Shown here: positions 1 through 64,000 of the stretch, piece after piece
How positions within the stretch are numbered: the stretch's first letter is position 1
How the letters are laid out: the number at the start of each line of letters is the position of its first letter
Virus record (IMG/VR): IMGVR_UViG_3300045988_177361
Strand: one strand, 5' to 3'
Length of the DNA: 64,000 nt
From: a virus
Position numbers and translations under genes: made by a program
The notes under the pieces: generated by a model
What the model was told of the DNA's origin: nothing
The model's input: the letters and a program-made list of their open reading frames with translations, nothing else
Databases searched by the model: none

Positions 1-52
1 AACAGGCCCGCGCCCACGACCACCAGATCGGGATACTCCACCGCATCAGTCA
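1..52 (-). CDS. Partial 5' end of a UDP-galactopyranose mutase-like gene (continues beyond the window start)
   Basis: The reverse complement of 1-52 reads MTDAVEYPDLVVVGAGL, an FAD/Rossmann GxGxxG start as in Glf. It lies directly downstream of, and co-oriented with, the GlfT-like GT2 gene. Confidence 0.3.
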
Positions 53-158
53 TAACAAAACAACCTTCCACAAACAGTAATCGCACAAAAGCTATGTGCA
101 GTTCATGCTCATACTACCCTCATGGCGATATATGAGGGTGAATGTCAATAACTCTTGG

Positions 159-2219
159 CTATTTATCCCCAAAGATATGCGCCCACGTTTCCATGGAAGC
201 AATGCCATAAGCCTGATATTGGGCGGCCAAACGCTTCCAATGCTTGGTGATACGCCGAGTAAGACGATACCCTTCGAGCATGCTCTTGCGGAAACGCTTA
301 TTGTCACGCTTCAACCATGCCACGCCATTGCCATCAGCCGTAGTGACTAAGGCCGAGTTGACATGATCAAAAGCAAGCCAGGTCCAGGCAGCATCCCGTG
401 CCGGAATAGCAGCATCCGGACGGACAGCCTTCTCCGGATTGACGTTCTTGACAAAGCTCTTGGCAATCAAACCGACCGCAGCCTTATACCGGCTTTTCAT
501 GGTGGAAGGATGGTTCTTGGGCGGTTCGGTTTCACCAGCAGGCTCTGGGAACGCTTCAAAACTATCTTTAGCCTGAGCATCCGGATATTTCGCACGTAAT
601 TCTCGCACTTCGCCAAGCTTCGTCGGCAAACAGTCCACAAGATACTGCGGCCCACGAAGAATATCCCTCAACGCCATGTGGTGCAACGCCATGGCCGAAT
701 ACACGAAACGCAATCCAAGGCTTGCATCGCCGTACAACGTTTCCACCAGCATGCGAGGAGGCCTGTCCGGGTATGTCAGAAGGGCCGCAAGCCAGCGGTT
801 GCGCTCGGTGAAATACTCCTCCCAAGAACGGGCCGGATCCTTGTCGTGCCATGCTTGATGCCACACGGCCACACCTGGCAGACAGACCGTCGGAAAACCG
901 GCTTTCTTGGCACGCAGACCGTATTCGATGTCGTCGAACTTGATGAACACCGGCATCGAGAGGCCGATTTTCTTGACCACGGCAATCGGAATCAAACACA
1001 TCCACCAGCCGTTGAAATCCTCATCGATGCGTTGGTGACGATCCGGAGAGTCACGAAGCGGTTCCATAGAGAAGTCGTGATTGTACCCCATGCTCTTGGA
1101 CGGATACATCCACATTCGCTGCGGATTAATCCTCTCGCCTTGCGTATAAAGCATGGTGCGATTATCAAGATGAAGCATGCCGCCGCCGACAAGAACCGGA
1201 CGGATCGTATAGTCGGAGAACTGGATGGAACGAAGAATCGATTCAGGCTCACTGATGGCGTCATCATCCAGCAGCAACACGAAATCGCTGTTCCCAGCTT
1301 TCGCCGTTTCGTACATACCTCGAGAGAAGCCGCCGGAACCACCTAAATTGGCTTGCTGAATATACGTAAGCTGCTTTCCAAGGTCGGCGGATACTTCGGC
1401 AAAGCCTTCTTGATTTTTGACCAGATCGTTGCCTTGATCCGTGCAGTACACGGTATCCAGTCGCTTACGCAGTGCCGGCGCTCCTGCGATGGCGCGCAAT
1501 TGGTTCATGCAGTACGAGGCACGATTGAATGTGGTAATGGCGATGGACATGGAAGTGCCATGCTTGGCTGTGCGCGCTTCACGCGGAACAGACCATGTCG
1601 CATTGGAAATAACGACTGGCCCACCTAGCGATTCCGCGTCGAACCAGAAGTAACCACCGTCCATGAGCCCGGTCATAGGCACATCCACGCATACGGAAGC
1701 CGAGGTATCCGCAGCATGGACAATCCGCTCCGCTACCGGATAAATCAGGCCTCGACCCGTCGACCGGAAGACGTTGATCTTGGCGTTTCCTTGAACGGAC
1801 ACTGCGAAGCGCACGGTCTTCACACCAGTCCAACGACGCCAATACGATGCAGGGAACGCGTTGAAGAACGTGCATCCGGACATGTGACCATGATCTCGTA
1901 GTGTTACGGAAGTACGTCCCGTAATTTCGAATGAATCGCAGGAAACCCCGTTAGAGGATCCCGCATTCCGTAACATGCGTTGCAATGTGGACTGGTTCAT
2001 GGAGCTGAATTCCAGACGACGCATGTCGATACGCGAATCCAGAGTGGTTTCCGCCACATGCGGGCGAGTCCAGTCAATCGCATACAGAGGGAGGGTCTGT
2101 TCAGCATCTTTGACCGGATACACAACGCGCATCACCGTTTCCCACGAGTCCATTCGCTCAGTATCCATAGAGACCTCTTGTCCCATGCGTCTTCTCCTAT
2201 CGCCATTTTCTCCGTTCAT
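159..2219 (-). CDS. Family 2 glycosyltransferase, galactofuranosyltransferase (GlfT2)-like, 686 aa
   Basis: Long ORF with GT2 signatures (SMSIAITTFNRASYC near the N-terminus, a DDD acidic motif LLLDDDAISEPE). Its size and its pairing with a glf-like gene downstream fit a bifunctional galactofuranosyltransferase. Confidence 0.5.
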   Translation of the reverse strand: MNGENGDRRRRMGQEVSMDTERMDSWETVMRVVYPVKDAEQTLPLYAIDWTRPHVAETTLDSRIDMRRLEFSSMNQSTLQRMLRNAGSSNGVSCDSFEITGRTSVTLRDHGHMSGCTFFNAFPASYWRRWTGVKTVRFAVSVQGNAKINVFRSTGRGLIYPVAERIVHAADTSASVCVDVPMTGLMDGGYFWFDAESLGGPVVISNATWSVPREARTAKHGTSMSIAITTFNRASYCMNQLRAIAGAPALRKRLDTVYCTDQGNDLVKNQEGFAEVSADLGKQLTYIQQANLGGSGGFSRGMYETAKAGNSDFVLLLDDDAISEPESILRSIQFSDYTIRPVLVGGGMLHLDNRTMLYTQGERINPQRMWMYPSKSMGYNHDFSMEPLRDSPDRHQRIDEDFNGWWMCLIPIAVVKKIGLSMPVFIKFDDIEYGLRAKKAGFPTVCLPGVAVWHQAWHDKDPARSWEEYFTERNRWLAALLTYPDRPPRMLVETLYGDASLGLRFVYSAMALHHMALRDILRGPQYLVDCLPTKLGEVRELRAKYPDAQAKDSFEAFPEPAGETEPPKNHPSTMKSRYKAAVGLIAKSFVKNVNPEKAVRPDAAIPARDAAWTWLAFDHVNSALVTTADGNGVAWLKRDNKRFRKSMLEGYRLTRRITKHWKRLAAQYQAYGIASMETWAHIFGDK

Positions 2220-2367
2220 CCACTAATCGTAGTGGCTACATTGCACTTTAAACAATCGTCCACACCGTTACGCACGACATCGGTTCAGATGTACCATCAC
2301 AATAACCCCTGTCGCAATTACTTTAGGTCTAAAATTTAAGTATCTTATCCATAACAACAAGAGGGAG

Positions 2368-3192
2368 ATGATGGATATGATTTCTAAGAGCAAACTTATT
2401 CATGGAACCATTGCCGCAACCATGGCTCTTTCAATGACGATTTTGCCAATTGCTCCAGCTAGCGCGGAAGAAACCGTGTCGGCGCCAGAGTCTGACTACA
2501 CCGGTTGGGTAACTCAAGACGGCGAATACTACTGGTTTGATTCCGGCATTATGGCGCGTTCAAAAGAGATCTATGATCCAGGCAGCGATGCTTGGTATTG
2601 GCTCGATGCCGATGGAACAATGGCACACGACAAAGACGTGTATCTCTCTTCCGGAAATAAATGGGTCAGGTATGACGGGGATGGCCATATGGTCAAAGGC
2701 GAAGATTACCGATACGGCGGTTGGTATTACTTCGACCAAACAACCGGCGCAATGTCCAAAGGCATGAAATATATCCATTCCAATGGAGGCAAATGGGTAT
2801 ATTATGATTGGACAACCGGCAAAATGGCCCATGGTGAGGCCTTCGTGAATTACGACAGCAGCCATACGGGCTGGTACTTGTTCGATCAATATACCGGTGC
2901 CATGTTCCATGGAGATACTTATATTCGTTCCAACGGTGGAAAATGGGTACGCTATGACCGGATAACCGGAAAGATGGTCAAGGGATTACACTACCAAGAT
3001 GGTGCTTATTACTATTTCGACCAGACCACTGGCGCAATGGCACACGGGCGCGCATGGGTTCCCGAATGGAATTCATATGCAACTTTTGATTCCGTCACTG
3101 GCCGTTTTGTCAGTAAGACTTCAAACAACAATGCCAATCCTGGCACTAACGGCAATACTGGAGTGAATATTTGCAGCTTTCAAGGCCACTGA
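2368..3192 (+). CDS. Secreted cell-wall-binding repeat protein (choline/glucan-binding type YG repeats); the 3' end runs into the IS21 terminal repeat, so it is probably C-terminally truncated
   Basis: N-terminal signal peptide (MISKSKLIHGTIAATMALSMTILPIAPASA). At least 8 tandem ~20-aa repeats of the form GWYYFDQTTGAMxxG / WVRYDxxTGKM, typical of cell-wall-binding repeats. The last codons (ICSFQGH) are encoded by the IS inverted repeat. Confidence 0.6.
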   Translation: MMDMISKSKLIHGTIAATMALSMTILPIAPASAEETVSAPESDYTGWVTQDGEYYWFDSGIMARSKEIYDPGSDAWYWLDADGTMAHDKDVYLSSGNKWVRYDGDGHMVKGEDYRYGGWYYFDQTTGAMSKGMKYIHSNGGKWVYYDWTTGKMAHGEAFVNYDSSHTGWYLFDQYTGAMFHGDTYIRSNGGKWVRYDRITGKMVKGLHYQDGAYYYFDQTTGAMAHGRAWVPEWNSYATFDSVTGRFVSKTSNNNANPGTNGNTGVNICSFQGH

Positions 3193-3269
3193 TTATTCCC
3201 TTTCAAGGCCACCGTTATTGCCAAAGAAGGCCAGTGGCGGACCGGTTCAAGGCCACTGACCCCCTTTGG

Positions 3270-4031
3270 TCAGGATTCGAGCATGGATTGTCCGTGCCGT
3301 TGCCTCATGTTGAACTCGCCGGTGTCGATCCATACCGTGTTGTGCACGATGCGGTCGAGGATGGCGTCGGCGATGGTGTCGCCGCCGAGACGGCTGTGCC
3401 ATTCCTTGGTGGCCAGCTGGGTCGCGAACGCGGTGCTGGCGTTGTCGTAGCGCAGTTCCATGAGCTCAAGCAGGAAGCGCCTGAACTGCTCGTCGGGCTT
3501 GTCCACGAGCCATTCGTCGATCGCGAGCAGCGTGTACGTGGAGTATTTGCGCACGAGCTTGGCCGGACCTCCCGGTTTGAGGGCCGCGGCCGCGACCTGT
3601 TCCGCGAGGTCGGGCATCCGTATGTAGCAGGCCCGGTAGCGTCCCCTGCACGCGGATTTCACCAACGCGCATAGCAGGAACGACTTGCCCGATCCGGTGG
3701 CTCCCTGGAACGCGACGTTCAGACGCTGTCCGAGGTAGTTGCCGGCGTCGAGTCCGGCGAGCACGCCGCGGTCGAGCCCGCGCTCCTCGGCGAGGTCGAT
3801 GGTGCGCAGGTCGGCCTGCGGGTAGCGCAGTCCCGCCCGTTTGACCAGGCGTTGGATCTTCGCGTCGGTGTATCCGCCGTACGCGTTGTCGACCGCGAGG
3901 CCGACCACCTCGGCATGGTTCAGGGGCATGACGGTCCGTTCGTCGAGCCGTTCGAACGCGTCGAGCAGTTCGGCGGCGTTCATCTCGCGCAGTTTGCGTT
4001 TGGTCTCGGAATCGATGATCATCGCGCTCAC
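3270..4031 (-). CDS. istB: IS21-family helper ATPase IstB
   Basis: 253 aa. Walker A GATGSGKSFLLCALV, Walker B LLAIDEW. Start overlaps the istA stop (atga), as is typical of IS21. Confidence 0.9.
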   Translation of the reverse strand: MSAMIIDSETKRKLREMNAAELLDAFERLDERTVMPLNHAEVVGLAVDNAYGGYTDAKIQRLVKRAGLRYPQADLRTIDLAEERGLDRGVLAGLDAGNYLGQRLNVAFQGATGSGKSFLLCALVKSACRGRYRACYIRMPDLAEQVAAAALKPGGPAKLVRKYSTYTLLAIDEWLVDKPDEQFRRFLLELMELRYDNASTAFATQLATKEWHSRLGGDTIADAILDRIVHNTVWIDTGEFNMRQRHGQSMLES

Positions 4032-5581
4032 CTGCCCATGTTCGCGTAGTAGTCGCCACCACGCACCCAGCCGCCGGCACCGTCATCGGATGTTTCCGTC
4101 AGCCCGCCGGTCATGTCCTGGCCGGTCTCGAGTATCGGCCTGATGTGCGAGTACCTTGGCGAGGCGACCGACTGCAGGGCCAGCGAGCACGCGTTCTCGA
4201 GACGCCGCTCGGAATAGCGTCTCGAGAGCCGCAGCACCGCCAACGCGGGCTCCACCCCCTGGTCGTCGAAGCGCTGCGCGGCGAACAGCCTCCCGACGAC
4301 GTCCGCGCAGTCCGGTCCGACGCGTTTCGCCCATCGCTCGCAGCGTTCCCGGTCCCATTGCCTCCATCCGGCCTTCCCGGGCAGGTCGGTCTCGTTCGTG
4401 CTGTATCGGTTGGCCGCCGTGGCGGGCAGGAGTCTGTGCGTGCAGAGCCTGGAGCCCTTGTGCCACACCTCGAGCGTGTCGGAGCCGACGCGCAGGTCCA
4501 CGACGGTTCCGGCGTAGGCGTACGGGACGGAATACCAGTTGCGCGCATACGCGACGTGGCAGTTGGACTGCACCTTCCTGCCGTATATCCAGTCCGCCAC
4601 CTCGTACGCCGTTCCCGGCAGCGGTATCAGCAGCGGCCTCTCGTCGGACTCGAACACGGACCGTCTGGAGCCGTCGCGTTTCTGGAACGGACGGGAATTG
4701 TACTCGTCCAGCCACCCGCGGACGGCCCCGCGCAGCTCGTCCAGCGACGCGAACGCGCGGTCGCGCATCGCTCCCGCCAGCGCCATGGTCGCGTGCCATA
4801 CCGTGTTCTCCGCTGACGGCTTGTCCTTCGGCCTGCGCACGCGTCCGGGGATCACCGCGGCGGAATAGTGCTCGGCCATGGAGCGGTACGCGTCGTTGAG
4901 CACGACCTCGCCGTCGCGCGGATGGCTGATCACGCCGGTCTTGAGGTTGTCGCACACCAGACGTGGCGTGGAGCCGCCGAACCACTCGTACATCGCAACG
5001 TGGCACCGCAGCCAGGCGTTCTGCCCCATGTCGAGCGTCGGCTCCACGAACGCGTACCGGCTGAACGGCAGCACCGCTACGAACAGGTACGCCTTCGAAA
5101 CGTCGCCGGTGACCGGATCGACGATCCGCATGGTCTTGCCGGCCCAATCGACCTCGATGGTGCGTCCGGCCTTGTGCTCGACCCTGCTCGTCACACCGGT
5201 CCTCGCCACATAAGCGGCGTACTGCTTGCAGAAACGGTCGTAACCCATGCGCGGCCTGCCCGCGGCGGCGCATTCGTCGGCGTACTCGCCGTGCAGGATG
5301 CGCAGGGTCACTCCGACACGCGCGAGCTCGCGGTGGACCCTGGCCCAGTCGGGCTGCTCGTACACGCTTTCCCGTTCGCCCCTGCCGGGGAACAGCATCG
5401 AGTACACCTCGTCGTCCGGTTTCGTCTCAACGTCCGGATAGGCGATTCCCGCGGCCGCCGAGGCGGCCAGCACCTCGGCCACGCTCTGCCTGGCGATCCC
5501 CAACGATCTGGCGATCGCCCGCCCGGACAGACCCTGGTCGTTGAGGCGGAGTATCGCCTTGGCCTTGATTTTCCTTACCAT
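4028..5581 (-). CDS. istA: IS21-family transposase IstA
   Basis: 517 aa. N-terminal HTH (LSGRAIARSLGIARQSV), a central rve/DDE integrase core, and a C-terminal region typical of IstA. Immediately upstream of istB. Confidence 0.9.
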   Translation of the reverse strand: MVRKIKAKAILRLNDQGLSGRAIARSLGIARQSVAEVLAASAAAGIAYPDVETKPDDEVYSMLFPGRGERESVYEQPDWARVHRELARVGVTLRILHGEYADECAAAGRPRMGYDRFCKQYAAYVARTGVTSRVEHKAGRTIEVDWAGKTMRIVDPVTGDVSKAYLFVAVLPFSRYAFVEPTLDMGQNAWLRCHVAMYEWFGGSTPRLVCDNLKTGVISHPRDGEVVLNDAYRSMAEHYSAAVIPGRVRRPKDKPSAENTVWHATMALAGAMRDRAFASLDELRGAVRGWLDEYNSRPFQKRDGSRRSVFESDERPLLIPLPGTAYEVADWIYGRKVQSNCHVAYARNWYSVPYAYAGTVVDLRVGSDTLEVWHKGSRLCTHRLLPATAANRYSTNETDLPGKAGWRQWDRERCERWAKRVGPDCADVVGRLFAAQRFDDQGVEPALAVLRLSRRYSERRLENACSLALQSVASPRYSHIRPILETGQDMTGGLTETSDDGAGGWVRGGDYYANMGR

Positions 5582-5789
5582 TGTCGGTAACTCCTTTCAC
5601 CACACGTCCCTCGCATGGTGAAAGGAGCCTAACAACCAGTGGCCTTGATACGCAATAACGGTGGCCTTGAACCGCAATAATCGTCAAAAAGCGCGATCGG
5701 CCTTCTTCGGCAATAACAGTGGCCTTGAAACGAGCAAATATTCAATGACTTTTTTCTTAAAAGCTTTGAGGATACCCTTAAGCAGGTTC

Positions 5790-5935
5790 AGACCTGTCTG
5801 AACGTAGAATCAAAAAAATGGTTTTATTCTATTTTTTTGATTTTTTGCTTCTTTTTGAAAAAACTTGTTTTTTGAAAAAGAAGGGAATACAAGGGATATT
5901 AATATCTTTTGTAATCTTTTGTATACCTTTTGCAG
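5790..5935. promoter_or_regulatory. AT-rich tract (putative DNA unwinding element of a plasmid origin)
   Basis: About 145 bp with roughly 75% A+T (tttttttgattttttgcttctttttgaaaaaacttgttttttgaaaaag...) in otherwise ~58% GC DNA. Sits directly upstream of the iterons and the rep gene. Confidence 0.5.
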
Positions 5936-5978
5936 GTGTCGAAATCCCTTATGGGAGTAGGCGTTTCGGGTCGAAAGC

Positions 5979-6077
5979 GTGTCGAAAGTTCCAACTTTCC
6001 GTGTCGAAAGTTCCAACTTTCCGTGTCAGAAGTTCCAACTTTTTTATATGTGGCGTGTCAGAAGTTCCAACTTTTTC
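5979..6077. repeat. Iterons: 4 direct repeats of a 22-bp unit (gtgtc(g/a)aaagttccaactttcc); three are contiguous and a fourth follows an 11-bp spacer
   Basis: Exact and near-exact 22-bp tandem copies at 5979-6000, 6001-6022, 6023-6044 and 6055-6077. The 22-bp periodicity equals two helical turns. They lie between the AT-rich tract and the rep gene. Confidence 0.75.
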
Positions 6078-6307
6078 TCTTGGGCTATGCAAGTGTCGGA
6101 ATCCTCTACGGTGGTTAGTTTCAGAAACTAAAAACAGCTCCACCGCTTTCCGTAAACACCACCATTTTGCGCTTCAGAAGGAGCGAGGTAGGAAAACATG
6201 TTCAAAGGGTATACTGCGACATATACTGTTCCCCGTATAGAAAAACCCCGCGCTGCGGAACCAGCCGGGGTGACGGCAACCAACTAACCTTAAGGAGTCT
6301 TGGTCGC

Positions 6308-7177
6308 ATGACCAATCATAGCAAAGACCTCGACAAGTCGAACACGTACCGTTACGCTCCGTCCGTGATGTCGAAGCTGAGCTTCCTACCACAGTCGAAA
6401 CCGGACTCACCATCTGTAAGGAAGACGAACGGGAACTCGTCAATCACCGTCTCGGCCTCCAACGGGGAATGGGCCTATGGCGCAGCTCCCAGAATGTTCC
6501 TCATCTACATCCGTTCGCTCATCAAGAACGGGAGCGACCGCGTGAATGAGGAGCATCACATCGTCTACTTGGACGACACGTACAATTCGTTCTGCAATAG
6601 TGTCGGAATCAAATACTCCGGGTCAAACAAGGATAATGTGATGAAGATGGTCGAGAACCTAGCCACCACTTCCATTGTCCTCAAAAACTGGTCAACGGAC
6701 GGATTCATAGCCCACTCGTTTTTCGTAGCGAACACCGTGGCACTCAACTACGGTACCGACGAAAATAAGAAGTCATTCATAGAGTTCTCACCCGAGATGT
6801 GGGCACTGCTGACCGAGAACTGCGTTCCTCTCAACCCATCCATCGTTCGCCAGCTTCGCAACGATGCCCTCGCGTTGGACGTATACCAGTGGCTCGCGTT
6901 CCGTGCCCATGCCATGCGCCATGAGACGCGCGTGACATGGGAAGCCCTGTTGATGCAGTTCAAGTATGACGGGTATCCGATGCGTGAATTCAGACGCAAG
7001 TTCAAGAGAGCGTTGGAGAAGATTCAGCTCGCATGGCCGGAATTGAAAGTCGAAGTCACGGAAACCGGTGTCATAGTCCGTTCCAGTCTCCCTTCCATCC
7101 AGTCGGCTAACGATGATGCCGACACGGACGCGGGCGTGGCAGACGATGAAGAGCCGATGAACCCGTTCGTATCCTAA
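6308..7177 (+). CDS. Plasmid replication initiator (Rep) protein, putative; the long ORF begins at 6167 but the RBS-supported start is the ATG at 6308
   Basis: aaggag RBS 13 nt upstream of ATG 6308 (MTNHSKDL...). ~289 aa with an acidic C-terminal tail. Its position immediately downstream of iterons and an AT-rich tract is the classic theta-replicon layout. No motif-level family assignment is possible by eye. Confidence 0.5.
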   Translation: MTNHSKDLDKSNTYRYAPSVMSKLSFLPQSKPDSPSVRKTNGNSSITVSASNGEWAYGAAPRMFLIYIRSLIKNGSDRVNEEHHIVYLDDTYNSFCNSVGIKYSGSNKDNVMKMVENLATTSIVLKNWSTDGFIAHSFFVANTVALNYGTDENKKSFIEFSPEMWALLTENCVPLNPSIVRQLRNDALALDVYQWLAFRAHAMRHETRVTWEALLMQFKYDGYPMREFRRKFKRALEKIQLAWPELKVEVTETGVIVRSSLPSIQSANDDADTDAGVADDEEPMNPFVS

Positions 7178-7284
7178 CTGTGTTTTAGAGAAACCATGGG
7201 GCGTCCGCTCTGTTGTGAGTGTCGCCCCATCTGGAAGACTTCGGTGAAGTCTTTTTGTTCATCCGAATATTAGTATACCGGAGC

Positions 7285-7740
7285 CTATTCCTTCTGCTCG
7301 TACTTGTCGATGAGCGTCTGGTCGAAGTGTCCCTGCTGGAAGCAGTAGTCCATCGCGGCATTCAACAATACAGCCTGTTTCGTCCCGTATTCGATGCTTT
7401 TCAATTTCCATGCCCGCCAGTTCTCGACGGTGACGTTGCTGCCGATTCTTTTCTCTTTCGGCGGCTGATGCGTTTCGGATGGTGCCGGTGTTTCAGGATG
7501 GGTTATGTCGGTGATGAGCCGTGCCCGACGGTCGGCTTCTTCCTCCGTGAGCGTTTGGGCGTGCATGTCGGCGGACGTTTGGACTGACTGGTCTGACGGT
7601 TCCCGCGTTTCAGGAACGGCCTGTGTCGGTTCCTGCTCCGTGTTCGGTTCGCTAATGTTTTCCGGTGATTCCAATGGGCGCATGTCACGCTTGTCCTGCA
7701 TTCCTGTTGCGAAAGCGTTGCGTTTGATGTTCTTGACCAT
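7285..7740 (-). CDS. Small partition-partner / centromere-binding protein (ParB/ParG-like), putative
   Basis: 151 aa, encoded immediately downstream of parA in the same orientation. Disordered acidic N-terminus and a short structured C-terminus, as in type Ib partition partners. Confidence 0.4.
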   Translation of the reverse strand: MVKNIKRNAFATGMQDKRDMRPLESPENISEPNTEQEPTQAVPETREPSDQSVQTSADMHAQTLTEEEADRRARLITDITHPETPAPSETHQPPKEKRIGSNVTVENWRAWKLKSIEYGTKQAVLLNAAMDYCFQQGHFDQTLIDKYEQKE

Positions 7741-7770
7741 GATTGCCTACTTACTCCCCTGCTCCTGTTT

Positions 7771-8475
7771 TTATTCTTCCACCAGATTGATTTCAGACAG
7801 ATAGTCGATGAGTTCCTGCACGACGCTGGAATATTCCTTGTTGTCGATTTCGGTTGTGCCGTACATGTTCTTGACGGCTTCACGTTCCGTGATGACGGTT
7901 TCGAACCGTGCGATGCCTTCCTCATCCAGTTCGCTGATGCTGTTCCGGGCGAGTTTCGTTCTCGGCTTCACGCGTGTCAACAGGACGATGCCGTTGCGTG
8001 CCGCCGCGTATGTGCGTCCCGCGTGGGTCAAATCGGATACGGATGGCTGGCATGGGATTATCACCACGTCGCCTGCGTTTATCGCAGCCTGCACCACTCC
8101 CGCGTCGGACGGTGGGGTGTCGATGATGACCCAGCCTGAATATTTTTCGCGGATGAGTTCCGGATTGTTCAATACGGCTTCGTTGGTTTGCACTACAGGG
8201 AATCCGAGCGTGTATGGTTCCGCGTCCGGATTGTCCTGTCTGCGTCTGCGGTTTTCCTGTTCGACGTACATTTCCCACATGGTCGCGCCGCCCGTGTTGT
8301 CGGAGTCCAAGACTGTGACTTGTTCCCCGCGTTTGTGCAATAGTTCGGCCAATGCCATTGATGTGGTTGTTTTTCCTGAACCGCCTTTGATGATGGCGAC
8401 GGTGATGATGACCGTATGGTTTTTGACTCTCATGTTCTGGTTTCCTTTTTCTGCTTCCGGTGTGGACGGAATCAT
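7771..8475 (-). CDS. parA: ParA-family partition ATPase
   Basis: Deviant Walker A VAIIKGGSGKTTTSMALA, Walker B VIIDTPP, about 220 aa. Typical small plasmid ParA. Confidence 0.85.
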   Translation of the reverse strand: MIPSTPEAEKGNQNMRVKNHTVIITVAIIKGGSGKTTTSMALAELLHKRGEQVTVLDSDNTGGATMWEMYVEQENRRRRQDNPDAEPYTLGFPVVQTNEAVLNNPELIREKYSGWVIIDTPPSDAGVVQAAINAGDVVIIPCQPSVSDLTHAGRTYAAARNGIVLLTRVKPRTKLARNSISELDEEGIARFETVITEREAVKNMYGTTEIDNKEYSSVVQELIDYLSEINLVEE

Positions 8476-8671
8476 GGTGGGGGTATGTCTTTTTGTTTCG
8501 ATGATAACAACGGCGAAAAGTCGGCACGCCGAACCAGAAAACCGTTCGGAGAAACATTCCAGTAAAACAGTTGAACGGCGTACAGGTTTACAGGCGGAAC
8601 AGAAAAACAGAAAGCCGCGTCCGCGATGAAACGGATACGGCCTTCTTTTGTTTTTTATCGCCGAACAAAAA

Positions 8672-9025
8672 TCATTCGGTGGCTGTGAACACCAGTTTGC
8701 GAAGGAACTCCATGAACAGTGAACCGATATCAGGCATCTGGGCCGCGATATCCTTCATCCATTCACGCACGGGCAAACCCATGACCTCCAAGACACCGGT
8801 GATAATCCACACGAACAACAGGAACGCGCAGATGGTCAACGCGGTCATCAACGCGCGGGTGCTTTTCTGCAAGATGGCGAACACGACACTACCGGCGCAA
8901 ATAATAATCATCAACAAAGTGAGGATTGCGCCCGTCGGCGTGAACACCCAAGAGAAGAACACAGTGAGCACGTCACCCAACGTTCGTCCCGCAGTGTCAG
9001 CGGCTTGGTTTCCTACCTCTTCCAT
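8672..9025 (-). CDS. Small polytopic membrane protein (T4SS VirB2/VirB3-like candidate)
   Basis: 117 aa with three predicted TM helices (ILTLLMIIICAGSVVFAIL, LMTALTICAFLLFVWIITGVL). First gene downstream of the giant VirB6-like gene. Confidence 0.4.
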   Translation of the reverse strand: MEEVGNQAADTAGRTLGDVLTVFFSWVFTPTGAILTLLMIIICAGSVVFAILQKSTRALMTALTICAFLLFVWIITGVLEVMGLPVREWMKDIAAQMPDIGSLFMEFLRKLVFTATE

Positions 9026-9128
9026 TTTTCTAATCTCCTTGACGTTGGAAGGTTTTTCGAAAGGGAAACCGGCGTCGAATGCTGTGGAAGATGATTAAAA
9101 CATTCGACGCCGGATGGTCAAACCGACG

Positions 9129-12100
9129 TCACTTCATGAACGGCGGTTTGGGTGTCGGCTGTCCTCCGGTCGGCGGTTTCTTCATACGAAGATTGCCTAC
9201 GGAGGGGAAACCTGTCAGGTTTGACGGGTTGGCGTCCACCGGCTGTTTGACGGTCGGGGAAGGTGTGGTTGGCGGTTGCATTCGAACCGACGGCTGTTGT
9301 CTTACCTGAGCTTGTGGCTGCGGTTGAGACTGCTGTCGCGGAGCTTGCGCCTGTACCGAACCCTGCTGTTGCGTCTGCCCGGAATCCACCGTGAATTTTC
9401 TACTCGGCTGAATTCCATTCGGGTTCATAGCCCGTTCGGCACCCGACGGCATCGTAGACCCCGGCAGTCCGGTCGTCGCGGTCCATTCCTCCTGAGCCAT
9501 CCGCAAATGCTCCTCCGGAGACTGTTGCACCGGATTCTCGCGCATGTACGCCTGTTGCAGTGAATTGTTCACCGATTCAGGCATCGGAGTCGCATTGTCG
9601 GTTGCCTTCTGCCAAGTGGAGGCGGAGGACACGGCGGCGTCCATCGTTCCGGAGGGTAGGGTCTCACCAACAATCTCACCTGTCTCAGTGTTGTACACCG
9701 GCTGGTTGGCGTTCGTTTCGGGTTGAGCTGTCGCATTCTCATTAGGAGATTGATTGTTCTGGCGCATGTACGCTTGGACGGAATTATCGACTTCACCGGA
9801 GGAGACGGCCTCTTGGAACGCTTGTTCCGCTTCTTCTTGGGACATGTGCTGGTTATCCACGAAGTCGGCCATCATTCCCTCACGAACCTGATTGAACGCG
9901 GACTGTTCGGTCAACACCGGAGCCTGTCCTTGAGCGTCGGCTGGAACCGATTCAGTTGGAGTGTCCACCGGAATCGTTTCCGTCTGACCGTCAGTCGGAA
10001 TCGGCGACGCGCCACCGGCACCACCGGTTTGGGTTGGGACATCCGGATTCGGAGCCGACGGAGAAGGCATAGGACTGTCACCATTGTCGGAACCACCGTC
10101 ACCGGCGCCGGAGAACGAAGACGACAACGGAGCGTCACCATTAGCCATGTCCAACATGTTGCGACGCCACTGGGCGCGTTCTCTCATACTGCCGGGAGCG
10201 GCGTTCTTGATGTCGCGGATTTTATCCATCGCGGCTCCCGCACCCACCGCTATACCATGATGCAGGTTACGGTCGGCGGCCAGCTTTCCAGCGGCAATCA
10301 ATCCCAACGGTGCGGTAATCGGATTGGAGAACAAAGCTCCGGTGACAGCGGCCTTCGCGGCGACCTTCGCTCCACGTGCGGCAACGTTGCGCAAAGGTGC
10401 GCTCTTCGCGGCACGTGCGGCGAACGCGAGACCGGCACCCGCCATCGCGGCACCAGCACCCAAAGCTCTCGCACCAGCCTGTAGCTTACGGCCATCATTG
10501 TTGATATGGTTCAACATCTTGGCCCTACGTTGCACCTGTTCAGGAGACATGCCCGGATGCCGTTGTGCGATACGATGCGCGAACGCTTCAGTGTTGTCCG
10601 CTCCCTTGAACTTGGAGGCGGCGGTGTTCAACCGTTGCCGGAACTCGTCGTGGGACTTTTCCATGTGGAGTCGTGTACCGGCGAGACTTCCCCTCACCGT
10701 ATTGGCGTCCATTCTTGCCCACGTCCTGCTCTTGCGTCCATGGGATTGAATCGCTTCGAGTTCGCTCTGACTACGGTTCAGCAGGTTCCTGTCGCCGTTG
10801 GACAACGCTTCCTGTTGCGCGCGGCTCATCTTGCTTAGGACGGTCTCGCTTTGACGTGCTCCGTTATGGGCCATGCCAGCGCCGGTACCGTTCGTGGACA
10901 AACGTCCGACACCATTGCCGCCACGACGGAATCCGCCACGCATGGCGCGAATCATACGGTGCTGTCCAATCATGTGCATTCCCTTGCGAAGACCGGAAGC
11001 CATTGCGGTTCCACCCGCCATTCCCATGAGAGCGTTGATGCTGAACGGATTACCCCACTTCAACACTTTCGAACAGAACATGCCGATTGCGGCGATAGCC
11101 AACACCGGACTCAATCCCGCAATCAACTGGTAGGTGAACGAACCACTGCTGGCAGAGGTGAACTTCAACGTCAGGCCACAAATGAATGTTGCGAGAGCGC
11201 CGAGCGCACCGTACAACGCTCCTACCATACTCAACTGGCAGGTGTACGTCGCCCAGTTCTTCAACGCGTTCTTCGGCTTCTCGCCAATCGGGAACGCTTG
11301 GACAAGGAACGTGACCACGAGGAACAACGCCATCATTATCAGCATGAGCTTCGTCAGTATTAGAACAAGGCTCAACAATCCCCAGACCACGAGATTGACG
11401 ATGCCTCCGATAAGTGTTCCGCAAGCACCCAACGTATCGACGTTGTTGTTGCCATACATGTAGTCGATGGTTTTCTTCGCACCGCCCGTGACAGTGGAAT
11501 CATCCTGAGCGTCACGAAGATTCGCCTCACTCCAAGTTCCGGAAACGTTCGGCACGTCGAAACGCCATCCGACCGTAGCGGAGTCGCCCCAGTTGGTGTC
11601 GTTCTGCTGGTCTTTATATGTTCCGTCATCCTCCTTGTTGATATCGGTGGAACGGGAGAAGATTACGGAACCCTGTTTGAGAATCGTCTGGCAGACCGAA
11701 GTGGTCTGTTGGATGGTTTCGTCTTCACTGCCGTTCTGTTTCGCGTCCATCACGCCTTTGCCACCGTTGGTCGGTTTCACATTGTCCAAGTCGTCAATCT
11801 TGACACGTACTTTCGTACTGCCGTTCTTGATGTTCTTGGTTCCTGTGTCACCGAGATTGTTGATGAGTGTCGCCCATCCGGCTCGCGCGTAGATTTCCTG
11901 ATTGCGTTTCGTGCCACAGGTTTCCCAGAACACGCCCGCACGGCTGAGATATGTCGCGTTCTCCCTTTCCAACGGTTTGTCGGTGAAGTAAGGATTACGC
12001 GGGTCTACCCAACCGTCCACGGAGAACAGCCATTTGGCTCGCTGGTCGCTGATGTGCAACGCCATGGCCTTGTTGGTCAAATCCTTCTGGATGGTCGTGT

Positions 12101-13133
12101 TCGTGTTGGCTTTCATCTCCAACACGTGGCAGTAACCTTGCCGGGCGTTTTCCGCGATACGGAACGAGGATGTTCCGGTGGTCTGCGGGTTTCCGTACTG
12201 CATGGTCACGAACGAGCGAAGGGAGGTCTCCTCCCAAATACGGTTGATGGCCTTGGTGATGTTGCTTGTATCCTGATTGCCGTTGGACTTCGCCTGTTCG
12301 TCATACGCCTGATGCATGAAGTACAGGTAATCCTGACAATTGGTTTTCGCACCGTTCGCCGCATGATGGTAGGACATCATGTTTTTATCACTGTCGGACA
12401 TACCGTCAAGGTCGAGGTTGACCGAAAGCTTGTTGATGGTGTTGTTGATTGTCTGCACGACCCACCATGGGCTTCCGGTCGCCGGTTCTGTGGCGTTCTT
12501 TCCGGTCTTGGCCGCTCCAGCTCCAAGCATCGTGATTGAAGCGAAGCAGAGAACCATGATGACGATTCGTTTGCTCGCCTCTTTGACGGTGCCGATTTGG
12601 AATCCAGCCGCGCCAACCCAAGCCACGATGCCGAGCACTGCGATGGTGGCGGGGATACCGCCGTCCATCAGACTCGTCACCATGGTGGACACTGCGGAGT
12701 CGATGTTCGCACCAGCCTGTTTCATCGGTTCGAACGAAGCGGCGAACTGGCTGATGGACAATGCGGAAGACCAGCAGACCTGAGTCAACTGCATCAGAAT
12801 GTTGGGAAGGACGATATGGGTCTGCGAGCTGATGGTCTGCTTGACGTTCGAGAACCAACCGGCGACATCGCTGCCACTGTACGGTTCCGTACGCGAAGTG
12901 ATTTCCCCAACGTAGTTTCCCCAACGTCCGGAAGGAAGACAACTAGAGATGTCTGATGTAGCACTGTCAGTCCCGCCGTTGGCGCATGTTATCGTCGTGG
13001 TCGAATCGTTGACCTGTGCGGCGAACACGCTGGACGGCAAGACGAACAATGTCATGACCACGCACAACATCAGAATGACGAGCAGGTTCCTTCTACCCGC
13101 CCGTTTCACTGGGTCTCGATATTTTGTATTCAA
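9129..13133 (-). CDS. Giant polytopic membrane protein, VirB6/TrbL-like conjugative channel component with a ~640-aa low-complexity cytoplasmic tail
   Basis: 1334 aa. Signal/TM at the N-terminus, a cluster of 3 TMs, a ~350-aa extracytoplasmic loop, then 4 more TMs (VVWGLLSLVLILTKLMLIMMALFLVVTFLV etc.). This matches VirB6/TcpH/PrgH-like topology. The C-terminal half is A/G/Q/P-rich. Confidence 0.5.
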   Translation of the reverse strand: MNTKYRDPVKRAGRRNLLVILMLCVVMTLFVLPSSVFAAQVNDSTTTITCANGGTDSATSDISSCLPSGRWGNYVGEITSRTEPYSGSDVAGWFSNVKQTISSQTHIVLPNILMQLTQVCWSSALSISQFAASFEPMKQAGANIDSAVSTMVTSLMDGGIPATIAVLGIVAWVGAAGFQIGTVKEASKRIVIMVLCFASITMLGAGAAKTGKNATEPATGSPWWVVQTINNTINKLSVNLDLDGMSDSDKNMMSYHHAANGAKTNCQDYLYFMHQAYDEQAKSNGNQDTSNITKAINRIWEETSLRSFVTMQYGNPQTTGTSSFRIAENARQGYCHVLEMKANTNTTIQKDLTNKAMALHISDQRAKWLFSVDGWVDPRNPYFTDKPLERENATYLSRAGVFWETCGTKRNQEIYARAGWATLINNLGDTGTKNIKNGSTKVRVKIDDLDNVKPTNGGKGVMDAKQNGSEDETIQQTTSVCQTILKQGSVIFSRSTDINKEDDGTYKDQQNDTNWGDSATVGWRFDVPNVSGTWSEANLRDAQDDSTVTGGAKKTIDYMYGNNNVDTLGACGTLIGGIVNLVVWGLLSLVLILTKLMLIMMALFLVVTFLVQAFPIGEKPKNALKNWATYTCQLSMVGALYGALGALATFICGLTLKFTSASSGSFTYQLIAGLSPVLAIAAIGMFCSKVLKWGNPFSINALMGMAGGTAMASGLRKGMHMIGQHRMIRAMRGGFRRGGNGVGRLSTNGTGAGMAHNGARQSETVLSKMSRAQQEALSNGDRNLLNRSQSELEAIQSHGRKSRTWARMDANTVRGSLAGTRLHMEKSHDEFRQRLNTAASKFKGADNTEAFAHRIAQRHPGMSPEQVQRRAKMLNHINNDGRKLQAGARALGAGAAMAGAGLAFAARAAKSAPLRNVAARGAKVAAKAAVTGALFSNPITAPLGLIAAGKLAADRNLHHGIAVGAGAAMDKIRDIKNAAPGSMRERAQWRRNMLDMANGDAPLSSSFSGAGDGGSDNGDSPMPSPSAPNPDVPTQTGGAGGASPIPTDGQTETIPVDTPTESVPADAQGQAPVLTEQSAFNQVREGMMADFVDNQHMSQEEAEQAFQEAVSSGEVDNSVQAYMRQNNQSPNENATAQPETNANQPVYNTETGEIVGETLPSGTMDAAVSSASTWQKATDNATPMPESVNNSLQQAYMRENPVQQSPEEHLRMAQEEWTATTGLPGSTMPSGAERAMNPNGIQPSRKFTVDSGQTQQQGSVQAQAPRQQSQPQPQAQVRQQPSVRMQPPTTPSPTVKQPVDANPSNLTGFPSVGNLRMKKPPTGGQPTPKPPFMK

Positions 13134-13552
13134 CGGATTTCCATTTCTTGAAGGTCGATAATGTTTTCCGGCTGAGTGGAATTCGGGTAGAAGACCTGCC
13201 CTTCAATCTTGCGGCTCTTCATATCCTGCAAGGTTCTCTTCCACCGTGTCTGTTGGGTGCGGTCTCTAATGGTGCCGACTGCGAAGAACGGAGCCAGTAT
13301 TCCGCCCAACAGTACGAAGAACGAGCTGAACATGTATCCAAGCAACGGAGCGAATATGAGGCAAAGAGCCAAGCCCGCCAATGCGCCGACGATAACGGAG
13401 AACACGGTTTTGGAACGGGCCTCAGTGTTCTTGGTTATCTGGAACGTGTTCTTCCGTTCGATTTCCTCCGGGCCGGACACTTCCGTGATGTCGTCCATCG
13501 TCAACCTCGGATGCAAGGGACCTTTGTATCCTTCGTCTTCCTCATCGCTCAT
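13130..13552 (-). CDS. Small membrane protein (two TM), conjugation-associated
   Basis: 140 aa. Acidic N-terminus then two TM helices (VFSVIVGALAGLALCLIFAPLLGYMF / SSFFVLLGGILAPFFAV). Its start overlaps the stop of the upstream gene, indicating translational coupling within the operon. Confidence 0.45.
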   Translation of the reverse strand: MSDEEDEGYKGPLHPRLTMDDITEVSGPEEIERKNTFQITKNTEARSKTVFSVIVGALAGLALCLIFAPLLGYMFSSFFVLLGGILAPFFAVGTIRDRTQQTRWKRTLQDMKSRKIEGQVFYPNSTQPENIIDLQEMEIR

Positions 13553-13657
13553 GATTCAACTCTTTTCGTACGTAAGGTTCTTAAAAGAAAACCGGAGTGG
13601 GAACAGAACCGGAAAGGTCCTCTTCGCATATCCACTCCGGTTTTCCCTCTGCGGATG

Positions 13658-14002
13658 TCAGATTCCCAGATAGGTCTTTCCACTGCCGCCAACCGCGTCA
13701 ACGAACCAGTCAATCAACTTAAGAATTGCCGGAATGGTGACGGTCGGGCCAGCGAGAATGAATCCGACTGCGAGGACGATGAGAATACGTCCGATGTTCG
13801 GGCAGAACATCTGCACGAGCTTGTTCTGGCGTCCCAACGCCTTGCAAATGCTACCGACGATAAGGCCAAGAGCGAGAAGCACTGCGGCGGCAAGACCGAT
13901 GTTGGTCAACACGGTTCCCGCGCTACTGTTCAAAATGGTGTCGAACATCTTATGATAGGTGCTCTCAAGGCTGCTTCCAGCCAAGGTAATGGTTCCACCC
14001 AT
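13658..14002 (-). CDS. Small membrane protein, VirB2/TrbC pilin-like candidate
   Basis: 114 aa. Two hydrophobic helices separated by a short basic loop (LAAAVLLALGLIVGSICKALGRQNK...ILIVLAVGFILAGPTV). Good RBS context. Confidence 0.4.
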   Translation of the reverse strand: MGGTITLAGSSLESTYHKMFDTILNSSAGTVLTNIGLAAAVLLALGLIVGSICKALGRQNKLVQMFCPNIGRILIVLAVGFILAGPTVTIPAILKLIDWFVDAVGGSGKTYLGI

Positions 14003-14167
14003 TTTTTGAGTTCCCTTTCGTTTTCCAAACGGAACTCTCCTGCATTTTTCATCCTATCAACCTACGCGGTTGTTTACAGTCATAGCGAGGTTTTTAGGAT
14101 AAAAAAACCGTCCGGAAGTTGAAAGTTCCGAACGGATTCTGAAAAGCAATATGATGAACGCTAAAAG

Positions 14168-16828
14168 CTAGTCATCATCATCCATGTCACCATTGCGATA
14201 ACCGTTATCGAAATCGTTCACATGAACAAGGAACGTCGGCTGCAACTGTTCTTGGGTTCGAGTGCGAACAGCCGCCGCATAACGTGGAAGATTCATGACC
14301 GCGCCCGAACGCCAACCATCCTCCCCGTCATTGTTCGTCAAACGTTTCGCCGTCATATCGGCGATACGCGGAATCGTCGTATTGTATGTGATGAACGTCG
14401 AATAGCCGATGAACGAATCCAACATCGCGTCGGACAACTGGGTCGGATACTGGGTGGCGAACACGAGAAGCAGACCGAACGAACGACCCTGCTCACGCAA
14501 CGCGGGCATGATACCGTCATTGCCGTTAGCCAACAAGCTCAACTCGTCACACACGAGCATCGTCCACTTGCCAGCCTTGTCCCAATCCTTGCAATGCGCG
14601 AACACCGTATTCCAGAAACGGTACATGAGCCAGCCGCCGAGAATCTTATCCATACGTTCCGGCAACGAATAACCATTATGAGGTGCGAGCACAATGTGAT
14701 AATCGCCAGCATGGTCGAGAATGTTCGTCCAAGTCACCTTGCCACGACGTGCCGTGAACATGTGTTCGATGGGAAGGAACTGGTTCACCTTGTTCAACGA
14801 GGCGTTCGTCTTGGCGAGAATGTCACGGTCGGAACGAACCGTATGACCAGCCGCGTCCGGACGGCCATACAATTGTTCGGCGGCACGGGCGGCATACGTC
14901 ATCTCCTCGAACATGTAGCCACTCTTCAACTCCATGCTCAACGCGCGGCACACATGACCCAACGCTTTCGCGGAACCGGCCTGACCGTCGGAACCGCATA
15001 ATGCGACGACGGCCCATCCGATTGGACTTAGCTGCATTCGCAACTGTTCCGCACCCGGATACGATTGTTCGAGCTGATGGCAACGTTTCACAATCTCGCT
15101 TTCCCAATCCTTGTTCGCGGATTCGGGATTATGCTTACGTTCCTCCTGTACGTAACGGTCAACCGCCACGCCGATGGTCAACGCTTGGGTGATGATGTTC
15201 TGCGAGTCGTTCAGAATATCACCGTCATCGAACGAGTAACGCATGGTCTTCGCCACGCTCGCCGCAGTCTCCATCGCATTATTCCCGTCCTTCATGCCGA
15301 GCATGTCCAAACATACGCTGTTCGGGTCGGCCAAATAGACGACTCGCTGCGGACTGGTGAAACCGTGACATTTGCGATAACGTTCCAACACGTTCACTCC
15401 CGTATCATCCTTCATCCAAAAATGGATGATACGGGAGTCGTGTCCCCAGATTTTCGGACTGGTGGTTTCTCGTGCGCTGATTGCCCACTGGCTGATGCCA
15501 TGGGTGAGCACGGTCTTACCGGAACCGGCCTCGCCGTTGATGGCGATACCGCCGAACAGTTGCGACGGGTCGAGATAACAGTTACGTCCCGTATCATCCT
15601 TCCCGAGGAAGATTCCATCATGCGACAATACTTCCGGAACCGGATGCAACTCCTGTTTCATCGCCACTCCCTGAGTGACCGGAGTGAACACGGAACTTAC
15701 GATAATCGGGGAAAGAATCAACGTGGTACGTTGCGCACCATAAGCCGACACGCGCTCCTTATGCGTGCGCACGCCAAGACGGGTCTGATTATCGGACTCG
15801 TTCGCACCACGGTCGTTCGCAATCGCATAATATCTGCGTGGCGTTTGGAAAATGTCATCCCACAACGTCCAATTCTTCCAACGGATGAACGCGAATACAA
15901 GAAGAGGAACGAAAAGAATCGGAATGAATGTCGGAAGCGGAAGCAACCCCAACAGCAGGTAAAGCATGAGCGCCACCGCGCCACCGGCAATCTGAGGTCG
16001 CGGAATGTAAACGAACGGAATGCACGACAACAGCATGAGGAACAGGAACACGACCAACGTCACAGCAAGCAGTGGAAGCGCGATTCCGAAACCCCAAGCG
16101 GAATGGAACAATGGGAAAATCCCATCCATCACGTATCCTCTTGCAAGACCGCACACACTCCAAATCACGGACAACACTTCCAACAGCATGCTGACGAACA
16201 GCAAACCGAATTTCGGACGGCTCGCATGACTGGACATGTTGGATATGAGCGGACAGATGATTTGACCAATCTTCTGCGCAAGCTGTCGGTTACGGGAAGC
16301 CTGACGGCAACCGAAACTCACACGGGCGCACATCGTGTTGGTTGAAGCGAGTTCGCTTGAATCCTCGACCGCATTGTATTCGTCGCTAATCCAATTGCGA
16401 ATACGAATCTGCTCGAAGTATCCCTGATTGCGAAGGGTGATGCTCACGTAACTGTCCGGCGGCATGACCTTCTCGATGCTTGTACGAACGCCGGAATAGT
16501 TCGTCCGCATTTTCTCCATGTTGCTTTTCGAGTTCAACCGGGCACGGAACGGGATGAGAGGATGTGCCGCACTGTTCACACCGTCCGGCAACACCGGCCC
16601 GTCGTCGTCTTCGACCAATTTCGCGTCGAATCCAGCCAACTGTCCGGCGTTGATGATTCCCTCGCTGTCGCCGTAAATGTATTCCTTGACCGGCTCCTCG
16701 CCCTTCTTGATGAGGAGAAGGGTGCAACCATCCAGTTCGGCTGGAATGCTTTCCATTTTCGAACGTTGCTCGTCCGCGTCAAGCTGTTGCAATGTTCTGG
16801 TTATCTGATACCAGTTCGGATTACCCAT
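14168..16828 (-). CDS. Type IV coupling protein (VirD4/TraG family) with an extra ~200-aa N-terminal cytoplasmic domain and 4-5 TM segments
   Basis: 886 aa. TM cluster at residues ~200-330. Walker A GEAGSGKTVLTHG about 110 aa after the last TM. A ~300-aa insertion before Walker B MLVCDELSLLANG. T4CP-like Q motif LLLVFATQYPTQL. The DEL-type Walker B and the A-B spacing favour VirD4 over VirB4 or FtsK. Confidence 0.6.
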   Translation of the reverse strand: MGNPNWYQITRTLQQLDADEQRSKMESIPAELDGCTLLLIKKGEEPVKEYIYGDSEGIINAGQLAGFDAKLVEDDDGPVLPDGVNSAAHPLIPFRARLNSKSNMEKMRTNYSGVRTSIEKVMPPDSYVSITLRNQGYFEQIRIRNWISDEYNAVEDSSELASTNTMCARVSFGCRQASRNRQLAQKIGQIICPLISNMSSHASRPKFGLLFVSMLLEVLSVIWSVCGLARGYVMDGIFPLFHSAWGFGIALPLLAVTLVVFLFLMLLSCIPFVYIPRPQIAGGAVALMLYLLLGLLPLPTFIPILFVPLLVFAFIRWKNWTLWDDIFQTPRRYYAIANDRGANESDNQTRLGVRTHKERVSAYGAQRTTLILSPIIVSSVFTPVTQGVAMKQELHPVPEVLSHDGIFLGKDDTGRNCYLDPSQLFGGIAINGEAGSGKTVLTHGISQWAISARETTSPKIWGHDSRIIHFWMKDDTGVNVLERYRKCHGFTSPQRVVYLADPNSVCLDMLGMKDGNNAMETAASVAKTMRYSFDDGDILNDSQNIITQALTIGVAVDRYVQEERKHNPESANKDWESEIVKRCHQLEQSYPGAEQLRMQLSPIGWAVVALCGSDGQAGSAKALGHVCRALSMELKSGYMFEEMTYAARAAEQLYGRPDAAGHTVRSDRDILAKTNASLNKVNQFLPIEHMFTARRGKVTWTNILDHAGDYHIVLAPHNGYSLPERMDKILGGWLMYRFWNTVFAHCKDWDKAGKWTMLVCDELSLLANGNDGIMPALREQGRSFGLLLVFATQYPTQLSDAMLDSFIGYSTFITYNTTIPRIADMTAKRLTNNDGEDGWRSGAVMNLPRYAAAVRTRTQEQLQPTFLVHVNDFDNGYRNGDMDDDD

Positions 16829-16853
16829 GTTTTACCTTCCTTTCCTTTTTTGT

Positions 16854-17363
16854 TTAATCATTCGTGCTCTGCTGATACAACTGCGCGTATGGGAAACCTT
16901 CCGGCTTCTGGAAAGTGGAAAGCTTCTCACGTAACGACAATTGGAGAAGCCATGTAGTCATACGGACGGTTTTCTCCTTCGACTCCAAAGCCCAACCCAA
17001 TGTCACGTAACCGTCGTTCACGCTCGAATCATCGTTGATGGTTTCACGCATGACGCGGATTGTTTTGTTCGCAATCCGCCGGGAAGTGTTGAACATTATC
17101 GAATCCAATTGCCAGAGTCGTATCTTCCGTAATGCGGGAACACGTTGCATGTTCGCCATCAGAAACGGAATGACCAAATGTCTACGTCCCGTCTCACATA
17201 ATGTCTGAACCTGTTGCAAAGCCCGCGCACGTTCCAATCTTGCTACATCCAACGCGTCCTGCGTCTGTTGGAATGATTCCTCAGTGGAGACCATCGCAAT
17301 CCTTTCCAATGAAACCGTAGAAACCGCCACGGTACGCTTCCGGCATTGTCCAACCGGAAACAT
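16854..17363 (-). CDS. Hypothetical protein (169 aa) within the conjugation operon
   Basis: Intact ORF with helical, coiled-coil-like composition. It overlaps the upstream gene by ~80 nt, so the true start may be an internal ATG. Confidence 0.35.
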   Translation of the reverse strand: MFPVGQCRKRTVAVSTVSLERIAMVSTEESFQQTQDALDVARLERARALQQVQTLCETGRRHLVIPFLMANMQRVPALRKIRLWQLDSIMFNTSRRIANKTIRVMRETINDDSSVNDGYVTLGWALESKEKTVRMTTWLLQLSLREKLSTFQKPEGFPYAQLYQQSTND

Positions 17364-18477
17364 CCCAACCCCAATCCTTCTTTATGATGTCTCGCGTCAC
17401 GTCCCAACCCCATTCGCTGACTTTGCGAACGTCACGAACCTGCGGAGTATATTGCGCCCACTCGTCGGAGAAAATGTTGCGTCGTGTTCCACTCATATCC
17501 GTATAGTCACCGAACCTGTCGGTCGGCATCCCATGCTCGAACCATTCGTCCCAGACCGCGATTCCCATTCGTTGCGACACGGTAGGATTGCCCACGACCA
17601 TTTCCGTCATGCCTTGCGTGCGTTGTACCACCGCGTTGAACGATTCGTAACCTTCGTTTGCCTTCGGTATCTGCAACCATACGCAGATGAGTCCGCGACG
17701 CTTCATCGGAGAATAGGCGAGCATCTTAGCCCAGTTCTGCATCTTCTTATCCAATTCGCTGTTGGACGTTTGGATTTCGATACCCGCCAACACATTGTTC
17801 CGGCACAACGTCACCACGTCGGTCGCGCAAGCCTTGCCGACCTTCGACTCGGCAACAGCCTGTGGGTCAACGCTACGGAATTTTCCCCAACCATCACCGG
17901 ATGAGAATTTCACACGTGAATCGCGTGCCAACATCAATCCCGCGTGCGCCGCATAAGTGTTATGCCGAACATGGAAACGATTCCCCGCGTAATAGGAAAC
18001 CGCCATCGTCTCACGCATCCACTTTTCCATCCCGTACAATTTCATCGCACGGTTGATAAGACGTGGACTGTTCGACGGTGAAAGCCAAACATGATTCACG
18101 GTCTGACCGTACAATCGTTCCGCCTGACTGAAACCGACGTTGATGATTCCCAAACGGTTCATCGCACCATACAGGTTCGGTTCGTCACGTTCGAAAGCGG
18201 GAGCGCCTTTGATGGAAAGTCCCGCACGTAGTTGGTCAACCGTGCATGTCTTCCAAGTGAACAATGCGCCGAGGATACTCGAAACGAGTTCGCTGTTCGC
18301 TTTCACCATTGTCTCCGCGAACAGTTTGTTCGCAACGAACCACGGGTGGGTCTGCGCGAACAATCCGGGATGCTCCATCTCGAACATGTCGTTGCCTTTA
18401 TACCAGTCGGCAATGCTTCCGGTCTTCCAAAGATTCTCGTCGTTCGGGTCGAAAAGAAAACGGTCATCGAATGTCAC
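17281..18477 (-). CDS. Hypothetical conjugation-associated protein (398 aa); a possible nuclease or relaxase-like role is not supported by recognisable motifs
   Basis: Long ORF translationally coupled to the upstream ATPase gene (atga overlap at 18474-18477). W-rich C-terminus. No HUH or known relaxase motif recognised by eye. Confidence 0.45.
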   Translation of the reverse strand: MTFDDRFLFDPNDENLWKTGSIADWYKGNDMFEMEHPGLFAQTHPWFVANKLFAETMVKANSELVSSILGALFTWKTCTVDQLRAGLSIKGAPAFERDEPNLYGAMNRLGIINVGFSQAERLYGQTVNHVWLSPSNSPRLINRAMKLYGMEKWMRETMAVSYYAGNRFHVRHNTYAAHAGLMLARDSRVKFSSGDGWGKFRSVDPQAVAESKVGKACATDVVTLCRNNVLAGIEIQTSNSELDKKMQNWAKMLAYSPMKRRGLICVWLQIPKANEGYESFNAVVQRTQGMTEMVVGNPTVSQRMGIAVWDEWFEHGMPTDRFGDYTDMSGTRRNIFSDEWAQYTPQVRDVRKVSEWGWDVTRDIIKKDWGWDVSGWTMPEAYRGGFYGFIGKDCDGLH

Positions 18478-19688
18478 TTACGCCCACGACCTTTCTTTCC
18501 TTCACTGTTCTTAGCGTTCGGATTGAATCTTTCCGGATTGAAACCACGGTCGGGCAAAGCCCAGTTAAGAATGTTCTCCCTAGCAAAAGCAAGACCGGGG
18601 TCATCCCATCTGACATCACCGTTGGCGATATGGTTGCTTGCCTCGACCGTCTGATATTCGGTTCCGAGAAACGTTCCGTATCTCGTATAGTCGAGTCGTC
18701 TGTAACCTTGCAGTCCGACCGGAACGGTGTCCTTGATTCCGATGAGTTCCTTCGGAAGATGATGCTCAGCCAAGGCCGTCAGCAGATTCAACGCGTCTAT
18801 CTGCGTCTGCCTTCCAGCCTTGACGATAACCAGACAAGGGTCTCCCGATTGAATGTATGGAAGCAGTAAACCGTTGGCGATATTCTCCCTATCATCCAAA
18901 TCGTCCGCGCTGATTCGGTCAAGGTCGAGCACGACGAAATCCCACAGTCGGCGTGCCGCTTGGATGTACTGACGGTATATCTGCCAGTCCACTCCGACGC
19001 CTGCTGGAGGTGCGAAACAGATGTCGTATGGAACCCCAAGGTCACGTCCTCGATTGGCTCCGACCTGCACCTGCATGCCCGGTCGCCAGTCGGCTATCGT
19101 ATGCAATGGCTTGTCCTGTCTCGGGTCGAAAAAACTACGTTGACTGGACTGTCTGATGTTGCCGTCGATGAGCAGAACACGCAATCCGGCTTGCGACGCA
19201 CGGTCTGCCAACTGTCGGCTGGACGTGGTCTTCCCCACTCCTCCGGTGTTGGATGTGATGGGTAGGAGAACCGCAGTCTCCTTCACTTTGTTTTGGAGGA
19301 TATCGACTACGAGACGCTTGTCCGCAAGCTGGATTCCCCAATAAGTCCGTGCGAAATCAGCCACGCTCATGCGTAACATCTGTTCGCTCATGCCCATGGC
19401 TCCGACCGGTATCTGACCGGTGTTGCACCAGTAGACCATGTATCCGGCGTTGGCTATCGGAAGCCAGTTTCCAGCCCTGTCAGTGAAGATGATTCCCTTG
19501 AACCCGGAGGGCACCGGATGTCTTACCAGATAGTCGGCCTGTGCTTGAATATTGTCTGCGGCGGGCACCTGCCAACGCATGTTTCCAGCTCTCGTAAGGG
19601 CCTTTTTGATGGTTGTGAGAAGCCCTCCGGAGCCGATTATCAGGGAAATCGTTCGTTTTTCCAATAAGACCGCCTCCTGATGGGTCAT
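18474..19688 (-). CDS. MinD/ParA-superfamily ATPase with an N-terminal receiver-like domain (CpaE/TadZ-like)
   Basis: 404 aa. Deviant Walker A TSNTGGVGKTTSSRQLA at ~residue 150, preceded by a ~130-aa alpha/beta domain. DxD (VVLDLD) Walker B. First gene of the minus-strand operon. Confidence 0.65.
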   Translation of the reverse strand: MTHQEAVLLEKRTISLIIGSGGLLTTIKKALTRAGNMRWQVPAADNIQAQADYLVRHPVPSGFKGIIFTDRAGNWLPIANAGYMVYWCNTGQIPVGAMGMSEQMLRMSVADFARTYWGIQLADKRLVVDILQNKVKETAVLLPITSNTGGVGKTTSSRQLADRASQAGLRVLLIDGNIRQSSQRSFFDPRQDKPLHTIADWRPGMQVQVGANRGRDLGVPYDICFAPPAGVGVDWQIYRQYIQAARRLWDFVVLDLDRISADDLDDRENIANGLLLPYIQSGDPCLVIVKAGRQTQIDALNLLTALAEHHLPKELIGIKDTVPVGLQGYRRLDYTRYGTFLGTEYQTVEASNHIANGDVRWDDPGLAFARENILNWALPDRGFNPERFNPNAKNSEGKKGRGRK

Positions 19689-19699
19689 GTTCCGTTGTT

Positions 19700-20560
19700 T
19701 TCATCGGAACGTTTACGGTTTTGTCCGAGTTCTGGCATTTATAGTTTTTTGATATTTAGTTTTTTGTTGGTTTTGCTGTTGCTTTTTTCATTGCATTGGC
19801 TGTTCCTGTATTGATGTTACCTTGTTTTGATTGTCGTTGACCTTGTTAGTGAGACTATTGACCTTTTTGTTGTTTTTGTTGTTGTAGTGGCTGTTGGTTG
19901 TTGTTTGTGCTGGTGCTGGTGCTTGACCTGTTGCCTTGTGGTGCTGTTGCTTGGCTTTTCTTGTTTCTTGGGGTGTTTGGTGCTGTTGTTCTTCTGTTTT
20001 GTATGCCATATGGGTTGATGTGCTGTTCCTTTGTGGATGGTTGCGTTGCTTCTGTTGTTTTCATACGTTGTATTCCCGATTTAGGGGTAGGTGTTTCTTC
20101 TTTTATTGTCCTGTTCTTCTGTTGCTTCTATTTGATTAAGATTGCTGCTCTTATATTCTCCTTTTCTTCCTTTTGGTTTTTCTTTTCTTTCTGATTTTCT
20201 TGGTTATTCTTTTTTGATGTGATGGTGTTTGGTTTCTTTTTCTGATTTTTTGGTGGGTAGTGCTTCCTTTCTTTTAGTCTTTTTGATTTTTTGGTTTTTC
20301 TCTTTTTTTTGAGTCTGCTATTCATGTTGACCTACCGGCGTGGACTGGATGGTTTTCATGTTTTTTCTGATAATGGTCGGGTGTTGTTCCTTTTTTCATA
20401 TTTGTTGGGGACTCTTTTTGGTTCCGCTTTTCTGTTGGAACTACCGGCGCGGGCGGCGCGGGGAATTGTTTTTCCCGTTTTCCCCGTTTAGGGATGCTGT
20501 CGGGCGTTACACTCGTGAATTGAAAATACAGAACACCTCGTTCCGACTGTTAACAGCCTG
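19700..20560. other. Strand-asymmetric, low-complexity intergenic region (T+G-rich and nearly A-free on the + strand), between divergent transcription units
   Basis: ~860 bp dominated by ttg/ttt/ctg triplets. Adenine is visibly rare on the + strand, against a ~58% GC background. Only low-complexity K/N/Q-rich ORFs on the - strand. Two ctaccggcg motifs at ~20327 and ~20443. Confidence 0.5.
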
Positions 20561-20583
20561 TACGACCGGAGTGTTCGCTGGAT

Positions 20584-21306
20584 ATGACGAAAGAAGGTAT
20601 GATGCCAGACTTCACCAATTGGGGATTCAACAACAACCAGCAGTCGGAGCAGGACAATGGTTACGGTTCCGACAATTATGCTGAACCGGAGCAGTCTTCT
20701 GTCGAGGAGTCGCAGACGGAATCCGATTCTCTTAATCAGGAGAGTTCGGAGCCTGTCTCTGACGTGTCCGCACCGGCTGATGGTGAGGATGTGAACGTGG
20801 ACGCTGAGTCCACTGAAACCGAAGACAAGCCGAGGGGGAAGGGTAAGGGCCGTTCCAATCGCAAACCGCGTGAGAAGACCATGCCGCACATCGAGGAACA
20901 GTTCGGCAAGAAGCTGATTCCTCTTGTCAAATCGTTGGATGACGAGCGTGTGGTTTCTCTCGCCAAGGCGTTGACTGATACGAAGAAGAGCACTCCGGAA
21001 GCAGTGCTGGACGCATTGACTGAGCCGAAGAACCAACGTCGAATCTCTGAGTTCGCGTCCGCGTTGGAAGGGTTGGCTACAGCCGAGCCGGGCATGATTG
21101 CCGCAGAGGTGACGTTGGTGTTCGCGCAGGGCAAGGATATGACCAACCTGCTGTTCTCCGTGCTGAACGCGGTCGCGCCGGAGAAGAATTTCGGACGTCC
21201 GGTTGACGACCAGTCTCCTGCCGGAATGCGTAAGAACCTGAGCAAGATTGTCGATAATTGGGGTGACGGTGTTGACCTTTCCGTTATCGATGAGCTGAAA
21301 ATCTGA
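20584..21306 (+). CDS. Hypothetical protein with an acidic disordered N-terminus (240 aa)
   Basis: ATG with a gga-rich upstream region. ~100 aa of D/E/S-rich low complexity, then a folded-looking C-terminal domain. Followed by a strong hairpin terminator. Confidence 0.5.
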   Translation: MTKEGMMPDFTNWGFNNNQQSEQDNGYGSDNYAEPEQSSVEESQTESDSLNQESSEPVSDVSAPADGEDVNVDAESTETEDKPRGKGKGRSNRKPREKTMPHIEEQFGKKLIPLVKSLDDERVVSLAKALTDTKKSTPEAVLDALTEPKNQRRISEFASALEGLATAEPGMIAAEVTLVFAQGKDMTNLLFSVLNAVAPEKNFGRPVDDQSPAGMRKNLSKIVDNWGDGVDLSVIDELKI

Positions 21307-21326
21307 GTTTCCAACCCGACATCATT

Positions 21327-21364
21327 GAGGGGAGTCGGCCTTACGGTCGGCTCCCCTCTTTTCA
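21327..21364. terminator. Intrinsic terminator hairpin between convergent genes
   Basis: gaggggagtcggcc-ttac-ggtcggctcccctc followed by ttttc. Placed between the stops of the + gene (21306) and the - gene (21373). Confidence 0.7.
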
Positions 21365-21372
21365 TGCTTGGA

Positions 21373-22137
21373 CTATTGTCTGCGACGTAATCTCAAAGCG
21401 TCTTCGGATGAGTACACTCCGAACGGGCTGATGGTCACACTGTATTTCGTTATACGATACGTCCACTCGTTCTGACTGTCGTTTAACTCCTTGAATCTAT
21501 TTAGAAGATTCTGCTTGGAGAGGCTTTGCCTGCTTGCTGGAAGCAGTGATGGAAGGTCTGCCCGTTCGATGATGAGCCTATGGTCGTTCGGACAATACAA
21601 TGCCGCCAATGCGAGCAGGTCTATCGCTATGGCGCTACCCGCGTTGGGGTACAGACACTTCAACGGCATCTGCCGGACGTTCCTTGTCATCATTTTTACG
21701 AACGGTTCCGTGAACGTGATTTTCCGATGCTCGATAGTGAGACTGTCGGCGGTGATTTCGGTGTGTTCGACCGGCGTGACTTTGACTCCGTCCGCTCCGG
21801 TGAACTGGATTGACGAGAGCATGAGAAGCTGGTTCCGGACGGTAGTGCGTCCGTCTCCTCCACTGTTCAAACCGCATTTGTTGGCGAGGAAGAAGAAGTC
21901 GTCGCCGATGGTGAGCGTGCGGGTTTCCGCATCCCATTCGCGGCTTGGCGTGTTAATGAGAGTGGTGATGATTATGCTTAACAGTCTCGGTACTCTACCG
22001 GAGAAACTGTTCTTGGTTTTCGCACGATAGGGTGCGAACAGTGGATAGGATTCCGCGGTGAGATAGCCGATATCGTAGCCGAGTATCGTATGATAGTCGG
22101 CTTTCAGGGTCTCCAGCCCATAGGTTCCTTCGTTCAT
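21373..22137 (-). CDS. Hypothetical protein (254 aa)
   Basis: Intact ORF with coding-like composition. No motif recognised. Confidence 0.45.
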   Translation of the reverse strand: MNEGTYGLETLKADYHTILGYDIGYLTAESYPLFAPYRAKTKNSFSGRVPRLLSIIITTLINTPSREWDAETRTLTIGDDFFFLANKCGLNSGGDGRTTVRNQLLMLSSIQFTGADGVKVTPVEHTEITADSLTIEHRKITFTEPFVKMMTRNVRQMPLKCLYPNAGSAIAIDLLALAALYCPNDHRLIIERADLPSLLPASRQSLSKQNLLNRFKELNDSQNEWTYRITKYSVTISPFGVYSSEDALRLRRRQ

Positions 22138-22512
22138 TGTGTCTCCTTATAAAAATGACGGGCGTGTGGTTCCGTCGATAACACAATGATACCCCCAGTA
22201 TTGTGAGGTCGGATACCAAAAGGTGCCGGTTGACAGCACCGTCCACCGGCACCCTAATGGGTTACAAGTCTTTCCTATCCGGCTTTGAACCGTTCCCATC
22301 CGTATCGGGTTTTTTATCCCTACCCACAGGTCTACGAAGTCCAGAACCGGATTGTCCGGCCACACGACGTTCCAATCGAAGCTGATACCGAATCTTCTCC
22401 AAGGTCTTCGACGTGTCAGTGATGTTCCCTTTACGGGCTTCACGAATCCACAGTTGACAACCCCGGTCGAGCATGACGACGTCGGATAGTTTCGGTTGCC
22501 TTCCGGAACGTT

Positions 22513-22779
22513 TCAGTGACTTCGCCGGTGTCTGGTTTTGGTGTTGCTCATCGTCGTACATTCCGCCCACCTTTCCTTTTCACTGGGGTGGGCGAGCTGG
22601 TGTTGCGCCCACTTTCTCGCTTGTTTCATAGCGGCTTTCTTGCCGCCGTTGAGAGTGTGGGTAGTACCGTTCGCAATGGGAGTGAAGAATCCTTCATCTT
22701 CCACTTCAGCACTCCACAGATATGACATGAAACCGTTTCTGCGGACATTGATATCGAACTTGTATCCGTCACGGTTCAC
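22513..22779 (-). CDS. Small hypothetical protein (88 aa)
   Basis: Basic, W/K-rich. Lies immediately downstream of the AAA+ ATPase gene with a start/stop overlap. It overlaps another 102-aa ORF (22262-22570) in a different frame, so which of the two is real is uncertain. Confidence 0.3.
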   Translation of the reverse strand: MNRDGYKFDINVRRNGFMSYLWSAEVEDEGFFTPIANGTTHTLNGGKKAAMKQARKWAQHQLAHPSEKERWAECTTMSNTKTRHRRSH

Positions 22780-23768
22780 TGGTTGGAAACCTCCATCTTC
22801 AGAGAGTTGAAAGCATTGACGAACAGGTCGGCCGGAATGGTTTCCGAACCGGAAATCAAAGTCTTACGGGCAAGATTGTCCACTGTTTGGACGATAAGGG
22901 CTGGACTTATGTTCTCTACATTGATGTCGCATGGTCGAACGTCGGCTTGGATATTCAACTCCTTAAGCCGGTGCATGATAATAAGCCTTGTCGTAGTCTT
23001 GTCGGGAAGTGTCATGCGAACTCGAACGTCGAACCGACGCCATGCGGCACGGTCGATGAGACCGTCCATGTTGGTCGCGCAGATGAGAATGCAATCCTCC
23101 GGAAGCAGGTCTATTTTCTGTAACATGAGATTGGTTGCCCGACGCATTTCGGCAACGTCATGGGAGTTGTCGCGTCGTGCCAGAAGCATGTCGCATTCGT
23201 CTATGAACAGGAGCTTGCGTTCCATGTGGAGCCGGTCGAACACCAAGGCGATATTGGTTAACGTCTTACCGAGCTGACTGCTGATAACACGGTCTGCACG
23301 AAGGATGACCCCGTCCAGTCCAAGCCTCTCCGACAGGATGGAAGCGAAGGTGGTCTTGCCTGTGCCGGGCGCTCCCGTGAGCATGATTCGATTACGGGGA
23401 GCGAGATTATGCGCGGTCAGGACATCCAGTTTCCCATATTCGGCAACCAGTCCGTCCAACAATCCCCGCATGGTCTTATCCCACACAGGCTTATGAGTAC
23501 CGTCCGGTGGGAGCAACGGTTCGGTCAACCCGTCAACCGGTGCCAGATTCGTGTTGACGGACAGTCCCTTCTCTCGTTCCGACTCTGCCAGCCGACGCAG
23601 ATTCGTAGTGTAGGCGGTCGGCTTGGCTTTCTCCACCGAGTCGGCCAGCAAGTCGATTTGCTGGGACAGTTTCAAATGGTCTCCGTTGCATGCGGCTCTG
23701 ACCAGTCGAAGCATTTCCGTGCTGTTTAACAACTGACCTTCCTGCTTTCTGAAAATGATTTTTGTCAA
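22776..23768 (-). CDS. AAA+ ATPase (CbxX/SpoVK-like single AAA domain)
   Basis: Walker A LTGAPGTGKTTFASIL, Walker B LLFIDECDML, sensor-1 ICATN, arginine-finger region. ~330 aa. Confidence 0.7.
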   Translation of the reverse strand: MTKIIFRKQEGQLLNSTEMLRLVRAACNGDHLKLSQQIDLLADSVEKAKPTAYTTNLRRLAESEREKGLSVNTNLAPVDGLTEPLLPPDGTHKPVWDKTMRGLLDGLVAEYGKLDVLTAHNLAPRNRIMLTGAPGTGKTTFASILSERLGLDGVILRADRVISSQLGKTLTNIALVFDRLHMERKLLFIDECDMLLARRDNSHDVAEMRRATNLMLQKIDLLPEDCILICATNMDGLIDRAAWRRFDVRVRMTLPDKTTTRLIIMHRLKELNIQADVRPCDINVENISPALIVQTVDNLARKTLISGSETIPADLFVNAFNSLKMEVSNQ

Positions 23769-23828
23769 TAAACGTTATGGTCAATGTTTGAGAAGTAGAA
23801 GGAATTAGTAATATGGCAGTCTTCCAAT

Positions 23829-24059
23829 CTATTTGAGAGAGGAACCGTAGACGATGATGGAACCCACCGAAACCGACAACACCAGCAGTGACACGACGGT
23901 CATCAGCCGATAGTTGAACAGGTCTGAACGGGATTTCTCGTCAGGCATCCGACTCATTCTCCCTATCGACAGTCGAGCGTAATGCACCAGCGCGGCCAAG
24001 CTCAACGCCGACAATATTATGAGAGAAACCATGCAACATATCTGCTCTTTGGAATACAT
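23829..24059 (-). CDS. Small membrane protein (76 aa, 2 TM)
   Basis: Two hydrophobic helices (MVSLIILSALSLAALV / VVSLLVLSVSVGSIIV). Confidence 0.3.
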   Translation of the reverse strand: MYSKEQICCMVSLIILSALSLAALVHYARLSIGRMSRMPDEKSRSDLFNYRLMTVVSLLVLSVSVGSIIVYGSSLK

Positions 24060-24400
24060 CAGACGCCTTTACGAAGCCACAAATCTGGATGGTCGAGATA
24101 CGGGTACAGTTCGGGAATCTTTCGCACAGCTTCCCGAATCCAACCGTTCTCGCAGATACGTTCTAAATAATCTAATGGCTTGCGTTGCAGGGACTTCGAC
24201 TTGGTGTTCCGTGCCTTGTGGATTGCTTCCACAGCCTTCTTGTTCGCCTGTTGGAATGTGATTTTCCCTTTGGCCTTATCGTCCGAAATGGTTTGCAACC
24301 TTGCTATCAGACGGTTGATGGTAGCCATATCCTTGGCGTATGGGCGTGCCGGAATGGCTGTTCTGCTTATGTCTTCCTTGCCGAATCCGTTGCCGCTCAA
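24059..24400 (-). CDS. Hypothetical protein, tandem paralog A (113 aa)
   Basis: Shares the motifs NGWIREA and YPxLDxPxxW with the adjacent gene. The start overlaps the stop of the upstream paralog. Confidence 0.45.
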   Translation of the reverse strand: MSGNGFGKEDISRTAIPARPYAKDMATINRLIARLQTISDDKAKGKITFQQANKKAVEAIHKARNTKSKSLQRKPLDYLERICENGWIREAVRKIPELYPYLDHPDLWLRKGV

Positions 24401-24738
24401 ACCGTTGCCTTCCTTTCCTTTTTACGGCTATGGTCTCGATGTTTGCCCCACCGTTCCGGGCAGTCCAAGTCCGGGTAAACCAAGCCCATCTCGTTTGCCG
24501 CTTCACGAATCCAACCGTTGGTGCAAAGCTTGCAGAGTCGTACCATGGGGCCGCTCGTGGCGCGTGGCATTCCTCCGTTGGCGGTCGCCACCGCGTCCAC
24601 GGCGAGATGGTTCGCCTCCTCATATGAGATTGTTCCGTCGCTTTTACCGTCGGCTATCTCCCACAATCTTTTACGCAGGTTGAAGAGCTTCTTGGCCTTC
24701 TCGAACGTTGGATGGTATGTCTGTATGGTTTCCGGCAT
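24397..24738 (-). CDS. Hypothetical protein, tandem paralog B (113 aa)
   Basis: Same length and conserved C-terminal motifs (CTNGWIREAANEMGLVYPDLDCPERW) as 24059-24400. Confidence 0.45.
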   Translation of the reverse strand: MPETIQTYHPTFEKAKKLFNLRKRLWEIADGKSDGTISYEEANHLAVDAVATANGGMPRATSGPMVRLCKLCTNGWIREAANEMGLVYPDLDCPERWGKHRDHSRKKERKATV

Positions 24739-24797
24739 TGTCCTGTCCGAATACTCCTTTCAGTGTTGTCCACTGTGCTCGGATTGCGTTTTTCAGG

Positions 24798-25178
24798 TCA
24801 GAGTCCGGCCTGTTGGAAACGGCCAATCCAATATTTGTAGTCGGCGTCCGCATACGCTTTGTTGCATGTGGTGAGAATTTCCTGATATCGGACTTGAAGG
24901 TCGGGTTGGTATCGTTCAGTGGACTTCGGGAGCACTGTGGTCATGGCCCCATGGTTGAACAGCAACACCTCACGGTCAGCGGCCTCGTGTTCGAGTTTGC
25001 GGTCGATTCCCTCAAACCATTGGTGTACCTCGTCGTCGTTTGGCAGTCGGCCTTCGCCAATCATTCTGCTCATGGTGTCCTTGAGGCTGAGTAACGCGTC
25101 CTGCATGCGTTCGTTTTTGAACAGGAGTCGTTCCACTTCGGTTCTCGGCTCTCGTTCGGTGTTGTTTTTATCGTCCAT
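24798..25178 (-). CDS. Hypothetical protein (126 aa)
   Basis: Intact ORF, helical composition. Confidence 0.4.
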   Translation of the reverse strand: MDDKNNTEREPRTEVERLLFKNERMQDALLSLKDTMSRMIGEGRLPNDDEVHQWFEGIDRKLEHEAADREVLLFNHGAMTTVLPKSTERYQPDLQVRYQEILTTCNKAYADADYKYWIGRFQQAGL

Positions 25179-25207
25179 TGGTTTCCTTCGTTCTTGCGAA
25201 CATGCCT

Positions 25208-25250
25208 ATGCCCCAGTCCGTTCGGGCTGGGGCATTCCTTTTTGTTTTTT
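25208..25250 (+). terminator. Hairpin plus T-tract (intrinsic terminator oriented for + strand transcription)
   Basis: atgccccagtc-cgttcg-ggctggggcat followed by tcctttttgtttttt. It sits between two minus-strand genes, so it may stop antisense or read-through transcription. Confidence 0.4.
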
Positions 25251-25560
25251 AGGCGTCGAGTTTCTTGATGAAGTGAGCGAACAGTGCGGTGGAGCTGAGT
25301 AGAAATGTGATGCTGGTGATTGCCATTACCACGTGGCCGTAATCCTGTCTCCACATGAGGAGTGCGCTGACGATTGTGATGAGTGTCAATGTCAGGTTGA
25401 TGTTGTTTTCCGTCTGTTTGCTCATGGTTTCTTCTTTTTTTTTCTGGCGTGGTTGGGAGTGTGTGGCTCCCTTTTTTTGTGGACGATTCCAGTATAACAA
25501 AGGGTATGGTCGAACGCAAATCATCCGACCGCGAATCCCCGAACGGTTGCACACCCCCAC
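25249..25560 (-). CDS. Small membrane protein (103 aa, 2-3 TM)
   Basis: Hydrophobic helices LTLTLITIVSALLMW and VMAITSITFLLSSTALFAHFI. Confidence 0.4.
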   Translation of the reverse strand: MGVCNRSGIRGRMICVRPYPLLYWNRPQKKGATHSQPRQKKKEETMSKQTENNINLTLTLITIVSALLMWRQDYGHVVMAITSITFLLSSTALFAHFIKKLDA

Positions 25561-25626
25561 CTAATGTGTTAAGCTGACCTCGCCCACACAAAACATTCCA
25601 CAAGAACGGGAAAGACCACATAAACA

Positions 25627-25851
25627 ATGAGCGCAACCAAATACGACAACGGCAACACATCCGCACTCCAAGTCATCGGCAACGAGGGAACAAACAAGCT
25701 CACAATCCTTCAATCCCCCAGCTTCGGGAAGGAACTCATGTTCACCATCACCGACAGCGACACCGCGACCAGCGTCGTCGTCAACGACATAGAAACCCTC
25801 CGCAAAATCAGAGACTTCCTCAACGAAAGCATCCACTGGATGGAAGCGTGA
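25627..25851 (+). CDS. Hypothetical small protein (74 aa)
   Basis: First gene of a plus-strand operon. No motif recognised. Confidence 0.35.
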   Translation: MSATKYDNGNTSALQVIGNEGTNKLTILQSPSFGKELMFTITDSDTATSVVVNDIETLRKIRDFLNESIHWMEA

Positions 25852-25854
25852 ACC

Positions 25855-26406
25855 ATGGTCGAAGACACCGTTTGCACCATCGGCGTATATGGTGGCCGAC
25901 AACCGTCCATACTCGTTAATAATCATCTCGTCTACGGTCGGATGCCCGACTCCGAAACCCAGCCGGACATCATCGCGGACGTTCCGAAAGACAGGCTCGT
26001 TGCCAACCTCAACCCAGCCTCCGACGGCATGACGGACAGTCCCAGACTTCCGTTGGAACTGTTCGCCGCATGGCTCGCCAACGGTGACGTGGGCCTCAGT
26101 TCGCTCGCCATCGTACAACGGCTCACCGGAATCACAATGACCGTGAACGGCACGCGCGAACATGGTTGCGAGGATACTCCGAAAGACCCCGGAGACCTAC
26201 GTCGGATACTCGAAATGTTCGACATGGTGCCATCCGCACGCGCCTATCTGAGTCTCATGCGCGACGTGTCGGAAGACTGGAAGAACATCATCGACCATTG
26301 GGACGAACTTGAAAAACAGTATCGGAAAGAGGAACACAATCCATCCGGTTGCGCTCCCAAAACCTACCGGATACTGAAACGATTGAAGGAAGGAAACCAT
26401 GCCTAA
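25855..26406 (+). CDS. Hypothetical protein (183 aa)
   Basis: Tightly packed with its neighbours. No motif recognised. Confidence 0.4.
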   Translation: MVEDTVCTIGVYGGRQPSILVNNHLVYGRMPDSETQPDIIADVPKDRLVANLNPASDGMTDSPRLPLELFAAWLANGDVGLSSLAIVQRLTGITMTVNGTREHGCEDTPKDPGDLRRILEMFDMVPSARAYLSLMRDVSEDWKNIIDHWDELEKQYRKEEHNPSGCAPKTYRILKRLKEGNHA

Positions 26407-28162
26407 CAAAGACATCAAAACCGAACCACGGTTCATGACCATGATTCAAAAAGACCTCCTCCCGACATGCAAGGCGTTGAATCTCGACGTTGACCCGTTC
26501 GCCAACGCGCGAACCGTGTTCATCGACCGTGACAGCGTGGGACGGATTCTCTCCTACATGAGCGACCATGAAATCAACCCCGAATGGTACGGCCTCCTGC
26601 CTGATAATCTGTTCGTCGGAACCGGACTGCCGGTACTCACCGGCGTCGAAGGCGAATACTTCGCACGTATGACCGGACGGAACCTCACCAAGAAAGTCGC
26701 GGCGAAAACATTCATCGCGGACATGGAAGCCTACTGGCTGAGCAAGGACAATCTGAAACGGACTGACGGTACGAAAGGCAACGGAACCACGCTCGGTTTC
26801 GGACGTTGCCCCGGAATGCGTGAGGCCAGCCGATACAACGAACGCATCTTCAAAAGCAACGAATACGAGTACACGAATCCCGTGGACGAGTACGGCATCG
26901 ACACTGTTTCACGCTACCGTCAGGTCGGTGAAATCTACAATGAGGTCGGCCAATGCTTCAAGGGAATGGCACAGGCGCGTACTCCCCTCGCACCATTCGT
27001 CTTCCTCACCCATAAGGAATACGAGGGCGGACTGGACACGGTTGTGAACCACTGCCCATACATCACCCATTCGGACGCCACCCGCATCATCGACGGAATG
27101 AAACAGTTCCCTCCGAAACGAAGCGTGGACAGGTTCATGCTCGCTTTCACCATGACAGCATTCGCGTTCGCCATGAATCAGGTCGAGGAATCCGAACAGT
27201 ACGAGACGGTCGAAGTGAAACCACCGAAAACCGAAATCAGACGGCATTCCGGCACTCCGAAGACCACGTTGCTTATCCATTTGAAACCGGAAGAGCCAGC
27301 ACCCAAGGCCACGCCATCCTATGCCGGTGAAACCGACGAATACGATTGGGACAGCATCACCGGACGGGTCGAAACCATCACACCGGACGTGGCAAGGGAA
27401 ATGCTCGGCTCGAACACCAACAACCGCAACGTGAGCCGCAAACAGGTCGAACTGTTCGCCCGCACCATGGCGCAACAGGCATGGCAGATGAACGGAGAAG
27501 CAATCAAATTCAGCAACACGGGACGTCTGCTGGACGGACAGCACAGGCTCCTCGCCTGCGTCGAATCCGGCGTGCCGTTCCGCACCCTCGTCATCCGTGG
27601 ACTGCCGGAGGAAACACAGGAGACCATGGACGCGGGTAAGACCCGAACCATGGCGAACGTGCTTGAACTGCAAGGACGTTCCAACACGAAACAGCTCGCC
27701 ACCGTCGCCCGTTCCATCTATCTGAGCGAACAACTGGGCGTCGAGGCGGCATGTCTGAACAGCGCTTCCCCGACCCGCAACGAACTGTTGTCTTTCATCG
27801 AGAACACTCCACGATTGGAGGACACGCTACGACAGGCCAGCGCGTTCTATGTGAAAAGCAACCATCTCATGTCCATCAGCATGGCCGCGCTCATCTACTG
27901 GACGTTCTCCGAAATCGACGGGGAGGCGTGCGAAAGGTTCTTCGACATGCTCGCCACCGGCGCGAATCTTGAAGAAGGGAATCCCATCCTCGTGTTGCGC
28001 AACACGCTGTTCGACATCAACAAGCGTGGAGCGCACAGCGACAGGACAAGCCGCCGACGCATCGTCGGAATCACCATCAAAGCGTGGAACAAATGGCGTG
28101 AGGGAGCGACTGTGAAACTCCTCAAATTCTCTCCGAACGAACAGTTCCCGGACGCAATCTGA
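26399..28162 (+). CDS. Protein with a C-terminal ParB/sulfiredoxin-like nuclease domain (587 aa)
   Basis: The C-terminal region contains the ParB-nuclease signature LLDGQHRLLA. The N-terminal ~330 aa is unassigned. It lies two genes upstream of dnaB, suggesting a replication-initiation or loader-like role. Confidence 0.45.
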   Translation: MPNKDIKTEPRFMTMIQKDLLPTCKALNLDVDPFANARTVFIDRDSVGRILSYMSDHEINPEWYGLLPDNLFVGTGLPVLTGVEGEYFARMTGRNLTKKVAAKTFIADMEAYWLSKDNLKRTDGTKGNGTTLGFGRCPGMREASRYNERIFKSNEYEYTNPVDEYGIDTVSRYRQVGEIYNEVGQCFKGMAQARTPLAPFVFLTHKEYEGGLDTVVNHCPYITHSDATRIIDGMKQFPPKRSVDRFMLAFTMTAFAFAMNQVEESEQYETVEVKPPKTEIRRHSGTPKTTLLIHLKPEEPAPKATPSYAGETDEYDWDSITGRVETITPDVAREMLGSNTNNRNVSRKQVELFARTMAQQAWQMNGEAIKFSNTGRLLDGQHRLLACVESGVPFRTLVIRGLPEETQETMDAGKTRTMANVLELQGRSNTKQLATVARSIYLSEQLGVEAACLNSASPTRNELLSFIENTPRLEDTLRQASAFYVKSNHLMSISMAALIYWTFSEIDGEACERFFDMLATGANLEEGNPILVLRNTLFDINKRGAHSDRTSRRRIVGITIKAWNKWREGATVKLLKFSPNEQFPDAI

Positions 28163-28184
28163 CCTTGGAAAGGACAAACAAAGC

Positions 28185-28553
28185 ATGGTTGAAAAACCGA
28201 ACACATCCCCGGCGAAGCTTCTGACCGCAGACGAGGCTTTGGCCTTGGGAAGACGACCGGAAGTCGTCAACGTCTTGAAAAACAAGCACGGATGGTGGGT
28301 AATCTTCACCACCCAATTCCAAGACGAAGTGACCCTCCGATATCTGCAAGGGGAACGTCCCTCGGAGATTTTCCGCAGTCACAATCTCGGGCCGGAAGTC
28401 CTCGGATACAAGCGTATCGAACGTTGTGTATACCGGTGGGTCAACCATCCCAGCGAATCCCGTGTCAAACGTTGGCGAGCGGAACACCGCCTGTATGAGA
28501 CGTTGAACAAGAATCAGACCAACACCGGCAAGAAGGAGAACAGCGACAAGTGA
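28185..28553 (+). CDS. Hypothetical protein (122 aa)
   Basis: Its stop overlaps the dnaB start (atga), so it is translationally coupled to the helicase gene. Confidence 0.4.
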   Translation: MVEKPNTSPAKLLTADEALALGRRPEVVNVLKNKHGWWVIFTTQFQDEVTLRYLQGERPSEIFRSHNLGPEVLGYKRIERCVYRWVNHPSESRVKRWRAEHRLYETLNKNQTNTGKKENSDK

Positions 28554-29890
28554 GCGTCCCCACACCAATCCACAAGGATATGGCCGAGCAAGTATTGTTG
28601 GGGGCCATGCTTCAAGACTCGGAAACGTTGGACAAGGTCATCAGCCAGCTTTCCGAAGAGGACTTCTACCAGCCGACGAACCAGACCATCTTCCATAATA
28701 TAAAGGAACTGGCCGCAGACAATAACCGTGTGGACGCGCAAATGCTGTCCTCGCACATGATGGACAACGGACAGTTGGAACAGGTCGGCGGTATCGACTA
28801 TATCGCCCAGCTTGTCGGCTCCGCGCCCACGTCGAACAACAGTGACTATTTCATCAAGCAGATTCGTGACGCGGCCATCCTCCGCCACATCAACGTGGTC
28901 GGACAACAGTTGCAGCAGATGAGCAACGTGTCCGACGCGTCAGCCGAAGATGTGCTCAGCAAGTCGTTGGAGGCCGCGTTCTCGTTGGAGGATTCGAGTC
29001 GTTCCGAAGACGACGAGTTGAAGACCGCATACCGTCTGTCCGACGAAATGCTCCAACAGTTGGATGAAATGTCACAGAATCCGAACGAGTTCGGAACACC
29101 CACCGGCTTCCGTGACATCGACGCGTTGACGCACGGATTGCAAGCCGGACAAATGGTCATAGTCGCGGGCCGTCCGGGCATGGGCAAGAGTACTCTCGGC
29201 ATGGATTTCGCGCGTAACGCCGCACTGCACAAGGGTCTGCCGACTGTGATTTTCAGTCTGGAAATGGGCGGTCACGAACTCATGCAACGTATGTTCGCAG
29301 CCGAAACAGGCATCCGTCTCGCATCGTTCCAACATCCCGAGAATCTGAACTCGAATGATTGGAACAAACTCAACGCGCTCTGCCATCAGGTCGAGAAGAC
29401 ACCATTGTGGGTTGATGATTCCGCCATCATCAACATGAGCACCATCCGTGCGAAATGCCGTGCTCTCAGCCGCAAGGTCAACGGGTTGAAGCTTATCGTC
29501 ATCGACTACCTGCAACTCATGTCCTCCGGTAAAACCGTCGAGAACCGTCAGCAGGAAGTGTCGAACTTCTCCCGCCAATGCAAAATGCTCGCCAAGGAAC
29601 TGCAATGCCCCGTGGTCGTGCTCTCCCAGTTGAACCGTAATGCGGAACAGCGTGCCGACAAGAAGCCGGAACTGTCCGACCTGAGAGAGTCCGGTTCCAT
29701 CGAACAGGACGCCGACATGGTGTTCCTCGTGCATCGTCCCGAATACTACGACCGTGAGGAACGTCCGGGCGAAGCCGACGTGATTCTCGCCAAGCACCGT
29801 AACGGGCCTACCGAAACGTTCAATCTCGCGTTCATGGGCGAATGCTCCAAATTCGCGGACATGGCCGCAGGTTTCGAAAACGAGTTCTGA
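28550..29890 (+). CDS. dnaB: Replicative DNA helicase DnaB
   Basis: 446 aa. N-terminal DnaB domain (AEQVLLGAMLQD...IDYIAQL). Walker A GRPGMGKSTLGMDFARNAA. Walker B LIVIDYLQLMSS. RecA-like C-terminal domain and arginine finger. Confidence 0.9.
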   Translation: MSVPTPIHKDMAEQVLLGAMLQDSETLDKVISQLSEEDFYQPTNQTIFHNIKELAADNNRVDAQMLSSHMMDNGQLEQVGGIDYIAQLVGSAPTSNNSDYFIKQIRDAAILRHINVVGQQLQQMSNVSDASAEDVLSKSLEAAFSLEDSSRSEDDELKTAYRLSDEMLQQLDEMSQNPNEFGTPTGFRDIDALTHGLQAGQMVIVAGRPGMGKSTLGMDFARNAALHKGLPTVIFSLEMGGHELMQRMFAAETGIRLASFQHPENLNSNDWNKLNALCHQVEKTPLWVDDSAIINMSTIRAKCRALSRKVNGLKLIVIDYLQLMSSGKTVENRQQEVSNFSRQCKMLAKELQCPVVVLSQLNRNAEQRADKKPELSDLRESGSIEQDADMVFLVHRPEYYDREERPGEADVILAKHRNGPTETFNLAFMGECSKFADMAAGFENEF

Positions 29891-29940
29891 AACAAGTTCT
29901 GTCATAGTGGGTATGCCCACAAAAAAGAAAGGAAAAGTCA

Positions 29941-31338
29941 ATGCCAACAACATTGATAATCGTCGCGGCAGTGGCGATACTCATCATCCTGCTCGCGACC
30001 GCAAGCTACAAGGTCTGCCCCGCCGACCGGGTAATGGTCATCACCGGGCCGGGTGGACGACGCTTCGTCTCCGGCGGAAGCGCGTTCATCATACCCTTCA
30101 TCATGCGCGTGGACTGGCTCTCCCTCGGAGCGGTGCAGTCGCTCCTGAGAACCGACACGCCGATTCCGACGAAGGACGCAATCCTCATCGACGTGAACGC
30201 CGTCGCCAACTTCCAAATCGCATCCGAGACCATGACCGTGGACGAGAACGGTAAACAGGTGAAGGCATTAGAAAACGCCGCCAAGAACTATCTGAACCAG
30301 TCAAAGGAGCGCATGGAGAAGGACGTGACACAAGTGCTCCTAGGCAAGCTGCGCGAGGTCATCGGCAGAACCGAGTTGAAGGCACTCATGGAGAACAGGG
30401 ACACGTTCGCCGCGACCGTGGCCGAATCCGCCCGCGTGGACATGGAACGGCTTGGCCTTCAATTGACCACGTTCAACATTCAAGACTTCACCGACCGTCA
30501 GAACGTCATCGCCAACATGGGCGCTGAAATGGCCGCCGAAATCAGCCGGAATGCGAAGCTCGCGTCCATCAACGCGGAACAGGATGTGGCCGTCCGTCAG
30601 AACCAGCTCGACCTGAAACGAGCCGAACTCCAATCCATCTCCGACAAGGCGCAGGCCGAGGCCGACGCGGTGAAGGGCATCACCGCCGCCGAACAGTCCA
30701 AGACTCTCAAGGTCAAGGAGCAGGAGGCTGAAATCGCCGCCGCCGAGAAGAGGGCAGTGCTCGAACAGAAGAACGCCGAAATCGAAGAGCAGAAACTGAA
30801 CGCGACCATCCGCAAGAAGGCCGACGCCGACCGTTACGCCGCCGAACAGCAGGCCGACGCGCAAATGTACACAACCCAAAAACACGCCGACGCGGAACTG
30901 TACCTACGTCAGCAGGAGGCTCAGGCCATCCAATCCACAGCCGACGCGGACGCACACGCGACCGAAGTCAAAGGCAAGGCCGAGGGTTCCGCCGCACAGT
31001 CAAAGGGTGTAGGCGAAGCCGAGGCAATCCGCGCCCAAGGCCGAGCCTACAATGCGATGAACAACACGTACATCCTCGCCCAACAGTACATTCAGATTCT
31101 CCCCGACATGGTTCGAGCCGCCGCCGAACCGCTCACCAAGGTTGACCACATCACCATGTACGGCGACGGAAACAGCACGAAGCTCGTGGGCGACACGGTG
31201 AACAGTGTGAGCCAGTTGAGTGAGGGATTGTCGCAATCCTTGGGCATCGATTTGAAAGCCTTGCTGAACAGTATGGTGGCCGGTCATGCCGCCGGTTCCG
31301 CACTAGGTGAGAAAGTTTCCGAACAGTCCGGAAACTAA
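29941..31338 (+). CDS. Flotillin / SPFH (band 7) domain protein
   Basis: N-terminal TM anchor, then an SPFH domain and a long Ala/Glu/Gln-rich coiled coil with EA repeats (AEQQADAQMY...). Matches the YqiK/FloA architecture. Confidence 0.75.
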   Translation: MPTTLIIVAAVAILIILLATASYKVCPADRVMVITGPGGRRFVSGGSAFIIPFIMRVDWLSLGAVQSLLRTDTPIPTKDAILIDVNAVANFQIASETMTVDENGKQVKALENAAKNYLNQSKERMEKDVTQVLLGKLREVIGRTELKALMENRDTFAATVAESARVDMERLGLQLTTFNIQDFTDRQNVIANMGAEMAAEISRNAKLASINAEQDVAVRQNQLDLKRAELQSISDKAQAEADAVKGITAAEQSKTLKVKEQEAEIAAAEKRAVLEQKNAEIEEQKLNATIRKKADADRYAAEQQADAQMYTTQKHADAELYLRQQEAQAIQSTADADAHATEVKGKAEGSAAQSKGVGEAEAIRAQGRAYNAMNNTYILAQQYIQILPDMVRAAAEPLTKVDHITMYGDGNSTKLVGDTVNSVSQLSEGLSQSLGIDLKALLNSMVAGHAAGSALGEKVSEQSGN

Positions 31339-31356
31339 CCTGTTCAGGGATATGTT

Positions 31357-31391
31357 GGAGGGTATGGGAAGCCATGCCCTCCTTATTTTTA
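31357..31391 (+). terminator. Intrinsic terminator after the flotillin gene
   Basis: ggagggtatggg-aagc-catgccctcc followed by ttattttt. Confidence 0.6.
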
Positions 31392-31517
31392 AGGGCTGAA
31401 AGCATTCTTTCAAGGTTTTTAATGAGGGTGCGTGCGGTATATTAGGAATGTAATCCGATACCGACCCCGTTCGATGAATGAACGCGCGCCGGGTCTAGTA
31501 AGGAAAGGAAAACAAAG

Positions 31518-33212
31518 GTGAAAACCAAAAACCTGTTGAAGGCAACGGTCGCCACGCTTGTGGCCGGTGCCATGGGTTTGGCTGGAGTCGGCTCCGCCAT
31601 GGCGGCTGATACTCGTGTTGACGCATCCAAGCTTGGTGCGGCTGCTCGTCAGACGTTGACCGTCGCTGCTAATGGTGATATTAGCAATCGCACGTTGAAG
31701 GCTGTGCCGCTCGCCTACTATTCGTATGCGCAGACTGATGGTACTAATATTACCGGCTTTGACCTGATTGACGCGGGCAAGGCTTCTGCTATTGCTGACG
31801 CATTGACTAAAGCCAGTATTGACACTAAGTCCAAGAAAGACCAGACTGCCGGATACGACTATAATGCGTCCAATCCGATGGTGTGGGTCGTTCAGAATCT
31901 CCTTGATTCCGAGAACAGTCCGTGGGCTGGCAAGCTTCGTGACTTCATCGACCAGTTGAAGAACGAGGCCGCTGTCACCGGCGACAAGGGCACCGCGTTC
32001 GCCAAGGGCGCCGACGCCAAGCATATGACTGCTTCTGTCCGTCCGGGCGTGTACGCGGTCGTGGACACCACCAAGACCGGTCAGGCGTCCATCGTCATGT
32101 TCAACGGCACCGGCATCGATGGCAAGACCACGTTGAAGAACGGCGCCAAGACCTACACGCTGGGCACCGTGGACTATAAGGTACACGGCACCACCGTCAC
32201 GAAGAAGATTACCGCCGCCGAAAACGGCACCGTCGAAAACAGTGGCGCGACCGCCGAAACCGCTATCGGCAAGAAGGTCAGCTTCGAAATGACCAGCAAA
32301 GTGCCGAACTGGACTGGCTACGACAAGTACTATTACGCCATCAACGATACGTATTCCAAGGGCCTGACTTATGACGCGGCCAAGGACAACATGGTCGTGA
32401 CCGTGGACGGTAAGCCCCTCATCCGCGACACCGATTACAAGGTCACTACTGAGGATGGCAAGTTCCACATCATCTTCGCTCCGACCACCGGTGACTCCAC
32501 CACCGCATCCGACATTGTGGCGATGAAAGCCAAGTTCCCGGTCGATGCCGCCGTTGACGTCAAGTACGGCATGTACGTGAACAAGAACGCCGTCTCCGGA
32601 ACCGCCGACGCCAACACCAACGAGGTCGAATACTCGCATAATCCGAACACCGTCACCGACCATGAGACCACCCCGGGCCAGACCGACAAGGTGCATGTCG
32701 GCAAGTTCACCCTCACCAAGCACGACACGAACAACGTCCCGCTCGCCGGAGCCGAGTTCAAGGTGTACGAGGGCGACCAGACCACCACCCCGGTCAGGTT
32801 CGTCAAGTCCTCCGACGGCCTGACCTACCGCAAGGCCGACCTGACCGAGAGCACCGGCACCACCGACACCGTCACCAGCGTCGCTACTAGCAATGGCGTG
32901 CTCACGCTGACCGGCCTCGACGGCAAGTACACGGTCAAGGAGACAAAGAGTCCGTTCAACGGCTCCATCCTGCCGCAGTTCACCCTGACCATCAAGGTGA
33001 ACCAGTCGAACGGCTCCTACATGCTCAGCCAGTTCGATAAGGACGCCAACAATCTGGCTTCCGAGAACGTCGATAAGATGGGTGTGACCGTCATCAACGC
33101 CCGCAACATCGCCGACATGCCGAAGACCGGTGCGGTCTGGCTGTCCATCTTCGGCGTGATGACCGTCCTGTTGGCTGGCGCTTCCGCCCTGCTGCTTCGT
33201 CGCAAGGCGTGA
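31518..33212 (+). CDS. Sortase-dependent major pilin (isopeptide-bond fimbrial subunit)
   Basis: Signal peptide (LVAGAMGLAGVGSAMAAD). Threonine/valine-rich Ig-like composition. E-box-like motif YTVKETKSPFNG. C-terminal sorting signal PKTG plus a hydrophobic stretch and RRKA. Immediately upstream of a class C sortase. Confidence 0.7.
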   Translation: MKTKNLLKATVATLVAGAMGLAGVGSAMAADTRVDASKLGAAARQTLTVAANGDISNRTLKAVPLAYYSYAQTDGTNITGFDLIDAGKASAIADALTKASIDTKSKKDQTAGYDYNASNPMVWVVQNLLDSENSPWAGKLRDFIDQLKNEAAVTGDKGTAFAKGADAKHMTASVRPGVYAVVDTTKTGQASIVMFNGTGIDGKTTLKNGAKTYTLGTVDYKVHGTTVTKKITAAENGTVENSGATAETAIGKKVSFEMTSKVPNWTGYDKYYYAINDTYSKGLTYDAAKDNMVVTVDGKPLIRDTDYKVTTEDGKFHIIFAPTTGDSTTASDIVAMKAKFPVDAAVDVKYGMYVNKNAVSGTADANTNEVEYSHNPNTVTDHETTPGQTDKVHVGKFTLTKHDTNNVPLAGAEFKVYEGDQTTTPVRFVKSSDGLTYRKADLTESTGTTDTVTSVATSNGVLTLTGLDGKYTVKETKSPFNGSILPQFTLTIKVNQSNGSYMLSQFDKDANNLASENVDKMGVTVINARNIADMPKTGAVWLSIFGVMTVLLAGASALLLRRKA

Positions 33213-33349
33213 GATTGGAATAGATTGGAATACTGCCGTATGAGAAAACTTTTCTGACCGTTTGACGGTTGGAAAAGCATGAAATGTTCCGCTTGGCGTG
33301 TCGGGAACCCAAATATCGACACGCCACCTTTTAGATTCTTTATAACCGC

Positions 33350-34255
33350 ATGGGAGGGGTTTTGGGAAAACATACGGCGAAACCGAAAGGCTTGGGAAAT
33401 CGAGCCATAGCGGGACTTCTCTGCCTAATCCTATCCGCCCTGTCCGGAACCATCCCATTCATCCTCATGATTTCGAACAGCAGCCAATCCAACCGGTTGA
33501 CCGACTCCCACGCGCAAGCCGTGGAAAACACTGACGTGAAACGAATCGCCCAAGAGTATGCGGACGCGCAAGCCTACAATCAACGCCTATACGAGGAAGG
33601 CCAGCCCATTCTTGGTGAGGCGGAAGACCCGTGGACGGGCATCAACAAGTCCGAATCGGACAACACGTATCGGAAGCAACTATCCACCCCCAAGGATGGG
33701 GTCATGGCTACCATCAAATATCCACGCTTGGGCATCAACCTGCCTATCCGGCATGGCACGTCGCAAAACGTGTTGGCCGCTGGAGCCGGACACTTATATG
33801 GTTCCAGTCTCCCCGTCGGTGGCAAGAACACGCATACTGTCATATCCGCGCACACGGGTTTGGCAGACCAGCTCATGTTCGACAAGCTGCGAGGATTCGG
33901 CAGTGAAGCCAAAAAAAGTGACGTCTTCTATCTGATAACCGCCGGACATACGCTCGCCTACAAGGTCACAAGCATTGATGTGGTAGACCCATCCGATTTC
34001 ACCAAACTGAAAATCGTCGCCGGAAAAGACCTCGCCACACTCCTAACCTGCACGCCATACGGCATCAACAACAAGCGACTCTTGGTGACCGGCACGCGCA
34101 CCAGCATGCCGCACCCCGCACCCAAACCCGAAAACGCGCCGAAAGACCACACGAACCAATGGCTCATGCTGTACGTCGGCGGATTCTGGCTTGCGGTAAT
34201 CATCATCACCATTCTCATCATCCGTAGAAAAAACCACGCAAAGAAGGAACACTAA
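33350..34255 (+). CDS. Class C (pilus-specific) sortase
   Basis: N- and C-terminal TM segments. Catalytic His region (VISAHTG) and the TLxTC active-site motif (TLLTCTPY). ~300 aa. Its stop overlaps the adhesin start. Confidence 0.85.
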
Positions 34256-37200
34256 TGGGTATTCTCAAAAAGCATGTGGCACATCCGGTAGCATTATTGG
34301 CCGCAATCGCCACACTGGCATCCGGCCTGATATGCATGACCAATCCGGTAGCCTCTCCGAAAGCGCATGCGGACGAGTTGAAACCCGCATATGCTACTGC
34401 GAAAATCGTCAAGAAAGCCGACGGTACGGGGCATGGCACGAGTTCGCAAACGTTCGTGAACTCGAAGAACGGGTTCGCCACGGGCGATGATTCCCCTACC
34501 GATGGCGTGGTCGCATCCGGTGATACGGTCGAATATTCTCTCACATTGAACTTCAACGCGGCGGGCAAGCGTACCATCAACGTGAAGTTCGACTTGGATG
34601 ACGCGCCGTATTTGCAGACTGCTGACGGTGGTGGCTTCTGCCAGCCGGGACAACTCGTCACCGCGAAGAAAAACAGTGACGGCTCCTGCTCCTACACGGT
34701 TCCAGCCGGTGGCGTGGAAACCATGACCCAAACCTTCTATCTGAAAGCAAAAGACACGGGAGGCTTGGTCAAGCCGGGTCAGATTCCGAAAATCGTCGTC
34801 GCCCGCGAAGGTGGAACGTCAACCACGTATCGTACGGATGAGCTGACTGTAGTATCCGCTCCGGCGGCTGACTTGGTCATTGACAATGGCGGCAATCCGG
34901 TGAAAGGCCAATACTCGTATGAGCATCGTACTTATTGGAGTCAGAACACCGACGCGACCGGCGATTTCACTATTCGTACCGACGCGTTGACCTATCCGGG
35001 TTATTCGTCCACCAAAGGCGCATCCACCAGCATCGACTGGACGACCAAGGTTGACATCTCCGATTTTCCGCAGGGAACCGTATGGACTGTTGGGAACCAG
35101 ACGGTCACCCGTAACACGGACAAGACGCAATATCTGACAGTGTCCAGCGGCAAGAACGGTGCGGACACATCCATCAGCTATCGTATTCCAGCCGGAACCG
35201 ACGCGCTCAAAAACATGAAAGAAGGAGACGTCAAATATTACGATGTCCACCTTGTTCCCGACGAAACCGTGTTCAGCGTCAAAGACGATAACGGCAACGC
35301 ACTGTTGAACATGGGCAAGGGCGGCGAACCCGGCTGGAACATTGGACGGGACAAGAGCACCTACAACAAGGATACGGGTGCCCGCGTCGGCTACCCGTAC
35401 GCGAACAATGACTGGTCACGAGCCATCATCCAACGGCTCAAGCCGACTCCAGCTGGCAAGATTCCACTGTTCGGCAAAGGACTGCAACGGCCTAACACTG
35501 CGTCCAAGACCATGTTCGACAAGGAGAATCTGACGTTCGACGCCGCCGAAGGCAAAGCCGACATCTACCATTACTATTCCGACGGTTCCGGCGACACCGT
35601 GTCCCGTGGAACGCAAGTCAAAACCATTTTGGAAATGTATGCGGCGAACGTTACGGCGGACAAGCTTAAAAACACTACGCCGACCATGCAGGACGAGTGG
35701 GATAATACGCGCATGCGGTGGGATGGAAGCTTGGAAGTCACCCAGAACGGCGCTCCGGTTTCCGACTACAAAGTTCAATGGGCTGATAGCAAAGACAATT
35801 GGCATGACGGGGAACCATCCGACACAGACGCTCCGAACGTCAAGAAGATTCGGGTGACGTTCAACCCAGACACTTTGACTTTGGGAAAGGGTGCGCCGAA
35901 CGTTCAGGTCACGTTCAACACGCTCGCCATAGTCGACGTGTCCAAAGGCAATGTGGAAGCTTTGGATACGCTGACCGCATGGCTTACCGAAGACGATAAG
36001 GCGAGCGTCACCAATTGGGTGTGGATTGCCAAGCCGGTAGACCCGACCACCAGTATCGACATCAGTCTGAAAGCCTACGATGGTGAAGGCAATCAAGTGT
36101 ATGCGAACAACAGTTCCAATCACCCGTCCGGAAGCGCAGTCGATTTGACTCCCGGCATGCGAGTGGATTATACGGTCACGGAACAGTTGCGCACCATTCT
36201 CCTGTCCAATACAAGCATGACGCCGACCATCACGGTGCCGAAACCGAAAGGCTTGTACAATCCGACCTGTGATGATTCGTTCTGGCAGATGAAAGTGGAC
36301 GGGAATAATCTCGTGTTCACGCCACGTTCCGGCAAAGTCACTCCGGAAGTAGACCGTATAGGGTCGGCCACTTTGCCTGACCTGCATTTCAGTGGCATCG
36401 TATCCAATCTCGCCACCGGGACTGTGACCGCCAGTGCGAATATGAGCGTGGCCGTTGACGAGAATGGCGCATTGCAAGCCCAAACCATCAAAAGCAATAC
36501 GCCCAGCGTCCCATTCCCTGTCTCCAATGCTGAGACCAACAGTGGCATCATGCGTGTGAAGACCACGAAGGCTGAAATCGGCGACCCGCTTACTTGGGAG
36601 TTCAACGTGTACGGCAAGGGCGGCGGACATACCGGCACCATGGATAGCATGCTACTGCTTCCTGCGAATGGTGATGAGAAGTACGTGCAGGACAAGCTGG
36701 TCGAATATGAGCGTGGATACAGCAACTATCATGGCTCCTACGAACTGACCCAGCCCGTCACGGTCAATATGGACAATTCGACCAGTACGACCGTCTACTA
36801 TTCAACCACCACCGGAAAGAAGTCGGATAATCCGGCTGACTACGAGTGGAAGACATGGGATGAATTGTCCGCCATCGAGAAGAAGAACATCACCGCCATC
36901 CGACTGACCAGCACTGTCGTCGCGTCCGACGATAAACTGTCCTATTCGGCGGTGAACGGTATTATCACGCTCACCCCATCCGACAATGTGAAAGACGACA
37001 AGTACACGCTGTGGCTTGGCCGTAACTATTATTCCGACGCTTCCGACAAACCGGCGGGCAACCAGCCGTGGCCTGACGTGGCGAAGGTAGTGGCCGGTAG
37101 CATCAGCGGCACCGTCTGGTGGGATAAGGATGAGAACACGCTCATCGGTGACAGTGAGGAACGTATCGAAGGAGTGGAAGTCACCCTCGGCAAGCAGGAT

Positions 37201-39633
37201 TCAAGCGGCGGCTGGCAGACCGTCAAAACGGTGAAAACCGATAAGGACGGCTACTATGAGTTCGTACTGCTCCACTCCGGCACTTACAAGACTTCGGTGA
37301 AACGCAACACCGGCACCACCACCAGTGACGGCGTGCAGACACAAGTCAAAACCTACTACGGCAAGGTCGAAAACGTGACGAACACGCGAAGCTGGTCGAA
37401 CAAAATCAAAGCGAACGCGAAAGACACGTCCGACAATATCAGCTTGGGCATCGGCATCGACCAGAAAAACGTGGACTACGGGTATGCGAAACCAGACCCG
37501 AAAGCCACCGTGGACAAAACCGTCCCCGGCACCAAATGTACTGATACGAAATGCGTCATCAACTGGGATGTCAAAGTACAAAACAAAGGCACTAGTCGTT
37601 TTGATACTTCCAGTGTCGTTTCTGACCGTATGAGCGCCGACGTGCATGATGTTTCCGCTACCGCCGGTACGGTTTCTATCGAGTCTGGTGGTGCGAAGCA
37701 GGTTGCGACGAGTGGCGACCATAAGTTTGTGTTGACGAGCGAGGGCTTGTTGTATGCGTGGGGTAATAACCAGTATGGTCAATTAGGTTTCAAGCCTGAC
37801 TCCACGAACACGAGTACTCCGGTGAACGTGAACAAGCCGACCATGGTCAACGGTAGTTGGCTGAAAGTCGCCGCCGGTGGCAAGCATTCCGCCGCCATCA
37901 GCACGGACGGACACTTGTACACGACTGGTTGGAATGGTAAAGGCCAATTAGGTACGGGTGATACGGACAATCGTTTCGAATGGACGGAAGTCGCTTCGGA
38001 TAAGACGTTCACGGACGTGGCATGCGGCAACCAGTTCACCGTCGCCATCGCCAGCGACGGAACTTTGTGGGGTGTTGGAAACGCTGTAGGCAGTCAGAAC
38101 TATGCGGCTTGGACGCAAATCGGTTCTGGTGTCAAGTTCACTCAACTCAGTGCGAGCATGGAAGGTTTCATCGCCTTGAACACGTCCGGCGGATACCTGT
38201 ACTCCGGTACAGGCGTTTCCTTGGGACAGCTTTCCAGTGGCGGTTACACGCAAGTCGCCGCCGCGTTTGGTCAAATGTACGCGTTAAAAGACGATGGGAC
38301 GGTGTTCTGGTTCTCGACCTATAGTGCTACCTTGTCCGGTTTGAAGGACATTGTGAAAATCAGCGGCGGATACAATACCCTGTACGCCATCGACAAGAAC
38401 CAACACTTGTGGGCCTCAGGCTGGAATGGTGACGGACAATTGGCGAACGGCAAGACCGGCAACGGCATGTATTGGACGAACGGCTCCACCGGTAACAACA
38501 CGGACGTCATCGGCACGCCAGTCGATACGGGCATCATCGCATCCGACGTGGCGGGTGGCGACCGTGACGTGCTCATTCTTGGCAAACAGGTCATGATTGC
38601 GGGCTTCGACCCGTATGGTGACGGTAAGACGGGTGGCGCGCGTTCCACCGGTTTGAAAGGTATGGCGGTATCGTCCGACCCAACCGCCGTACCGGTCGAG
38701 CCATCGAGCGAAACCACTGAGAATGGGTTGACTACTCGCACGTATAATCTGCCGTATGCGATTGAGCCGGGCGGTTATGTCATCTACCATTTCACCGGCA
38801 CAGTTGACCGTGAGACCGCTGACATGACAGGCAAAGACCAGTCGTACATTGACGAGTGGGTTAAGAAGAATACGAAGACCATTCTCAACCAAGCATGGTT
38901 CGACTCCGAACACACACCATACTCGGGCACGCCACACGCAATCGGCAAAACCACGCCGAACACTCCGGACGCTACGAAACTGGACACCAACACGAATGAT
39001 GTGACCGGCAATCCGACCTGCCGCACCGACACCGACTATACGGAGGAAGGACGCCAACACTGGTTCAGCACGTCCGACGAGGACTCCTGCGACCAAGTCG
39101 GCACCATCATCACCCCAACCACAACCGCGAAGAACCTCGGTTCCATCAGCGGCCTGTACTGGGAGGACACCAACAAGAACGGCATCCAAGATGAAGGTGA
39201 GAACACGCATTTCGCCGGTCAGACGGTCATTCTGACTGACGAGAACGGCAAACAGTTGGCAACCACCAAGACCGACGAGGATGGCAAGTACATTTTCGAA
39301 CGTCTGGACGCGAACGGCAACAAATACCGTATCCAATTCACCAAAGTGAACCACCGGGACTTCACCACGCCGGATGCGGGAGACAAGACCCCTGCGACGG
39401 GTGAAAGCTCCACCGATTCAGATGCTTACACGGACGAAGACAACAAGCTGACCATTACCCTCACCCAAGATGCTCCAACCAAGGAGCATGTGGATGCGGG
39501 TGTCCTGCCTGAAACATGGTTGGCGACCATGCCGCACACAGGCATGGGATTGCTGTTGCCGCTCCTCATGCTCGTCAGCATCAGCGGACTCGTCACGGCA
39601 ATCATCCTCCTACGAAAGAAGGAAGAACAGTGA
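34255..39633 (+). CDS. Giant LPxTG-type surface adhesin / probable pilus tip protein with RCC1-like beta-propeller repeats and Cna-B/SdrD-B type domains (1792 aa)
   Basis: Signal peptide. At least two Cna-B/SdrD-like domains ([28 protein letters not shown]...DKDGYYEF and [35 protein letters not shown]...DGKYIFE). ~7 RCC1-type repeats ([51 protein letters not shown]). C-terminal PHTG sorting signal plus TM plus RKKEEQ. Confidence 0.7.
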
Positions 39634-39644
39634 AAGGAACAAGA

Positions 39645-40577
39645 ATGGGCAAACACGCCACACAATCACACGGGAGCTGTCACATGGTTCGGCGGCTCCT
39701 CGCCACTCTCGCCATCATGAGCGCGGTCTGCGGCGGCTTCCTCACCGGTAGTGCGGTAGCCGCCGAACCAGCCAAATGCAATACCGGCGTGGACAAGGTT
39801 TGCTACGCGGGCTATAACGCGGCGGGTTTGAAACAGATTGCCGACGATTTGAGCGAGAAAGGTAGGGGAAGCACATACTATGCCGCAATGGAAAAGAACC
39901 TGACCGACGGGGTCAAAGGCACGCTCACCCTATCGGACGGCTCGAACCTCCCATTCCGACTCATCGGCATCCTCCACGACGACAAAGCCGACGGAAGTGG
40001 ACGGAAAGCAGGATTGACGTTCATGGCTTGGAACGCGTTACCGAAAGCGTATGCCATGAACAATAGTTACACCAATAGGGGCGGCTGGCGTGACAGTCTT
40101 CTTCGCAATCAGATGAACAATGGTGAAATCTGGAACCAATTCCCCACGGACTTCCAAAACAATGTCACACCCGTGTTGAAACAAACCAACAACATGGCAT
40201 ACGGAAGTTCATCCGGTTCAAGCGCGTCAGCCACAGCGGACAAAGTATGGCTCGTCTCCTACCGTGAACTCGTGTCCACTATGTATGACGGTTGGAAGAC
40301 CTACGGTGGTTTTCAAGCGTGGAGTCAGGAGGGAAGTCAATACGAGTACTTCAGCGGCAAGGTGACGAACAACTATTCGGGTAATGGCATTCTCTCCGGC
40401 ATTTACAAAACCGTTTCCGGTTCCACTCCTCTTGGTGCTGGCTACGACGGTTGGTGGGAGCGTTCGCCCTACCCGCACCGCAGCAACTATTTCCTCCAAG
40501 TGTACTCGAACGGCGACCCCAGCTACTACAGCTATGCTGACTATCGCTACTCCGTTGTCCCCGCTTTCTCCTTCTAA
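39645..40577 (+). CDS. DGR target (variable) protein: a secreted protein whose C-terminal ~55 codons form the variable repeat
   Basis: RBS-supported ATG at 39645 (MGKHATQSHGSCHMVRRLLATLAIMSAVCGG...: signal peptide). The 3' end (40410-40575) is a near-copy of the TR at 41210-41375. It differs only at TR adenines and is followed by a GC hairpin. C-terminal sequence ...GWWERSPYPHRSNYFLQVYSNGDPSYYSYADYRYSVVPAFSF. Confidence 0.7.
   Translation: MGKHATQSHGSCHMVRRLLATLAIMSAVCGGFLTGSAVAAEPAKCNTGVDKVCYAGYNAAGLKQIADDLSEKGRGSTYYAAMEKNLTDGVKGTLTLSDGSNLPFRLIGILHDDKADGSGRKAGLTFMAWNALPKAYAMNNSYTNRGGWRDSLLRNQMNNGEIWNQFPTDFQNNVTPVLKQTNNMAYGSSSGSSASATADKVWLVSYRELVSTMYDGWKTYGGFQAWSQEGSQYEYFSGKVTNNYSGNGILSGIYKTVSGSTPLGAGYDGWWERSPYPHRSNYFLQVYSNGDPSYYSYADYRYSVVPAFSF
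40410..40575 (+). repeat. DGR variable repeat (VR) including the 3' IMH-like segment
   Basis: 166-bp alignment to 41210-41375 at a constant offset of 800 bp. 13 substitutions in the body, every one at a position where the other copy has A (inside AAC/AAT codons). The last ~12 bp (ctttctccttc versus attcctcttac) diverge, as expected for IMH versus IMH*. Confidence 0.8.
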
Positions 40578-40590
40578 TCCTCTAATCCTT

Positions 40591-40617
40591 GGTGGGTGGG
40601 GTTCATCCCCACCCACC
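40591..40617 (+). other. Perfect GC-rich hairpin immediately 3' of the VR (candidate DGR target-recognition hairpin/cruciform)
   Basis: ggtgggtgggg-ttcat-ccccacccacc: 11-bp perfect stem, 5-nt loop, 14 nt after the target-gene stop. Absent downstream of the TR copy. Confidence 0.6.
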
Positions 40618-40651
40618 ATCCCAAAGCTGAAACTTACAAAAAGGAAGTCTT

Positions 40652-41167
40652 ATGACGGTTCCCGCAAGCAAACGTACCAAGGCCAGAAGCGAATATGCTA
40701 ATCAGGCAAGAATCGTGCTCTTGGCTACCAGAAATCTTTTCCGCAAATGGCCTAAAAGCCGTAACTGTCTCGAAACCGTGCATGTCATGCATATCGCCTA
40801 CGAAATGTATTCATCCGCCTACAGTGCCGACATCATTTATGCAAGCACTGTAGAAGAGCATGAGATGAAACTGCAACTGTTGTGCAAGGCTCAAGGCATG
40901 TTGAATTCGCTTTCCGGTCTTGTGGACGATTGGATGGAGTTTCCTCCACGGGAAAAAGACTTGGAAGCCTACAGGAAATATCCGGAAGGCGACCCCAGAT
41001 ACAATCCCGTCGTCAAGGAGAAGAAATTCGTGAACTATGCGGGAACCCTCTACAAGGCGATGGGCGTGTTCACCGGAGCCGTCAAGTATGAGCGAGACCA
41101 GTTGAAGAAAGCTAAAAACGCCGAGTCGAAAACGAACACTATAATGGATACTCGGGCGCAAGCCTAA
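40652..41167 (+). CDS. DGR accessory variability determinant (Avd)-like protein, putative (171 aa)
   Basis: Small helical basic protein encoded between the VR and the TR, the canonical avd position. Helix-rich sequence (ANQARIVLLATRNLFRKW..., ...LLCKAQGMLNSLSGLV). Longer than the classic ~130-aa Avd. Confidence 0.45.
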   Translation: MTVPASKRTKARSEYANQARIVLLATRNLFRKWPKSRNCLETVHVMHIAYEMYSSAYSADIIYASTVEEHEMKLQLLCKAQGMLNSLSGLVDDWMEFPPREKDLEAYRKYPEGDPRYNPVVKEKKFVNYAGTLYKAMGVFTGAVKYERDQLKKAKNAESKTNTIMDTRAQA

Positions 41168-41209
41168 AATATAATTGAACAAAATCGGCCATATCCAAAC
41201 TATGGTGGC

Positions 41210-41375
41210 ACCGTTTCCGGTTCCACTCCTCTTGGTGCTAACTACAACGGTTGGTGGGAGCGTTCGCCCAACCCGAACAACAACAACAATTTCCTCCAAG
41301 TGAACTCGAACGGCGACCCCAGCTACAACAACAATGCTGACTATCGCTACTCCGTTGTCCCCGATTCCTCTTACC
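41210..41375 (+). repeat. DGR template repeat (TR), non-coding
   Basis: Non-coding copy of the target 3' end, carrying 10 AAC/AAT triplets at the positions where the VR has GGC/GAC/TAC/CAC/CGC/AGC/TAT. This adenine-specific pattern is the DGR hallmark. It lies between avd and the RT gene, with a ~260-nt spacer before the RT gene. Confidence 0.8.
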
Positions 41376-41633
41376 AAAAACTAACATCAGATAGGCCAGT
41401 AGCCCAATGGGTGAAAGCCTCCCGAAGGGGAAGGGGATATGGTCGAATGCGCGGCCCCTCGAAAAATGGGTTGCGTGTGAAATAGGTTGAGGGAGATATT
41501 AAGACTGTCGGAAACGACGGATACTCGCCCCTTAAGCTGGGCGTCCAACATCATTGCATGTCTTGGGTTGTTGCCGACGACCTGCCCCCAACCATTCTTT
41601 TCTCTTTCCCCTAGTGAAGGAAGCATTAAAATC

Positions 41634-42788
41634 GTGAATGCGAGTCAAAGACGTAGAAGACGCCAACGCAGACTGCAACAACGCTCGGACGATAAGTACA
41701 GGAAGCTCCACCGTTACATCGACTTCCAACAAACATTCGGATTCGACGCGCTCTACCAAGCCGCAAGAAAATGCAAACGCGGCGTCACGTGGAAAAACAC
41801 AGTGTTGAACTTCGACAATAGGCGTGCCGTCAACTGTTGGAAACTCGCCCAAGAATTGGAGGACGGCACATACAAGAAGAGAGCGCCAATCCGATTCGAC
41901 ATTTCCGAACGTGGCAAGCTTCGCCATATCAGCGCGGTCTCATTCCGAGACCGGGTGGTGCAACGCGCTCTGTGCGATAACAGTCTTGTACCCATCGTGG
42001 AAAGCCAACTGATATATGATAATGCGGCGAGCCTTCCGAAACGTGGAACATCGTTCGCCCGAAAACGGTTTGAACTACACTATAAGCGAGCTTTGGGTAA
42101 ATGGGAGCATCCGTATGCTGTCATATTCGACTGTTCCAACTATTTCGGCAGTATCAGCTCCCAACGCGCGTTCGATATGATTTCCACCCTGTACCGGAGC
42201 ATCGCCCGCACCGGACGGGAGAAGCAGGATGTGGAACGGATTCTAACCGTATTGAGAATCTTCGTATTGGACGAACCTCACTTAGGTTTAGGTAATCAGA
42301 CGAGCCAAACCATGGCTATCTGGTATTTGAACAAGGTTGACCACTGGTGCATGTCGCAAGGATTCTACGGACGGTATATGGATGATGCCTACTGTTTCTG
42401 CGAGAATCGTGAACAGGCCGAACGTGTGCTGGCCGGTTACGAGCGGCGTGTCAATCAATTGGGATTGCGGTTGAACAAGCATAAGACCCGCATAGTGGAC
42501 TGTCATACCGGTCAACTCACATTCCTGAAACGCGTATACAGCGTACAGGATGACGGCAGTATTCTTATCCGCATGCACCATAAGGCGTTGCGTGCAAGCC
42601 GACGGCATGCGCGTAACCTTATCCGCTCATATGATGGCGTGCATGTGGGATTGCGGACAGTTCAGGATTCTTGGACGAGCCATGAGAGCACACTGTCGGG
42701 TCTAACTCACCGTCGTGGACTGTGCGCTCGGGAGAAAGCGTGGTATCGGAGGCATTGTGAAATGCGGAAGCTGGCTTTTCACCCGTGA
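41634..42788 (+). CDS. DGR reverse transcriptase
   Basis: RT motifs: RDRVVQRAL (motif 2), the YGRYMDDAY catalytic box (YxDD), and the DGR-type LGNQTSQTMAIWYL motif, where group II intron RTs have QGxxxSP. ~385 aa from the ATG at 41634; the longer ORF from 41487 uses a non-ATG start. Confidence 0.85.
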   Translation: MNASQRRRRRQRRLQQRSDDKYRKLHRYIDFQQTFGFDALYQAARKCKRGVTWKNTVLNFDNRRAVNCWKLAQELEDGTYKKRAPIRFDISERGKLRHISAVSFRDRVVQRALCDNSLVPIVESQLIYDNAASLPKRGTSFARKRFELHYKRALGKWEHPYAVIFDCSNYFGSISSQRAFDMISTLYRSIARTGREKQDVERILTVLRIFVLDEPHLGLGNQTSQTMAIWYLNKVDHWCMSQGFYGRYMDDAYCFCENREQAERVLAGYERRVNQLGLRLNKHKTRIVDCHTGQLTFLKRVYSVQDDGSILIRMHHKALRASRRHARNLIRSYDGVHVGLRTVQDSWTSHESTLSGLTHRRGLCAREKAWYRRHCEMRKLAFHP

Positions 42789-43057
42789 TTTCCAGACTTT
42801 CCAGATTGGTGGAGGGGTGTAATCTGCTGGAAGCGGTGGCGCAGAATCTTCCGCTTCCTCAATCGTTTGGATGAGATTTCGTGAGGCTTGGATTGTATCG
42901 TATTTCACTCGGCATGCTTGTCGGCTAGTTTTTCTTCCCAGCTTGGTGTTACACTGGGTTTACTTGCATTTCCTTCCTCGGGACTTCGCCCATGTGGGGC
43001 TTTAGAGGTTATCAGCGCATTGGTCAGAGTATGCCGTTTGAGTGAAAGGAAACTGTC

Positions 43058-43669
43058 ATGGCAGGTTTTGATGATATTACGGTCACTCGCAGTGATGGCC
43101 GTTTGAAGGTTAAGGCTCCGTATAATCCGTTGTTCGCCCGTCGCTCCCGCGCGTTGGGTGGAACGTTTGATGACAAGTTGAAGACTTGGACGTTCAATGT
43201 TCGTGTGGAAAGGCTGGTGTTCGAAGCTTTAGACAAATACTTCTGGTGGCATAAGGGCGTGGACGCTGAAAAGCGTGTCACAGTCACCATCGACCCCTAC
43301 GACTACTTGTACGCGTACTCCAAGCAGGATAGCGACATTATCTGGTTCGCTGGTCGAATCCTAGTCGAAAAATATCAGCCCGACCGTCCACCGCGCATGC
43401 TGCCGAATGTGGCTCTCGTGGATGGCATGTGGCCTAAAACCGGCTTGTACACGGGGTTGAATCTCAGTCCCGACAAACTCCGATTATTGGTATGGGATGT
43501 TCCAACCAGTTTTCTGGAACGACTGTCGTCCGGCAAGTATGAGTTGTCTGAGCCGGATGGTGACACGTTGACTGCGGTTGACGTTCGTATTCAGGCTATG
43601 GAGGAACGGTTAGGCCGGTTGAGGGAACTCCGAACCCGACTCGCCTCTAATAGTGAGGATGGTGAATGA
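43058..43669 (+). CDS. Hypothetical protein (203 aa)
   Basis: Good RBS (aaggaaactgtcatg). C-terminal coiled coil. No motif recognised. Confidence 0.45.
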   Translation: MAGFDDITVTRSDGRLKVKAPYNPLFARRSRALGGTFDDKLKTWTFNVRVERLVFEALDKYFWWHKGVDAEKRVTVTIDPYDYLYAYSKQDSDIIWFAGRILVEKYQPDRPPRMLPNVALVDGMWPKTGLYTGLNLSPDKLRLLVWDVPTSFLERLSSGKYELSEPDGDTLTAVDVRIQAMEERLGRLRELRTRLASNSEDGE

Positions 43670-44022
43670 TGCTCTCCGTGCCGATTAATGGTCAAGTCCA
43701 GTCGCGTCTCATTCCGCCCACGTTCGTGGAAGACAACATCAGCGACATGTTCAAGGCTGTGGACGCCGGACACAATATCGTCGTGACGGCAGTGGACGAG
43801 TACGGTAATCGAACCAGTATTACCACGCCGGATAATGTGAATCATGACATGCTGGGGCGTCCTCTCGAATTCGCGTCCCATCCCGTACTGATGCGGAATG
43901 TGCGCCGTTGGATGGTTTGGCTGTTGCAAGCGCAATACTGCAAGGATACAAGTGGGATACGAACAGGCTTGGAGGTTGGATGGAAGTGTTGGGTTTACCA
44001 GCCGACCTTGATATTCCCGTAA
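43666..44022 (+). CDS. Hypothetical protein (118 aa); it overlaps the next ORF in another frame, so a frameshift is possible
   Basis: Start overlaps the preceding stop (atga). The 3' 115 bp overlap ORF 43908-44672. Confidence 0.35.
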   Translation: MMLSVPINGQVQSRLIPPTFVEDNISDMFKAVDAGHNIVVTAVDEYGNRTSITTPDNVNHDMLGRPLEFASHPVLMRNVRRWMVWLLQAQYCKDTSGIRTGLEVGWKCWVYQPTLIFP

Positions 44023-44672
44023 CGGAGGAACATTTACGCGTGTTGAAGCCTGTGTTTAACAAGGATGATGCCGACCCGTATCGGCTTGTCGCACGATACG
44101 ACAAGCAACATTATGCTTCATGCACCCTCAGCACTCTCATACGGTTAGCTGAACAAACCACGCCGAACTATGCCTTGAACAATCCCACCCGCTGGTGCCA
44201 AACCGACCGATACCGCAAACTCAGCATCCAACCCAATCCGAAAGAAAACTGGGACGGAATGGACAGGGTACGCGACTGTTGGAGCGGATGCGAATGGGCA
44301 TACCCCGCATTGGAACGCTATTATAATCCGATTCGACTATTACGCGACGAATACCGGCGGGGAGGACTACCTGAAACCTTCCACTATCCAATACACACGA
44401 CAAGAGGAGAATACCGGTTGGCGAAAGGACAAATCAGCCCCCACGCAACAATCCTCCTCAACGGCAAGCCCGTAGGACTCATGTTCAGCGACGATTGCGA
44501 GGAACCATTCACCGACCGGATACCACCCGAATGGTGCGCCACACCCTTACCGGAAAACTATAAGACCACGCCACTCAACCGAAACATTCCCGTAAACGGC
44601 GAATTCAAACCATCATTCCAGCAAGCCATGCTGGGATTCGTGGAATGGTATGAGAAAACGCACAAGGGATAG
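43908..44672 (+). CDS. Hypothetical protein (up to 254 aa; the start is uncertain, and it may be the continuation of a frameshifted gene)
   Basis: Coding-like composition, W/Y/C-rich. The first ATG in frame is at ~43982. Confidence 0.4.
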   Translation: MDGLAVASAILQGYKWDTNRLGGWMEVLGLPADLDIPVTEEHLRVLKPVFNKDDADPYRLVARYDKQHYASCTLSTLIRLAEQTTPNYALNNPTRWCQTDRYRKLSIQPNPKENWDGMDRVRDCWSGCEWAYPALERYYNPIRLLRDEYRRGGLPETFHYPIHTTRGEYRLAKGQISPHATILLNGKPVGLMFSDDCEEPFTDRIPPEWCATPLPENYKTTPLNRNIPVNGEFKPSFQQAMLGFVEWYEKTHKG

Positions 44673-44779
44673 CAAAAGAGGAAAGCCCCTTAGTTGAGGG
44701 GCTTTCTGGTAAATGTCAAATGGTGGCAAGCTTGAATTCTTCCAGCTTGTCCATGCTAAACCGCCCAGAACAACAAAAC

Positions 44780-46000
44780 CTAGTTCTCCGAGCGTTCGCT
44801 GATATTCTCCCGCATCTGCAAATAAGCCCCATGCTCACGCAAGTAATCCCGCAAATACGGCATTTTGAAAGCGACTTCACCGTAACCGACAGGCTCAATC
44901 AAATCGTTCTCAATCAGCTTGGTTCTATACACGTTGGCGAACTGCGGCGAACGGTTCAACCGACGGGCGATTTCACCTGTATTCGACACCGTATCATCCA
45001 CCGACATGGCAAGCAGATAGTTCACCGCATGAGAAGGCAAGCCATGCAATGCTGGGGCGTGAACCATATCCCCTAGTTTGGCTTGGGCTTTTTCGATACC
45101 CTTGACCGCGTCCTCCTCGGTCACTTGATTCACATGACCGTTGGTTTCGGAAACCCTCCAAGCCCAATAACCCACCAGCTGAATCATGAACGGATAACCA
45201 TGAGTGGCATTGGTCAACCGTATCAACGTTTCCATCCCGGCTTTCTTCTCCCCGCTGAAAGACTCCTCGAATGCTTTCAGAACCTTCTCCGTTGGCACGG
45301 AACCCAAATGATACCGTTCTGCCCGTTGAAGGAAGGTGATGGCATTATCCGACAGCACGTCGTTCACGGCGGACGGTAGCCCAGCGAAAATGAACGCGAT
45401 GTTCCGTCCTTCGCGGATAAGATGTTGCACGGCAGTGGACAAAGCCCTGATTTCGTCCATGGAACCGGATTGCACTTCGTCCAATGTGATGAGAATGCCC
45501 TGCTTGCTTTCATTTATCTTGTCCAAACGTTTGCCGACCGCTTGACGTAGCGTCAAGGAACGTTCCTCATTGTGTTCGAGTTCGATTCTCCCCAAACTCA
45601 GTTCCAGATTCCCTACATCACCTTTCAATCCGACGCTAGGCATGTCGTAGGCGGATATGCGAGTCGTGTCCTTGCCGGTAAGTGCGTCCACCAGTCTTTG
45701 GGTGAAACCTCTATCGGCGCTTTCGTTATAGACTTTCCAGCCTTGCTTTTGCGCGTGTGTTCCTAACGTGTCCAGCATGACTGTTTTTCCTACGCCTCTG
45801 GCTCCGGTGAGGAACATCAGCCGTCCGGGGCTTCCTACACCGTCTTTCAGCGCATAGTCGAAGTCTTCGATGATTTCTTCTCGTCCGACGAGTATCGGTG
45901 GGATACGTCCGGCGGTTGGTTTGAATGGGTTGGTCATGTCTGTTTCCTTGATTTTATAATAATTATAATAAGTATAATACTTTAAAAAAGCATGTACCAA
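44780..46000 (-). CDS. AAA-type ATP-binding protein with a C-terminal winged-helix domain (ORC/Cdc6-like STAND/AAA fold)
   Basis: Walker A MFLTGARGVGKTVMLDTLG. Walker B ILITLDEVQ. A C-terminal ~90 aa HTH-like region (RLNRSPQFANVYRTKLIENDLIE). 406 aa. Confidence 0.6.
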   Translation of the reverse strand: MVHAFLKYYTYYNYYKIKETDMTNPFKPTAGRIPPILVGREEIIEDFDYALKDGVGSPGRLMFLTGARGVGKTVMLDTLGTHAQKQGWKVYNESADRGFTQRLVDALTGKDTTRISAYDMPSVGLKGDVGNLELSLGRIELEHNEERSLTLRQAVGKRLDKINESKQGILITLDEVQSGSMDEIRALSTAVQHLIREGRNIAFIFAGLPSAVNDVLSDNAITFLQRAERYHLGSVPTEKVLKAFEESFSGEKKAGMETLIRLTNATHGYPFMIQLVGYWAWRVSETNGHVNQVTEEDAVKGIEKAQAKLGDMVHAPALHGLPSHAVNYLLAMSVDDTVSNTGEIARRLNRSPQFANVYRTKLIENDLIEPVGYGEVAFKMPYLRDYLREHGAYLQMRENISERSEN

Positions 46001-46172
46001 GGGGTTAAGTTCGATAATGGGCAGCTTTGTCGAGAGTAGAGGTTGACGGCCTAAACGGAAGTGGTTTAAAATAGATTCTTGTTTGAGATAAGGTCACTTT
46101 TCTAAAAGGCATTGAGGGACGGTTTCCGTTTTGGTCTCCGTCCCTCTTTTTTTTGTATTGTTTCCACGCTTG

Positions 46173-46200
46173 GAGTATACTGGAATCGTTCACATAAAAA
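46173..46200 (+). promoter_or_regulatory. Conserved promoter/leader motif, copy 1 (extended -10 TGnTATACT + GGAAT(T/C)GTTCACA(C/T)AAA)
   Basis: gagtatactggaatcgttcacataaaaa, 26 nt upstream of the ATG at 46226. Followed by an aaggag RBS. Confidence 0.65.
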
Positions 46201-46225
46201 AAGTTGAAAAACCAAGGAGAAAAAA

Positions 46226-46540
46226 ATGAATAAGCCTGCATACTTCAAGCAGTTCGGCGCAGAGGACTACAACATCTTCGTAGTCAAGGACAAGTCGTAT
46301 GTCATGAGTCGTTTCACAGACGACCCCGAGGGCGTCTACTACATGCTTTTCGAGCATGTCGAGAGTCAGACCGGCGTCAGCTATTACATGTTGGACAATA
46401 TTCCCGAGACTGTTTTGGACGGTGTTTCCGACGGTGGATATACCGATAGGGAGTTTGCTTCGAGGATTGTCGGTCAGGATAGGTTTGTCCACAATATCAA
46501 TGTTCGTAGGCTTCTGCATCATTCCCACTTGGACGCCTGA
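46226..46540 (+). CDS. Hypothetical small protein (104 aa); paralog of 51850-52158
   Basis: Shared sequence with the paralog: FGAEDYNIF...YVM.R..DE...YF.LFEH.E...GV......D.....VLDD..D......F...VGQ.D..FVHNIN.RR.L..S.L. Confidence 0.55.
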   Translation: MNKPAYFKQFGAEDYNIFVVKDKSYVMSRFTDDPEGVYYMLFEHVESQTGVSYYMLDNIPETVLDGVSDGGYTDREFASRIVGQDRFVHNINVRRLLHHSHLDA

Positions 46541-46638
46541 ACGATTCCGTAACAGTACTCTTCCTTCCCTTATAGGTTGGAGGGGTTTGTTTTTTCGGAG
46601 GTTGTTTATAGTTTTTTGGGTGTGTCGTTTTTCGTACG

Positions 46639-46667
46639 CTGTATACTGGGATTGTTCACACAAAGAG
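46639..46667 (+). promoter_or_regulatory. Conserved promoter/leader motif, copy 2
   Basis: ctgtatactgggattgttcacacaaag. The ATG of the next gene lies 26 nt downstream. Confidence 0.65.
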
Positions 46668-46693
46668 ATAAAAGAAAAACCAAGGAGCAAGAA

Positions 46694-47518
46694 ATGAGCA
46701 ACATCGACAGCATCATCGAACGCATCAACAACCTCATGGCAATAGCCGAAAACGAAGCATCCAGCGACAATGAGGCGCAAATGGCGTTCGAGCGGGCACA
46801 GAAACTCATTAACGAATATCGTATCGAAGACTGGAAACGCGACCGCACCCGCACGAACAAGCCAATCATCGAACGTGGCGTGAACGTAAGCAAAACCACC
46901 ATCTACCATCAGCAAGGCTACCTTGCGACCATCATCGCCCAAGCTAACGAATGCCGCGCCTACCTTCACGAAAGCCGGTGTAGCGGAAGGATTGAGGAAC
47001 GTGCCGTCATGTTCGTAGGCGAGGAAGATGATGTGAACGCCGCAGTCATTCTCTTCCAAAGCATCGACCTATACTGCTCAGTCCACGCCCGCACTAGCTA
47101 CGCGGACATGATTGACCAGCACGCCAAAGCGTACTATGAGGACAACAAGGAATACGTCGAAACGCATTACGGACGTGAATCCTATCCGACGCTGACGGAA
47201 TGCAAACAGTACATGCGTCGTGATTATCCACGCGCCAAGTTCTACTATGGTTATCGCGGTGGATTCAACGAACGTTTGAGCGAACGTTTCGAGGAGCTTC
47301 GCAAGCAGAGTCTCGCCATTCCTTCCGGTCGTGAGCTGGTGTCATGCAAGAGTCAGCGTCTGAACGAGTATTTTGACAAGCTTGAGCTGGTGTCGGGTCG
47401 TGCGGCCACTGCTCGTGGTAGCAAGGATGGTTTTGCCCGTGGTGTGAGTGACGCGAACAATGTGGGTTTGGGTTTGTCTGAAATGGGTGTTTCGTCCCAC
47501 GCTTTGCTGAATGCCTGA
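46694..47518 (+). CDS. DUF2786-like protein (274 aa), common in conjugative plasmid leading regions
   Basis: The N-terminus IIERINNLMAIAENEASSDNEAQMAFERAQKLINEY matches the DUF2786 helical signature (KLLALAEST..NEAEAA...A..L). Followed by a hairpin terminator at 47524-47566. Confidence 0.5.
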   Translation: MSNIDSIIERINNLMAIAENEASSDNEAQMAFERAQKLINEYRIEDWKRDRTRTNKPIIERGVNVSKTTIYHQQGYLATIIAQANECRAYLHESRCSGRIEERAVMFVGEEDDVNAAVILFQSIDLYCSVHARTSYADMIDQHAKAYYEDNKEYVETHYGRESYPTLTECKQYMRRDYPRAKFYYGYRGGFNERLSERFEELRKQSLAIPSGRELVSCKSQRLNEYFDKLELVSGRAATARGSKDGFARGVSDANNVGLGLSEMGVSSHALLNA

Positions 47519-47523
47519 CTTTT

Positions 47524-47566
47524 CAGCCCGCTTCCTTGTTTTGGGGAGTGGGCTGTTTTTGTTTTT
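47524..47566 (+). terminator. Intrinsic terminator
   Basis: cagcccgcttcc...ggagtgggctg followed by tttttgttttt. Confidence 0.55.
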
Positions 47567-47574
47567 CCACCAGA

Positions 47575-47605
47575 TATAGTATACTGGGATTGTTCACACA
47601 AAAAC
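47575..47605 (+). promoter_or_regulatory. Conserved promoter/leader motif, copy 3
   Basis: tatagtatactgggattgttcacacaaaaac. Confidence 0.65.
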
Positions 47606-47628
47606 TTGGTCTACAAAAGGAGCAACCC

Positions 47629-48006
47629 ATGAACACCTACTACGCCGCCATAGTCAACCACCCCAACCAGAAGCTCGACCCCGACAACAACATTCCACTA
47701 ATCCAGATTTTCCACAGCGCCACCGAACGCAATAACTGGGTGAAAGCTTACGCCGATAATCCCCACGTGAAGACCATCGACTCGAAACAGGCGATTCGTT
47801 GGCTCCGCTTCACCTACCGCCAGTATCGAAACCAGAAGATTCCCTCCCGCATGAGCAGAGACGGCGTGGTCACGAAGTTCCTCCGCATCTGCTCGTTCCA
47901 ACCCCTACTCCACACGAAGAGAATCAGCCTTACGCCGGAAGAGGTCATCAAGCATCTCTCCGACCCCGAAGACCATGTGCTGAGGAAAATCGGATACACT
48001 CGCTGA
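47629..48006 (+). CDS. Hypothetical protein (125 aa)
   Basis: ATG after an aaaggagcaaccc RBS. Confidence 0.5.
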   Translation: MNTYYAAIVNHPNQKLDPDNNIPLIQIFHSATERNNWVKAYADNPHVKTIDSKQAIRWLRFTYRQYRNQKIPSRMSRDGVVTKFLRICSFQPLLHTKRISLTPEEVIKHLSDPEDHVLRKIGYTR

Positions 48007-48017
48007 AAGGACAAAAA

Positions 48018-48431
48018 ATGAGTGAAACTATCGAAGACGCCAAGACCGAACCCCGTCCGACTTGGACGAAGCTAAAGGACGGTTGGAAAGTCCGAATCCC
48101 GAAAGAGTGGTGGGACAATTGGAGCGAGGCTGGTGAAACCGACGAGTTCCCGGTATTCAAAGCCAACGGCGAGGTGTCTCACGTGAACATCGTCAAGGTC
48201 AGCAAGCCGTTCGTGTTGGACGGTGTGGAATACGTCATAGGCACGCCAAGGAAGGAAACCTACCGTCGTGGGTCTGCCCTCTCCCGCACTTCCAATACCG
48301 CTCGTAAGCGCAGTGGCATTCGTTGTGAGGAGTGCGGCTCCACCAAGGGCGTGCATCTGACAAGGGACATTAACGGCATCGGTTGCCTGTTATGCTCTCT
48401 TTGCGATGATGGTTCCGCGAGCGTCTGCTGA
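48018..48431 (+). CDS. Hypothetical protein with a C-terminal Cys4 zinc ribbon (137 aa)
   Basis: CEECGSTKGV...CLLCSLCDDG. It has no promoter motif of its own and appears co-transcribed with the previous gene. A hairpin terminator follows at 48439-48480. Confidence 0.5.
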   Translation: MSETIEDAKTEPRPTWTKLKDGWKVRIPKEWWDNWSEAGETDEFPVFKANGEVSHVNIVKVSKPFVLDGVEYVIGTPRKETYRRGSALSRTSNTARKRSGIRCEECGSTKGVHLTRDINGIGCLLCSLCDDGSASVC

Positions 48432-48515
48432 TTGGGTTTGCGGGGATATGGTCTTGTTGCTGTAGTTCCCGCTTTTTGTTTTGTAGCGTGTTTTGTCCAA
48501 GCAAATTGTATACTG

Positions 48516-48544
48516 GAATTGTTCACACAAACAGGAAACCAAAA
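48516..48544 (+). promoter_or_regulatory. Conserved promoter/leader motif, copy 4
   Basis: ttgtatactggaattgttcacacaaacag. Confidence 0.65.
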
Positions 48545-48554
48545 GGAGAAAAAA

Positions 48555-48755
48555 ATGCATATCAAGGATGTTCTGCTCATGACGCTTGCCACCATCGCTT
48601 TCGGTGGGATGGCAACCGCAATCGTGTTCGGCATCTACTCGTTCGGCACTTGGCTGTTCACGTTTGGCCGCACGTTCGGCGTCGTGTCGGTCTGCGCCCT
48701 CATAGTCGCGTTGCTGGTCGTCGCGGTCAAGATTCGATTGAGCATGAATCGATAG
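48555..48755 (+). CDS. Small two-TM membrane protein (66 aa)
   Basis: MHIKDVLLMTLATIAFGGMATAIVFGIY...VCALIVALLVVAV. A terminator follows at 48767-48795. Confidence 0.5.
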   Translation: MHIKDVLLMTLATIAFGGMATAIVFGIYSFGTWLFTFGRTFGVVSVCALIVALLVVAVKIRLSMNR

Positions 48756-48766
48756 TTTTGGTTTGT

Positions 48767-48795
48767 GGCCCCGTCGTTTTGGCGGGGCTTTTTGT
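48767..48795 (+). terminator. Intrinsic terminator
   Basis: ggccccgtcgttttggcggggc followed by ttttt. Confidence 0.6.
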
Positions 48796-48830
48796 GTGGA
48801 CGTGTCTTGTTTTGTATATTTATCCAAACG

Positions 48831-48860
48831 TGCTATACTGGAAATGTCCACATAAAACAG
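48831..48860 (+). promoter_or_regulatory. Conserved promoter/leader motif, copy 5
   Basis: tgctatactggaaatgtccacataaaacag. Confidence 0.65.
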
Positions 48861-48883
48861 GCGGAGCCAACCAAGGAGAACAA

Positions 48884-49192
48884 ATGAACGACACCAAAAC
48901 CTACTACCAGCCAATCGCATTCGACAACGGCACCATCAGCATCGTCGCAAGCGACAACACCTACGACCACGCCTACGCAGACAGGCCCATGAACGAAGCC
49001 ATCGTGGAAACCTCCCACCACAAGCCCAATCCAATCAACTGGAAGCACGTCGTATCCAACTGCGACGAACGTTGGAACCTCATCAAAGGCAACGTGTGCT
49101 TGGCTGTCCTGAGCGGCAATTGGGACGTTTTCGAGAACCGTCACGAAAACAGAATCATGCTCGTCACCCGCAAGGGAACCCGAATCCTCTGA
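48884..49192 (+). CDS. Hypothetical protein (102 aa)
   Basis: aaggag RBS then the ATG at 48884. A hairpin follows at 49210-49241 (ggggagaagcg...cgcttctcccc). Confidence 0.5.
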   Translation: MNDTKTYYQPIAFDNGTISIVASDNTYDHAYADRPMNEAIVETSHHKPNPINWKHVVSNCDERWNLIKGNVCLAVLSGNWDVFENRHENRIMLVTRKGTRIL

Positions 49193-49278
49193 CCCACGCT
49201 AAAAGCCTCGGGGAGAAGCGTCATCCAGACCGCTTCTCCCCTCTCTCATATCCGACAAAAAAAGAAAGGAAGCCTTGC

Positions 49279-50010
49279 ATGAAAGAACGGAACATCTCAC
49301 TGGAAAACGACCTCATGATGTTAGGTCAGAAACCAATGGATGAACCCGACTCGTCCACCACCATCGAACTGCAAGAAATCGTGAAGAAGACGGAACGAAA
49401 ATTGCTGAACCCACCGACACCACCATTGAAATTCGAACCGAAAACAGCGGACGAGTCCACCGAAAACACCGACGAAACCGTCAGTAAGACGAGCGAGAAA
49501 CCCGCTCCGACGGAAAACAAGACCACTCCGAAACCCATTCCGAAAGCCTATAAGCCCGCCACGCGAAAAACCAACAAAACCGTACCTCCGACACCAGTCC
49601 CCGCCAATCCGTATGCGCCCGTCGAATACGACTGTAACGGCAAATGGCGTCAACTGTTGGCGGGAATCGCCGTCGTCGGAATTCTCGTGGCGGCAATCGC
49701 ATTGCTGGTGGGGGCTAAAACATGTTGGCGGTTCATTGCCGTAGGCGCATTGTCCGCATTCGCCATGCTTCCGCTCTACGGTTGGTTCGACGAACTCGAA
49801 CGGGACATGGCGGTCAAAGCAGTCGAAAAGGATTACAGGATTCGTATTCTGCAAACAAACGGAGGCAATGGACTCGCGGAAGTGCATTACATGTTCCAAC
49901 AGAATCCAACCGTCGAAGCCGGTATGGTCTCCTATGGTCATGGCTTGGCATGGTTGCGGAGCGCGGGCGGCAAGAAGATTGTCGGACGAAGGCAGCAGGT
50001 GGAAAAATGA
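49279..50010 (+). CDS. Hypothetical membrane-anchored protein (243 aa) with a disordered T/P/K-rich N-terminal half and C-terminal TM helices
   Basis: RBS aaaggaagcc. C-terminal helices LLAGIAVVGILVAAIALLVGA and FIAVGALSAFAMLPLYGWF. Confidence 0.5.
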   Translation: MKERNISLENDLMMLGQKPMDEPDSSTTIELQEIVKKTERKLLNPPTPPLKFEPKTADESTENTDETVSKTSEKPAPTENKTTPKPIPKAYKPATRKTNKTVPPTPVPANPYAPVEYDCNGKWRQLLAGIAVVGILVAAIALLVGAKTCWRFIAVGALSAFAMLPLYGWFDELERDMAVKAVEKDYRIRILQTNGGNGLAEVHYMFQQNPTVEAGMVSYGHGLAWLRSAGGKKIVGRRQQVEK

Positions 50011-50384
50011 TACCCAGCACGGTGAAGGCCGCACGTTTTCCCGCGTTCTTTTTCAACGGCGTTTGGCAAGGGCTTAAAGCCGCCCTCATGCCGCACGCTT
50101 GCATATCCGACCCGTTGCCTCCCATGCCGACCGTACGCGATTGGCTTCAAGCCCATGGAGGCACCGGCATGGATGCTGACGCATTCGACCGGTGCGAAAG
50201 CGAATGGTATGAGCTGCTGGAGCAACGCAAACGGCAGATGAACGTGTTTTTGGCTGGCTTGTTCGTGGGTACGCTGGTGTATGCGATTGCGGCGCTTGCA
50301 TTGCTGGCGCTTGTTGGCTGGCTGGTGTATTCGCTGGTTCCGTTTGACGGTTTCGGACGTTTTGTCGATTGGGTTCGCGGTTGA
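50007..50384 (+). CDS. Hypothetical membrane protein (125 aa)
   Basis: Start overlaps the preceding stop. C-terminal TM NVFLAGLFVGTLVYAIAALALLALVGWLVYSLV. Confidence 0.45.
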   Translation: MIPSTVKAARFPAFFFNGVWQGLKAALMPHACISDPLPPMPTVRDWLQAHGGTGMDADAFDRCESEWYELLEQRKRQMNVFLAGLFVGTLVYAIAALALLALVGWLVYSLVPFDGFGRFVDWVRG

Positions 50385-50400
50385 GCGTTTCTCTATCCTG

Positions 50401-50429
50401 TGCTATGCTGGAATTGTTCACACAAACAG
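50401..50429 (+). promoter_or_regulatory. Conserved promoter/leader motif, copy 6
   Basis: tgctatgctggaattgttcacacaaacag. Confidence 0.65.
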
Positions 50430-50448
50430 GGAATCAAAAGGAGCAGAA

Positions 50449-51372
50449 ATGAGCGACAACATCAACTGGAACGAAACCGCAATCTACGAATTCATGCGAT
50501 TCGAGCGCGAACCCGAACGCCGAGTATTCCCCGACCGCGACATCACCAAACTCGCCAAAGCCGGACTCATTCAGGAAAACGAGACGGGCGACTGGACTCT
50601 CACCCAAACAGGCGAAGACGAACTCGCCAACATTAGACAGCATTTCAACTCCGGCAAACTCTCCGAACTACCCCTGAAAGTCCGTAACTACTACTTCGAC
50701 TGGCGCGTATACGACGAAAAGAAACTACCCGTCAAGGAACTATCCAAAGTTGCCCTACATGACAGGAGCGCCGAGATTCGCAAAAAAGCGACCACAATGC
50801 TCAACAAGTTCAGCAAGCTCGACAAGGAAACGTCGAACAGTTTGGCCCACGACGAGGATTATCAGATTCGACTCATGGCGGCAAAGAACGCAAACCCTCA
50901 CCTCTTCTTCGAGGAGTCGGACGAGCGCGTGGTCAAGACTCTTATCTATAACCATAATTTCGATGAGGAATGTGTCGAACATTGGCTGGACAATCCCAAC
51001 AGTCAGATTCGCGTTCAGGCGGCTCTTCTGACCGAAGACGGCAAGGTGGATGAAGTGTTGGCCCGCCTCGACTCACAGGATGTGGCGCATGTACTGGCCT
51101 GCAAGCCGCAGTGGGCCACGCGTGAACGAGTCATGAACGCTTGGGAGAACGCGGACGAGGTAGGACGTTACAGGCTGGTCAAGGTCATGCGCGACATGCC
51201 GGACTCGTTCATCAATCAGGCGTTCAAAAGCGACGCGTACATGGCCTTGCATGACCGTTTGGAGGAATACCGAGAAGCTGTCCGTCAAGTGTTGGAGTTG
51301 GGTACGATGTTCTCCGAGGACAGTGAGATTCGCCGGAAGATTTGGGAGCGTGCCGAGCACGAGATTGGCTGA
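50449..51372 (+). CDS. HEAT/LRV-type alpha-helical repeat protein (307 aa); paralog of 52319-53284
   Basis: Repeated ~30-aa helical units (LAHDEDYQIRLMAAKNANPHL; ...DNPNSQIRVQAALLTEDG). Similar in length and repeat pattern to the protein at 52319-53284. Confidence 0.5.
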   Translation: MSDNINWNETAIYEFMRFEREPERRVFPDRDITKLAKAGLIQENETGDWTLTQTGEDELANIRQHFNSGKLSELPLKVRNYYFDWRVYDEKKLPVKELSKVALHDRSAEIRKKATTMLNKFSKLDKETSNSLAHDEDYQIRLMAAKNANPHLFFEESDERVVKTLIYNHNFDEECVEHWLDNPNSQIRVQAALLTEDGKVDEVLARLDSQDVAHVLACKPQWATRERVMNAWENADEVGRYRLVKVMRDMPDSFINQAFKSDAYMALHDRLEEYREAVRQVLELGTMFSEDSEIRRKIWERAEHEIG

Positions 51373-51382
51373 AAGGACAGCA

Positions 51383-51679
51383 ATGAGAAAAGCGACATTC
51401 ATCAGAAAATACTACGGGCACGGATACGACGCACATATGGTCTATCTTGTCTACAGCTATCGCGGGCACGAATACACGGTGTACGAAAACCTAGCCCAAG
51501 GCAACGAGCCTCTCGCGTGGCAACACCGCAATGAACAAAGCCAAATAGACCAGTTGATAGAGCAGGAAGAGAAAGAAAAGAACGCGAAGCTGAAGCCAAG
51601 CCGTTATGAGGACACCGCGCAATATGCCTTCGACCAGTTTTATGACTTTCTCGATGGCAAACCGTCGGACTACGACTAA
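51383..51679 (+). CDS. Hypothetical protein (98 aa)
   Basis: The ATG at 51383 has an aaaggacagc RBS and looks co-transcribed with the previous gene. Confidence 0.45.
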   Translation: MRKATFIRKYYGHGYDAHMVYLVYSYRGHEYTVYENLAQGNEPLAWQHRNEQSQIDQLIEQEEKEKNAKLKPSRYEDTAQYAFDQFYDFLDGKPSDYD

Positions 51680-51803
51680 CCGGTAACACCCACTGCGGCG
51701 GAGGGGACCGCACCTCCCTCCGTATAGTGGTGAAAAATATTGAGTCGTGTGGATGCTTTTTGTGTTCGCGCGGATTTTTGTGTTTTTGCGCTTTCTCTTA
51801 AAT

Positions 51804-51830
51804 ATGCTATACTGGAATTGTTCACACAAA
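51804..51830 (+). promoter_or_regulatory. Conserved promoter/leader motif, copy 7
   Basis: atgctatactggaattgttcacacaaa. Confidence 0.65.
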
Positions 51831-51849
51831 TATGAGAGAAAGAGCCAAA

Positions 51850-52158
51850 ATGAACGAGTATTTCGCACGATTCGGAGCAGAGGACTACAACATCTTCCAC
51901 AACGGCAATGCCTCCTATGTCATGTTGCGAGTTGCGGACGAGAACATGACCTACTTCGCCTTGTTCGAGCACATCGAGGGTCATGCTGGCGTCGGCTGTA
52001 GGATGTTTGACTCTCCGACCGAGGTGGTTTTGGACGACGCCGTTGACGAGACGTGCTCCGACGAGCAGCTTGCCGACTTCGTTGGACAGCCTGACACCGC
52101 TTTCGTCCACAACATCAATATCCGCAGGATTCTGTATCGCTCCGGACTTCTGAACTAA
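51850..52158 (+). CDS. Hypothetical small protein (102 aa); paralog of 46226-46540
   Basis: See 46226. A strong terminator follows at 52165-52209. Confidence 0.55.
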   Translation: MNEYFARFGAEDYNIFHNGNASYVMLRVADENMTYFALFEHIEGHAGVGCRMFDSPTEVVLDDAVDETCSDEQLADFVGQPDTAFVHNINIRRILYRSGLLN

Positions 52159-52164
52159 AACATG

Positions 52165-52209
52165 GGAATACGCCCGCAGGAAAATCATGTGGGCGTATTC
52201 CTTTTTTTC
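52165..52209 (+). terminator. Intrinsic terminator
   Basis: ggaatacgcccgc-aggaaaatcatgt-gggcgtattcc followed by ttttttt. Confidence 0.75.
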
Positions 52210-52271
52210 GTATGGGCGGGGATTGCGTCTTCGTTTTGGCTTGGTTGCGTGTTGTGTTTTATTTCAACTTA

Positions 52272-52297
52272 GGCTATACTGGAATTGTTCACACAAG
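52272..52297 (+). promoter_or_regulatory. Conserved promoter/leader motif, copy 8
   Basis: ggctatactggaattgttcacacaag. Confidence 0.65.
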
Positions 52298-52318
52298 ATA
52301 TGCCGAGAAGGAGAAACC

Positions 52319-53284
52319 ATGGACAACGACGCAATCAACAGTCTTACCAAAAAGTGGACTGCCAACCTCGTTTACTGCTTCGAAGACTTCGACAACGAAA
52401 CCCATTCACAACGACTGAGCGCATACATCGACCAGAAGCCCTTAGATAAATTCAAGGAAGCCAACCTAATCGAACTAAACAAGGAACGCGACCGCTGGAA
52501 GCTCACCAACAAGGGAATCGACCTGCTGGAAAGCATTAAGAACATCTACCAGAGTGGAAGAATATTCCTACTCCCCCTACCATTCCGTCACTACTACGTC
52601 AACTGCAAGTTGAAGTACAACATGAAAATCGAGGACGGAAAGATATACGACGGACTGCGTGAAACTGTGTTGAAAGACCGGAGTCGTGACGTTCGCCGCA
52701 AGGTGACCGAATATTTGGAATACAAGGGAAAACTCAACTACAAGACCGCGACCAGCCTCGCCAAGGACAAAGACCCCGAACTACGCAAGCTCGCCGCAAA
52801 GCATACCGTTGCAAGCCTGTACTGGGAGGAAACGGATTACGACGTTATCCGCTACATGGTGGAAAACAAGCTGGCCGATAGGCTCTGCTTCGAGCATTGG
52901 GTGAAAAGCGATGATGAAACCATTCGCGTCCTATCGGCACCGTTGGCGGAGGAAACGGACATAGACCCGTTGTTGGACTCCCTCTCCGACGAATCCGCCA
53001 CCCAAGTCTTGTTTAATAATCCGGAATGGGTCAAAGGTAAGCGTGCCGTGCGCTTGTGGCGTCGCATGGGCGGGGAAAACCGCCGTTGGATTATGTCCTT
53101 TATGTGGGATGTTCCCGATTCTCTGATTGAGGAGTCGTTGGCGGAACCTCGTAATTGGCAAATCTCCTCCCGACTGGAGGAATACAAGAAAGCGTTGCAG
53201 ACCGTGGCCCGTATGGAGCGCCTGTTCGCCAAGGGCAGCGAGATTAAACGCAAGATGCGCGCTCGTGCCGGTTTGTCCGATTGA
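52319..53284 (+). CDS. HEAT/LRV-type helical repeat protein (321 aa); paralog of 50449-51372
   Basis: LAKDKDPELRKLAAKHTVASL... repeats. A terminator follows at 53301-53337. Confidence 0.5.
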   Translation: MDNDAINSLTKKWTANLVYCFEDFDNETHSQRLSAYIDQKPLDKFKEANLIELNKERDRWKLTNKGIDLLESIKNIYQSGRIFLLPLPFRHYYVNCKLKYNMKIEDGKIYDGLRETVLKDRSRDVRRKVTEYLEYKGKLNYKTATSLAKDKDPELRKLAAKHTVASLYWEETDYDVIRYMVENKLADRLCFEHWVKSDDETIRVLSAPLAEETDIDPLLDSLSDESATQVLFNNPEWVKGKRAVRLWRRMGGENRRWIMSFMWDVPDSLIEESLAEPRNWQISSRLEEYKKALQTVARMERLFAKGSEIKRKMRARAGLSD

Positions 53285-53300
53285 GGTTTGACGGAGGGAA

Positions 53301-53337
53301 GGCGGGATGCTGTTTTGGTGTCCCGCTTTTGTTTTTT
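53301..53337 (+). terminator. Intrinsic terminator
   Basis: ggcggga-tgctgttttggtg-tcccgc followed by ttttgtttttt. Confidence 0.65.
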
Positions 53338-53362
53338 CGGGTTTTGAAGTTTCACTCAAGTG

Positions 53363-53390
53363 TGCTATAGTGGAATTGTTCACACAAAGA
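53363..53390 (+). promoter_or_regulatory. Conserved promoter/leader motif, copy 9
   Basis: tgctatagtggaattgttcacacaaaga. Confidence 0.65.
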
Positions 53391-53415
53391 GCGATAGGCA
53401 AAAGGAGCACACAAC

Positions 53416-53673
53416 ATGTACGCAATCCACTACATCGGCGGCGCAATCAACGTCAAAAAAATGCCCAAAGCCCAAGCCATCGAATACGCCAAACAAATCA
53501 ACGACAACCCCACAGGCACATTCCCCGAAAGCGTGAAACTCGCACAAAGCGCCGAAGCCCGCGACATCATGCAAAAAAGGCTCTTCACCAAAAGCATCTT
53601 CCACCACCACAGCGACGTGTACGGCATGAGCATGGCTGAACTCGTCAACGCAGTCAACGAATACTGTTGCTGA
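53416..53673 (+). CDS. Hypothetical small protein (85 aa)
   Basis: RBS aaaaggagcacacaac then the ATG. Confidence 0.5.
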   Translation: MYAIHYIGGAINVKKMPKAQAIEYAKQINDNPTGTFPESVKLAQSAEARDIMQKRLFTKSIFHHHSDVYGMSMAELVNAVNEYCC

Positions 53674-53720
53674 AAAAACAATCACCACAAACCCCAATTA
53701 CACGAAAAAGGACAATCAGA

Positions 53721-54083
53721 ATGTACTCGAAAATCAGCGAAGACACCTATCGGAAACTCATCGACAAACTCGTCAGAATCCCCTACGTGACCGGCGCACA
53801 CGCAACCCGAGCCATCTTCGGAGATGGAATCGAAGTCGCATTCCAACACCGTTACATGGGCAAGCAGGTCGAATACTATCTGGTGGCCGACTCGCAACGA
53901 GACGGCAGACGCTCCTACCGTTGGCGTGGCGGAGTATACACGGTTCCGTCCGCGCATTGGGTTTTCGATGACGGGGAATACACGCCCGTCGAACTGGAAG
54001 AACATAAGCTGGAATCGTTGGATGTTGACGGACTGTATGACGCGATTGTGGCCGATTTAGACAAGGCCATGAGAGAATTGTAG
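53721..54083 (+). CDS. Hypothetical protein (120 aa)
   Basis: RBS aaaaaggacaatcaga then the ATG at 53721. Confidence 0.45.
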   Translation: MYSKISEDTYRKLIDKLVRIPYVTGAHATRAIFGDGIEVAFQHRYMGKQVEYYLVADSQRDGRRSYRWRGGVYTVPSAHWVFDDGEYTPVELEEHKLESLDVDGLYDAIVADLDKAMREL

Positions 54084-54093
54084 GAAAACGAAA

Positions 54094-54468
54094 ATGCGAT
54101 TCACCGACGGTAGGGAAAAGCTGGAAATTGAAATCCACGAAGGTCAGCATTCTTGGGATACGACGGTAGAATTCTTCGACCATTTGACGGCTCCCATTGT
54201 GAATGGGACTCGTCAGGCGGGAAACGTTCGCACTCTACTGACGAACGTGCACAACAGGATTCTAGGCATGTCCGGCTATCTCGCACCGGAAGCCGACACT
54301 CGGGCAATCTACACCATCACCGACTTGGCTGGTAACATTGTCAGGGAAGGTTCTTTCACTTCGTCCGACAATCCGGACAACATGTATTGCATCGGTTGCG
54401 GTTGTCTGCTAACCGACGAAAACGAGAATCCGTGCGGGGACACCGGTTGGTGCGATGACTGCTACTGA
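54094..54468 (+). CDS. Hypothetical protein with a C-terminal Cys-rich zinc-binding motif (124 aa)
   Basis: CIGCGCLLTDENENPCGDTGWCDDCY at the C-terminus. Confidence 0.45.
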   Translation: MRFTDGREKLEIEIHEGQHSWDTTVEFFDHLTAPIVNGTRQAGNVRTLLTNVHNRILGMSGYLAPEADTRAIYTITDLAGNIVREGSFTSSDNPDNMYCIGCGCLLTDENENPCGDTGWCDDCY

Positions 54469-54795
54469 AAGTAGAAAAAATGAGCAACCACGACTGGATT
54501 AACACCGGCAATGCCAACAAGAACAACACTCACAGGGAAAACCGTTCCACTCACATCGAATGGGATGCAGGTAGCGCTTGGAATCCGCAAGCCAAGAAAC
54601 GAAACGAATATGGCAGACGCAACACCGACTTGTGCGACGAATAAAAGTCGGTAAAAAAGTCTATTATTGAGCGCGATTGCGCTGGTGTTTCAGACAAAGT
54701 TCTGAAGCCTCGCGAAATCGAATAATAAGCCAAGAATGCCTGTGGAAAATCGTTACCCACAGGCTTTTTCTTTTCAATTTTTGGAAGGAGCACGA

Positions 54796-55011
54796 ATGCC
54801 CCACTATCTTTTGGATGCAGCCAATAATGCGACAGAACTTCCCTTCACAGACTTAGACTCCGTCCAGTCGATTCTGAACACCATGCCTACTCTGGCTCCG
54901 GAAGCACCCGTATTGGCTTGCGAAATTTTGGACGCGTGGGCAGAGGATTGCAGGATTCTGCGCCGCCGTCCGAAACTGGTGTTGCTGAATGTCGAGGAGC
55001 CGGAATTCTGA
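54796..55011 (+). CDS. Hypothetical small protein (71 aa)
   Basis: RBS ggaaggagcacga then the ATG at 54796. Confidence 0.4.
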   Translation: MPHYLLDAANNATELPFTDLDSVQSILNTMPTLAPEAPVLACEILDAWAEDCRILRRRPKLVLLNVEEPEF

Positions 55012-55062
55012 ATGTGGGGAGGGGGATTTTTCTTCTTCACGCCACTCCGGTTGTGTTAGAGT

Positions 55063-55092
55063 GAGATAGTCCACACCAAAGAAGGAAAACCA
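55063..55092 (+). promoter_or_regulatory. Degenerate copy of the promoter/leader motif (copy 10)
   Basis: gtgttagagtgagatagtccacaccaaaga retains TAGAGT...GTCCACAC.AAA. The ATG of the next gene is at 55093. Confidence 0.4.
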
Positions 55093-55338
55093 ATGACCTT
55101 AAAAGAACTCCCCTACCAAGACGGAATCAACTGGACGGAACTCGAAGGCAAGCCCGCAATTTTCAACTGGAACGGCAAACCCATGGCCGGAACCCTCTAC
55201 TTGGACGGTTTTAGCAATCTCGCCGTTCGAGAACTGTCCGGCTATATGCCGGTTTTATATGTTTGGCCGGATGATACGACTCATGTCAATGTCGAGTGTG
55301 TGACGGATTTTCATGTGTTCAGTTTCGTTGAGGATTGA
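55093..55338 (+). CDS. Hypothetical small protein (81 aa)
   Basis: RBS aaggaaaacca then the ATG. Confidence 0.45.
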   Translation: MTLKELPYQDGINWTELEGKPAIFNWNGKPMAGTLYLDGFSNLAVRELSGYMPVLYVWPDDTTHVNVECVTDFHVFSFVED

Positions 55339-55768
55339 CGTAGTTCGGGATGCTGAAACTGCGGCTTCTATTCCTATTCCGGAGATAATCCGAACGTATT
55401 ATCCCGGCTTTGATACGTGGTTCGACCGCACGGTTCTCCCCTCCTTGGGGAAAGACCGTGCGATTCTTTTAGCCCGCACGGATGATGGGTTGGCGGGGTT
55501 TTGCGTTCTCAAGAGAACTTCATCGGAACGGAAGATTTGCACTTTATGCGTTTACGAGGGCTTTCGGAATCGAGGAGTCGGTTCCGCTCTGGTCGAATAT
55601 GCGTTGGGTTTGCTGTGCGAGCAGTTTCCTCTGGTGACGGTGCCGGAGGAACTGTTGCCGGTGTATGAGGGTTTCTTCCGTCGTTTTGGTTTTCGTTTGT
55701 CTGGCTCGCGTGTGGGTTTGTATCGGGGTGGGAAGAGGGAGTTCTTTTTTAATCGAACGCTGGCTTAG
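55313..55768 (+). CDS. GNAT-family N-acetyltransferase (about 150 aa; start uncertain)
   Basis: GNAT motif A: ICTLCVYEGFRNRGVGSALVEYAL (R/Q-x-x-G-x-G/A). Preceded by the beta-strand-rich region ILLARTDDGLAGFCVLK. Confidence 0.55.
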   Translation: MCSVSLRIDVVRDAETAASIPIPEIIRTYYPGFDTWFDRTVLPSLGKDRAILLARTDDGLAGFCVLKRTSSERKICTLCVYEGFRNRGVGSALVEYALGLLCEQFPLVTVPEELLPVYEGFFRRFGFRLSGSRVGLYRGGKREFFFNRTLA

Positions 55769-55796
55769 GTTTTCGTGTTGCGTTTTTCCACCCCCT

Positions 55797-55827
55797 TGTG
55801 TTATAGTGGGATTGTTCACAAAAACAA
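55797..55827 (+). promoter_or_regulatory. Conserved promoter/leader motif, copy 11
   Basis: tgtgttatagtgggattgttcacaaaaacaa. Confidence 0.6.
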
Positions 55828-55850
55828 AGACAACCAAAAAGGAGAACGCA

Positions 55851-56222
55851 TTGAATCAAGCAACTGGCATCGGCAAACGAATCCTCTTCGATGACCACCC
55901 AACTCGCGCGGTGTTCGACACTGAGGAACTGCCAACATATGACTCCTATGCGCTTTATCGCGTATACCTGCGCTCTTGGCAACGGCATTCCTGCCGACCG
56001 GGAACCGAGAATACACCCATGTTCGACGTGATATGCCCGACAAGATGGTGCCGTTGGATTACCCACATCAGCATTCTGAACTATTTGGACGGCATAAGCT
56101 GGTTGGCTTGGCCGGTGGAAGGTGGCGTCAGTTGGCGGCATAGGACAATCGACCCCTATTCCGTCCATTATTCAACCAACGCCTACATCCCGATAATCGA
56201 CCTGCGCGAAAGCGAAGAATAG
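55851..56222 (+). CDS. Hypothetical protein (123 aa, TTG start after an aaaaggag RBS)
   Basis: W/C-rich; possible metal-binding (CRPGTENTPMFDVICPTRWCRW). Confidence 0.4.
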   Translation: MNQATGIGKRILFDDHPTRAVFDTEELPTYDSYALYRVYLRSWQRHSCRPGTENTPMFDVICPTRWCRWITHISILNYLDGISWLAWPVEGGVSWRHRTIDPYSVHYSTNAYIPIIDLRESEE

Positions 56223-56230
56223 GAGAGAAC

Positions 56231-56455
56231 ATGTCCGACACTCATAACACGCCCCGATTCTCGACCATAGGCATCACCTACACGAAGCATCAGAACAATG
56301 CGGCGCTTAGCATGAGTCCCGCCGAAGATTCGACCATGCGCCGACTGGGGTTCACCGACCACCGTGAGGGGTATTGGTACCTCTGCCGTTCAGTCTCCCC
56401 CGACCATGGCATGACATTGAATGTCGAGATTGCCAAGGACGGTAGCGACTGGTAG
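56231..56455 (+). CDS. Hypothetical small protein (74 aa)
   Basis: RBS aggagagaac then the ATG. Confidence 0.4.
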   Translation: MSDTHNTPRFSTIGITYTKHQNNAALSMSPAEDSTMRRLGFTDHREGYWYLCRSVSPDHGMTLNVEIAKDGSDW

Positions 56456-56651
56456 ATAGACGTGTTGGACGAGAACTTCTGCCAACCCTACGACTACCAG
56501 TATTTACTCAACGTGAACCCGACGTTGGATTATCCCAACAAGGTGGCTGACGAATGCGAGAAATGGTTCCGGAAACTATCCGAATGGGGTTTGCTACACG
56601 GCTGGCATGAGGGAATGTACGTCTGAAAAAACAGAAAGGAAAAACAAAAAA

Positions 56652-56921
56652 ATGAGCATTCTCAACGAAGAACTGGAAGAACGGTATCCCATCGAGGAAG
56701 GCGACTGCATCACGCTCACACGGGAACAGTTGGCGTTACAGTTGCGTCGCGCATACAAGGCGGGTGCGACCCGCGACTATAAGCGCACTCCGCACGGGCA
56801 TACGGAACTGGTGGAGATTATCGGAAACCTCCAAGACTCCCACTTATTGCCTGATGGCACGGACTTCGAGGATGTCGTGAGAACGGTTCTGGACGGGCGT
56901 GTCAAGGCCATCACCAAATAG
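56652..56921 (+). CDS. Hypothetical small protein (89 aa)
   Basis: RBS aaggaaaaac then the ATG at 56652. Confidence 0.4.
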   Translation: MSILNEELEERYPIEEGDCITLTREQLALQLRRAYKAGATRDYKRTPHGHTELVEIIGNLQDSHLLPDGTDFEDVVRTVLDGRVKAITK

Positions 56922-56922
56922 G

Positions 56923-56950
56923 CGTTATACTAGAAACGTCCACACATTCA
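56923..56950 (+). promoter_or_regulatory. Conserved promoter/leader motif, copy 12 (variant)
   Basis: cgttatactagaaacgtccacacattca. Confidence 0.55.
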
Positions 56951-56971
56951 CTTATCCAAGGAGACCACACT

Positions 56972-57556
56972 ATGAGCTGGGACAGATACCAAAGTCGAGA
57001 CCCCAGAAGAATCGACCCAATGAAAACACCACTCTACGATTACGTGGTCTTGGATACCGAAACCACCGGCTTCAAACCCGAAAACGGGGCTAAACTCATC
57101 GAAATCGGAGCCGTGAAAATCCATGACGGAAAACTCGTGGACCGATACGAGCAACTGATTGACCCACACCAGCCAATCCCCGAATACATCACCTCGCTCA
57201 CCGGAATCAACAACAGCATGGTCATCGGACAACCCGACGTAAGCCAAGCCATCATCCGATTCGACAAGTGGCTTGGCCCGCGAACCATCATCATGGCGCA
57301 TAACGCGTCATTCGATTTAAGTTTCTTGGACGCGGCCATGAAAACCGTGAACGGTGGAATGTTCTTCTTTCCACACCGGTTCGTGGACACGTTGGAAATG
57401 AGCCGGAAAATCCATCCCGAAAAGCCAAGCCATAAGGTTGCCGTGCTTATCCGCGACTATGGTATCGGTGACGTGGAAGAGCATCGCGCCTTGTCCGACG
57501 CGACTCAGGAAAACATGCTGTATGAAGCCATGCGCAGAGAGGAATTTGGCCGCTAA
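56972..57556 (+). CDS. DnaQ-like 3'-5' exonuclease (DEDDh family, DNA polymerase III epsilon-like)
   Basis: Exo I VVLDTETTGF, Exo II IMAHNASFDLSFL, Exo III H-x4-D (EHRALSDA). 194 aa. Confidence 0.8.
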   Translation: MSWDRYQSRDPRRIDPMKTPLYDYVVLDTETTGFKPENGAKLIEIGAVKIHDGKLVDRYEQLIDPHQPIPEYITSLTGINNSMVIGQPDVSQAIIRFDKWLGPRTIIMAHNASFDLSFLDAAMKTVNGGMFFFPHRFVDTLEMSRKIHPEKPSHKVAVLIRDYGIGDVEEHRALSDATQENMLYEAMRREEFGR

Positions 57557-57814
57557 ATGGGATACGAGGACATGTTCAGTCCCGAATGCAGGGACTATCT
57601 GAAATCACGCAAGCCGTCGCAACGGGAGCGGGAGATAGCGAAGCTTGAGAAACAGGCCGACAAGAAGCATGACATGTATGGCAACAAAACCCTCTACGAA
57701 GTCTCAGAAGAGGTTGCGGCCATCTACGAAAGCCAGAAGGCGTTGCGCTTGAGGTTGGAAAGCATCGAGGAAAAACTGGACGAACTCTTAAGGACTCAGA
57801 AAGGACTGGGGTGA
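57557..57814 (+). CDS. Hypothetical coiled-coil protein (85 aa)
   Basis: Translationally coupled to the exonuclease gene (taaatg). Confidence 0.4.
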   Translation: MGYEDMFSPECRDYLKSRKPSQREREIAKLEKQADKKHDMYGNKTLYEVSEEVAAIYESQKALRLRLESIEEKLDELLRTQKGLG

Positions 57815-58380
57815 GAAACCTTCTTACATGCCCATGCTGTAACAGCATTCCCGAATTTAAGTATCGGGCTAAATCTGAACTCCACTGCACTTGGGACGAC
57901 GAGCAATATTTTCTGCCGAAAGGTTGGGGATACTCCCACTTTTGTCCAGTGGATAATGGTTTGCAAACATCTGGCGGAGTCGGCTTCCAAACCTTGCACG
58001 ACGCACAGCGCGACTGGAACTGTAAGGTTGGAAGTTTTCTCCGTAACCCGCTGAACAGTTTCCACTCGTCCATCGAGACCGGTGCGGAACTGCTGACCGA
58101 ATTAGATGATTGTTTCGTTGGGCAGCGAATTCAGCTTGGCGACCGGATATTATTGAGTCGGCGTTCTCTAACCGTTCGAGGTATCGTGCAGTTCATCCAA
58201 CGGGACAGTGTTGGCGAAATCAGCGTCATCCTGCGGGATACGGACACCATCAAGTATGTGATTTATTCGCCGGTCTGGGAGCGTCGGAAGTACATGTTCT
58301 CGTATTATATCGAAAGGCGAATGCATTGGATAAAAAAGCCGAAAGGCTCCTCTGCGACGCATACCATCGTGGACGCTTAG
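57811..58380 (+). CDS. Hypothetical protein with an N-terminal CxxC...C zinc-ribbon-like motif (189 aa)
   Basis: LTCPCCNSIPEF...HCTWDD. Confidence 0.4.
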   Translation: MRNLLTCPCCNSIPEFKYRAKSELHCTWDDEQYFLPKGWGYSHFCPVDNGLQTSGGVGFQTLHDAQRDWNCKVGSFLRNPLNSFHSSIETGAELLTELDDCFVGQRIQLGDRILLSRRSLTVRGIVQFIQRDSVGEISVILRDTDTIKYVIYSPVWERRKYMFSYYIERRMHWIKKPKGSSATHTIVDA

Positions 58381-58555
58381 CGGAGGTTAACGAACATAAT
58401 CAGGACGCGGCTATGTCCCTTATCGATAACGGGTATGCCGACTATTGGCGTACTCTGTTGGGGCACGAGGCCATCAGGCTGACCGACCACGGGCTTGGTG
58501 CCGCACGGAAACTGGAGTCGGATTACTGATTTTCCAGCGTTTTTAAAGACTGGAT

Positions 58556-58572
58556 TGTTATACTGGAACAGT
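58556..58572 (+). promoter_or_regulatory. Promoter/leader motif, copy 13 (-10 part only), fused to a leader hairpin
   Basis: tgttatactggaacagt, then a perfect inverted repeat. Confidence 0.55.
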
Positions 58573-58605
58573 GGGCACAATACTGTGCCCACTGTTTTCT
58601 TATTC
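58569..58605 (+). terminator. Leader hairpin plus T-tract between promoter copy 13 and its gene (candidate attenuator/operator)
   Basis: cagtgggcaca-atac-tgtgcccactg (11-bp perfect stem) followed by ttttcttattc. The aggagg RBS and the ATG at 58621 follow. Confidence 0.55.
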
Positions 58606-58620
58606 TCAGGAGGAACCGGG

Positions 58621-58881
58621 ATGACCCAGCATAGCGACAAAAGCCACAAGAACAAGAAGGTCGTGGTCATTGAGAAGGTGCGGGACAAGTATGGTTCCGT
58701 CATCGCTTTGAAGGTTGTATTGTATCGTCGGCATGATAGTGAGAATGGGAAGGTTTGGGACATGAAGCGTTCTCATACGTTCAGTGCGGCTTTCAGTCGT
58801 CGTGCTTGTAGGGAACAGGCGAAGACGTTGGCTCGTCAGTGGGCTGATAAGTATGGTGCGAAGGTTGTGAAGAGGGGGTAG
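58621..58881 (+). CDS. Hypothetical small basic protein (86 aa)
   Basis: aggagg RBS 8 nt upstream. Confidence 0.5.
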   Translation: MTQHSDKSHKNKKVVVIEKVRDKYGSVIALKVVLYRRHDSENGKVWDMKRSHTFSAAFSRRACREQAKTLARQWADKYGAKVVKRG

Positions 58882-58902
58882 TTGTCCTCTTTGACGGTTT
58901 AT

Positions 58903-58928
58903 GTTATGCTGGGGGTGTTCACATAAAG
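58903..58928 (+). promoter_or_regulatory. Conserved promoter/leader motif, copy 14
   Basis: gttatgctgggggtgttcacataaag. Confidence 0.6.
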
Positions 58929-58951
58929 CCCAGTCGAAAAAGGAGAATACC

Positions 58952-59251
58952 ATGCAGAACATCAACCTCTACAAACTGATGTCAAAACTGTACGCCCGTC
59001 CCGAAGTCGAGGACGCTCACATCGTGAGCTGCATGTACGAGGACGATACCCTTAAAACGGTCATGCGCAACGGCTTGGTCGTCACCATCGGCGTGCAGGA
59101 CGAATATCCAGCGGTCGCACTGTACACCATATACGCCAACGACGAGGACTACCGAAACAATGAGCCTCTGACCGAAGGCTTGCACTACGACTTCGAAGAC
59201 GACCACGACTACAAGGACGGCGTGGAAGCCATCATCAAGGAGGCGTGCTGA
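58952..59251 (+). CDS. Hypothetical protein (99 aa)
   Basis: RBS aaaggagaatacc then the ATG at 58952. Confidence 0.5.
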   Translation: MQNINLYKLMSKLYARPEVEDAHIVSCMYEDDTLKTVMRNGLVVTIGVQDEYPAVALYTIYANDEDYRNNEPLTEGLHYDFEDDHDYKDGVEAIIKEAC

Positions 59252-59254
59252 CCC

Positions 59255-59562
59255 ATGGACACCATCATCTTCGTCAAAGACCGCAACTGGCCCGGCACGA
59301 ACAGTTCTCAGGCGACGTGCTCCCCGACGAGGGGCTGCGCGAACGGTATTTCACATTGTACGAACGCGAGGACGACGACCAAGCCGACTGGGACGCGTTC
59401 ATCGACGACCTCTGGCAGACCGCCGATGACATGGGCTTGGAGGGGCTGGCTGACTGGTTTGTCGAACTGAACGACCCCACCACCATCAATGCCCGCTACT
59501 GGGTGCTCGACGGCATCGAATACTTGGACGCCGCGCACACCATGCCAAGGGACGAAATGTGA
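59255..59562 (+). pseudogene. Probable frameshifted gene, or an uncorrected sequencing error
   Basis: An aggagg-supported ATG at 59255 opens a frame (MDTIIFVKDRNW...) that soon turns into S/T/R-rich nonsense. The -1 frame continues as a convincing acidic protein (...FSGDVLPDEGLRERYFTLYEREDDDQADWDAFIDDLWQTADDMGLEGLADWFVELN...) to the stop at 59562. Confidence 0.4.
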
Positions 59563-59636
59563 CCTGTCTTATCACGGAAACCCCAAAGCCAAGCAGAAAC
59601 AACCTCAACCTTCCCCTATGAAAAAGGAGTGGAGAA

Positions 59637-60047
59637 ATGACCGGTTTCATCGCCGTCGATATGCTGTCCGAAATCAGCAAGGCCCTCGAATATGAAAACG
59701 ATTGGACTCAACTGAAGGACGGCGTGCTGGAATGCCGACTGCGAGACCAGTATGACGGTGAGCACACCGGACTCGCCCGCGTCACCGTAGACAAGGCGGG
59801 CAAGGTGTCCGTTATGGCATGGTCGGACAATCCGTACGAATACGCAACCATGCCCGACCCCGACTGGACACATGAATACGATTCAGCCGACCCGGAAGCC
59901 ATCGCAGACGACATTTGGAACCGTTGCCCATACTGCGGGCGGGAATCCGACAAGTGCATGTGCGAACGTTGCGCGGGCTGCGGCGTCCTTCTGGACTGGA
60001 ACAACAGGGCGGAAGGCGACTACGGCTACTGCGAATACTGCCATTAG
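59637..60047 (+). CDS. Hypothetical protein with a C-terminal double zinc ribbon (136 aa)
   Basis: CPYCGRESDKCMCERCAGCGV...YCEYCH. Confidence 0.5.
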   Translation: MTGFIAVDMLSEISKALEYENDWTQLKDGVLECRLRDQYDGEHTGLARVTVDKAGKVSVMAWSDNPYEYATMPDPDWTHEYDSADPEAIADDIWNRCPYCGRESDKCMCERCAGCGVLLDWNNRAEGDYGYCEYCH

Positions 60048-60065
60048 AAAAAAGGAGAAACAAAA

Positions 60066-60686
60066 ATGCTGAAAATCGAGAAGACACTGAAGGAACTGCG
60101 TGACCTTCAAAACACCTTGCGTGAACTCGGAATCGAAATGTCCATCAAGGATGCGGATGCCGAAACGAAAAGCGATTATGAGGATGCAGCGATGACCATT
60201 GACGTATATGAGCCGTGTCGTTGTTTCGCGTGGATTGGTATGGACGGCGTGATTCACATGAGGTGGAATTCGTATCCCGATGCCTTCGCGTGGTTTCGGA
60301 TGAACCTGCTTTTGGACCTCGCTCGCGGCTACATGCTGAAAGCGGACAACATCACTAAATCGTGGACGCACCTTCGCAGGAATCTCGACGGACAAGCCGA
60401 CGAAATGCCCCTCCCCGACAAACTGGCCGGAAGGAAAGCGGAATACGAGGATACGGCAAACCGACTGCGCGACCTCATCAAAGCCGACCCGATTGCAATG
60501 GATTTATCCCCTTACGAATGCGAACGCCTTGAAAGGTTCCTCCGCGACCCGCAGAAGGAACGTCTTCTGGAGTACGACCCGGACGACCCGTTTTACAGGA
60601 ACATGTTCAACAGAGGCTTGATTGACCGCGACGGACTGACCGAACTGGGGCGAAAGGCCATGGAACATTACATTGCATCGGCCTGA
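60066..60686 (+). CDS. Hypothetical protein (206 aa)
   Basis: RBS aaaaggagaaacaaaa then the ATG. Confidence 0.5.
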   Translation: MLKIEKTLKELRDLQNTLRELGIEMSIKDADAETKSDYEDAAMTIDVYEPCRCFAWIGMDGVIHMRWNSYPDAFAWFRMNLLLDLARGYMLKADNITKSWTHLRRNLDGQADEMPLPDKLAGRKAEYEDTANRLRDLIKADPIAMDLSPYECERLERFLRDPQKERLLEYDPDDPFYRNMFNRGLIDRDGLTELGRKAMEHYIASA

Positions 60687-60827
60687 CCGTCACGTCCATG
60701 GTCGGACAATCCGTATGAATACGCAGCCTCCCGTTCGCTGAGAACCTGTTCTCGTTCGCGCGGAGCGCGGGACGCATTCAATGGACGAAAAATACATCAA
60801 CCAAACAACAAGGAAAGGAAGCATACC

Positions 60828-61316
60828 ATGCTGTTCAAGCTTGAAATAGGAGACTACTCCGAAGACGGTTACGGAGTCCATGAGCCGGTAATCTACGAGA
60901 CGAACTATGATGTCGCCGCCATCGCGGAAGGATACAAGAAGAGTTGCAAGAAGTACGGCATCCAGTTCAACCGTGGCGACAACGATTTCACGGGACTGGG
61001 GCTGAAATGCTGGGATAAACGCGCCCTCTGGTCGAACCCTGACATGGGCGCGAACTGGCTCGACGAAAAGATGTACGACCTGCTGACGCATACCGGCGTC
61101 GTGCCCGAGGAAGACATGATGCCATCCTTGTTGTCCGAAGGCAAATACCTCGCCAATTACGATAGCGAGTCCGACGAGTATGCCAACGCCATCATGAGGT
61201 TCATCGCCCTCTCCATGCCCGATGACTTCACTTACAGAATTCAGGAGACTGAGAACATTCCGTGCCTGAATGACACGTTGGGAGTCAACCTCGGCTACGG
61301 GCTGCTGGTGCCGTAA
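60828..61316 (+). CDS. Hypothetical protein (162 aa)
   Basis: RBS aaggaaaggaagcatacc then the ATG. Confidence 0.5.
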   Translation: MLFKLEIGDYSEDGYGVHEPVIYETNYDVAAIAEGYKKSCKKYGIQFNRGDNDFTGLGLKCWDKRALWSNPDMGANWLDEKMYDLLTHTGVVPEEDMMPSLLSEGKYLANYDSESDEYANAIMRFIALSMPDDFTYRIQETENIPCLNDTLGVNLGYGLLVP

Positions 61317-61426
61317 CTGTCAAGGTTGGGCAGGACAGGCGGAAAGGAGTAAGGAATGACTGAAAGACCCCTCATCGTCATTGACTGCTGGCTTATGAGG
61401 GTGTTGGTTTGTCTTCTTAACCAACT

Positions 61427-61456
61427 GTGTTATACTGGGGGTGTTCACATAAAAAA
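61427..61456 (+). promoter_or_regulatory. Conserved promoter/leader motif, copy 15
   Basis: tgtgttatactgggggtgttcacataaaaa. Confidence 0.6.
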
Positions 61457-61498
61457 CGGTCGGAAAAGAGACCACCATCCCGATTCGGAGCAACAACA

Positions 61499-62125
61499 AT
61501 GCATAGCCTATACAAGACCGCAGGTAAATGCACTCTCAACCGAAACAAAGTGCGTTACCCCAACCAAAAGGAAGCCCAACTCGCCTTGGCCGTCATCAAA
61601 GGACGAGGCAATCCGAAACACACAGAGAAACGCGCATACCATTGCCCCGTCTGCCACGGATGGCATCTGACCAGCGCCGAAACCGTTAATGATACAGTCC
61701 TGTCCGGGAGCGTGCTCCAACACACCAATCCAGACGCGTTCGACACAGGAATGAAAGCGTTCCTCTCTGGTTCCAAACGCGGCAAATATTCCGCAAGCAA
61801 AGCCAGCCTGACCCGACGTGTCCGACATTTGCTCCACCTGTTCGCGGCTAACGATATTCCGAATGACTCTTGGGACAATCCATGGTTGTGGGCAACTCTT
61901 AGATTCCAAATCATGTGGAGGGGTGGAGACCAGAAGGCCGAACAGCTTCTATCCACTTCGAAGAAAACGGTCAAAATGGCGGGCGACATGCTCACCGAAG
62001 ACAAGGAGCCGTTCCTTCGCGTGGCTGAAACCCGGAAGGAAGCACAAAAATTACAGAATACACCACTACCGGCATGGTTGGCCGTCGCACTGATGGCCGA
62101 CAAGGGAAAGGAGCAGAAAGTTTGA
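61499..62125 (+). CDS. Hypothetical protein with a CPxCHGWH zinc-binding motif (208 aa)
   Basis: ...AYHCPVCHGWHLT... Confidence 0.45.
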   Translation: MHSLYKTAGKCTLNRNKVRYPNQKEAQLALAVIKGRGNPKHTEKRAYHCPVCHGWHLTSAETVNDTVLSGSVLQHTNPDAFDTGMKAFLSGSKRGKYSASKASLTRRVRHLLHLFAANDIPNDSWDNPWLWATLRFQIMWRGGDQKAEQLLSTSKKTVKMAGDMLTEDKEPFLRVAETRKEAQKLQNTPLPAWLAVALMADKGKEQKV

Positions 62126-62297
62126 ACGAAAACGAACTGAAAGAAAGGGCCGTCCACTCATTGCTCCAATCGAAGCTTGGTAAAGTCGCCCCGGCGGAAG
62201 CGTTTGTCATCGGATGGCGGAAAGGCTGGGACGAGGCTATCGACATGGCTTTGGAAATCGTTCGCAATGAACTCGATAAAGATGGCGAGAACGAATC

Positions 62298-62570
62298 GTG
62301 ATTTGTTCCAAATACACGTGCATGTTGTGCGGAAGAGTCACCGACTTGGACACCGGCTACAAGTACATCATCTCCGTCGTCCAAACAGGCGGTCACGGTC
62401 GATGCTCATACGCTCGAACATTGGTCATCTGCCAGCATTGCATGCGCACGCATAAAACCGTCATGACCTTGCAACGCAAATCCTTGAATGAGGAAAACGT
62501 TCTTGAATTCCACAGGCCACCGAAAACCCGAAAAACGTCCACCAAGAAAACCGGCGAGAAGAAAGGCTGA
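62298..62570 (+). CDS. Small zinc-ribbon protein (90 aa)
   Basis: CMLCGRVTDLD...CQHCMRTHK. Confidence 0.45.
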   Translation: MICSKYTCMLCGRVTDLDTGYKYIISVVQTGGHGRCSYARTLVICQHCMRTHKTVMTLQRKSLNEENVLEFHRPPKTRKTSTKKTGEKKG

Positions 62571-62578
62571 ACCGTTTT

Positions 62579-63466
62579 ATGGACACCAGTGAAAAGCAGA
62601 TTATCGGAGAGAACGCCAAATACGTTTCCGACACCATCCCGCAGGAGACCAAGGATGGGCTTCGCGCCCATTTGAAGCCCGGATACGCCATGCCGGACGG
62701 CACCCATTATGCGACCGGCAAGGATTACACGGAGTTGATGCGCAATCTGCGCAACATCCAATACTGTGGCTGTCCGCTCTGCCACGACACGCAGTCTGGG
62801 CTGAAAACCATTCTCGCAACCAGCGGCATGACCGTCCGTGAGCTTGCCGAGGAAATCGCATGCGACGAATACGATTCGTATTCCGTTGACGAAATCCGCG
62901 ACCTTGACCCGGAACAGTTGAAGCCGGTGGACGAGATTGTCGAGGATATCAACCGTTGGAGCCACGACCAGCGTGCGCTCGAACACGCTTCCTTCGGCAC
63001 CGTCAGGCTTCTGTCCGTCTACTTGAACGTCAGTCTCGACCAGATGTACGACGAATTGGATTATCAGACGCTCATCTACACACCATGGGAGGAGGACTCC
63101 CACATTTACGGCTATGTGACGGTCATCCGTTACAAGGATGGAAAGTATGAGGTGGATGTTCCGGAATGCCGCTACCAGTGCGACGAAACGTATTGGAACG
63201 CGCGTCGCAAGATGGAAGAATCCAACACTCCCATCACGTTGGATGTTCTGCGTAGCGAACCGTGGAGCAAGGAGCATCGCACTCCCGTGGCATTGCCGGA
63301 ACAGTATCGTGGCAAACAGTATCATCTGGGAGGTCATTCCAGCCTGTCGGCTTTGCTGGACAAGCTGGCCTCACATGATGTTCCGGTGGACGAAAGGGTT
63401 CTTATCGCCCTCGAACTGGAGGAACAGTTCCCGTTGCGGTTGACCCCACTGTCTGACAAGGACTGA
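62579..63466 (+). CDS. Hypothetical protein (295 aa), Cys/His-rich in places
   Basis: ...IQYCGCPLCHDTQSG... Coding-like throughout. Confidence 0.45.
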   Translation: MDTSEKQIIGENAKYVSDTIPQETKDGLRAHLKPGYAMPDGTHYATGKDYTELMRNLRNIQYCGCPLCHDTQSGLKTILATSGMTVRELAEEIACDEYDSYSVDEIRDLDPEQLKPVDEIVEDINRWSHDQRALEHASFGTVRLLSVYLNVSLDQMYDELDYQTLIYTPWEEDSHIYGYVTVIRYKDGKYEVDVPECRYQCDETYWNARRKMEESNTPITLDVLRSEPWSKEHRTPVALPEQYRGKQYHLGGHSSLSALLDKLASHDVPVDERVLIALELEEQFPLRLTPLSDKD

Positions 63467-63528
63467 CATTTTTTCGGGGAGGAGCCGATACCGGCTTCCC
63501 TCCTCTTACTGTTAGAAAGGAAAACCTG

Positions 63529-64000
63529 ATGGTTAGAAAAATGGTGAGCGTTCAAAAGATTGAGGGAGTGTATCCCATTGAGAACGCAGACCGTATCGAG
63601 AAGGTTCGCATTGGCGGATGGATTGTCGTAGTAGGCAAGGACATGGGATTAAAGCCCGGCGACCATGTGGCATATTTCGAAATCGATTCCATGCTTCCAG
63701 CCAACGACCCACGCTATACGGACTTGCAGAAGCGTGGTCAGCGTACCGTTCCCGTGTCCAACACGATTACCGGCGAAGAGAAGGAAATCACCGGACACGT
63801 GCTACGTACCGCGCGACTGCGCGGAGTGTACAGTCAAGGACTAGTCATGCCGCTTTCAACGATTGGCGTACCGGAGGACACTCCCATCGGCACTGATATC
63901 ACCTTACAGGCGGACGTGTGGAAGTATGAAGAACTGCCACCATTGAAAGGCGGTGACATGATTGGCGCTTTCAACGCGCCATGCTCCAAGTCCGACGCCA
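63529..64000 (+). CDS. Hypothetical protein, N-terminal part (continues beyond the window); OB-fold/tRNA-binding-domain-like N-terminus
   Basis: MVSVQKIEGVYPIENADRIEKVRIGGWIVVVGKD resembles Myf/CsaA-type OB domains, which are also found at the N-terminus of some RNA ligases. This is a low-confidence analogy. Confidence 0.35.
   Translation, partial: MVRKMVSVQKIEGVYPIENADRIEKVRIGGWIVVVGKDMGLKPGDHVAYFEIDSMLPANDPRYTDLQKRGQRTVPVSNTITGEEKEITGHVLRTARLRGVYSQGLVMPLSTIGVPEDTPIGTDITLQADVWKYEELPPLKGGDMIGAFNAPCSKSDA

Follow-up and report, generated by a model that had tools for sequence, protein, structure and literature searches.

Organization of the Locus

The analyzed window is a 64,000-nt stretch of DNA (IMG/VR record IMGVR_UViG_3300045988_177361), and the operon and DGR parts described here are located on its plus strand. 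A four-gene operon encodes a backbone pilin (31518-33212; Pfam GramPos_pilinBB and SpaA; C-terminal MPKTG, hydrophobic stretch and basic tail), a pilus sortase (33350-34255; Pfam Sortase, E = 1.2e-20; active-site motif TLLTC), a wall-anchored adhesin of 1792 amino acids (34255-39633; Pfam SdrD_B, RCC1/RCC1_2/WD40_RLD and SpaA-like domains; C-terminal MPHTG sorting signal) and, as the fourth and last gene, a secreted DUF6273 protein of 310 amino acids (39645-40577; Pfam DUF6273), which is the target of a diversity-generating retroelement (DGR). The pilin, sortase and adhesin carry matching cell-wall sorting features, as in a sortase-dependent Gram-positive pilus operon. The operon order is conserved, and in all related loci the adhesin gene directly precedes the gene for the DUF6273 protein; an 11-nt gap separates the two genes in the window, in agreement with the original prediction that the element lies directly downstream of a pilus adhesin, and a 14-nt overlap joins them in chromosomal copies. 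The same four-gene operon is also present in Bifidobacterium chromosomes, amid housekeeping genes, and three chromosomal relics (L035 from B. moukalabense, L036 and L037) retain the VR, the IMH, the hairpin and a truncated avd-like ORF, with the TR and the reverse transcriptase (RT) gene gone.

The target protein has a signal peptide without a canonical lipobox (gene callers use an alternative start, ATG 39684, that results in 297 amino acids). No xPxTG motif, sorting signal or C-terminal membrane anchor was found in it, its C-terminus being the VR itself, and its association with the pilus is therefore deduced solely from synteny. The missing sorting signal and anchor, and a fold that is lectin-like rather than pilin-like, argue against a role as a pilin subunit. 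The DUF6273 domain adopts a C-type-lectin-like fold on which the variable residues are displayed, as had been predicted for the varied residues, and gut-phage DGRs with this C-lectin-like domain as their target have already been published (PMC10743442; bioRxiv 10.1101/2024.10.15.618418).

A hairpin with a 12-bp stem (40590-40601 paired with 40607-40618) and a 5-nt loop (TTCAT) follows the stop codon, at the place where a hairpin had been anticipated. Folded as DNA it reaches -17.7 kcal/mol (z = -5.0 relative to shuffled sequences), and no T-run was found after it. Six stem versions occur across 38 related loci, four of them fully complementary and two with one mismatched end pair, and the loop is constant; the pairing is kept by compensatory stem changes, and both the boundary of the VR and the hairpin are conserved in relatives and relics. 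By analogy with known elements, the structure is probably a target-recognition hairpin or cruciform.

The TR/VR Repeat Pair

A repeat search identified a 168-nt direct repeat (40410-40577 and 41210-41377) with copies that are 800 nt apart and 89% identical. The VR (40410-40563) covers codons 256-306 of the target gene and ends 14 nt before that gene's stop codon; the TR (41210-41363) is non-coding, lies in the intergenic region between the avd-like gene and the RT gene, is rich in AAC/AAT and contains 38 adenines. These positions bear out the prediction that the VR would occupy the 3' end of a gene for a secreted protein and that the TR would lie outside any gene. A base-by-base comparison of the 154-nt core revealed 13 mismatches, all of them with A in the TR (VR bases: six G, five T and two C), a pattern with a chance probability of ~1.3e-8 given 38 adenines in the 154-nt TR core. 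The VR differs from the TR at TR adenines alone, as the original prediction held. The same prediction described two 166-bp copies with 13 mismatches, which stands for the 154-nt core, where all 13 are at A, and fails for the full 166-nt span, which contains 18 mismatches. The additional five lie in the final 12 nt (40564-40575 versus 41364-41375; TR base first: A>C, C>T, T>C, A>T and C>T), and three of the five are at non-A TR bases. Judged from the sequences, the diverged 12-nt tail is an IMH/IMH*-type boundary (40564 and 41364, respectively), as in known DGRs, which leaves the adenine rule intact within the repeat proper. The IMH-like 3' boundary of the VR (40560-40577, CCCGCTTTCTCCTTCTAA), where the TR/VR homology ends, includes the stop codon and is retained in divergent DGR relatives and chromosomal relics with a single C/T variant (in L036). 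A search of both strands of the 64-kb window identified no second VR.

Accessory Protein and Reverse Transcriptase

The accessory gene (40652-41167) is located between the target gene and the TR and encodes a basic protein (171 amino acids, pI 9.4) with the four-helix-bundle fold of Avd. Sequence searches produced no Pfam or NCBIfam match for the protein and 19 relatives (including the Pfam 23S_rRNA_IVP/four-helix-bundle family), no PDB match with phmmer and a probability of 0.2% in an hhalign comparison with Avd of phage BPP-1; only 28 relatives were found among 1.84 billion representative proteins. The protein is an Avd-fold protein outside the Avd sequence family as far as that family is detectable. 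The small helical avd-like gene that had been proposed is upheld in its fold and not in its sequence, for which similarity to Avd is undetectable.

The DGR RT gene (41634-42788; Pfam RVT_1) encodes 384 amino acids from a GTG start at 41634, which is the likely start because the reading frame upstream is not conserved between close relatives. The motifs LGNQTSQ (42288-42308) and YMDD (42375-42386) are intact, which agrees with the predicted YMDD and DGR-type LGxxxSQ motifs and leaves the catalytic YxDD in place. The best match in the PDB, and the nearest solved structure, is the DGR RT of a Bordetella phage (bRT, 8ub7_A, E = 1e-13), with 30% identity over 240 amino acids (E = 9e-18). The best matches among those listed in a tblastn search against plasmids are cyanobacterial RTs, the top one of which overlaps an annotated DGR avd gene.

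Duplexes in the Spacer RNA

The spacer (Sp, 41364-41633) between the TR and the RT gene is a non-coding RNA element of ~270 nt, close to the ~260 nt originally estimated, and contains blocks that are conserved across relatives with RTs of 50-82% identity. A duplex that brackets the TR is formed by 41185-41196 (TCGGCCATATCC) and 41435-41446 (GGATATGGTCGA) with 12 out of 12 positions paired. The helix, an analogue of the avd:Sp "cPRT Stop" duplex, is also present in the MFE fold and has one compensatory pair in the relative L029 and four in the relative L030. The TR 3' end, an IMH*-like segment (41359-41372, CCCC-GA-TTCCTCTT), pairs at 12 out of 12 positions with the spacer segment 41425-41436 (AAGGGGAAGGGG), leaving a GA bulge; the spacer segment is the candidate primer strand by analogy to the template:primer duplex of the Bordetella phage. 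This TR:Sp duplex is kept in the five lineages available for comparison, with both-sided changes in 4 out of 12 pairs, a count based on pairing registers that were partly hand-picked for best pairing in purine/pyrimidine-rich sequence. The template:primer and stop duplexes have been solved for the Bordetella phage DGR and are predicted in 207 out of 278 Avd-type DGRs (bioRxiv 10.1101/2023.10.23.563531). By this analogy, the two covarying spacer duplexes match the priming and "stop" duplexes of the Bordetella phage.

VR Diversity in Related Loci

The comparison set consists of 38 related loci from independent metagenomes with 34 unique VR/TR pairs, and the diversity described here is diversity between samples. 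The original prediction had named VR differences at TR adenines across related sequences as a check, and such differences were found: the 38 loci, with near-identical flanks (~100%), contain 34 distinct VRs. Over the 34 unique pairs, 617 out of 636 VR/TR mismatches (97%) are at TR adenines, and VR and TR differ at 46% of the A sites versus 0.5% of the non-A sites. Mismatches at non-A positions, which in large numbers would contradict the adenine rule, amount to 19 out of 636 and are expected from ordinary drift or from changes in the TR after the last homing event. A comparison of the window with the first 10 loci shows 99.9-100% identity in the 700 nt of the target gene ahead of the VR, 99.8-100% from the VR end through the avd-like gene to the TR and 98.3-100% in the spacer and RT gene, versus just 82-93% in the VR itself. 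The TR occurs in length alleles of 151, 154 and 157 nt, and the VR of the same locus always matches in length. The window VR carries 13 changes, versus 16-26 in most relatives. The concentration of mismatches at TR adenines and the 34 distinct VRs on almost identical flanks strongly suggest that the element is active in nature, and the divergence of the VRs between such flanks points to numerous, very recent homing events. The between-sample VR diversity on near-identical backbones is strong, if indirect, evidence that mutagenic retrohoming is ongoing in nature.

Replicon and Alternative Explanations

The most probable reading by far is that the locus contains a complete canonical DGR that is currently active and varies the final gene of a sortase-pilus operon carried by a megaplasmid of B. 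adolescentis, the host of the replicon. One alternative places the element on a jumbo phage or phage-plasmid, with the variable DUF6273 protein as a phage receptor-binding protein, as in gut-phage DGRs. Fifteen IMG/VR loci with RTs 98-99% identical are on contigs of up to 217 kb that are labelled viral, Faecalibacterium phages have known DUF6273 DGR targets, and the ParB-like protein (26399-28162) matches PHROG 5931 (E = 8e-73) and has homologues in actinobacteriophages. Against this stand the adjacent RepA_C and ParA genes found in the Pfam scan, and the best database matches of RepA (35% identity), an 886-aa protein (58.7%) and the ParB-like protein (54%), all to proteins of a plasmid family, pMP7017, for which conjugation has been shown by experiment; the 886-aa protein is in addition similar to the coupling proteins of type IV secretion systems encoded on actinobacterial plasmids. 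Comparison of 34 window proteins with Pfam and 10 with PHROGs, which cover 64 kb of ~220 kb, detected no family of capsid, terminase, portal or tail proteins, and the target is translationally linked to a pilus operon that Bifidobacterium chromosomes also contain. A phage or phage-plasmid as the carrier is improbable on this evidence. Contigs of 216-234 kb with the element recur in many samples, and the sequence data support a common B. adolescentis megaplasmid of ~216-234 kb that is distantly related to pMP7017, as the original prediction of a plasmid-borne element would have it. The further suggestion, a link to conjugation, is unsupported; the tie to the pilus operon itself is stronger.

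It is improbable that the DGR in the window is a frozen relic in which the parts look intact, diversification has ceased and the VR differences seen between samples date from long ago. Real relics without TR or RT do exist among the relatives (L035, L036 and L037), and the window VR is less changed than those of most relatives. However, the window RT, accessory ORF and 38-adenine TR are all intact, the VRs diverge between plasmids with flanks that are 99.9-100% identical, and VR length follows the TR length alleles. More remote by far is the proposal that the VR variability reflects ordinary mutation with diversifying selection, or recombination between alleles, beside an unrelated group II intron, retron or defence RT. 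NCBIfam does detect a likeness of the RT to group II intron RT/maturases (88.5 bits, cut-off 300) and to Drt and retron RTs, but all of these matches are below the cut-off, an Rfam scan of the window identified neither group II intron nor retron RNA, DGR RTs are the best matches both by structure and among plasmids, and the DGR-specific [LIV]GxxxSQ motif is present. No model of selection or recombination predicts that 97% of the differences fall on TR adenines, and this mismatch spectrum effectively refutes the proposal.

Proposed Mechanism

An active DGR at this locus would operate through an RNA that runs from the end of the avd-like gene through the TR and the 270-nt spacer, in which the TR-flanking segment 41185-41196 would pair with 41435-41446. 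The G-rich spacer segment 41425-41436 would pair with the TR 3' end at 41359-41372 and prime in cis, and the RT together with the Avd-fold accessory protein would copy the TR into cDNA with misincorporation opposite adenines only, both steps being modelled on the Bordetella phage DGR. The cDNA would then replace the VR (40410-40563) in the 3' end of the target gene, with homing steered, again as in the Bordetella phage, by the IMH-like boundary (40560-40577) and the hairpin (40590-40618). The predicted outcome is randomization, on the C-terminal face of the C-type-lectin-like DUF6273 domain, of ~20 codons that read AAC or AAT in the TR. The gene context suggests that the variable protein may be a pilus-associated or cell-surface ligand-binding factor with a changing specificity.

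Comparison with Known Systems

The DGR of Bordetella phage BPP-1 (mtd-avd-TR-brt), the prototype, shares with the element described here the order of target gene with 3' VR, accessory gene, TR, spacer and RT gene, the adenine-specific TR/VR differences, the TR/VR divergence boundary and hairpin after the VR, an RT with the same motifs (30% identity to bRT), an Avd-fold accessory protein and a variable fold of the C-type-lectin type. The two differ in the carrier (phage versus Gram-positive megaplasmid), the target (tail-fibre tip versus secreted DUF6273 protein in a pilus operon), the accessory protein (Avd of 128 amino acids versus 171 amino acids without detectable Avd sequence similarity) and the spacer (~140 versus ~270 nt), and the TR:Sp duplex here contains a GA bulge and immediately adjoins the stop duplex. 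Among cellular DGR targets, TvpA of Treponema denticola and LdtA of Legionella are lipoproteins, whereas the target here has a signal peptide that lacks a canonical lipobox and belongs to a different core domain family (DUF6273).

The Type V pilus-tip adhesin DGRs of Bacteroides are likewise found in gut commensals on mobile elements and not on phages, are linked to pilus operons and diversify a C-terminus of the C-lectin type, with VR haplotypes that differ from host to host (bioRxiv 10.1101/2024.11.15.621889). There, the variable protein is itself homologous to the Type V pilin of a Gram-negative pilus, whereas the target here stands apart as an unanchored DUF6273 protein whose gene follows that of the tip adhesin of a sortase-assembled Gram-positive pilus. 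That study makes no mention of Bifidobacterium, sortase or Gram-positive bacteria, and the one reference to actinobacteria in it concerns a group of Actinomycetota DGRs enriched in infants. The DUF6273 targets of gut phages ("tentaclins", Mtd-like) have the same Pfam domain, C-lectin-like by structure prediction, and in Toutatisvirus the VR likewise occupies the C-terminal end of the domain, with the TR situated between accessory gene and RT gene (PMC10743442; bioRxiv 10.1101/2024.10.15.618418). These are structural or receptor-binding proteins of Bacillota phages, in contrast to a cellular, plasmid-borne pilus-operon product in the Actinomycetota.

The conjugative megaplasmids of the pMP7017 family in B. 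breve and B. longum (169-198 kb, versus ~216-234 kb here) belong to the same genus and encode homologous RepA, 886-aa ATPase or coupling-protein-like and ParB-like proteins (PMC10832533; PMC8313286), but share no similarity with the replicon at the nucleotide level, and the host here is B. adolescentis. In tblastn searches against plasmids, the DUF6273 target matched no Bifidobacterium plasmid, and no Bifidobacterium plasmid was found for the RT among the matches listed or the ten commonest organisms. Set beside these systems, the mechanism is a textbook one, and the new part is its setting in a Gram-positive pilus operon on a plasmid.

The Retroelement and Its Target Gene

A repeat search of the window identified a direct repeat of 168 nt (40410-40577 and 41210-41377, 800 nt apart, 89% identity). 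The original prediction described two 166-nt copies that are identical except at 13 sites. The span contains 18 mismatches by a base-by-base comparison, and the adenine restriction holds within 154 nt, where the variable region (VR, 40410-40563) differs from the template region (TR, 41210-41363) at 13 positions, all of which are adenines in the TR (13/13; the VR carries G at six, T at five and C at two). Adenines account for 38 of the 154 nt of the window TR, and the chance that all 13 mismatches fall on them is approximately 1.3e-8. The last 12 nt of the predicted span (40564-40575 and 41364-41375) contain five mismatches, three of them at non-adenine template bases; the homology stops there, and the segment resembles the IMH/IMH* boundary of known DGRs and not a breach of the adenine rule. 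With the exception of the mismatch count and the boundary, both the observation and its interpretation as a diversity-generating retroelement (DGR) were essentially correct. A search that allowed any base at the A positions identified no further template copy on either strand of the 64-kb window.

The target gene (39645-40577) encodes 310 amino acids (297 amino acids for the gene callers that start at 39684). The protein carries a signal-peptide-like segment at the N-terminus, contains no cell-wall sorting motif and matches Pfam DUF6273 (E = 2.6e-14), and an AlphaFold2 model built with 37 homologues is confident (pLDDT 83.5, pTM 0.82). The VR corresponds to codons 256-306, and the template encodes asparagine (AAC or AAT) at 14 of these 51 codons. 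A hairpin with a GC-rich stem of 12 bp and the loop TTCAT (40590-40618) begins 13 nt past the stop codon; its predicted stability as DNA is -17.7 kcal/mol (z = -5.0) and no T-run is present downstream.

The reverse transcriptase (RT) gene (41634-42788) has a GTG start, and the reading frame 5' of the GTG differs among close relatives. The RT matches RVT_1 and, among solved structures, is best matched by the Bordetella phage DGR RT (8ub7_A, E = 1e-13, 30% identity over 240 aa); it contains the motifs LGNQTSQ (42288-42308) and YMDD (42375-42386). NCBIfam records some resemblance to the RTs of group II introns, Drt systems and retrons, each far under the cut-off, and Rfam and tRNA scans of the window returned nothing, group II intron and retron RNAs being absent. 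A scan of the GTDB representative genomes with the RT identified no relative. In more distant relatives of the locus, the RT is 82% identical to that of the window in L027 and L028, 67% in L029, 51% in L030 and 50% in L033, and all five retain the order target, hairpin, accessory gene, TR, spacer, RT. Three further loci (L031, L032, and L034) lie on more AT-rich contigs and encode RTs of 39-47% identity; no DUF6273 gene lies beside the RT, no recognisable TR was found within 700 nt upstream of the RT, and in L034 a 2303-aa RCC1 protein comes after the RT. These loci, which represent either another layout or orphan RTs, were left out of the RNA comparison.

Variation of the VR among Gut Metagenomes

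Exact-protein look-ups and a scan of IMG/VR recovered the same locus from many independent gut metagenomes. The segments of 10 related loci were compared with the window: identity is 99.9-100% in the 700 nt of the target gene that precede the VR, 99.8-100% between the VR end and the TR, accessory gene included, and 98.3-100% in the spacer and RT, but only 82-93% in the VR. Each VR was also compared with the TR of its own locus in 38 loci, three of them more distant relatives, which yielded 34 unique VR/TR pairs. Among the unique pairs, 617 of 636 mismatches are located at template adenines (A>G 367, A>T 207, A>C 43), so that 46% of A sites differ versus 0.5% of other sites. All 43 adenine positions of the consensus TR vary in the VR among the 18 unique pairs of 154 nt. 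Per-site diversity was taken from the DNA of the 38 loci, the cluster-representative proteins comprising only three close full-length sequences. The 38 loci contain 34 distinct VRs, a comparison made between samples. The TR occurs in length alleles of 151, 154, and 157 nt through gain or loss of AAC codons, and in every locus the VR has the length of its own template, as copying from TR to VR predicts. Sequence diversity between samples provides strong, though indirect, evidence for natural activity of the DGR. The plasmid, which is widespread, carries a mutagenesis machine aimed at one secreted lectin-like protein of a pilus operon, and almost every sample examined has its own variant.

The template itself is polymorphic (25 distinct TRs in the 38 loci) and more variable between samples than its flanks. 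Relative to the window TR, alleles such as those of L006, L008, and L024 differ in length or add adenines (TAC>AAC, GGT>AAT). Two loci carry eroded TRs which, relative to the common TR, have lost 13 adenines in L001 (10559-10712) and about nine in L023 (TR about 550 nt beyond position 4001, where the accessory gene starts) by A>G/T/C changes. The VRs of both loci share the changes of the eroded TR and display extra changes at the remaining adenines. It looks as if mutagenised cDNA, or the VR itself, overwrote part of the template; a possible alternative is an assembly chimera.

RNA and DNA Elements

The hairpin stem occurs in six versions among the 38 loci, four of them fully complementary and two with one mismatched end pair, and the loop TTCAT is invariant. 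In an alignment of four lineages, 2 of the 12 pairs are changed on both sides and 97.6% of cells pair, versus 61-71% in a control in which the partner was slid by 1-3 columns.

Two duplexes involve the spacer (Sp). A TR-bracketing duplex is formed by TCGGCCATATCC (41185-41196, upstream of the TR), which pairs at 12 of 12 positions with GGATATGGTCGA in the spacer (41435-41446); a direct pairing table indicates that the helix is kept through one compensatory change in L029 and four in L030. The spacer segment AAGGGGAAGGGG (41425-41436) pairs with the 3' end of the TR, CCCC-GA-TTCCTCTT (41359-41372), apart from a GA bulge. This TR:Sp pairing is kept in five lineages with differing sequences (TTCCCCT/AGGGGAA, TCTCTCC/GGAGAGA, TTTCCCC/GGGGAAA), and 4 of its 12 pairs are changed on both sides. 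The covariation of the duplexes comes from few lineages and purine/pyrimidine-rich sequence, with registers picked for best pairing. Since the fold of the whole spacer is no more stable than that of shuffled sequences (z = -0.8), the argument for RNA structure rests on covariation and not on energy. Both duplexes match elements solved for the Bordetella phage DGR, which have been predicted in 207 of 278 Avd-type DGRs (bioRxiv 10.1101/2023.10.23.563531). By analogy with the Bordetella phage system, cDNA synthesis would start beside the TR:Sp duplex, near 41358, which fits the end of TR/VR identity at 41363.

A promoter and terminator consensus scan around the DGR identified sites no more frequently than in shuffled sequences. 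Two TATAAT hexamers are present (41140-41145 and 41170-41175). The second is located 3 nt past the stop codon of the accessory gene and 10 nt upstream of the 5' arm of the TR-bracketing duplex, and could be a dedicated promoter of the TR-spacer RNA; as it lacks a good -35 element, it was skipped by the consensus scan.

The Accessory Protein

The accessory ORF (40652-41167) encodes a protein of 171 amino acids (pI 9.4) that has no sequence match in Pfam, NCBIfam or the PDB. A word-indexed homologue search yielded close relatives only, and an exhaustive HMMER search among 1.84 billion representative proteins identified 28 relatives. A comparison of the accessory-protein profile with the Avd of BPP-1 gave no match (hhalign probability 0.2%). 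The structural model is a confident four-helix bundle (pLDDT 86.9). As modeled, the accessory protein has the fold of Avd with a sequence that is unrecognisable as Avd, which goes beyond what is routine for DGRs.

The Pilus Operon and Its Chromosomal Copies

The DGR target gene closes an operon whose other genes encode a backbone pilin (31518-33212, sorting motif MPKTG), a sortase (33350-34255, TLLTC) and an adhesin of 1792 amino acids (34255-39633) with SdrD_B and SpaA-type stalk domains and an RCC1-type beta-propeller; the target gene begins 11 nt past the end of the adhesin gene. The sorting motif of the adhesin, MPHTG, is unusual.

The same four genes are present in chromosomal copies. In L035 (Bifidobacterium moukalabense GCA_005405785.1, 881-10242 of a 745-kb contig) they lie amid housekeeping genes (gpsA, ddl), and two similar chromosomal copies were found (L036 and L037). 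In all three, the DUF6273 and adhesin genes overlap by 14 nt. An IMH-like end is retained, as is the hairpin, whose stem shows compensatory changes; the accessory gene survives as a truncated ORF of 88 or 66 aa, and TR and RT are both absent. The three loci are relics of the same DGR with a frozen VR. The relics, together with the operon in the chromosomal copies, argue that the DUF6273 protein is integral to the pilus operon and that the association with the DGR is ancestral in the group and not a chance insertion. The arrangement of these loci indicates that the pilus operon is older than the window plasmid and that the DGR can be lost; the natural relic series illustrates a path of DGR decay.

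The function of the varied protein can be considered against this background. A role linked to conjugation, as raised in the original prediction, was rejected since the operon is also chromosomal (L035-L037) and conjugation genes are not nearby. Binding of IgA was rejected as well: the only solved DUF6273 domain, in an IgA peptidase, is reported to be dispensable for catalytic efficiency, and the authors of that study credit IgA recognition to the catalytic core alone. A tentative proposal, rather doubtful as a whole, is that the DUF6273 lectin varied by the DGR works as an accessory part of a sortase-dependent pilus in Bifidobacterium, through which the very common megaplasmid gives its B. 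adolescentis host a programmable adhesion specificity, and that the accessory protein belongs to an Avd lineage of divergent sequence that is confined to these elements of Actinomycetota. If so, the lectin might, for example, sit on the RCC1 beta-propeller of the tip adhesin (1792 aa), the targets of adhesion could be host glycans, mucus, IgA or other microbes, and the system would be a Gram-positive counterpart of the Type V pilus DGRs of Bacteroides.

The Megaplasmid

Several proteins of the window, including the accessory protein (MFR9090014.1) and a DnaB-type helicase, are carried as Bifidobacterium adolescentis in NCBI/UniRef records. The window encodes a RepA_C replication protein (6167-7177) that adjoins ParA (7771-8475), as well as the DnaB helicase. 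Contigs of 216-234 kb from many samples carry the same genes, as does assembly GCA_039754515.1, whose contig JBDMKJ010000002.1 measures 228 kb, and the plasmid partition protein is indexed in more than 1000 blocks of a metagenome collection. Neither the DGR (3.1 kb) nor the surrounding 24 kb has a near-identical DNA match among PLSDB plasmids or INPHARED phages. Three proteins of the window have their best matches on B. breve pMP7017 and related B. longum megaplasmids (RepA 35%, an 886-aa protein 58.7% over its full length, a ParB-like protein 54%), and pMP7017 is conjugative by experiment (PMC10832533, PMC8313286). The 886-aa protein also shares 27% identity with coupling proteins of type IV secretion from actinobacterial plasmids. 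A search of plasmids with the target gave no match on a Bifidobacterium plasmid, and none is among the RT matches listed; the best plasmid matches of the RT are cyanobacterial RTs, the top one of which overlaps an annotated DGR avd gene.

The 886-aa ORF (14168-16828, minus strand) has no Pfam domain and its match in the pMP7017 family is annotated "AAA family ATPase" or "Yip1 family"; a 1334-aa ORF (9129-13133, minus strand; 1293-1337 aa across contigs) also has no Pfam domain. The C-terminal half of the 587-aa ParB-like protein (26399-28162) matches PHROG 5931 (E = 8e-73) and ParB-like nuclease-domain proteins of actinobacteriophages. Downstream of the DGR (46577-47518 and on to 64000), many small ORFs follow one another on the same strand, and hardly any matches a known family; the exceptions are DUF2786/DUF7168 and a divergently oriented AAA_16/STAND-like ATPase (44780-46000, minus strand).

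IMG/VR lists contigs of the element (L038-L052, up to 217 kb) as viral, and the backbone genes seen are of plasmid type. No phage structural family was identified among the scanned proteins of the window, which covers 64 of about 220 kb; either the viral label is a misclassification or it hints at phage-like genes beyond the window.

At its left end the window carries genes for a galactofuranosyltransferase similar to GlfT2 (159-2219, minus strand) and for a protein with choline-binding repeats (2368-3192), as well as an IS21 pair (istB 3270-4031, istA 4028-5581, minus strand). Other plasmid contigs contain a 426-459-aa protein, a GmrSD_C protein and many small ORFs beyond RepA instead. There are two readings of positions 1-5600: an IS21-mediated rearrangement or cargo on the one hand, an assembly junction on the other. 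IS200/IS605 elements (Y1 transposase, OrfB/TnpB) are located beside the DGR and parA at sites that vary by sample (L001:12559-13776, L022:6495-8318, L012, L013, and L015), which suggests that the plasmid is an active landing site.

Comparison with Known Systems

[quoted passage not shown] A search of a literature library identified no publication that joins Bifidobacterium, megaplasmid and DGR. What goes beyond the routine is a DGR within a Gram-positive sortase-pilus operon on a prevalent, apparently undescribed megaplasmid. The value of the locus lies in the evidence for its natural activity, its pilus-operon setting in an important gut genus and its RNA covariation data; it provides a tractable Gram-positive case for asking what purpose cellular, non-phage DGRs serve, and natural, usable covariation for the RNA elements whose structures were recently determined in the Bordetella phage DGR.

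The DGR mechanism itself is already known, and both mechanism and anatomy of the window element are as in the prototype, the Bordetella phage DGR. In gut phages, DUF6273 has already been described as a C-lectin-like target of DGRs (PMC10743442; bioRxiv 10.1101/2024.10.15.618418). Earlier work also notes DGRs of Bifidobacterium, both in prophages (PMC8705816) and in a global catalogue. The Type V pili of Bacteroides are an example of DGR-diversified pilus adhesins on mobile elements of gut commensals, described in a study in which the terms Bifidobacterium, sortase and Gram-positive have zero occurrences (bioRxiv 10.1101/2024.11.15.621889).

Follow-up and report, generated by a model that had tools for sequence, protein, structure and literature searches.

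In a 64,000-nucleotide stretch of DNA (IMG/VR record IMGVR_UViG_3300045988_177361; the whole stretch is called the window here), one short sequence recurs before gene after gene of a 17-kb array of small genes. An earlier note read this repeat as a promoter of that region, and the array as a candidate leading-region anti-defence island, turned on for example at entry into a recipient. Is the repeat a promoter, and what do its copies do for the genes behind them?

The repeat and its array

The repeat, TGnTATACTGGAATTGTTCACACAAA, was found in 15 plus-strand copies from 46176 to 61431, the number given in the earlier note, where chance predicts none (Table 1). A 19-nt core located 14 of them at up to five mismatches, and a PWM scan added a degenerate copy at 55057; ten of the copies are near-perfect and five degenerate. 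The 26-mer proposed in the earlier note, searched at up to three mismatches, gave eight plus-strand matches in the region and one minus-strand match at 25474-25499. The same search of 100 shuffles gave 0 matches. Beyond the array, the PWM scan returned copies at 29903(+) and 25496(−), and a weak one at 25570(+). Among 185,579 representative genomes the exact 19-mer turned up once, in one unrelated MAG and without array context, but human-gut contigs of 100–227 kb contained it in over 220 stretches; IMG/VR has over 100 stretches with the motif. Selection could contribute less to the close similarity of the array copies (GTTCACAC subtype) than recent duplication or gene conversion.

The copies precede 34 plus-strand ORFs with Shine-Dalgarno sites (46226 to 63466) and an RNA-ligase gene cut off by the end of the window, in agreement with the "some 35 small genes" described before. 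The end coordinate of 62600 proved arbitrary: the array goes on past the window, and in relatives another 9 kb or more follows, in which there are at least six additional motif copies. The gene content named in the earlier note was recovered as a DUF2786+DUF7168 protein, a GNAT, an RNase_T/DnaQ-like exonuclease, paired CxxC motifs in five proteins (the Cys4 zinc ribbons), hydrophobic small proteins (the membrane proteins) and HEAT/LRV-like solenoids (50449-51372 and 52319-53284; AF2 pLDDT 86.6). A pMP7017 homologue of any kind exists for 7 of the 35 array genes.

Table 1. Motif copies, cassettes and terminator-like hairpins in the window
Feature	Position	Strand	Core or PWM position	Genes and remarks
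P1 (GAGTATACTGGAATCGTTCACATAAA)	46173..46198	+	46176	heads 104-aa ORF 46226-46540
P2	46639..46664	+	46642	heads DUF2786+DUF7168 gene 46694-47518
P3	47577..47602	+	47580	heads 47629-48006, 48018-48431 (zinc-ribbon protein)
P4	48506..48531	+	48509	heads hydrophobic 66-aa ORF 48555-48755
Inverted box-only copy near P5	48790-48801			
P5, pMP7017-like subtype (GTCCACATAAAA)	48831..48856	+	48834	heads 48884-49192, ORF ending at 50010 (start uncertain), 50007-50384
P6	50401..50426	+	50404	heads winged-helix+HEAT/LRV solenoid gene 50449-51372, then 51383-51679
P7, perfect consensus	51805..51830	+	51808	heads 51850-52158, paralogue of 46226-46540
P8	52272..52297	+	52275	heads 52319-53284, paralogue of 50449-51372 (33% identity)
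P9	53363..53388	+	53366	heads 53416-53673, 53721-54083, 54094-54468
Degenerate copy (TGTTAGAGTGAGATAGTCCACACCAA)	55054..55079	+	55057	PWM; heads 55093-55338, GNAT gene 55313-55768
P10	55799..55824	+	55802	heads 55851-56222 (TTG start), 56231-56455
P11, degenerate, GTCCACA subtype	56923..56948	+	56926	heads RNase_T/DnaQ-like exonuclease 56972-57556, then 57557-57814, 57811-58380
P12, degenerate	58556..58598	+	58559	heads 58621-58881
P13 (GGGGGTGTTCACATAAA variant)	58902..58927	+	58905	left boundary of block 58952-61316
P14, variant as P13	61428..61453	+	61431	right boundary of block 58952-61316; heads 61499-62125, 62122-62301, 62298-62570, 62579-63466
Copy beyond the reported region, GTCCACA subtype	25474..25499	−	25496	faces backbone genes on its left
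Degenerate copy	29900..29925	+	29903	before SPFH/Band-7 gene 29941-31338
Intrinsic-terminator-like hairpin + T-tract between cassettes, example	47524..47555	+		
Further such hairpins	46114-46146, 46552-46590, 48440-48472, 48767-48789, 50332-50359, 51746-51772, 52164-52202, 53298-53330, 58512-58537, 61367-61404			
Single-gene cassette	59548..60069	+		136-aa acidic protein, C-terminal Cys cluster, 59637-60047
Unidirectional array	46226..64000	+		34 small ORFs + 5' part of RNA-ligase gene (63529 onward)

Anatomy of the module

Over 371 unique contexts, the information content of the motif is 1.1–2.0 bits across a 23-nt block, as against about 0.2 in the flanks. Relative to TATACT, a weak TTG lies at −23 to −21 and TG at −3/−2. 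The module layout is a weak TTG −35, a 17-bp spacer, TGn, the −10 box TATACT and, at a fixed 6-nt spacing, a conserved downstream box, GT(T/C)CACA(C/T)AAA. Each copy is followed by a Shine-Dalgarno site (mostly AAGGAG) 3–33 nt 3' of the conserved block and by a start codon 30–62 nt past the end of the −10 box. The hairpin scan covered the 14 core copies, leaving out 55057; a terminator-like hairpin with a T-tract lay within 130 nt upstream at 11 of them, and nine of these hairpins had ΔG values of −13 kcal/mol or lower.

This anatomy supports a promoter-type module with a conserved downstream box, which would head the promoter–gene–terminator cassettes proposed earlier. Each copy is predicted to act on this plasmid as a housekeeping-sigma-type promoter with an extended −10. 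With the TSS placed from the −10 box, the downstream box would span about +1 to +11; after it come an A-rich leader of short length and the strong Shine-Dalgarno site. P12 retains its −10 box and has, in place of the downstream box, a hairpin with a 15-bp stem and then a T-rich stretch, possibly a leader attenuator.

A megaplasmid related to pMP7017

We assign the window to a Bifidobacterium adolescentis megaplasmid of about 220 kb and 52–53% GC, because its backbone is syntenic with that of pMP7017 of B. breve/B. longum and because NCBI names assign its proteins to B. adolescentis, a gut bacterium. Amino-acid identity between the two backbones is 30–61%, with 54% for a 587-aa backbone protein. 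RepA_C, two ParA-type proteins, DnaB and a sortase-pilin-adhesin cluster are present.

According to Dineen et al. (2024, PMC10832533), pMP7017 carries a 34-bp motif overlapping the −10 box (consensus AWAYATGY-TATACT-GAATATGTCCACATAAAAWA), discovered by RNA-seq upstream of six highly expressed genes. Its 19 copies are predicted to drive 56 genes, bifidobacterial chromosomes are without it, and the authors interpreted it as marking a presumed plasmid-specific regulon. The highly transcribed motif genes were those of established carriers in log phase.

The window motif is the lineage-specific form of the pMP7017 motif. The two share TATACT, the 6-nt spacing to GTyCACAyAAA, the place before a Shine-Dalgarno site and start codon, the numerous copies on both strands and the absence from chromosomes. 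The register is identical, and 12 of the 17 positions 3' of the −10 box match, although the consensus is GGAATTGTTCACAC here and GAATATGTCCACAT there; the copy at 48834 is close to the pMP7017 form. In both lineages the motif precedes homologous DUF2786 genes (30% amino-acid identity), exonuclease genes (orthologues, 56%) and a divergent backbone pair, formed here by 25570(+) and 25474..25499(−) and comparable to 56070−/56120+ on pMP7017. There, copies also precede cas genes and ssb, one adjoins repB, and conservation extends through the leader up to the Shine-Dalgarno site. The plasmids differ in host (the B. adolescentis group here) and in size and composition, pMP7017 having 190 kb and 57% GC. 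The motif itself was already published in this related form. The addition here is that its copies mark the points of cassette gain, loss and swapping, a role that the available text of PMC10832533 does not mention.

Cassette junctions at the motif copies

Comparison of relatives showed that cassettes were gained or lost with junctions exactly at motif copies. Left homology ends fell within ±10 nt of a motif start in 10 of 35 cases (chance 1.7%, P=3e-10) and right ends at +15 to +80 in 13 of 49 (chance 5.4%, P=1.5e-6); the events, from metagenomic relatives, were collapsed by coordinate only, and shared ancestry could inflate the coincidence. Explicit deletions were seen for P1xP2, P7xP8 and P5xP9, and the P13/P14-flanked block is missing from three relatives (L223, L225 and L226). 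The single-gene cassette 59548..60069 has 93% DNA identity to B. longum megaplasmids, where the homology runs from about 10 nt past a pMP7017-type motif up to the stop codon. The junction coincidence fits RecA-type homologous recombination and a dedicated recombinase alike.

The PeSL (promoter-early stem-loop) cassettes of T4-like phages (Arbiol et al. 2010, PMC2839356; Comeau et al. 2014, PMC4122927) offer a parallel. Terminator-plus-promoter repeats flank small ORFans in hyperplastic regions, indel junctions between close relatives fall within the repeats, and recombination there swaps unrelated genes. Here, in contrast, the carrier is a plasmid, and only the promoter and box are conserved while the hairpin sequences vary.

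A shared promoter and a possible regulon

Most probably this repeat represents the pMP7017 promoter motif in its B. adolescentis-megaplasmid version, defining a regulon and providing cassette crossover points. Each copy, with the terminator of the preceding unit, would bound one self-contained promoter–gene(s)–terminator cassette. Independently of regulation, the copies, identical over about 26 bp, would let cassettes be deleted, inserted and exchanged by recombination, so that the region stays a hyperplastic reservoir of ORFans.

The shared promoter is supported and a common regulator is possible. A plasmid-encoded factor, in all likelihood a regulator that binds DNA, may target the downstream box and would place all units in one regulon, because the box lies beyond what RNA polymerase reads, is kept between lineages whose backbone proteins are only 30–61% identical, and carries few lineage differences, which recur in most copies of the same lineage. 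Apart from TGT..ACA the box shows no dyad symmetry. The IncP kil-kor regulon has one regulatory sequence repeated before several operons. The establishment regulons of pLS20-family plasmids (EGeRS2/p576 repressor type; Val-Calvo et al. 2021, PMC8708921) also place one conserved regulatory sequence before several operons of variable small genes, on Gram-positive conjugative plasmids, and this repetition suggests one plasmid-encoded regulator here. In the present case a repressor, transient expression and an anti-restriction gene are hypothetical; the motif has a far higher copy number and also heads backbone and defence genes. Of the single-regulator switch proposed in the earlier note, the common trans-acting regulator stands as a reasonable inference, which the authors of PMC10832533 drew as well, and the turning-on at entry is not supported.

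Alternative explanations

That entry-driven reading as a whole appears unlikely. The array would enter the recipient first; as the recipient lacks the plasmid-encoded repressor, every motif promoter would fire in a burst (zygotic induction), with the ORFans countering host defences. It draws on the long unidirectional array of small, often acidic ORFans (pI<5.5 in 16 of 35), on its DUF2786, DnaQ-like exonuclease and RNA-ligase genes, on a pair of HTH and ImmA/IrrE peptidase genes conserved in the two plasmid lineages, and on the corresponding pMP7017 regions, which encode a Lar-family restriction-alleviation protein and DNA methyltransferases, with ssb there motif-bearing. For p576/pLS20-family plasmids, an establishment regulon of several operons under repressor control has been documented (PMC8708921). 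However, the motif is not specific to the region: copies stand before backbone and SPFH genes (25496−, 29903+), before cas genes and beside repB on pMP7017, and related plasmids have a second array about 65 kb away. The label "leading region" cannot be assigned, because to our knowledge no oriT or relaxase is known for the plasmid family and none was found in the window; pMP7017 has been reported as conjugative, and PLSDB types it as non-mobilizable. Because the pMP7017 motif was discovered at highly transcribed genes of established carriers (PMC10832533), it is not a promoter silent until transfer, and any repressor would be at most partial in steady state.

The anti-defence content was not recovered either. 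No known family was matched among the array proteins by Pfam or PHROGs, by PADLOC on two proteins or by PDB sequence search on three, and an anti-defence fold was likewise absent from fold searches with two structure models. When 10 motif regions were folded as DNA, upstream terminator hairpins alone appeared, with the −10 box not consistently paired and z-scores mostly non-significant; no Frpo-like ssDNA hairpin took in the −10 box. As neither a known anti-defence family nor an oriT, a relaxase or an ssDNA-promoter hairpin was found, the island reading is unproven. Like the Frpo leading-region islands (Samuel et al. 2024, PMC11541004), the array is a unidirectional cluster of small, mostly uncharacterised genes, here on a relative of the conjugative pMP7017. 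It differs from them in these same negatives (oriT reference point, known anti-defence gene, ssDNA-promoter hairpin), and its promoters resemble ordinary double-strand promoters.

It is more doubtful still that the box acts as RNA, forming the first ~11 nt of every transcript and thereby a common 5' leader for mRNA stability, translation or a plasmid RNA-binding protein. The box begins at the expected +1, has an asymmetric, A/C-rich sequence with no predicted structure, and is followed in every case by a short leader and strong Shine-Dalgarno site; the pMP7017 conservation through the leader also fits. An RNA leader, however, has no need of the inverted box-only copies found upstream of a motif promoter in both plasmids, and Rfam gave no family match.

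Single-strand (Frpo/ssi-type) promoters, or an integron-like site-specific cassette system with the motif as its recombination site, are very improbable. Both the junctions at the motif and the unidirectional array would suit them, but the folds speak against the former, and against the latter no integrase or recombinase was found adjoining the array and every cassette has its own promoter, contrary to integron cassettes. Least probable is the early region of a jumbo phage or phage-plasmid with a phage early promoter, prompted by the IMG/VR contigs, PHROG matches of unknown function, phage-like RNA ligase and DUF3310 genes and an organisation like T4 hyperplastic regions: the window proteins scanned included no capsid, portal, terminase or tail family, and the replication, partition and pilin genes, with the synteny to pMP7017, indicate a plasmid.

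Plasmid and Host

The 6–29 kb part of the window was syntenic with 40–60 kb of pMP7017, a related Bifidobacterium breve megaplasmid, at 30–61% amino-acid identity. In exact-sequence look-ups, RepA, DnaB, ParA, and a 295-aa protein of the array came up under B. adolescentis names. The 295-aa protein was indexed in 927 blocks of public assemblies, with contigs of 215–227 kb, and the ParA of the plasmid was found on at least 1000 contigs. Gene content (Table), synteny, protein names, and contig spread together place the window in a ~220-kb megaplasmid of the B. adolescentis group, which is very prevalent and a sister lineage of pMP7017. The identity of the IS21-family transposase to B. adolescentis copies provides a host link; this transposase was also found on a 2.3-Mb contig, and the adjacent ORF at 3270–4031 may be its IstB partner. 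Targeted full-text searches of the literature turned up no paper that describes the plasmid. IMG/VR lists contigs of this plasmid family (L120–L222, 100–217 kb) as viral genomes. The listing looks like a misclassification, given the Rep, Par, and pilus genes of the window and the lack of virion genes among the window proteins scanned.

Among the PADLOC models, those for IetA matched an AAA ATPase at 22776–23768 (−) (E = 5.5e-62), which also matched phrog_3757. Just upstream of the array, a reverse transcriptase matching defense-associated RT (DRT/UG) models lies next to an AAA_16 ATPase, which has a 52%-identical homolog on pMP7017; the two form a possible defense module.

Table. Features of the window and of pMP7017. 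P1–P14 are the 14 core motif copies, numbered in order along the array.
Feature	Position	Strand	Remark
GlfT2-like glycosyltransferase	159–2219		
Choline-binding/YG-repeat protein	2368–3192		
IS21-family transposase	4028–5581	−	same sequence as annotated B. adolescentis copies
RepA_C	6308–7177		
ParA-family gene	7771–8433		
ParA/MinD-like ATPase	18474–19688		
DnaB	28550–29890		
Surface-protein cluster	31518–40577		pilin, sortase, 1792-aa RCC1/SdrD-repeat adhesin, DUF6273 protein
Gram-positive SpaA-type pilin	31518–33212		
Sortase	33350–34255		
Reverse transcriptase and AAA_16 ATPase region	41487–42788 and 44780–46000	+ and −	
Deletion P1×P2	46226–46540		lost segment
Deletion P7×P8	51850–52158		lost segment
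Deletion P5×P9	48.8–53.4 kb		lost segment
Block between P13 and P14	58952–61316		between two GGGGGTGTTCACATAAA copies; missing from three relatives
Inverted box-only copy, window	48790–48801		promoter box at 48847–48858
Inverted box-only copy, pMP7017	~147845–147856		promoter at 147926

Motif Copies in the Array and Beyond

The array comprises 34 + strand ORFs, from 46226 to 63466, and an RNA-ligase gene running from 63529 off the window end. An earlier note, made from the sequence alone, had described some 35 small genes headed by at least 15 copies of one promoter motif, each ahead of a ribosome-binding site, with terminators between the cassettes. The observation was borne out. ORF 63618–63896 was rejected as a gene, the RNA ligase being the real gene there.

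At up to three mismatches, the 26-mer motif matched eight times on the + strand within 47577–55824 and once on the − strand (25474–25499) of the 64-kb window, and never in 100 dinucleotide-preserving shuffles. The 19-nt core TATACTGGAATTGTTCACA, with up to five mismatches, yielded 14 + strand copies from 46176 to 61431, and a PWM trained on the ten best motif copies added a degenerate fifteenth at 55057. Each of the 15 is followed by a Shine–Dalgarno sequence, mostly AAGGAG, and a start codon, which lies 30–62 nt from the end of the −10 box. The upstream-hairpin scan covered the 14 core copies; a hairpin with a T-tract was located within 130 nt upstream of 11 of them, with ΔG ≤ −13 kcal/mol in nine of those. 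Generic scans gave no overall enrichment of sigma-70 promoters (9 found, 13.4 expected) or terminators (29 found, 23.9 expected), and the signal is confined to the specific motif and the strong + strand hairpins. The repeated-promoter feature is real and striking.

The motif is not peculiar to this one region, where the earlier note had placed it. PWM copies were also found at 29903(+), ahead of an SPFH gene, and at 25496(−), facing a weak copy at 25570(+), so that the whole window holds 17–18. The array itself continues past the window end. In relatives, the next 9 kb carry at least six further copies, along with an RNA ligase, DUF3310, and LRV-repeat proteins. Contigs of 217–223 kb contain the main array, a second array of the same orientation ~65 kb away, and isolated copies; one 222-kb contig has at least 18 copies in the 24 kb sampled, in three regions.

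Anatomy and Subtypes of the Motif

Information content, calculated over 371 unique contexts from related contigs and inflated for the core, since the contexts were gathered by an exact-match search for it, was 1.1–2.0 bits across a 23-nt block (TATACT to CACAAA) and ~0.2 bits on either side. Upstream of the hexamer, only a weak TTG at −23 to −21 (a −35 element at 17-bp spacing) and a TG at −3/−2 (an extended −10) were discernible. The hexamer is followed by GG(A/G)ATT and then by GT(T/C)CACA(C/T)AAA. If transcription starts 7 nt past the hexamer, this downstream box would span +1 to +11, positions outside what RNA polymerase reads sequence-specifically. Positions conserved between the B. adolescentis and pMP7017 lineages read G.A..TGT.CACA.AAA. 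The differences (GGAATT/GAATAT, T/C, and C/T) are common to most copies of each lineage, and this uniformity suggests that the copies co-evolved with a trans-acting factor, underwent gene conversion, or both.

Subtype 1, GTTCACAC, accounted for 283 contexts and most of the array copies. The pMP7017-like subtype 2 (GTCCACA) accounted for 63 contexts, for the array copies at 48834, 55057, and 56926, and for the backbone copies at 25496 and 29903, the latter in a GCCCACA form. At P12 (58556–58598), a hairpin with a 15-bp stem and then a T-rich stretch stand in place of the box directly after the −10 box. The hairpin looks like a leader terminator or attenuator for 58621–58881.

In the window and on pMP7017 alike, an inverted, box-only GTCCACA(C/T)AAAA precedes a motif promoter by 45–85 nt. 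Its role may be that of an auxiliary operator, or it may be what is left of a divergent promoter. Such inverted copies hint that the box acts on DNA. As a single strand, the copy at 48.8 kb folds into a strong hairpin (z = −4). The window had no match in Rfam or in tRNA/tmRNA scans.

Relation to the Published pMP7017 Motif

A motif of this kind is already published for pMP7017. In the passages of Dineen et al. (2024, PMC10832533) that treat it, the motif was first seen ahead of six genes highly transcribed in RNA-seq of log-phase cells; 13 more sites were described as 'distributed throughout the plasmid', and 56 genes, ~24% of the coding capacity, were predicted to be driven by it. The same passages interpret it as a transcription-factor site of a presumed plasmid-specific regulon and report bifidobacterial chromosomes to be without it (PMC10832533). 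In the window, as on pMP7017, the TATACT −10 box sits in a conserved block, with the GTCCACATAAA box at fixed spacing. Hexamer and register are the same, 12 of the 17 positions after the hexamer are identical, the motif falls within ~60 bp upstream of Shine–Dalgarno-bearing starts, and many copies are spread over the megaplasmid. Window copy 48834 (TATACTGGAAATGTCCACATAAAA) is nearly identical to the pMP7017 form.

Our re-scan counted 24 copies on pMP7017 and five on a B. longum plasmid fragment. In the B. longum megaplasmid locus L001, only the pMP7017-type motif was present and the window type was absent. The two lineages share the motif at homologous genes (a DUF2786 gene, a 3′–5′ exonuclease gene, and a divergent backbone pair). 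On pMP7017, it was also found ahead of ssb and cas genes, and one copy abuts repB. The exact 19-mer occurred once among 185,579 representative genomes, in an unrelated MAG, and by this measure the motif is plasmid-specific, like its pMP7017 counterpart. The new elements are a highly prevalent, divergent B. adolescentis lineage that has a consensus of its own, and evidence that the copies are cassette junctions.

Cassette Gain, Loss, and Exchange

Only 7 of the 35 array proteins had pMP7017 homologs, and close relatives varied in the presence or absence of cassettes and in TnpB insertions. BLAST comparison with four full-context relatives revealed deletions in which one motif copy forms the junction and aligns to two copies of the window (Table). 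Over the loci compared, left homology ends fell within ±10 nt of a motif start in 10 of 35 cases (1.7% expected, P = 3e-10), and right ends lay 15–80 nt after one in 13 of 49 (5.4% expected, P = 1.5e-6). The array also holds two diverged paralogous cassette pairs (46226–46540/51850–52158 and 50449–51372/52319–53284), each with its own motif copy, which shows duplication besides loss.

Near-identity DNA searches of the array found no match in phages and, in plasmids, only a 520-bp cassette; window positions 22000–46000 had no plasmid match. This cassette, 59548–60069, is 93% identical at the DNA level to B. longum megaplasmids (L001, 15001–15523), the sole high-identity match among deposited plasmids. 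It consists of one gene, whose 136-aa product is acidic and has a Cys cluster at its C-terminus. In B. longum, the homology opens ~10 nt past a pMP7017-type motif and closes at the stop codon. These edges, and the contrast of 93% with the 30–61% of backbone proteins shared with pMP7017, indicate that a single-gene cassette moved recently between species. Taken together, the motif-edged deletions, the enriched homology ends, and the shared cassette argue that the repeated module is a recombination junction. The PeSL cassettes of T4-like phages (PMC2839356, PMC4122927) are similar in their terminator-plus-promoter repeats around variable ORFans and in the indel junctions within the repeats, whereas the element described here resides on a plasmid backbone in which no virion genes were found among the proteins scanned.

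Proposed Mechanism and Alternatives

In our best reading, which we consider likely, the module joins an operator or leader box to a housekeeping-sigma promoter; the box would tie many units into one plasmid-specific regulon, and the motif copies would double as crossover sites. Tentatively, and with clearly less than even confidence in the whole, we propose a 'mobile promoter' with two purposes. A plasmid-wide switch, worked by a plasmid factor, would have it as its operator, and it would also be the crossover site of an integrase-free exchange, which shuffles single ORFans inside one megaplasmid or across the megaplasmids of different Bifidobacterium species (B. adolescentis, B. longum, and possibly B. 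pseudocatenulatum/catenulatum). If this is true, the 'mobile promoter' is a plasmid counterpart of the phage PeSLs in a commensal that ranks among the most abundant of the human gut, B. adolescentis being a dominant species of the adult gut. Cassette exchange mediated by the copies would explain the build-up of ORFan genes and the cross-species trade among these plasmids. A single 26-bp module driving a large share of the plasmid genes would offer a handle on the master regulator of the plasmid, a portable promoter for Bifidobacterium genetics, and a marker with which metagenomes can be mined for related plasmids.

The array had been labeled a candidate leading-region anti-defense island in the earlier note, which suggested a switch thrown on entry into a recipient. 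Circumstantial points agree with this reading: all array genes lie on one strand, 16 of the 35 products are acidic, the corresponding pMP7017 regions hold a Lar-family gene and DNA methyltransferases, and pLS20-family plasmids have a repressor-controlled multi-operon establishment regulon (PMC8708921). The label is not established, however. The window holds neither a relaxase nor an oriT, pMP7017 is classed as non-mobilizable in PLSDB, two papers on pMP7017 make no mention of an oriT, and no oriT or relaxase is known for the plasmid family. An entry-only switch is also at odds with the presence of the pMP7017 motif at genes highly transcribed in established log-phase carriers.

The contents named in the earlier note did hold: the array encodes DUF2786+DUF7168, GNAT, RNase_T/DnaQ-like exonuclease, paired-CxxC, small hydrophobic, and HEAT/LRV-type solenoid proteins. 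Apart from DUF2786/DUF7168, GNAT, RNase_T, weak HEAT, and five unnamed PHROGs, the array ORFs had no hit in Pfam or PHROGs searches. Neither these searches nor PADLOC on two proteins, PDB sequence searches with three (no match), or Foldseek with two AF2 models brought up a known family of anti-restriction, anti-CRISPR, SSB, or methyltransferase proteins or any other known anti-defense family or fold. The model of 50449–51372 (pLDDT 86.6), a winged-helix with a HEAT/LRV solenoid, gave just generic HEAT/ARM/LRV solenoids and no significant fold match, and that of 59637–60047 (pLDDT 76.8), an alpha/beta domain with a Cys cluster, gave no significant match. BLASTP showed no similarity between the suspected Lar-like N-terminus of 57811–58380 and the Lar protein of pMP7017.

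Single-strand (Frpo/ssi) promoters were rejected after DNA folding of ten promoter regions: only upstream terminator hairpins formed, and the −10 box was not part of a conserved stem. The motif promoters therefore do not fit the Frpo type of Samuel et al. (2024, PMC11541004). An integron cassette array was rejected, as no integrase flanks the array and every cassette has its own promoter.

Candidate Regulators

Neither the pMP7017 WhiB nor the HTH regulator at pMP7017 106877–107530 had a homolog in the window or the related loci compared. In regulons of the p576/pLS20 clade II type, a cognate autoregulated plasmid repressor binds the repeated sequence; for such a role, two candidate factors were found here. 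One candidate is the set of winged-helix+HEAT paralogs, located directly behind motif copies in both lineages. The other is a pair of HTH and Peptidase_M78 (ImmA/IrrE) genes, which presumably resembles the ImmR/ImmA switch of ICEBs1. The pair is conserved outside the window, at 24932–26028 on pMP7017 and in the B. adolescentis-lineage loci L084, L111, and L178; in this lineage, a degenerate motif, CATACTGGGCGTATTCACA, lies ~250 nt upstream of it.
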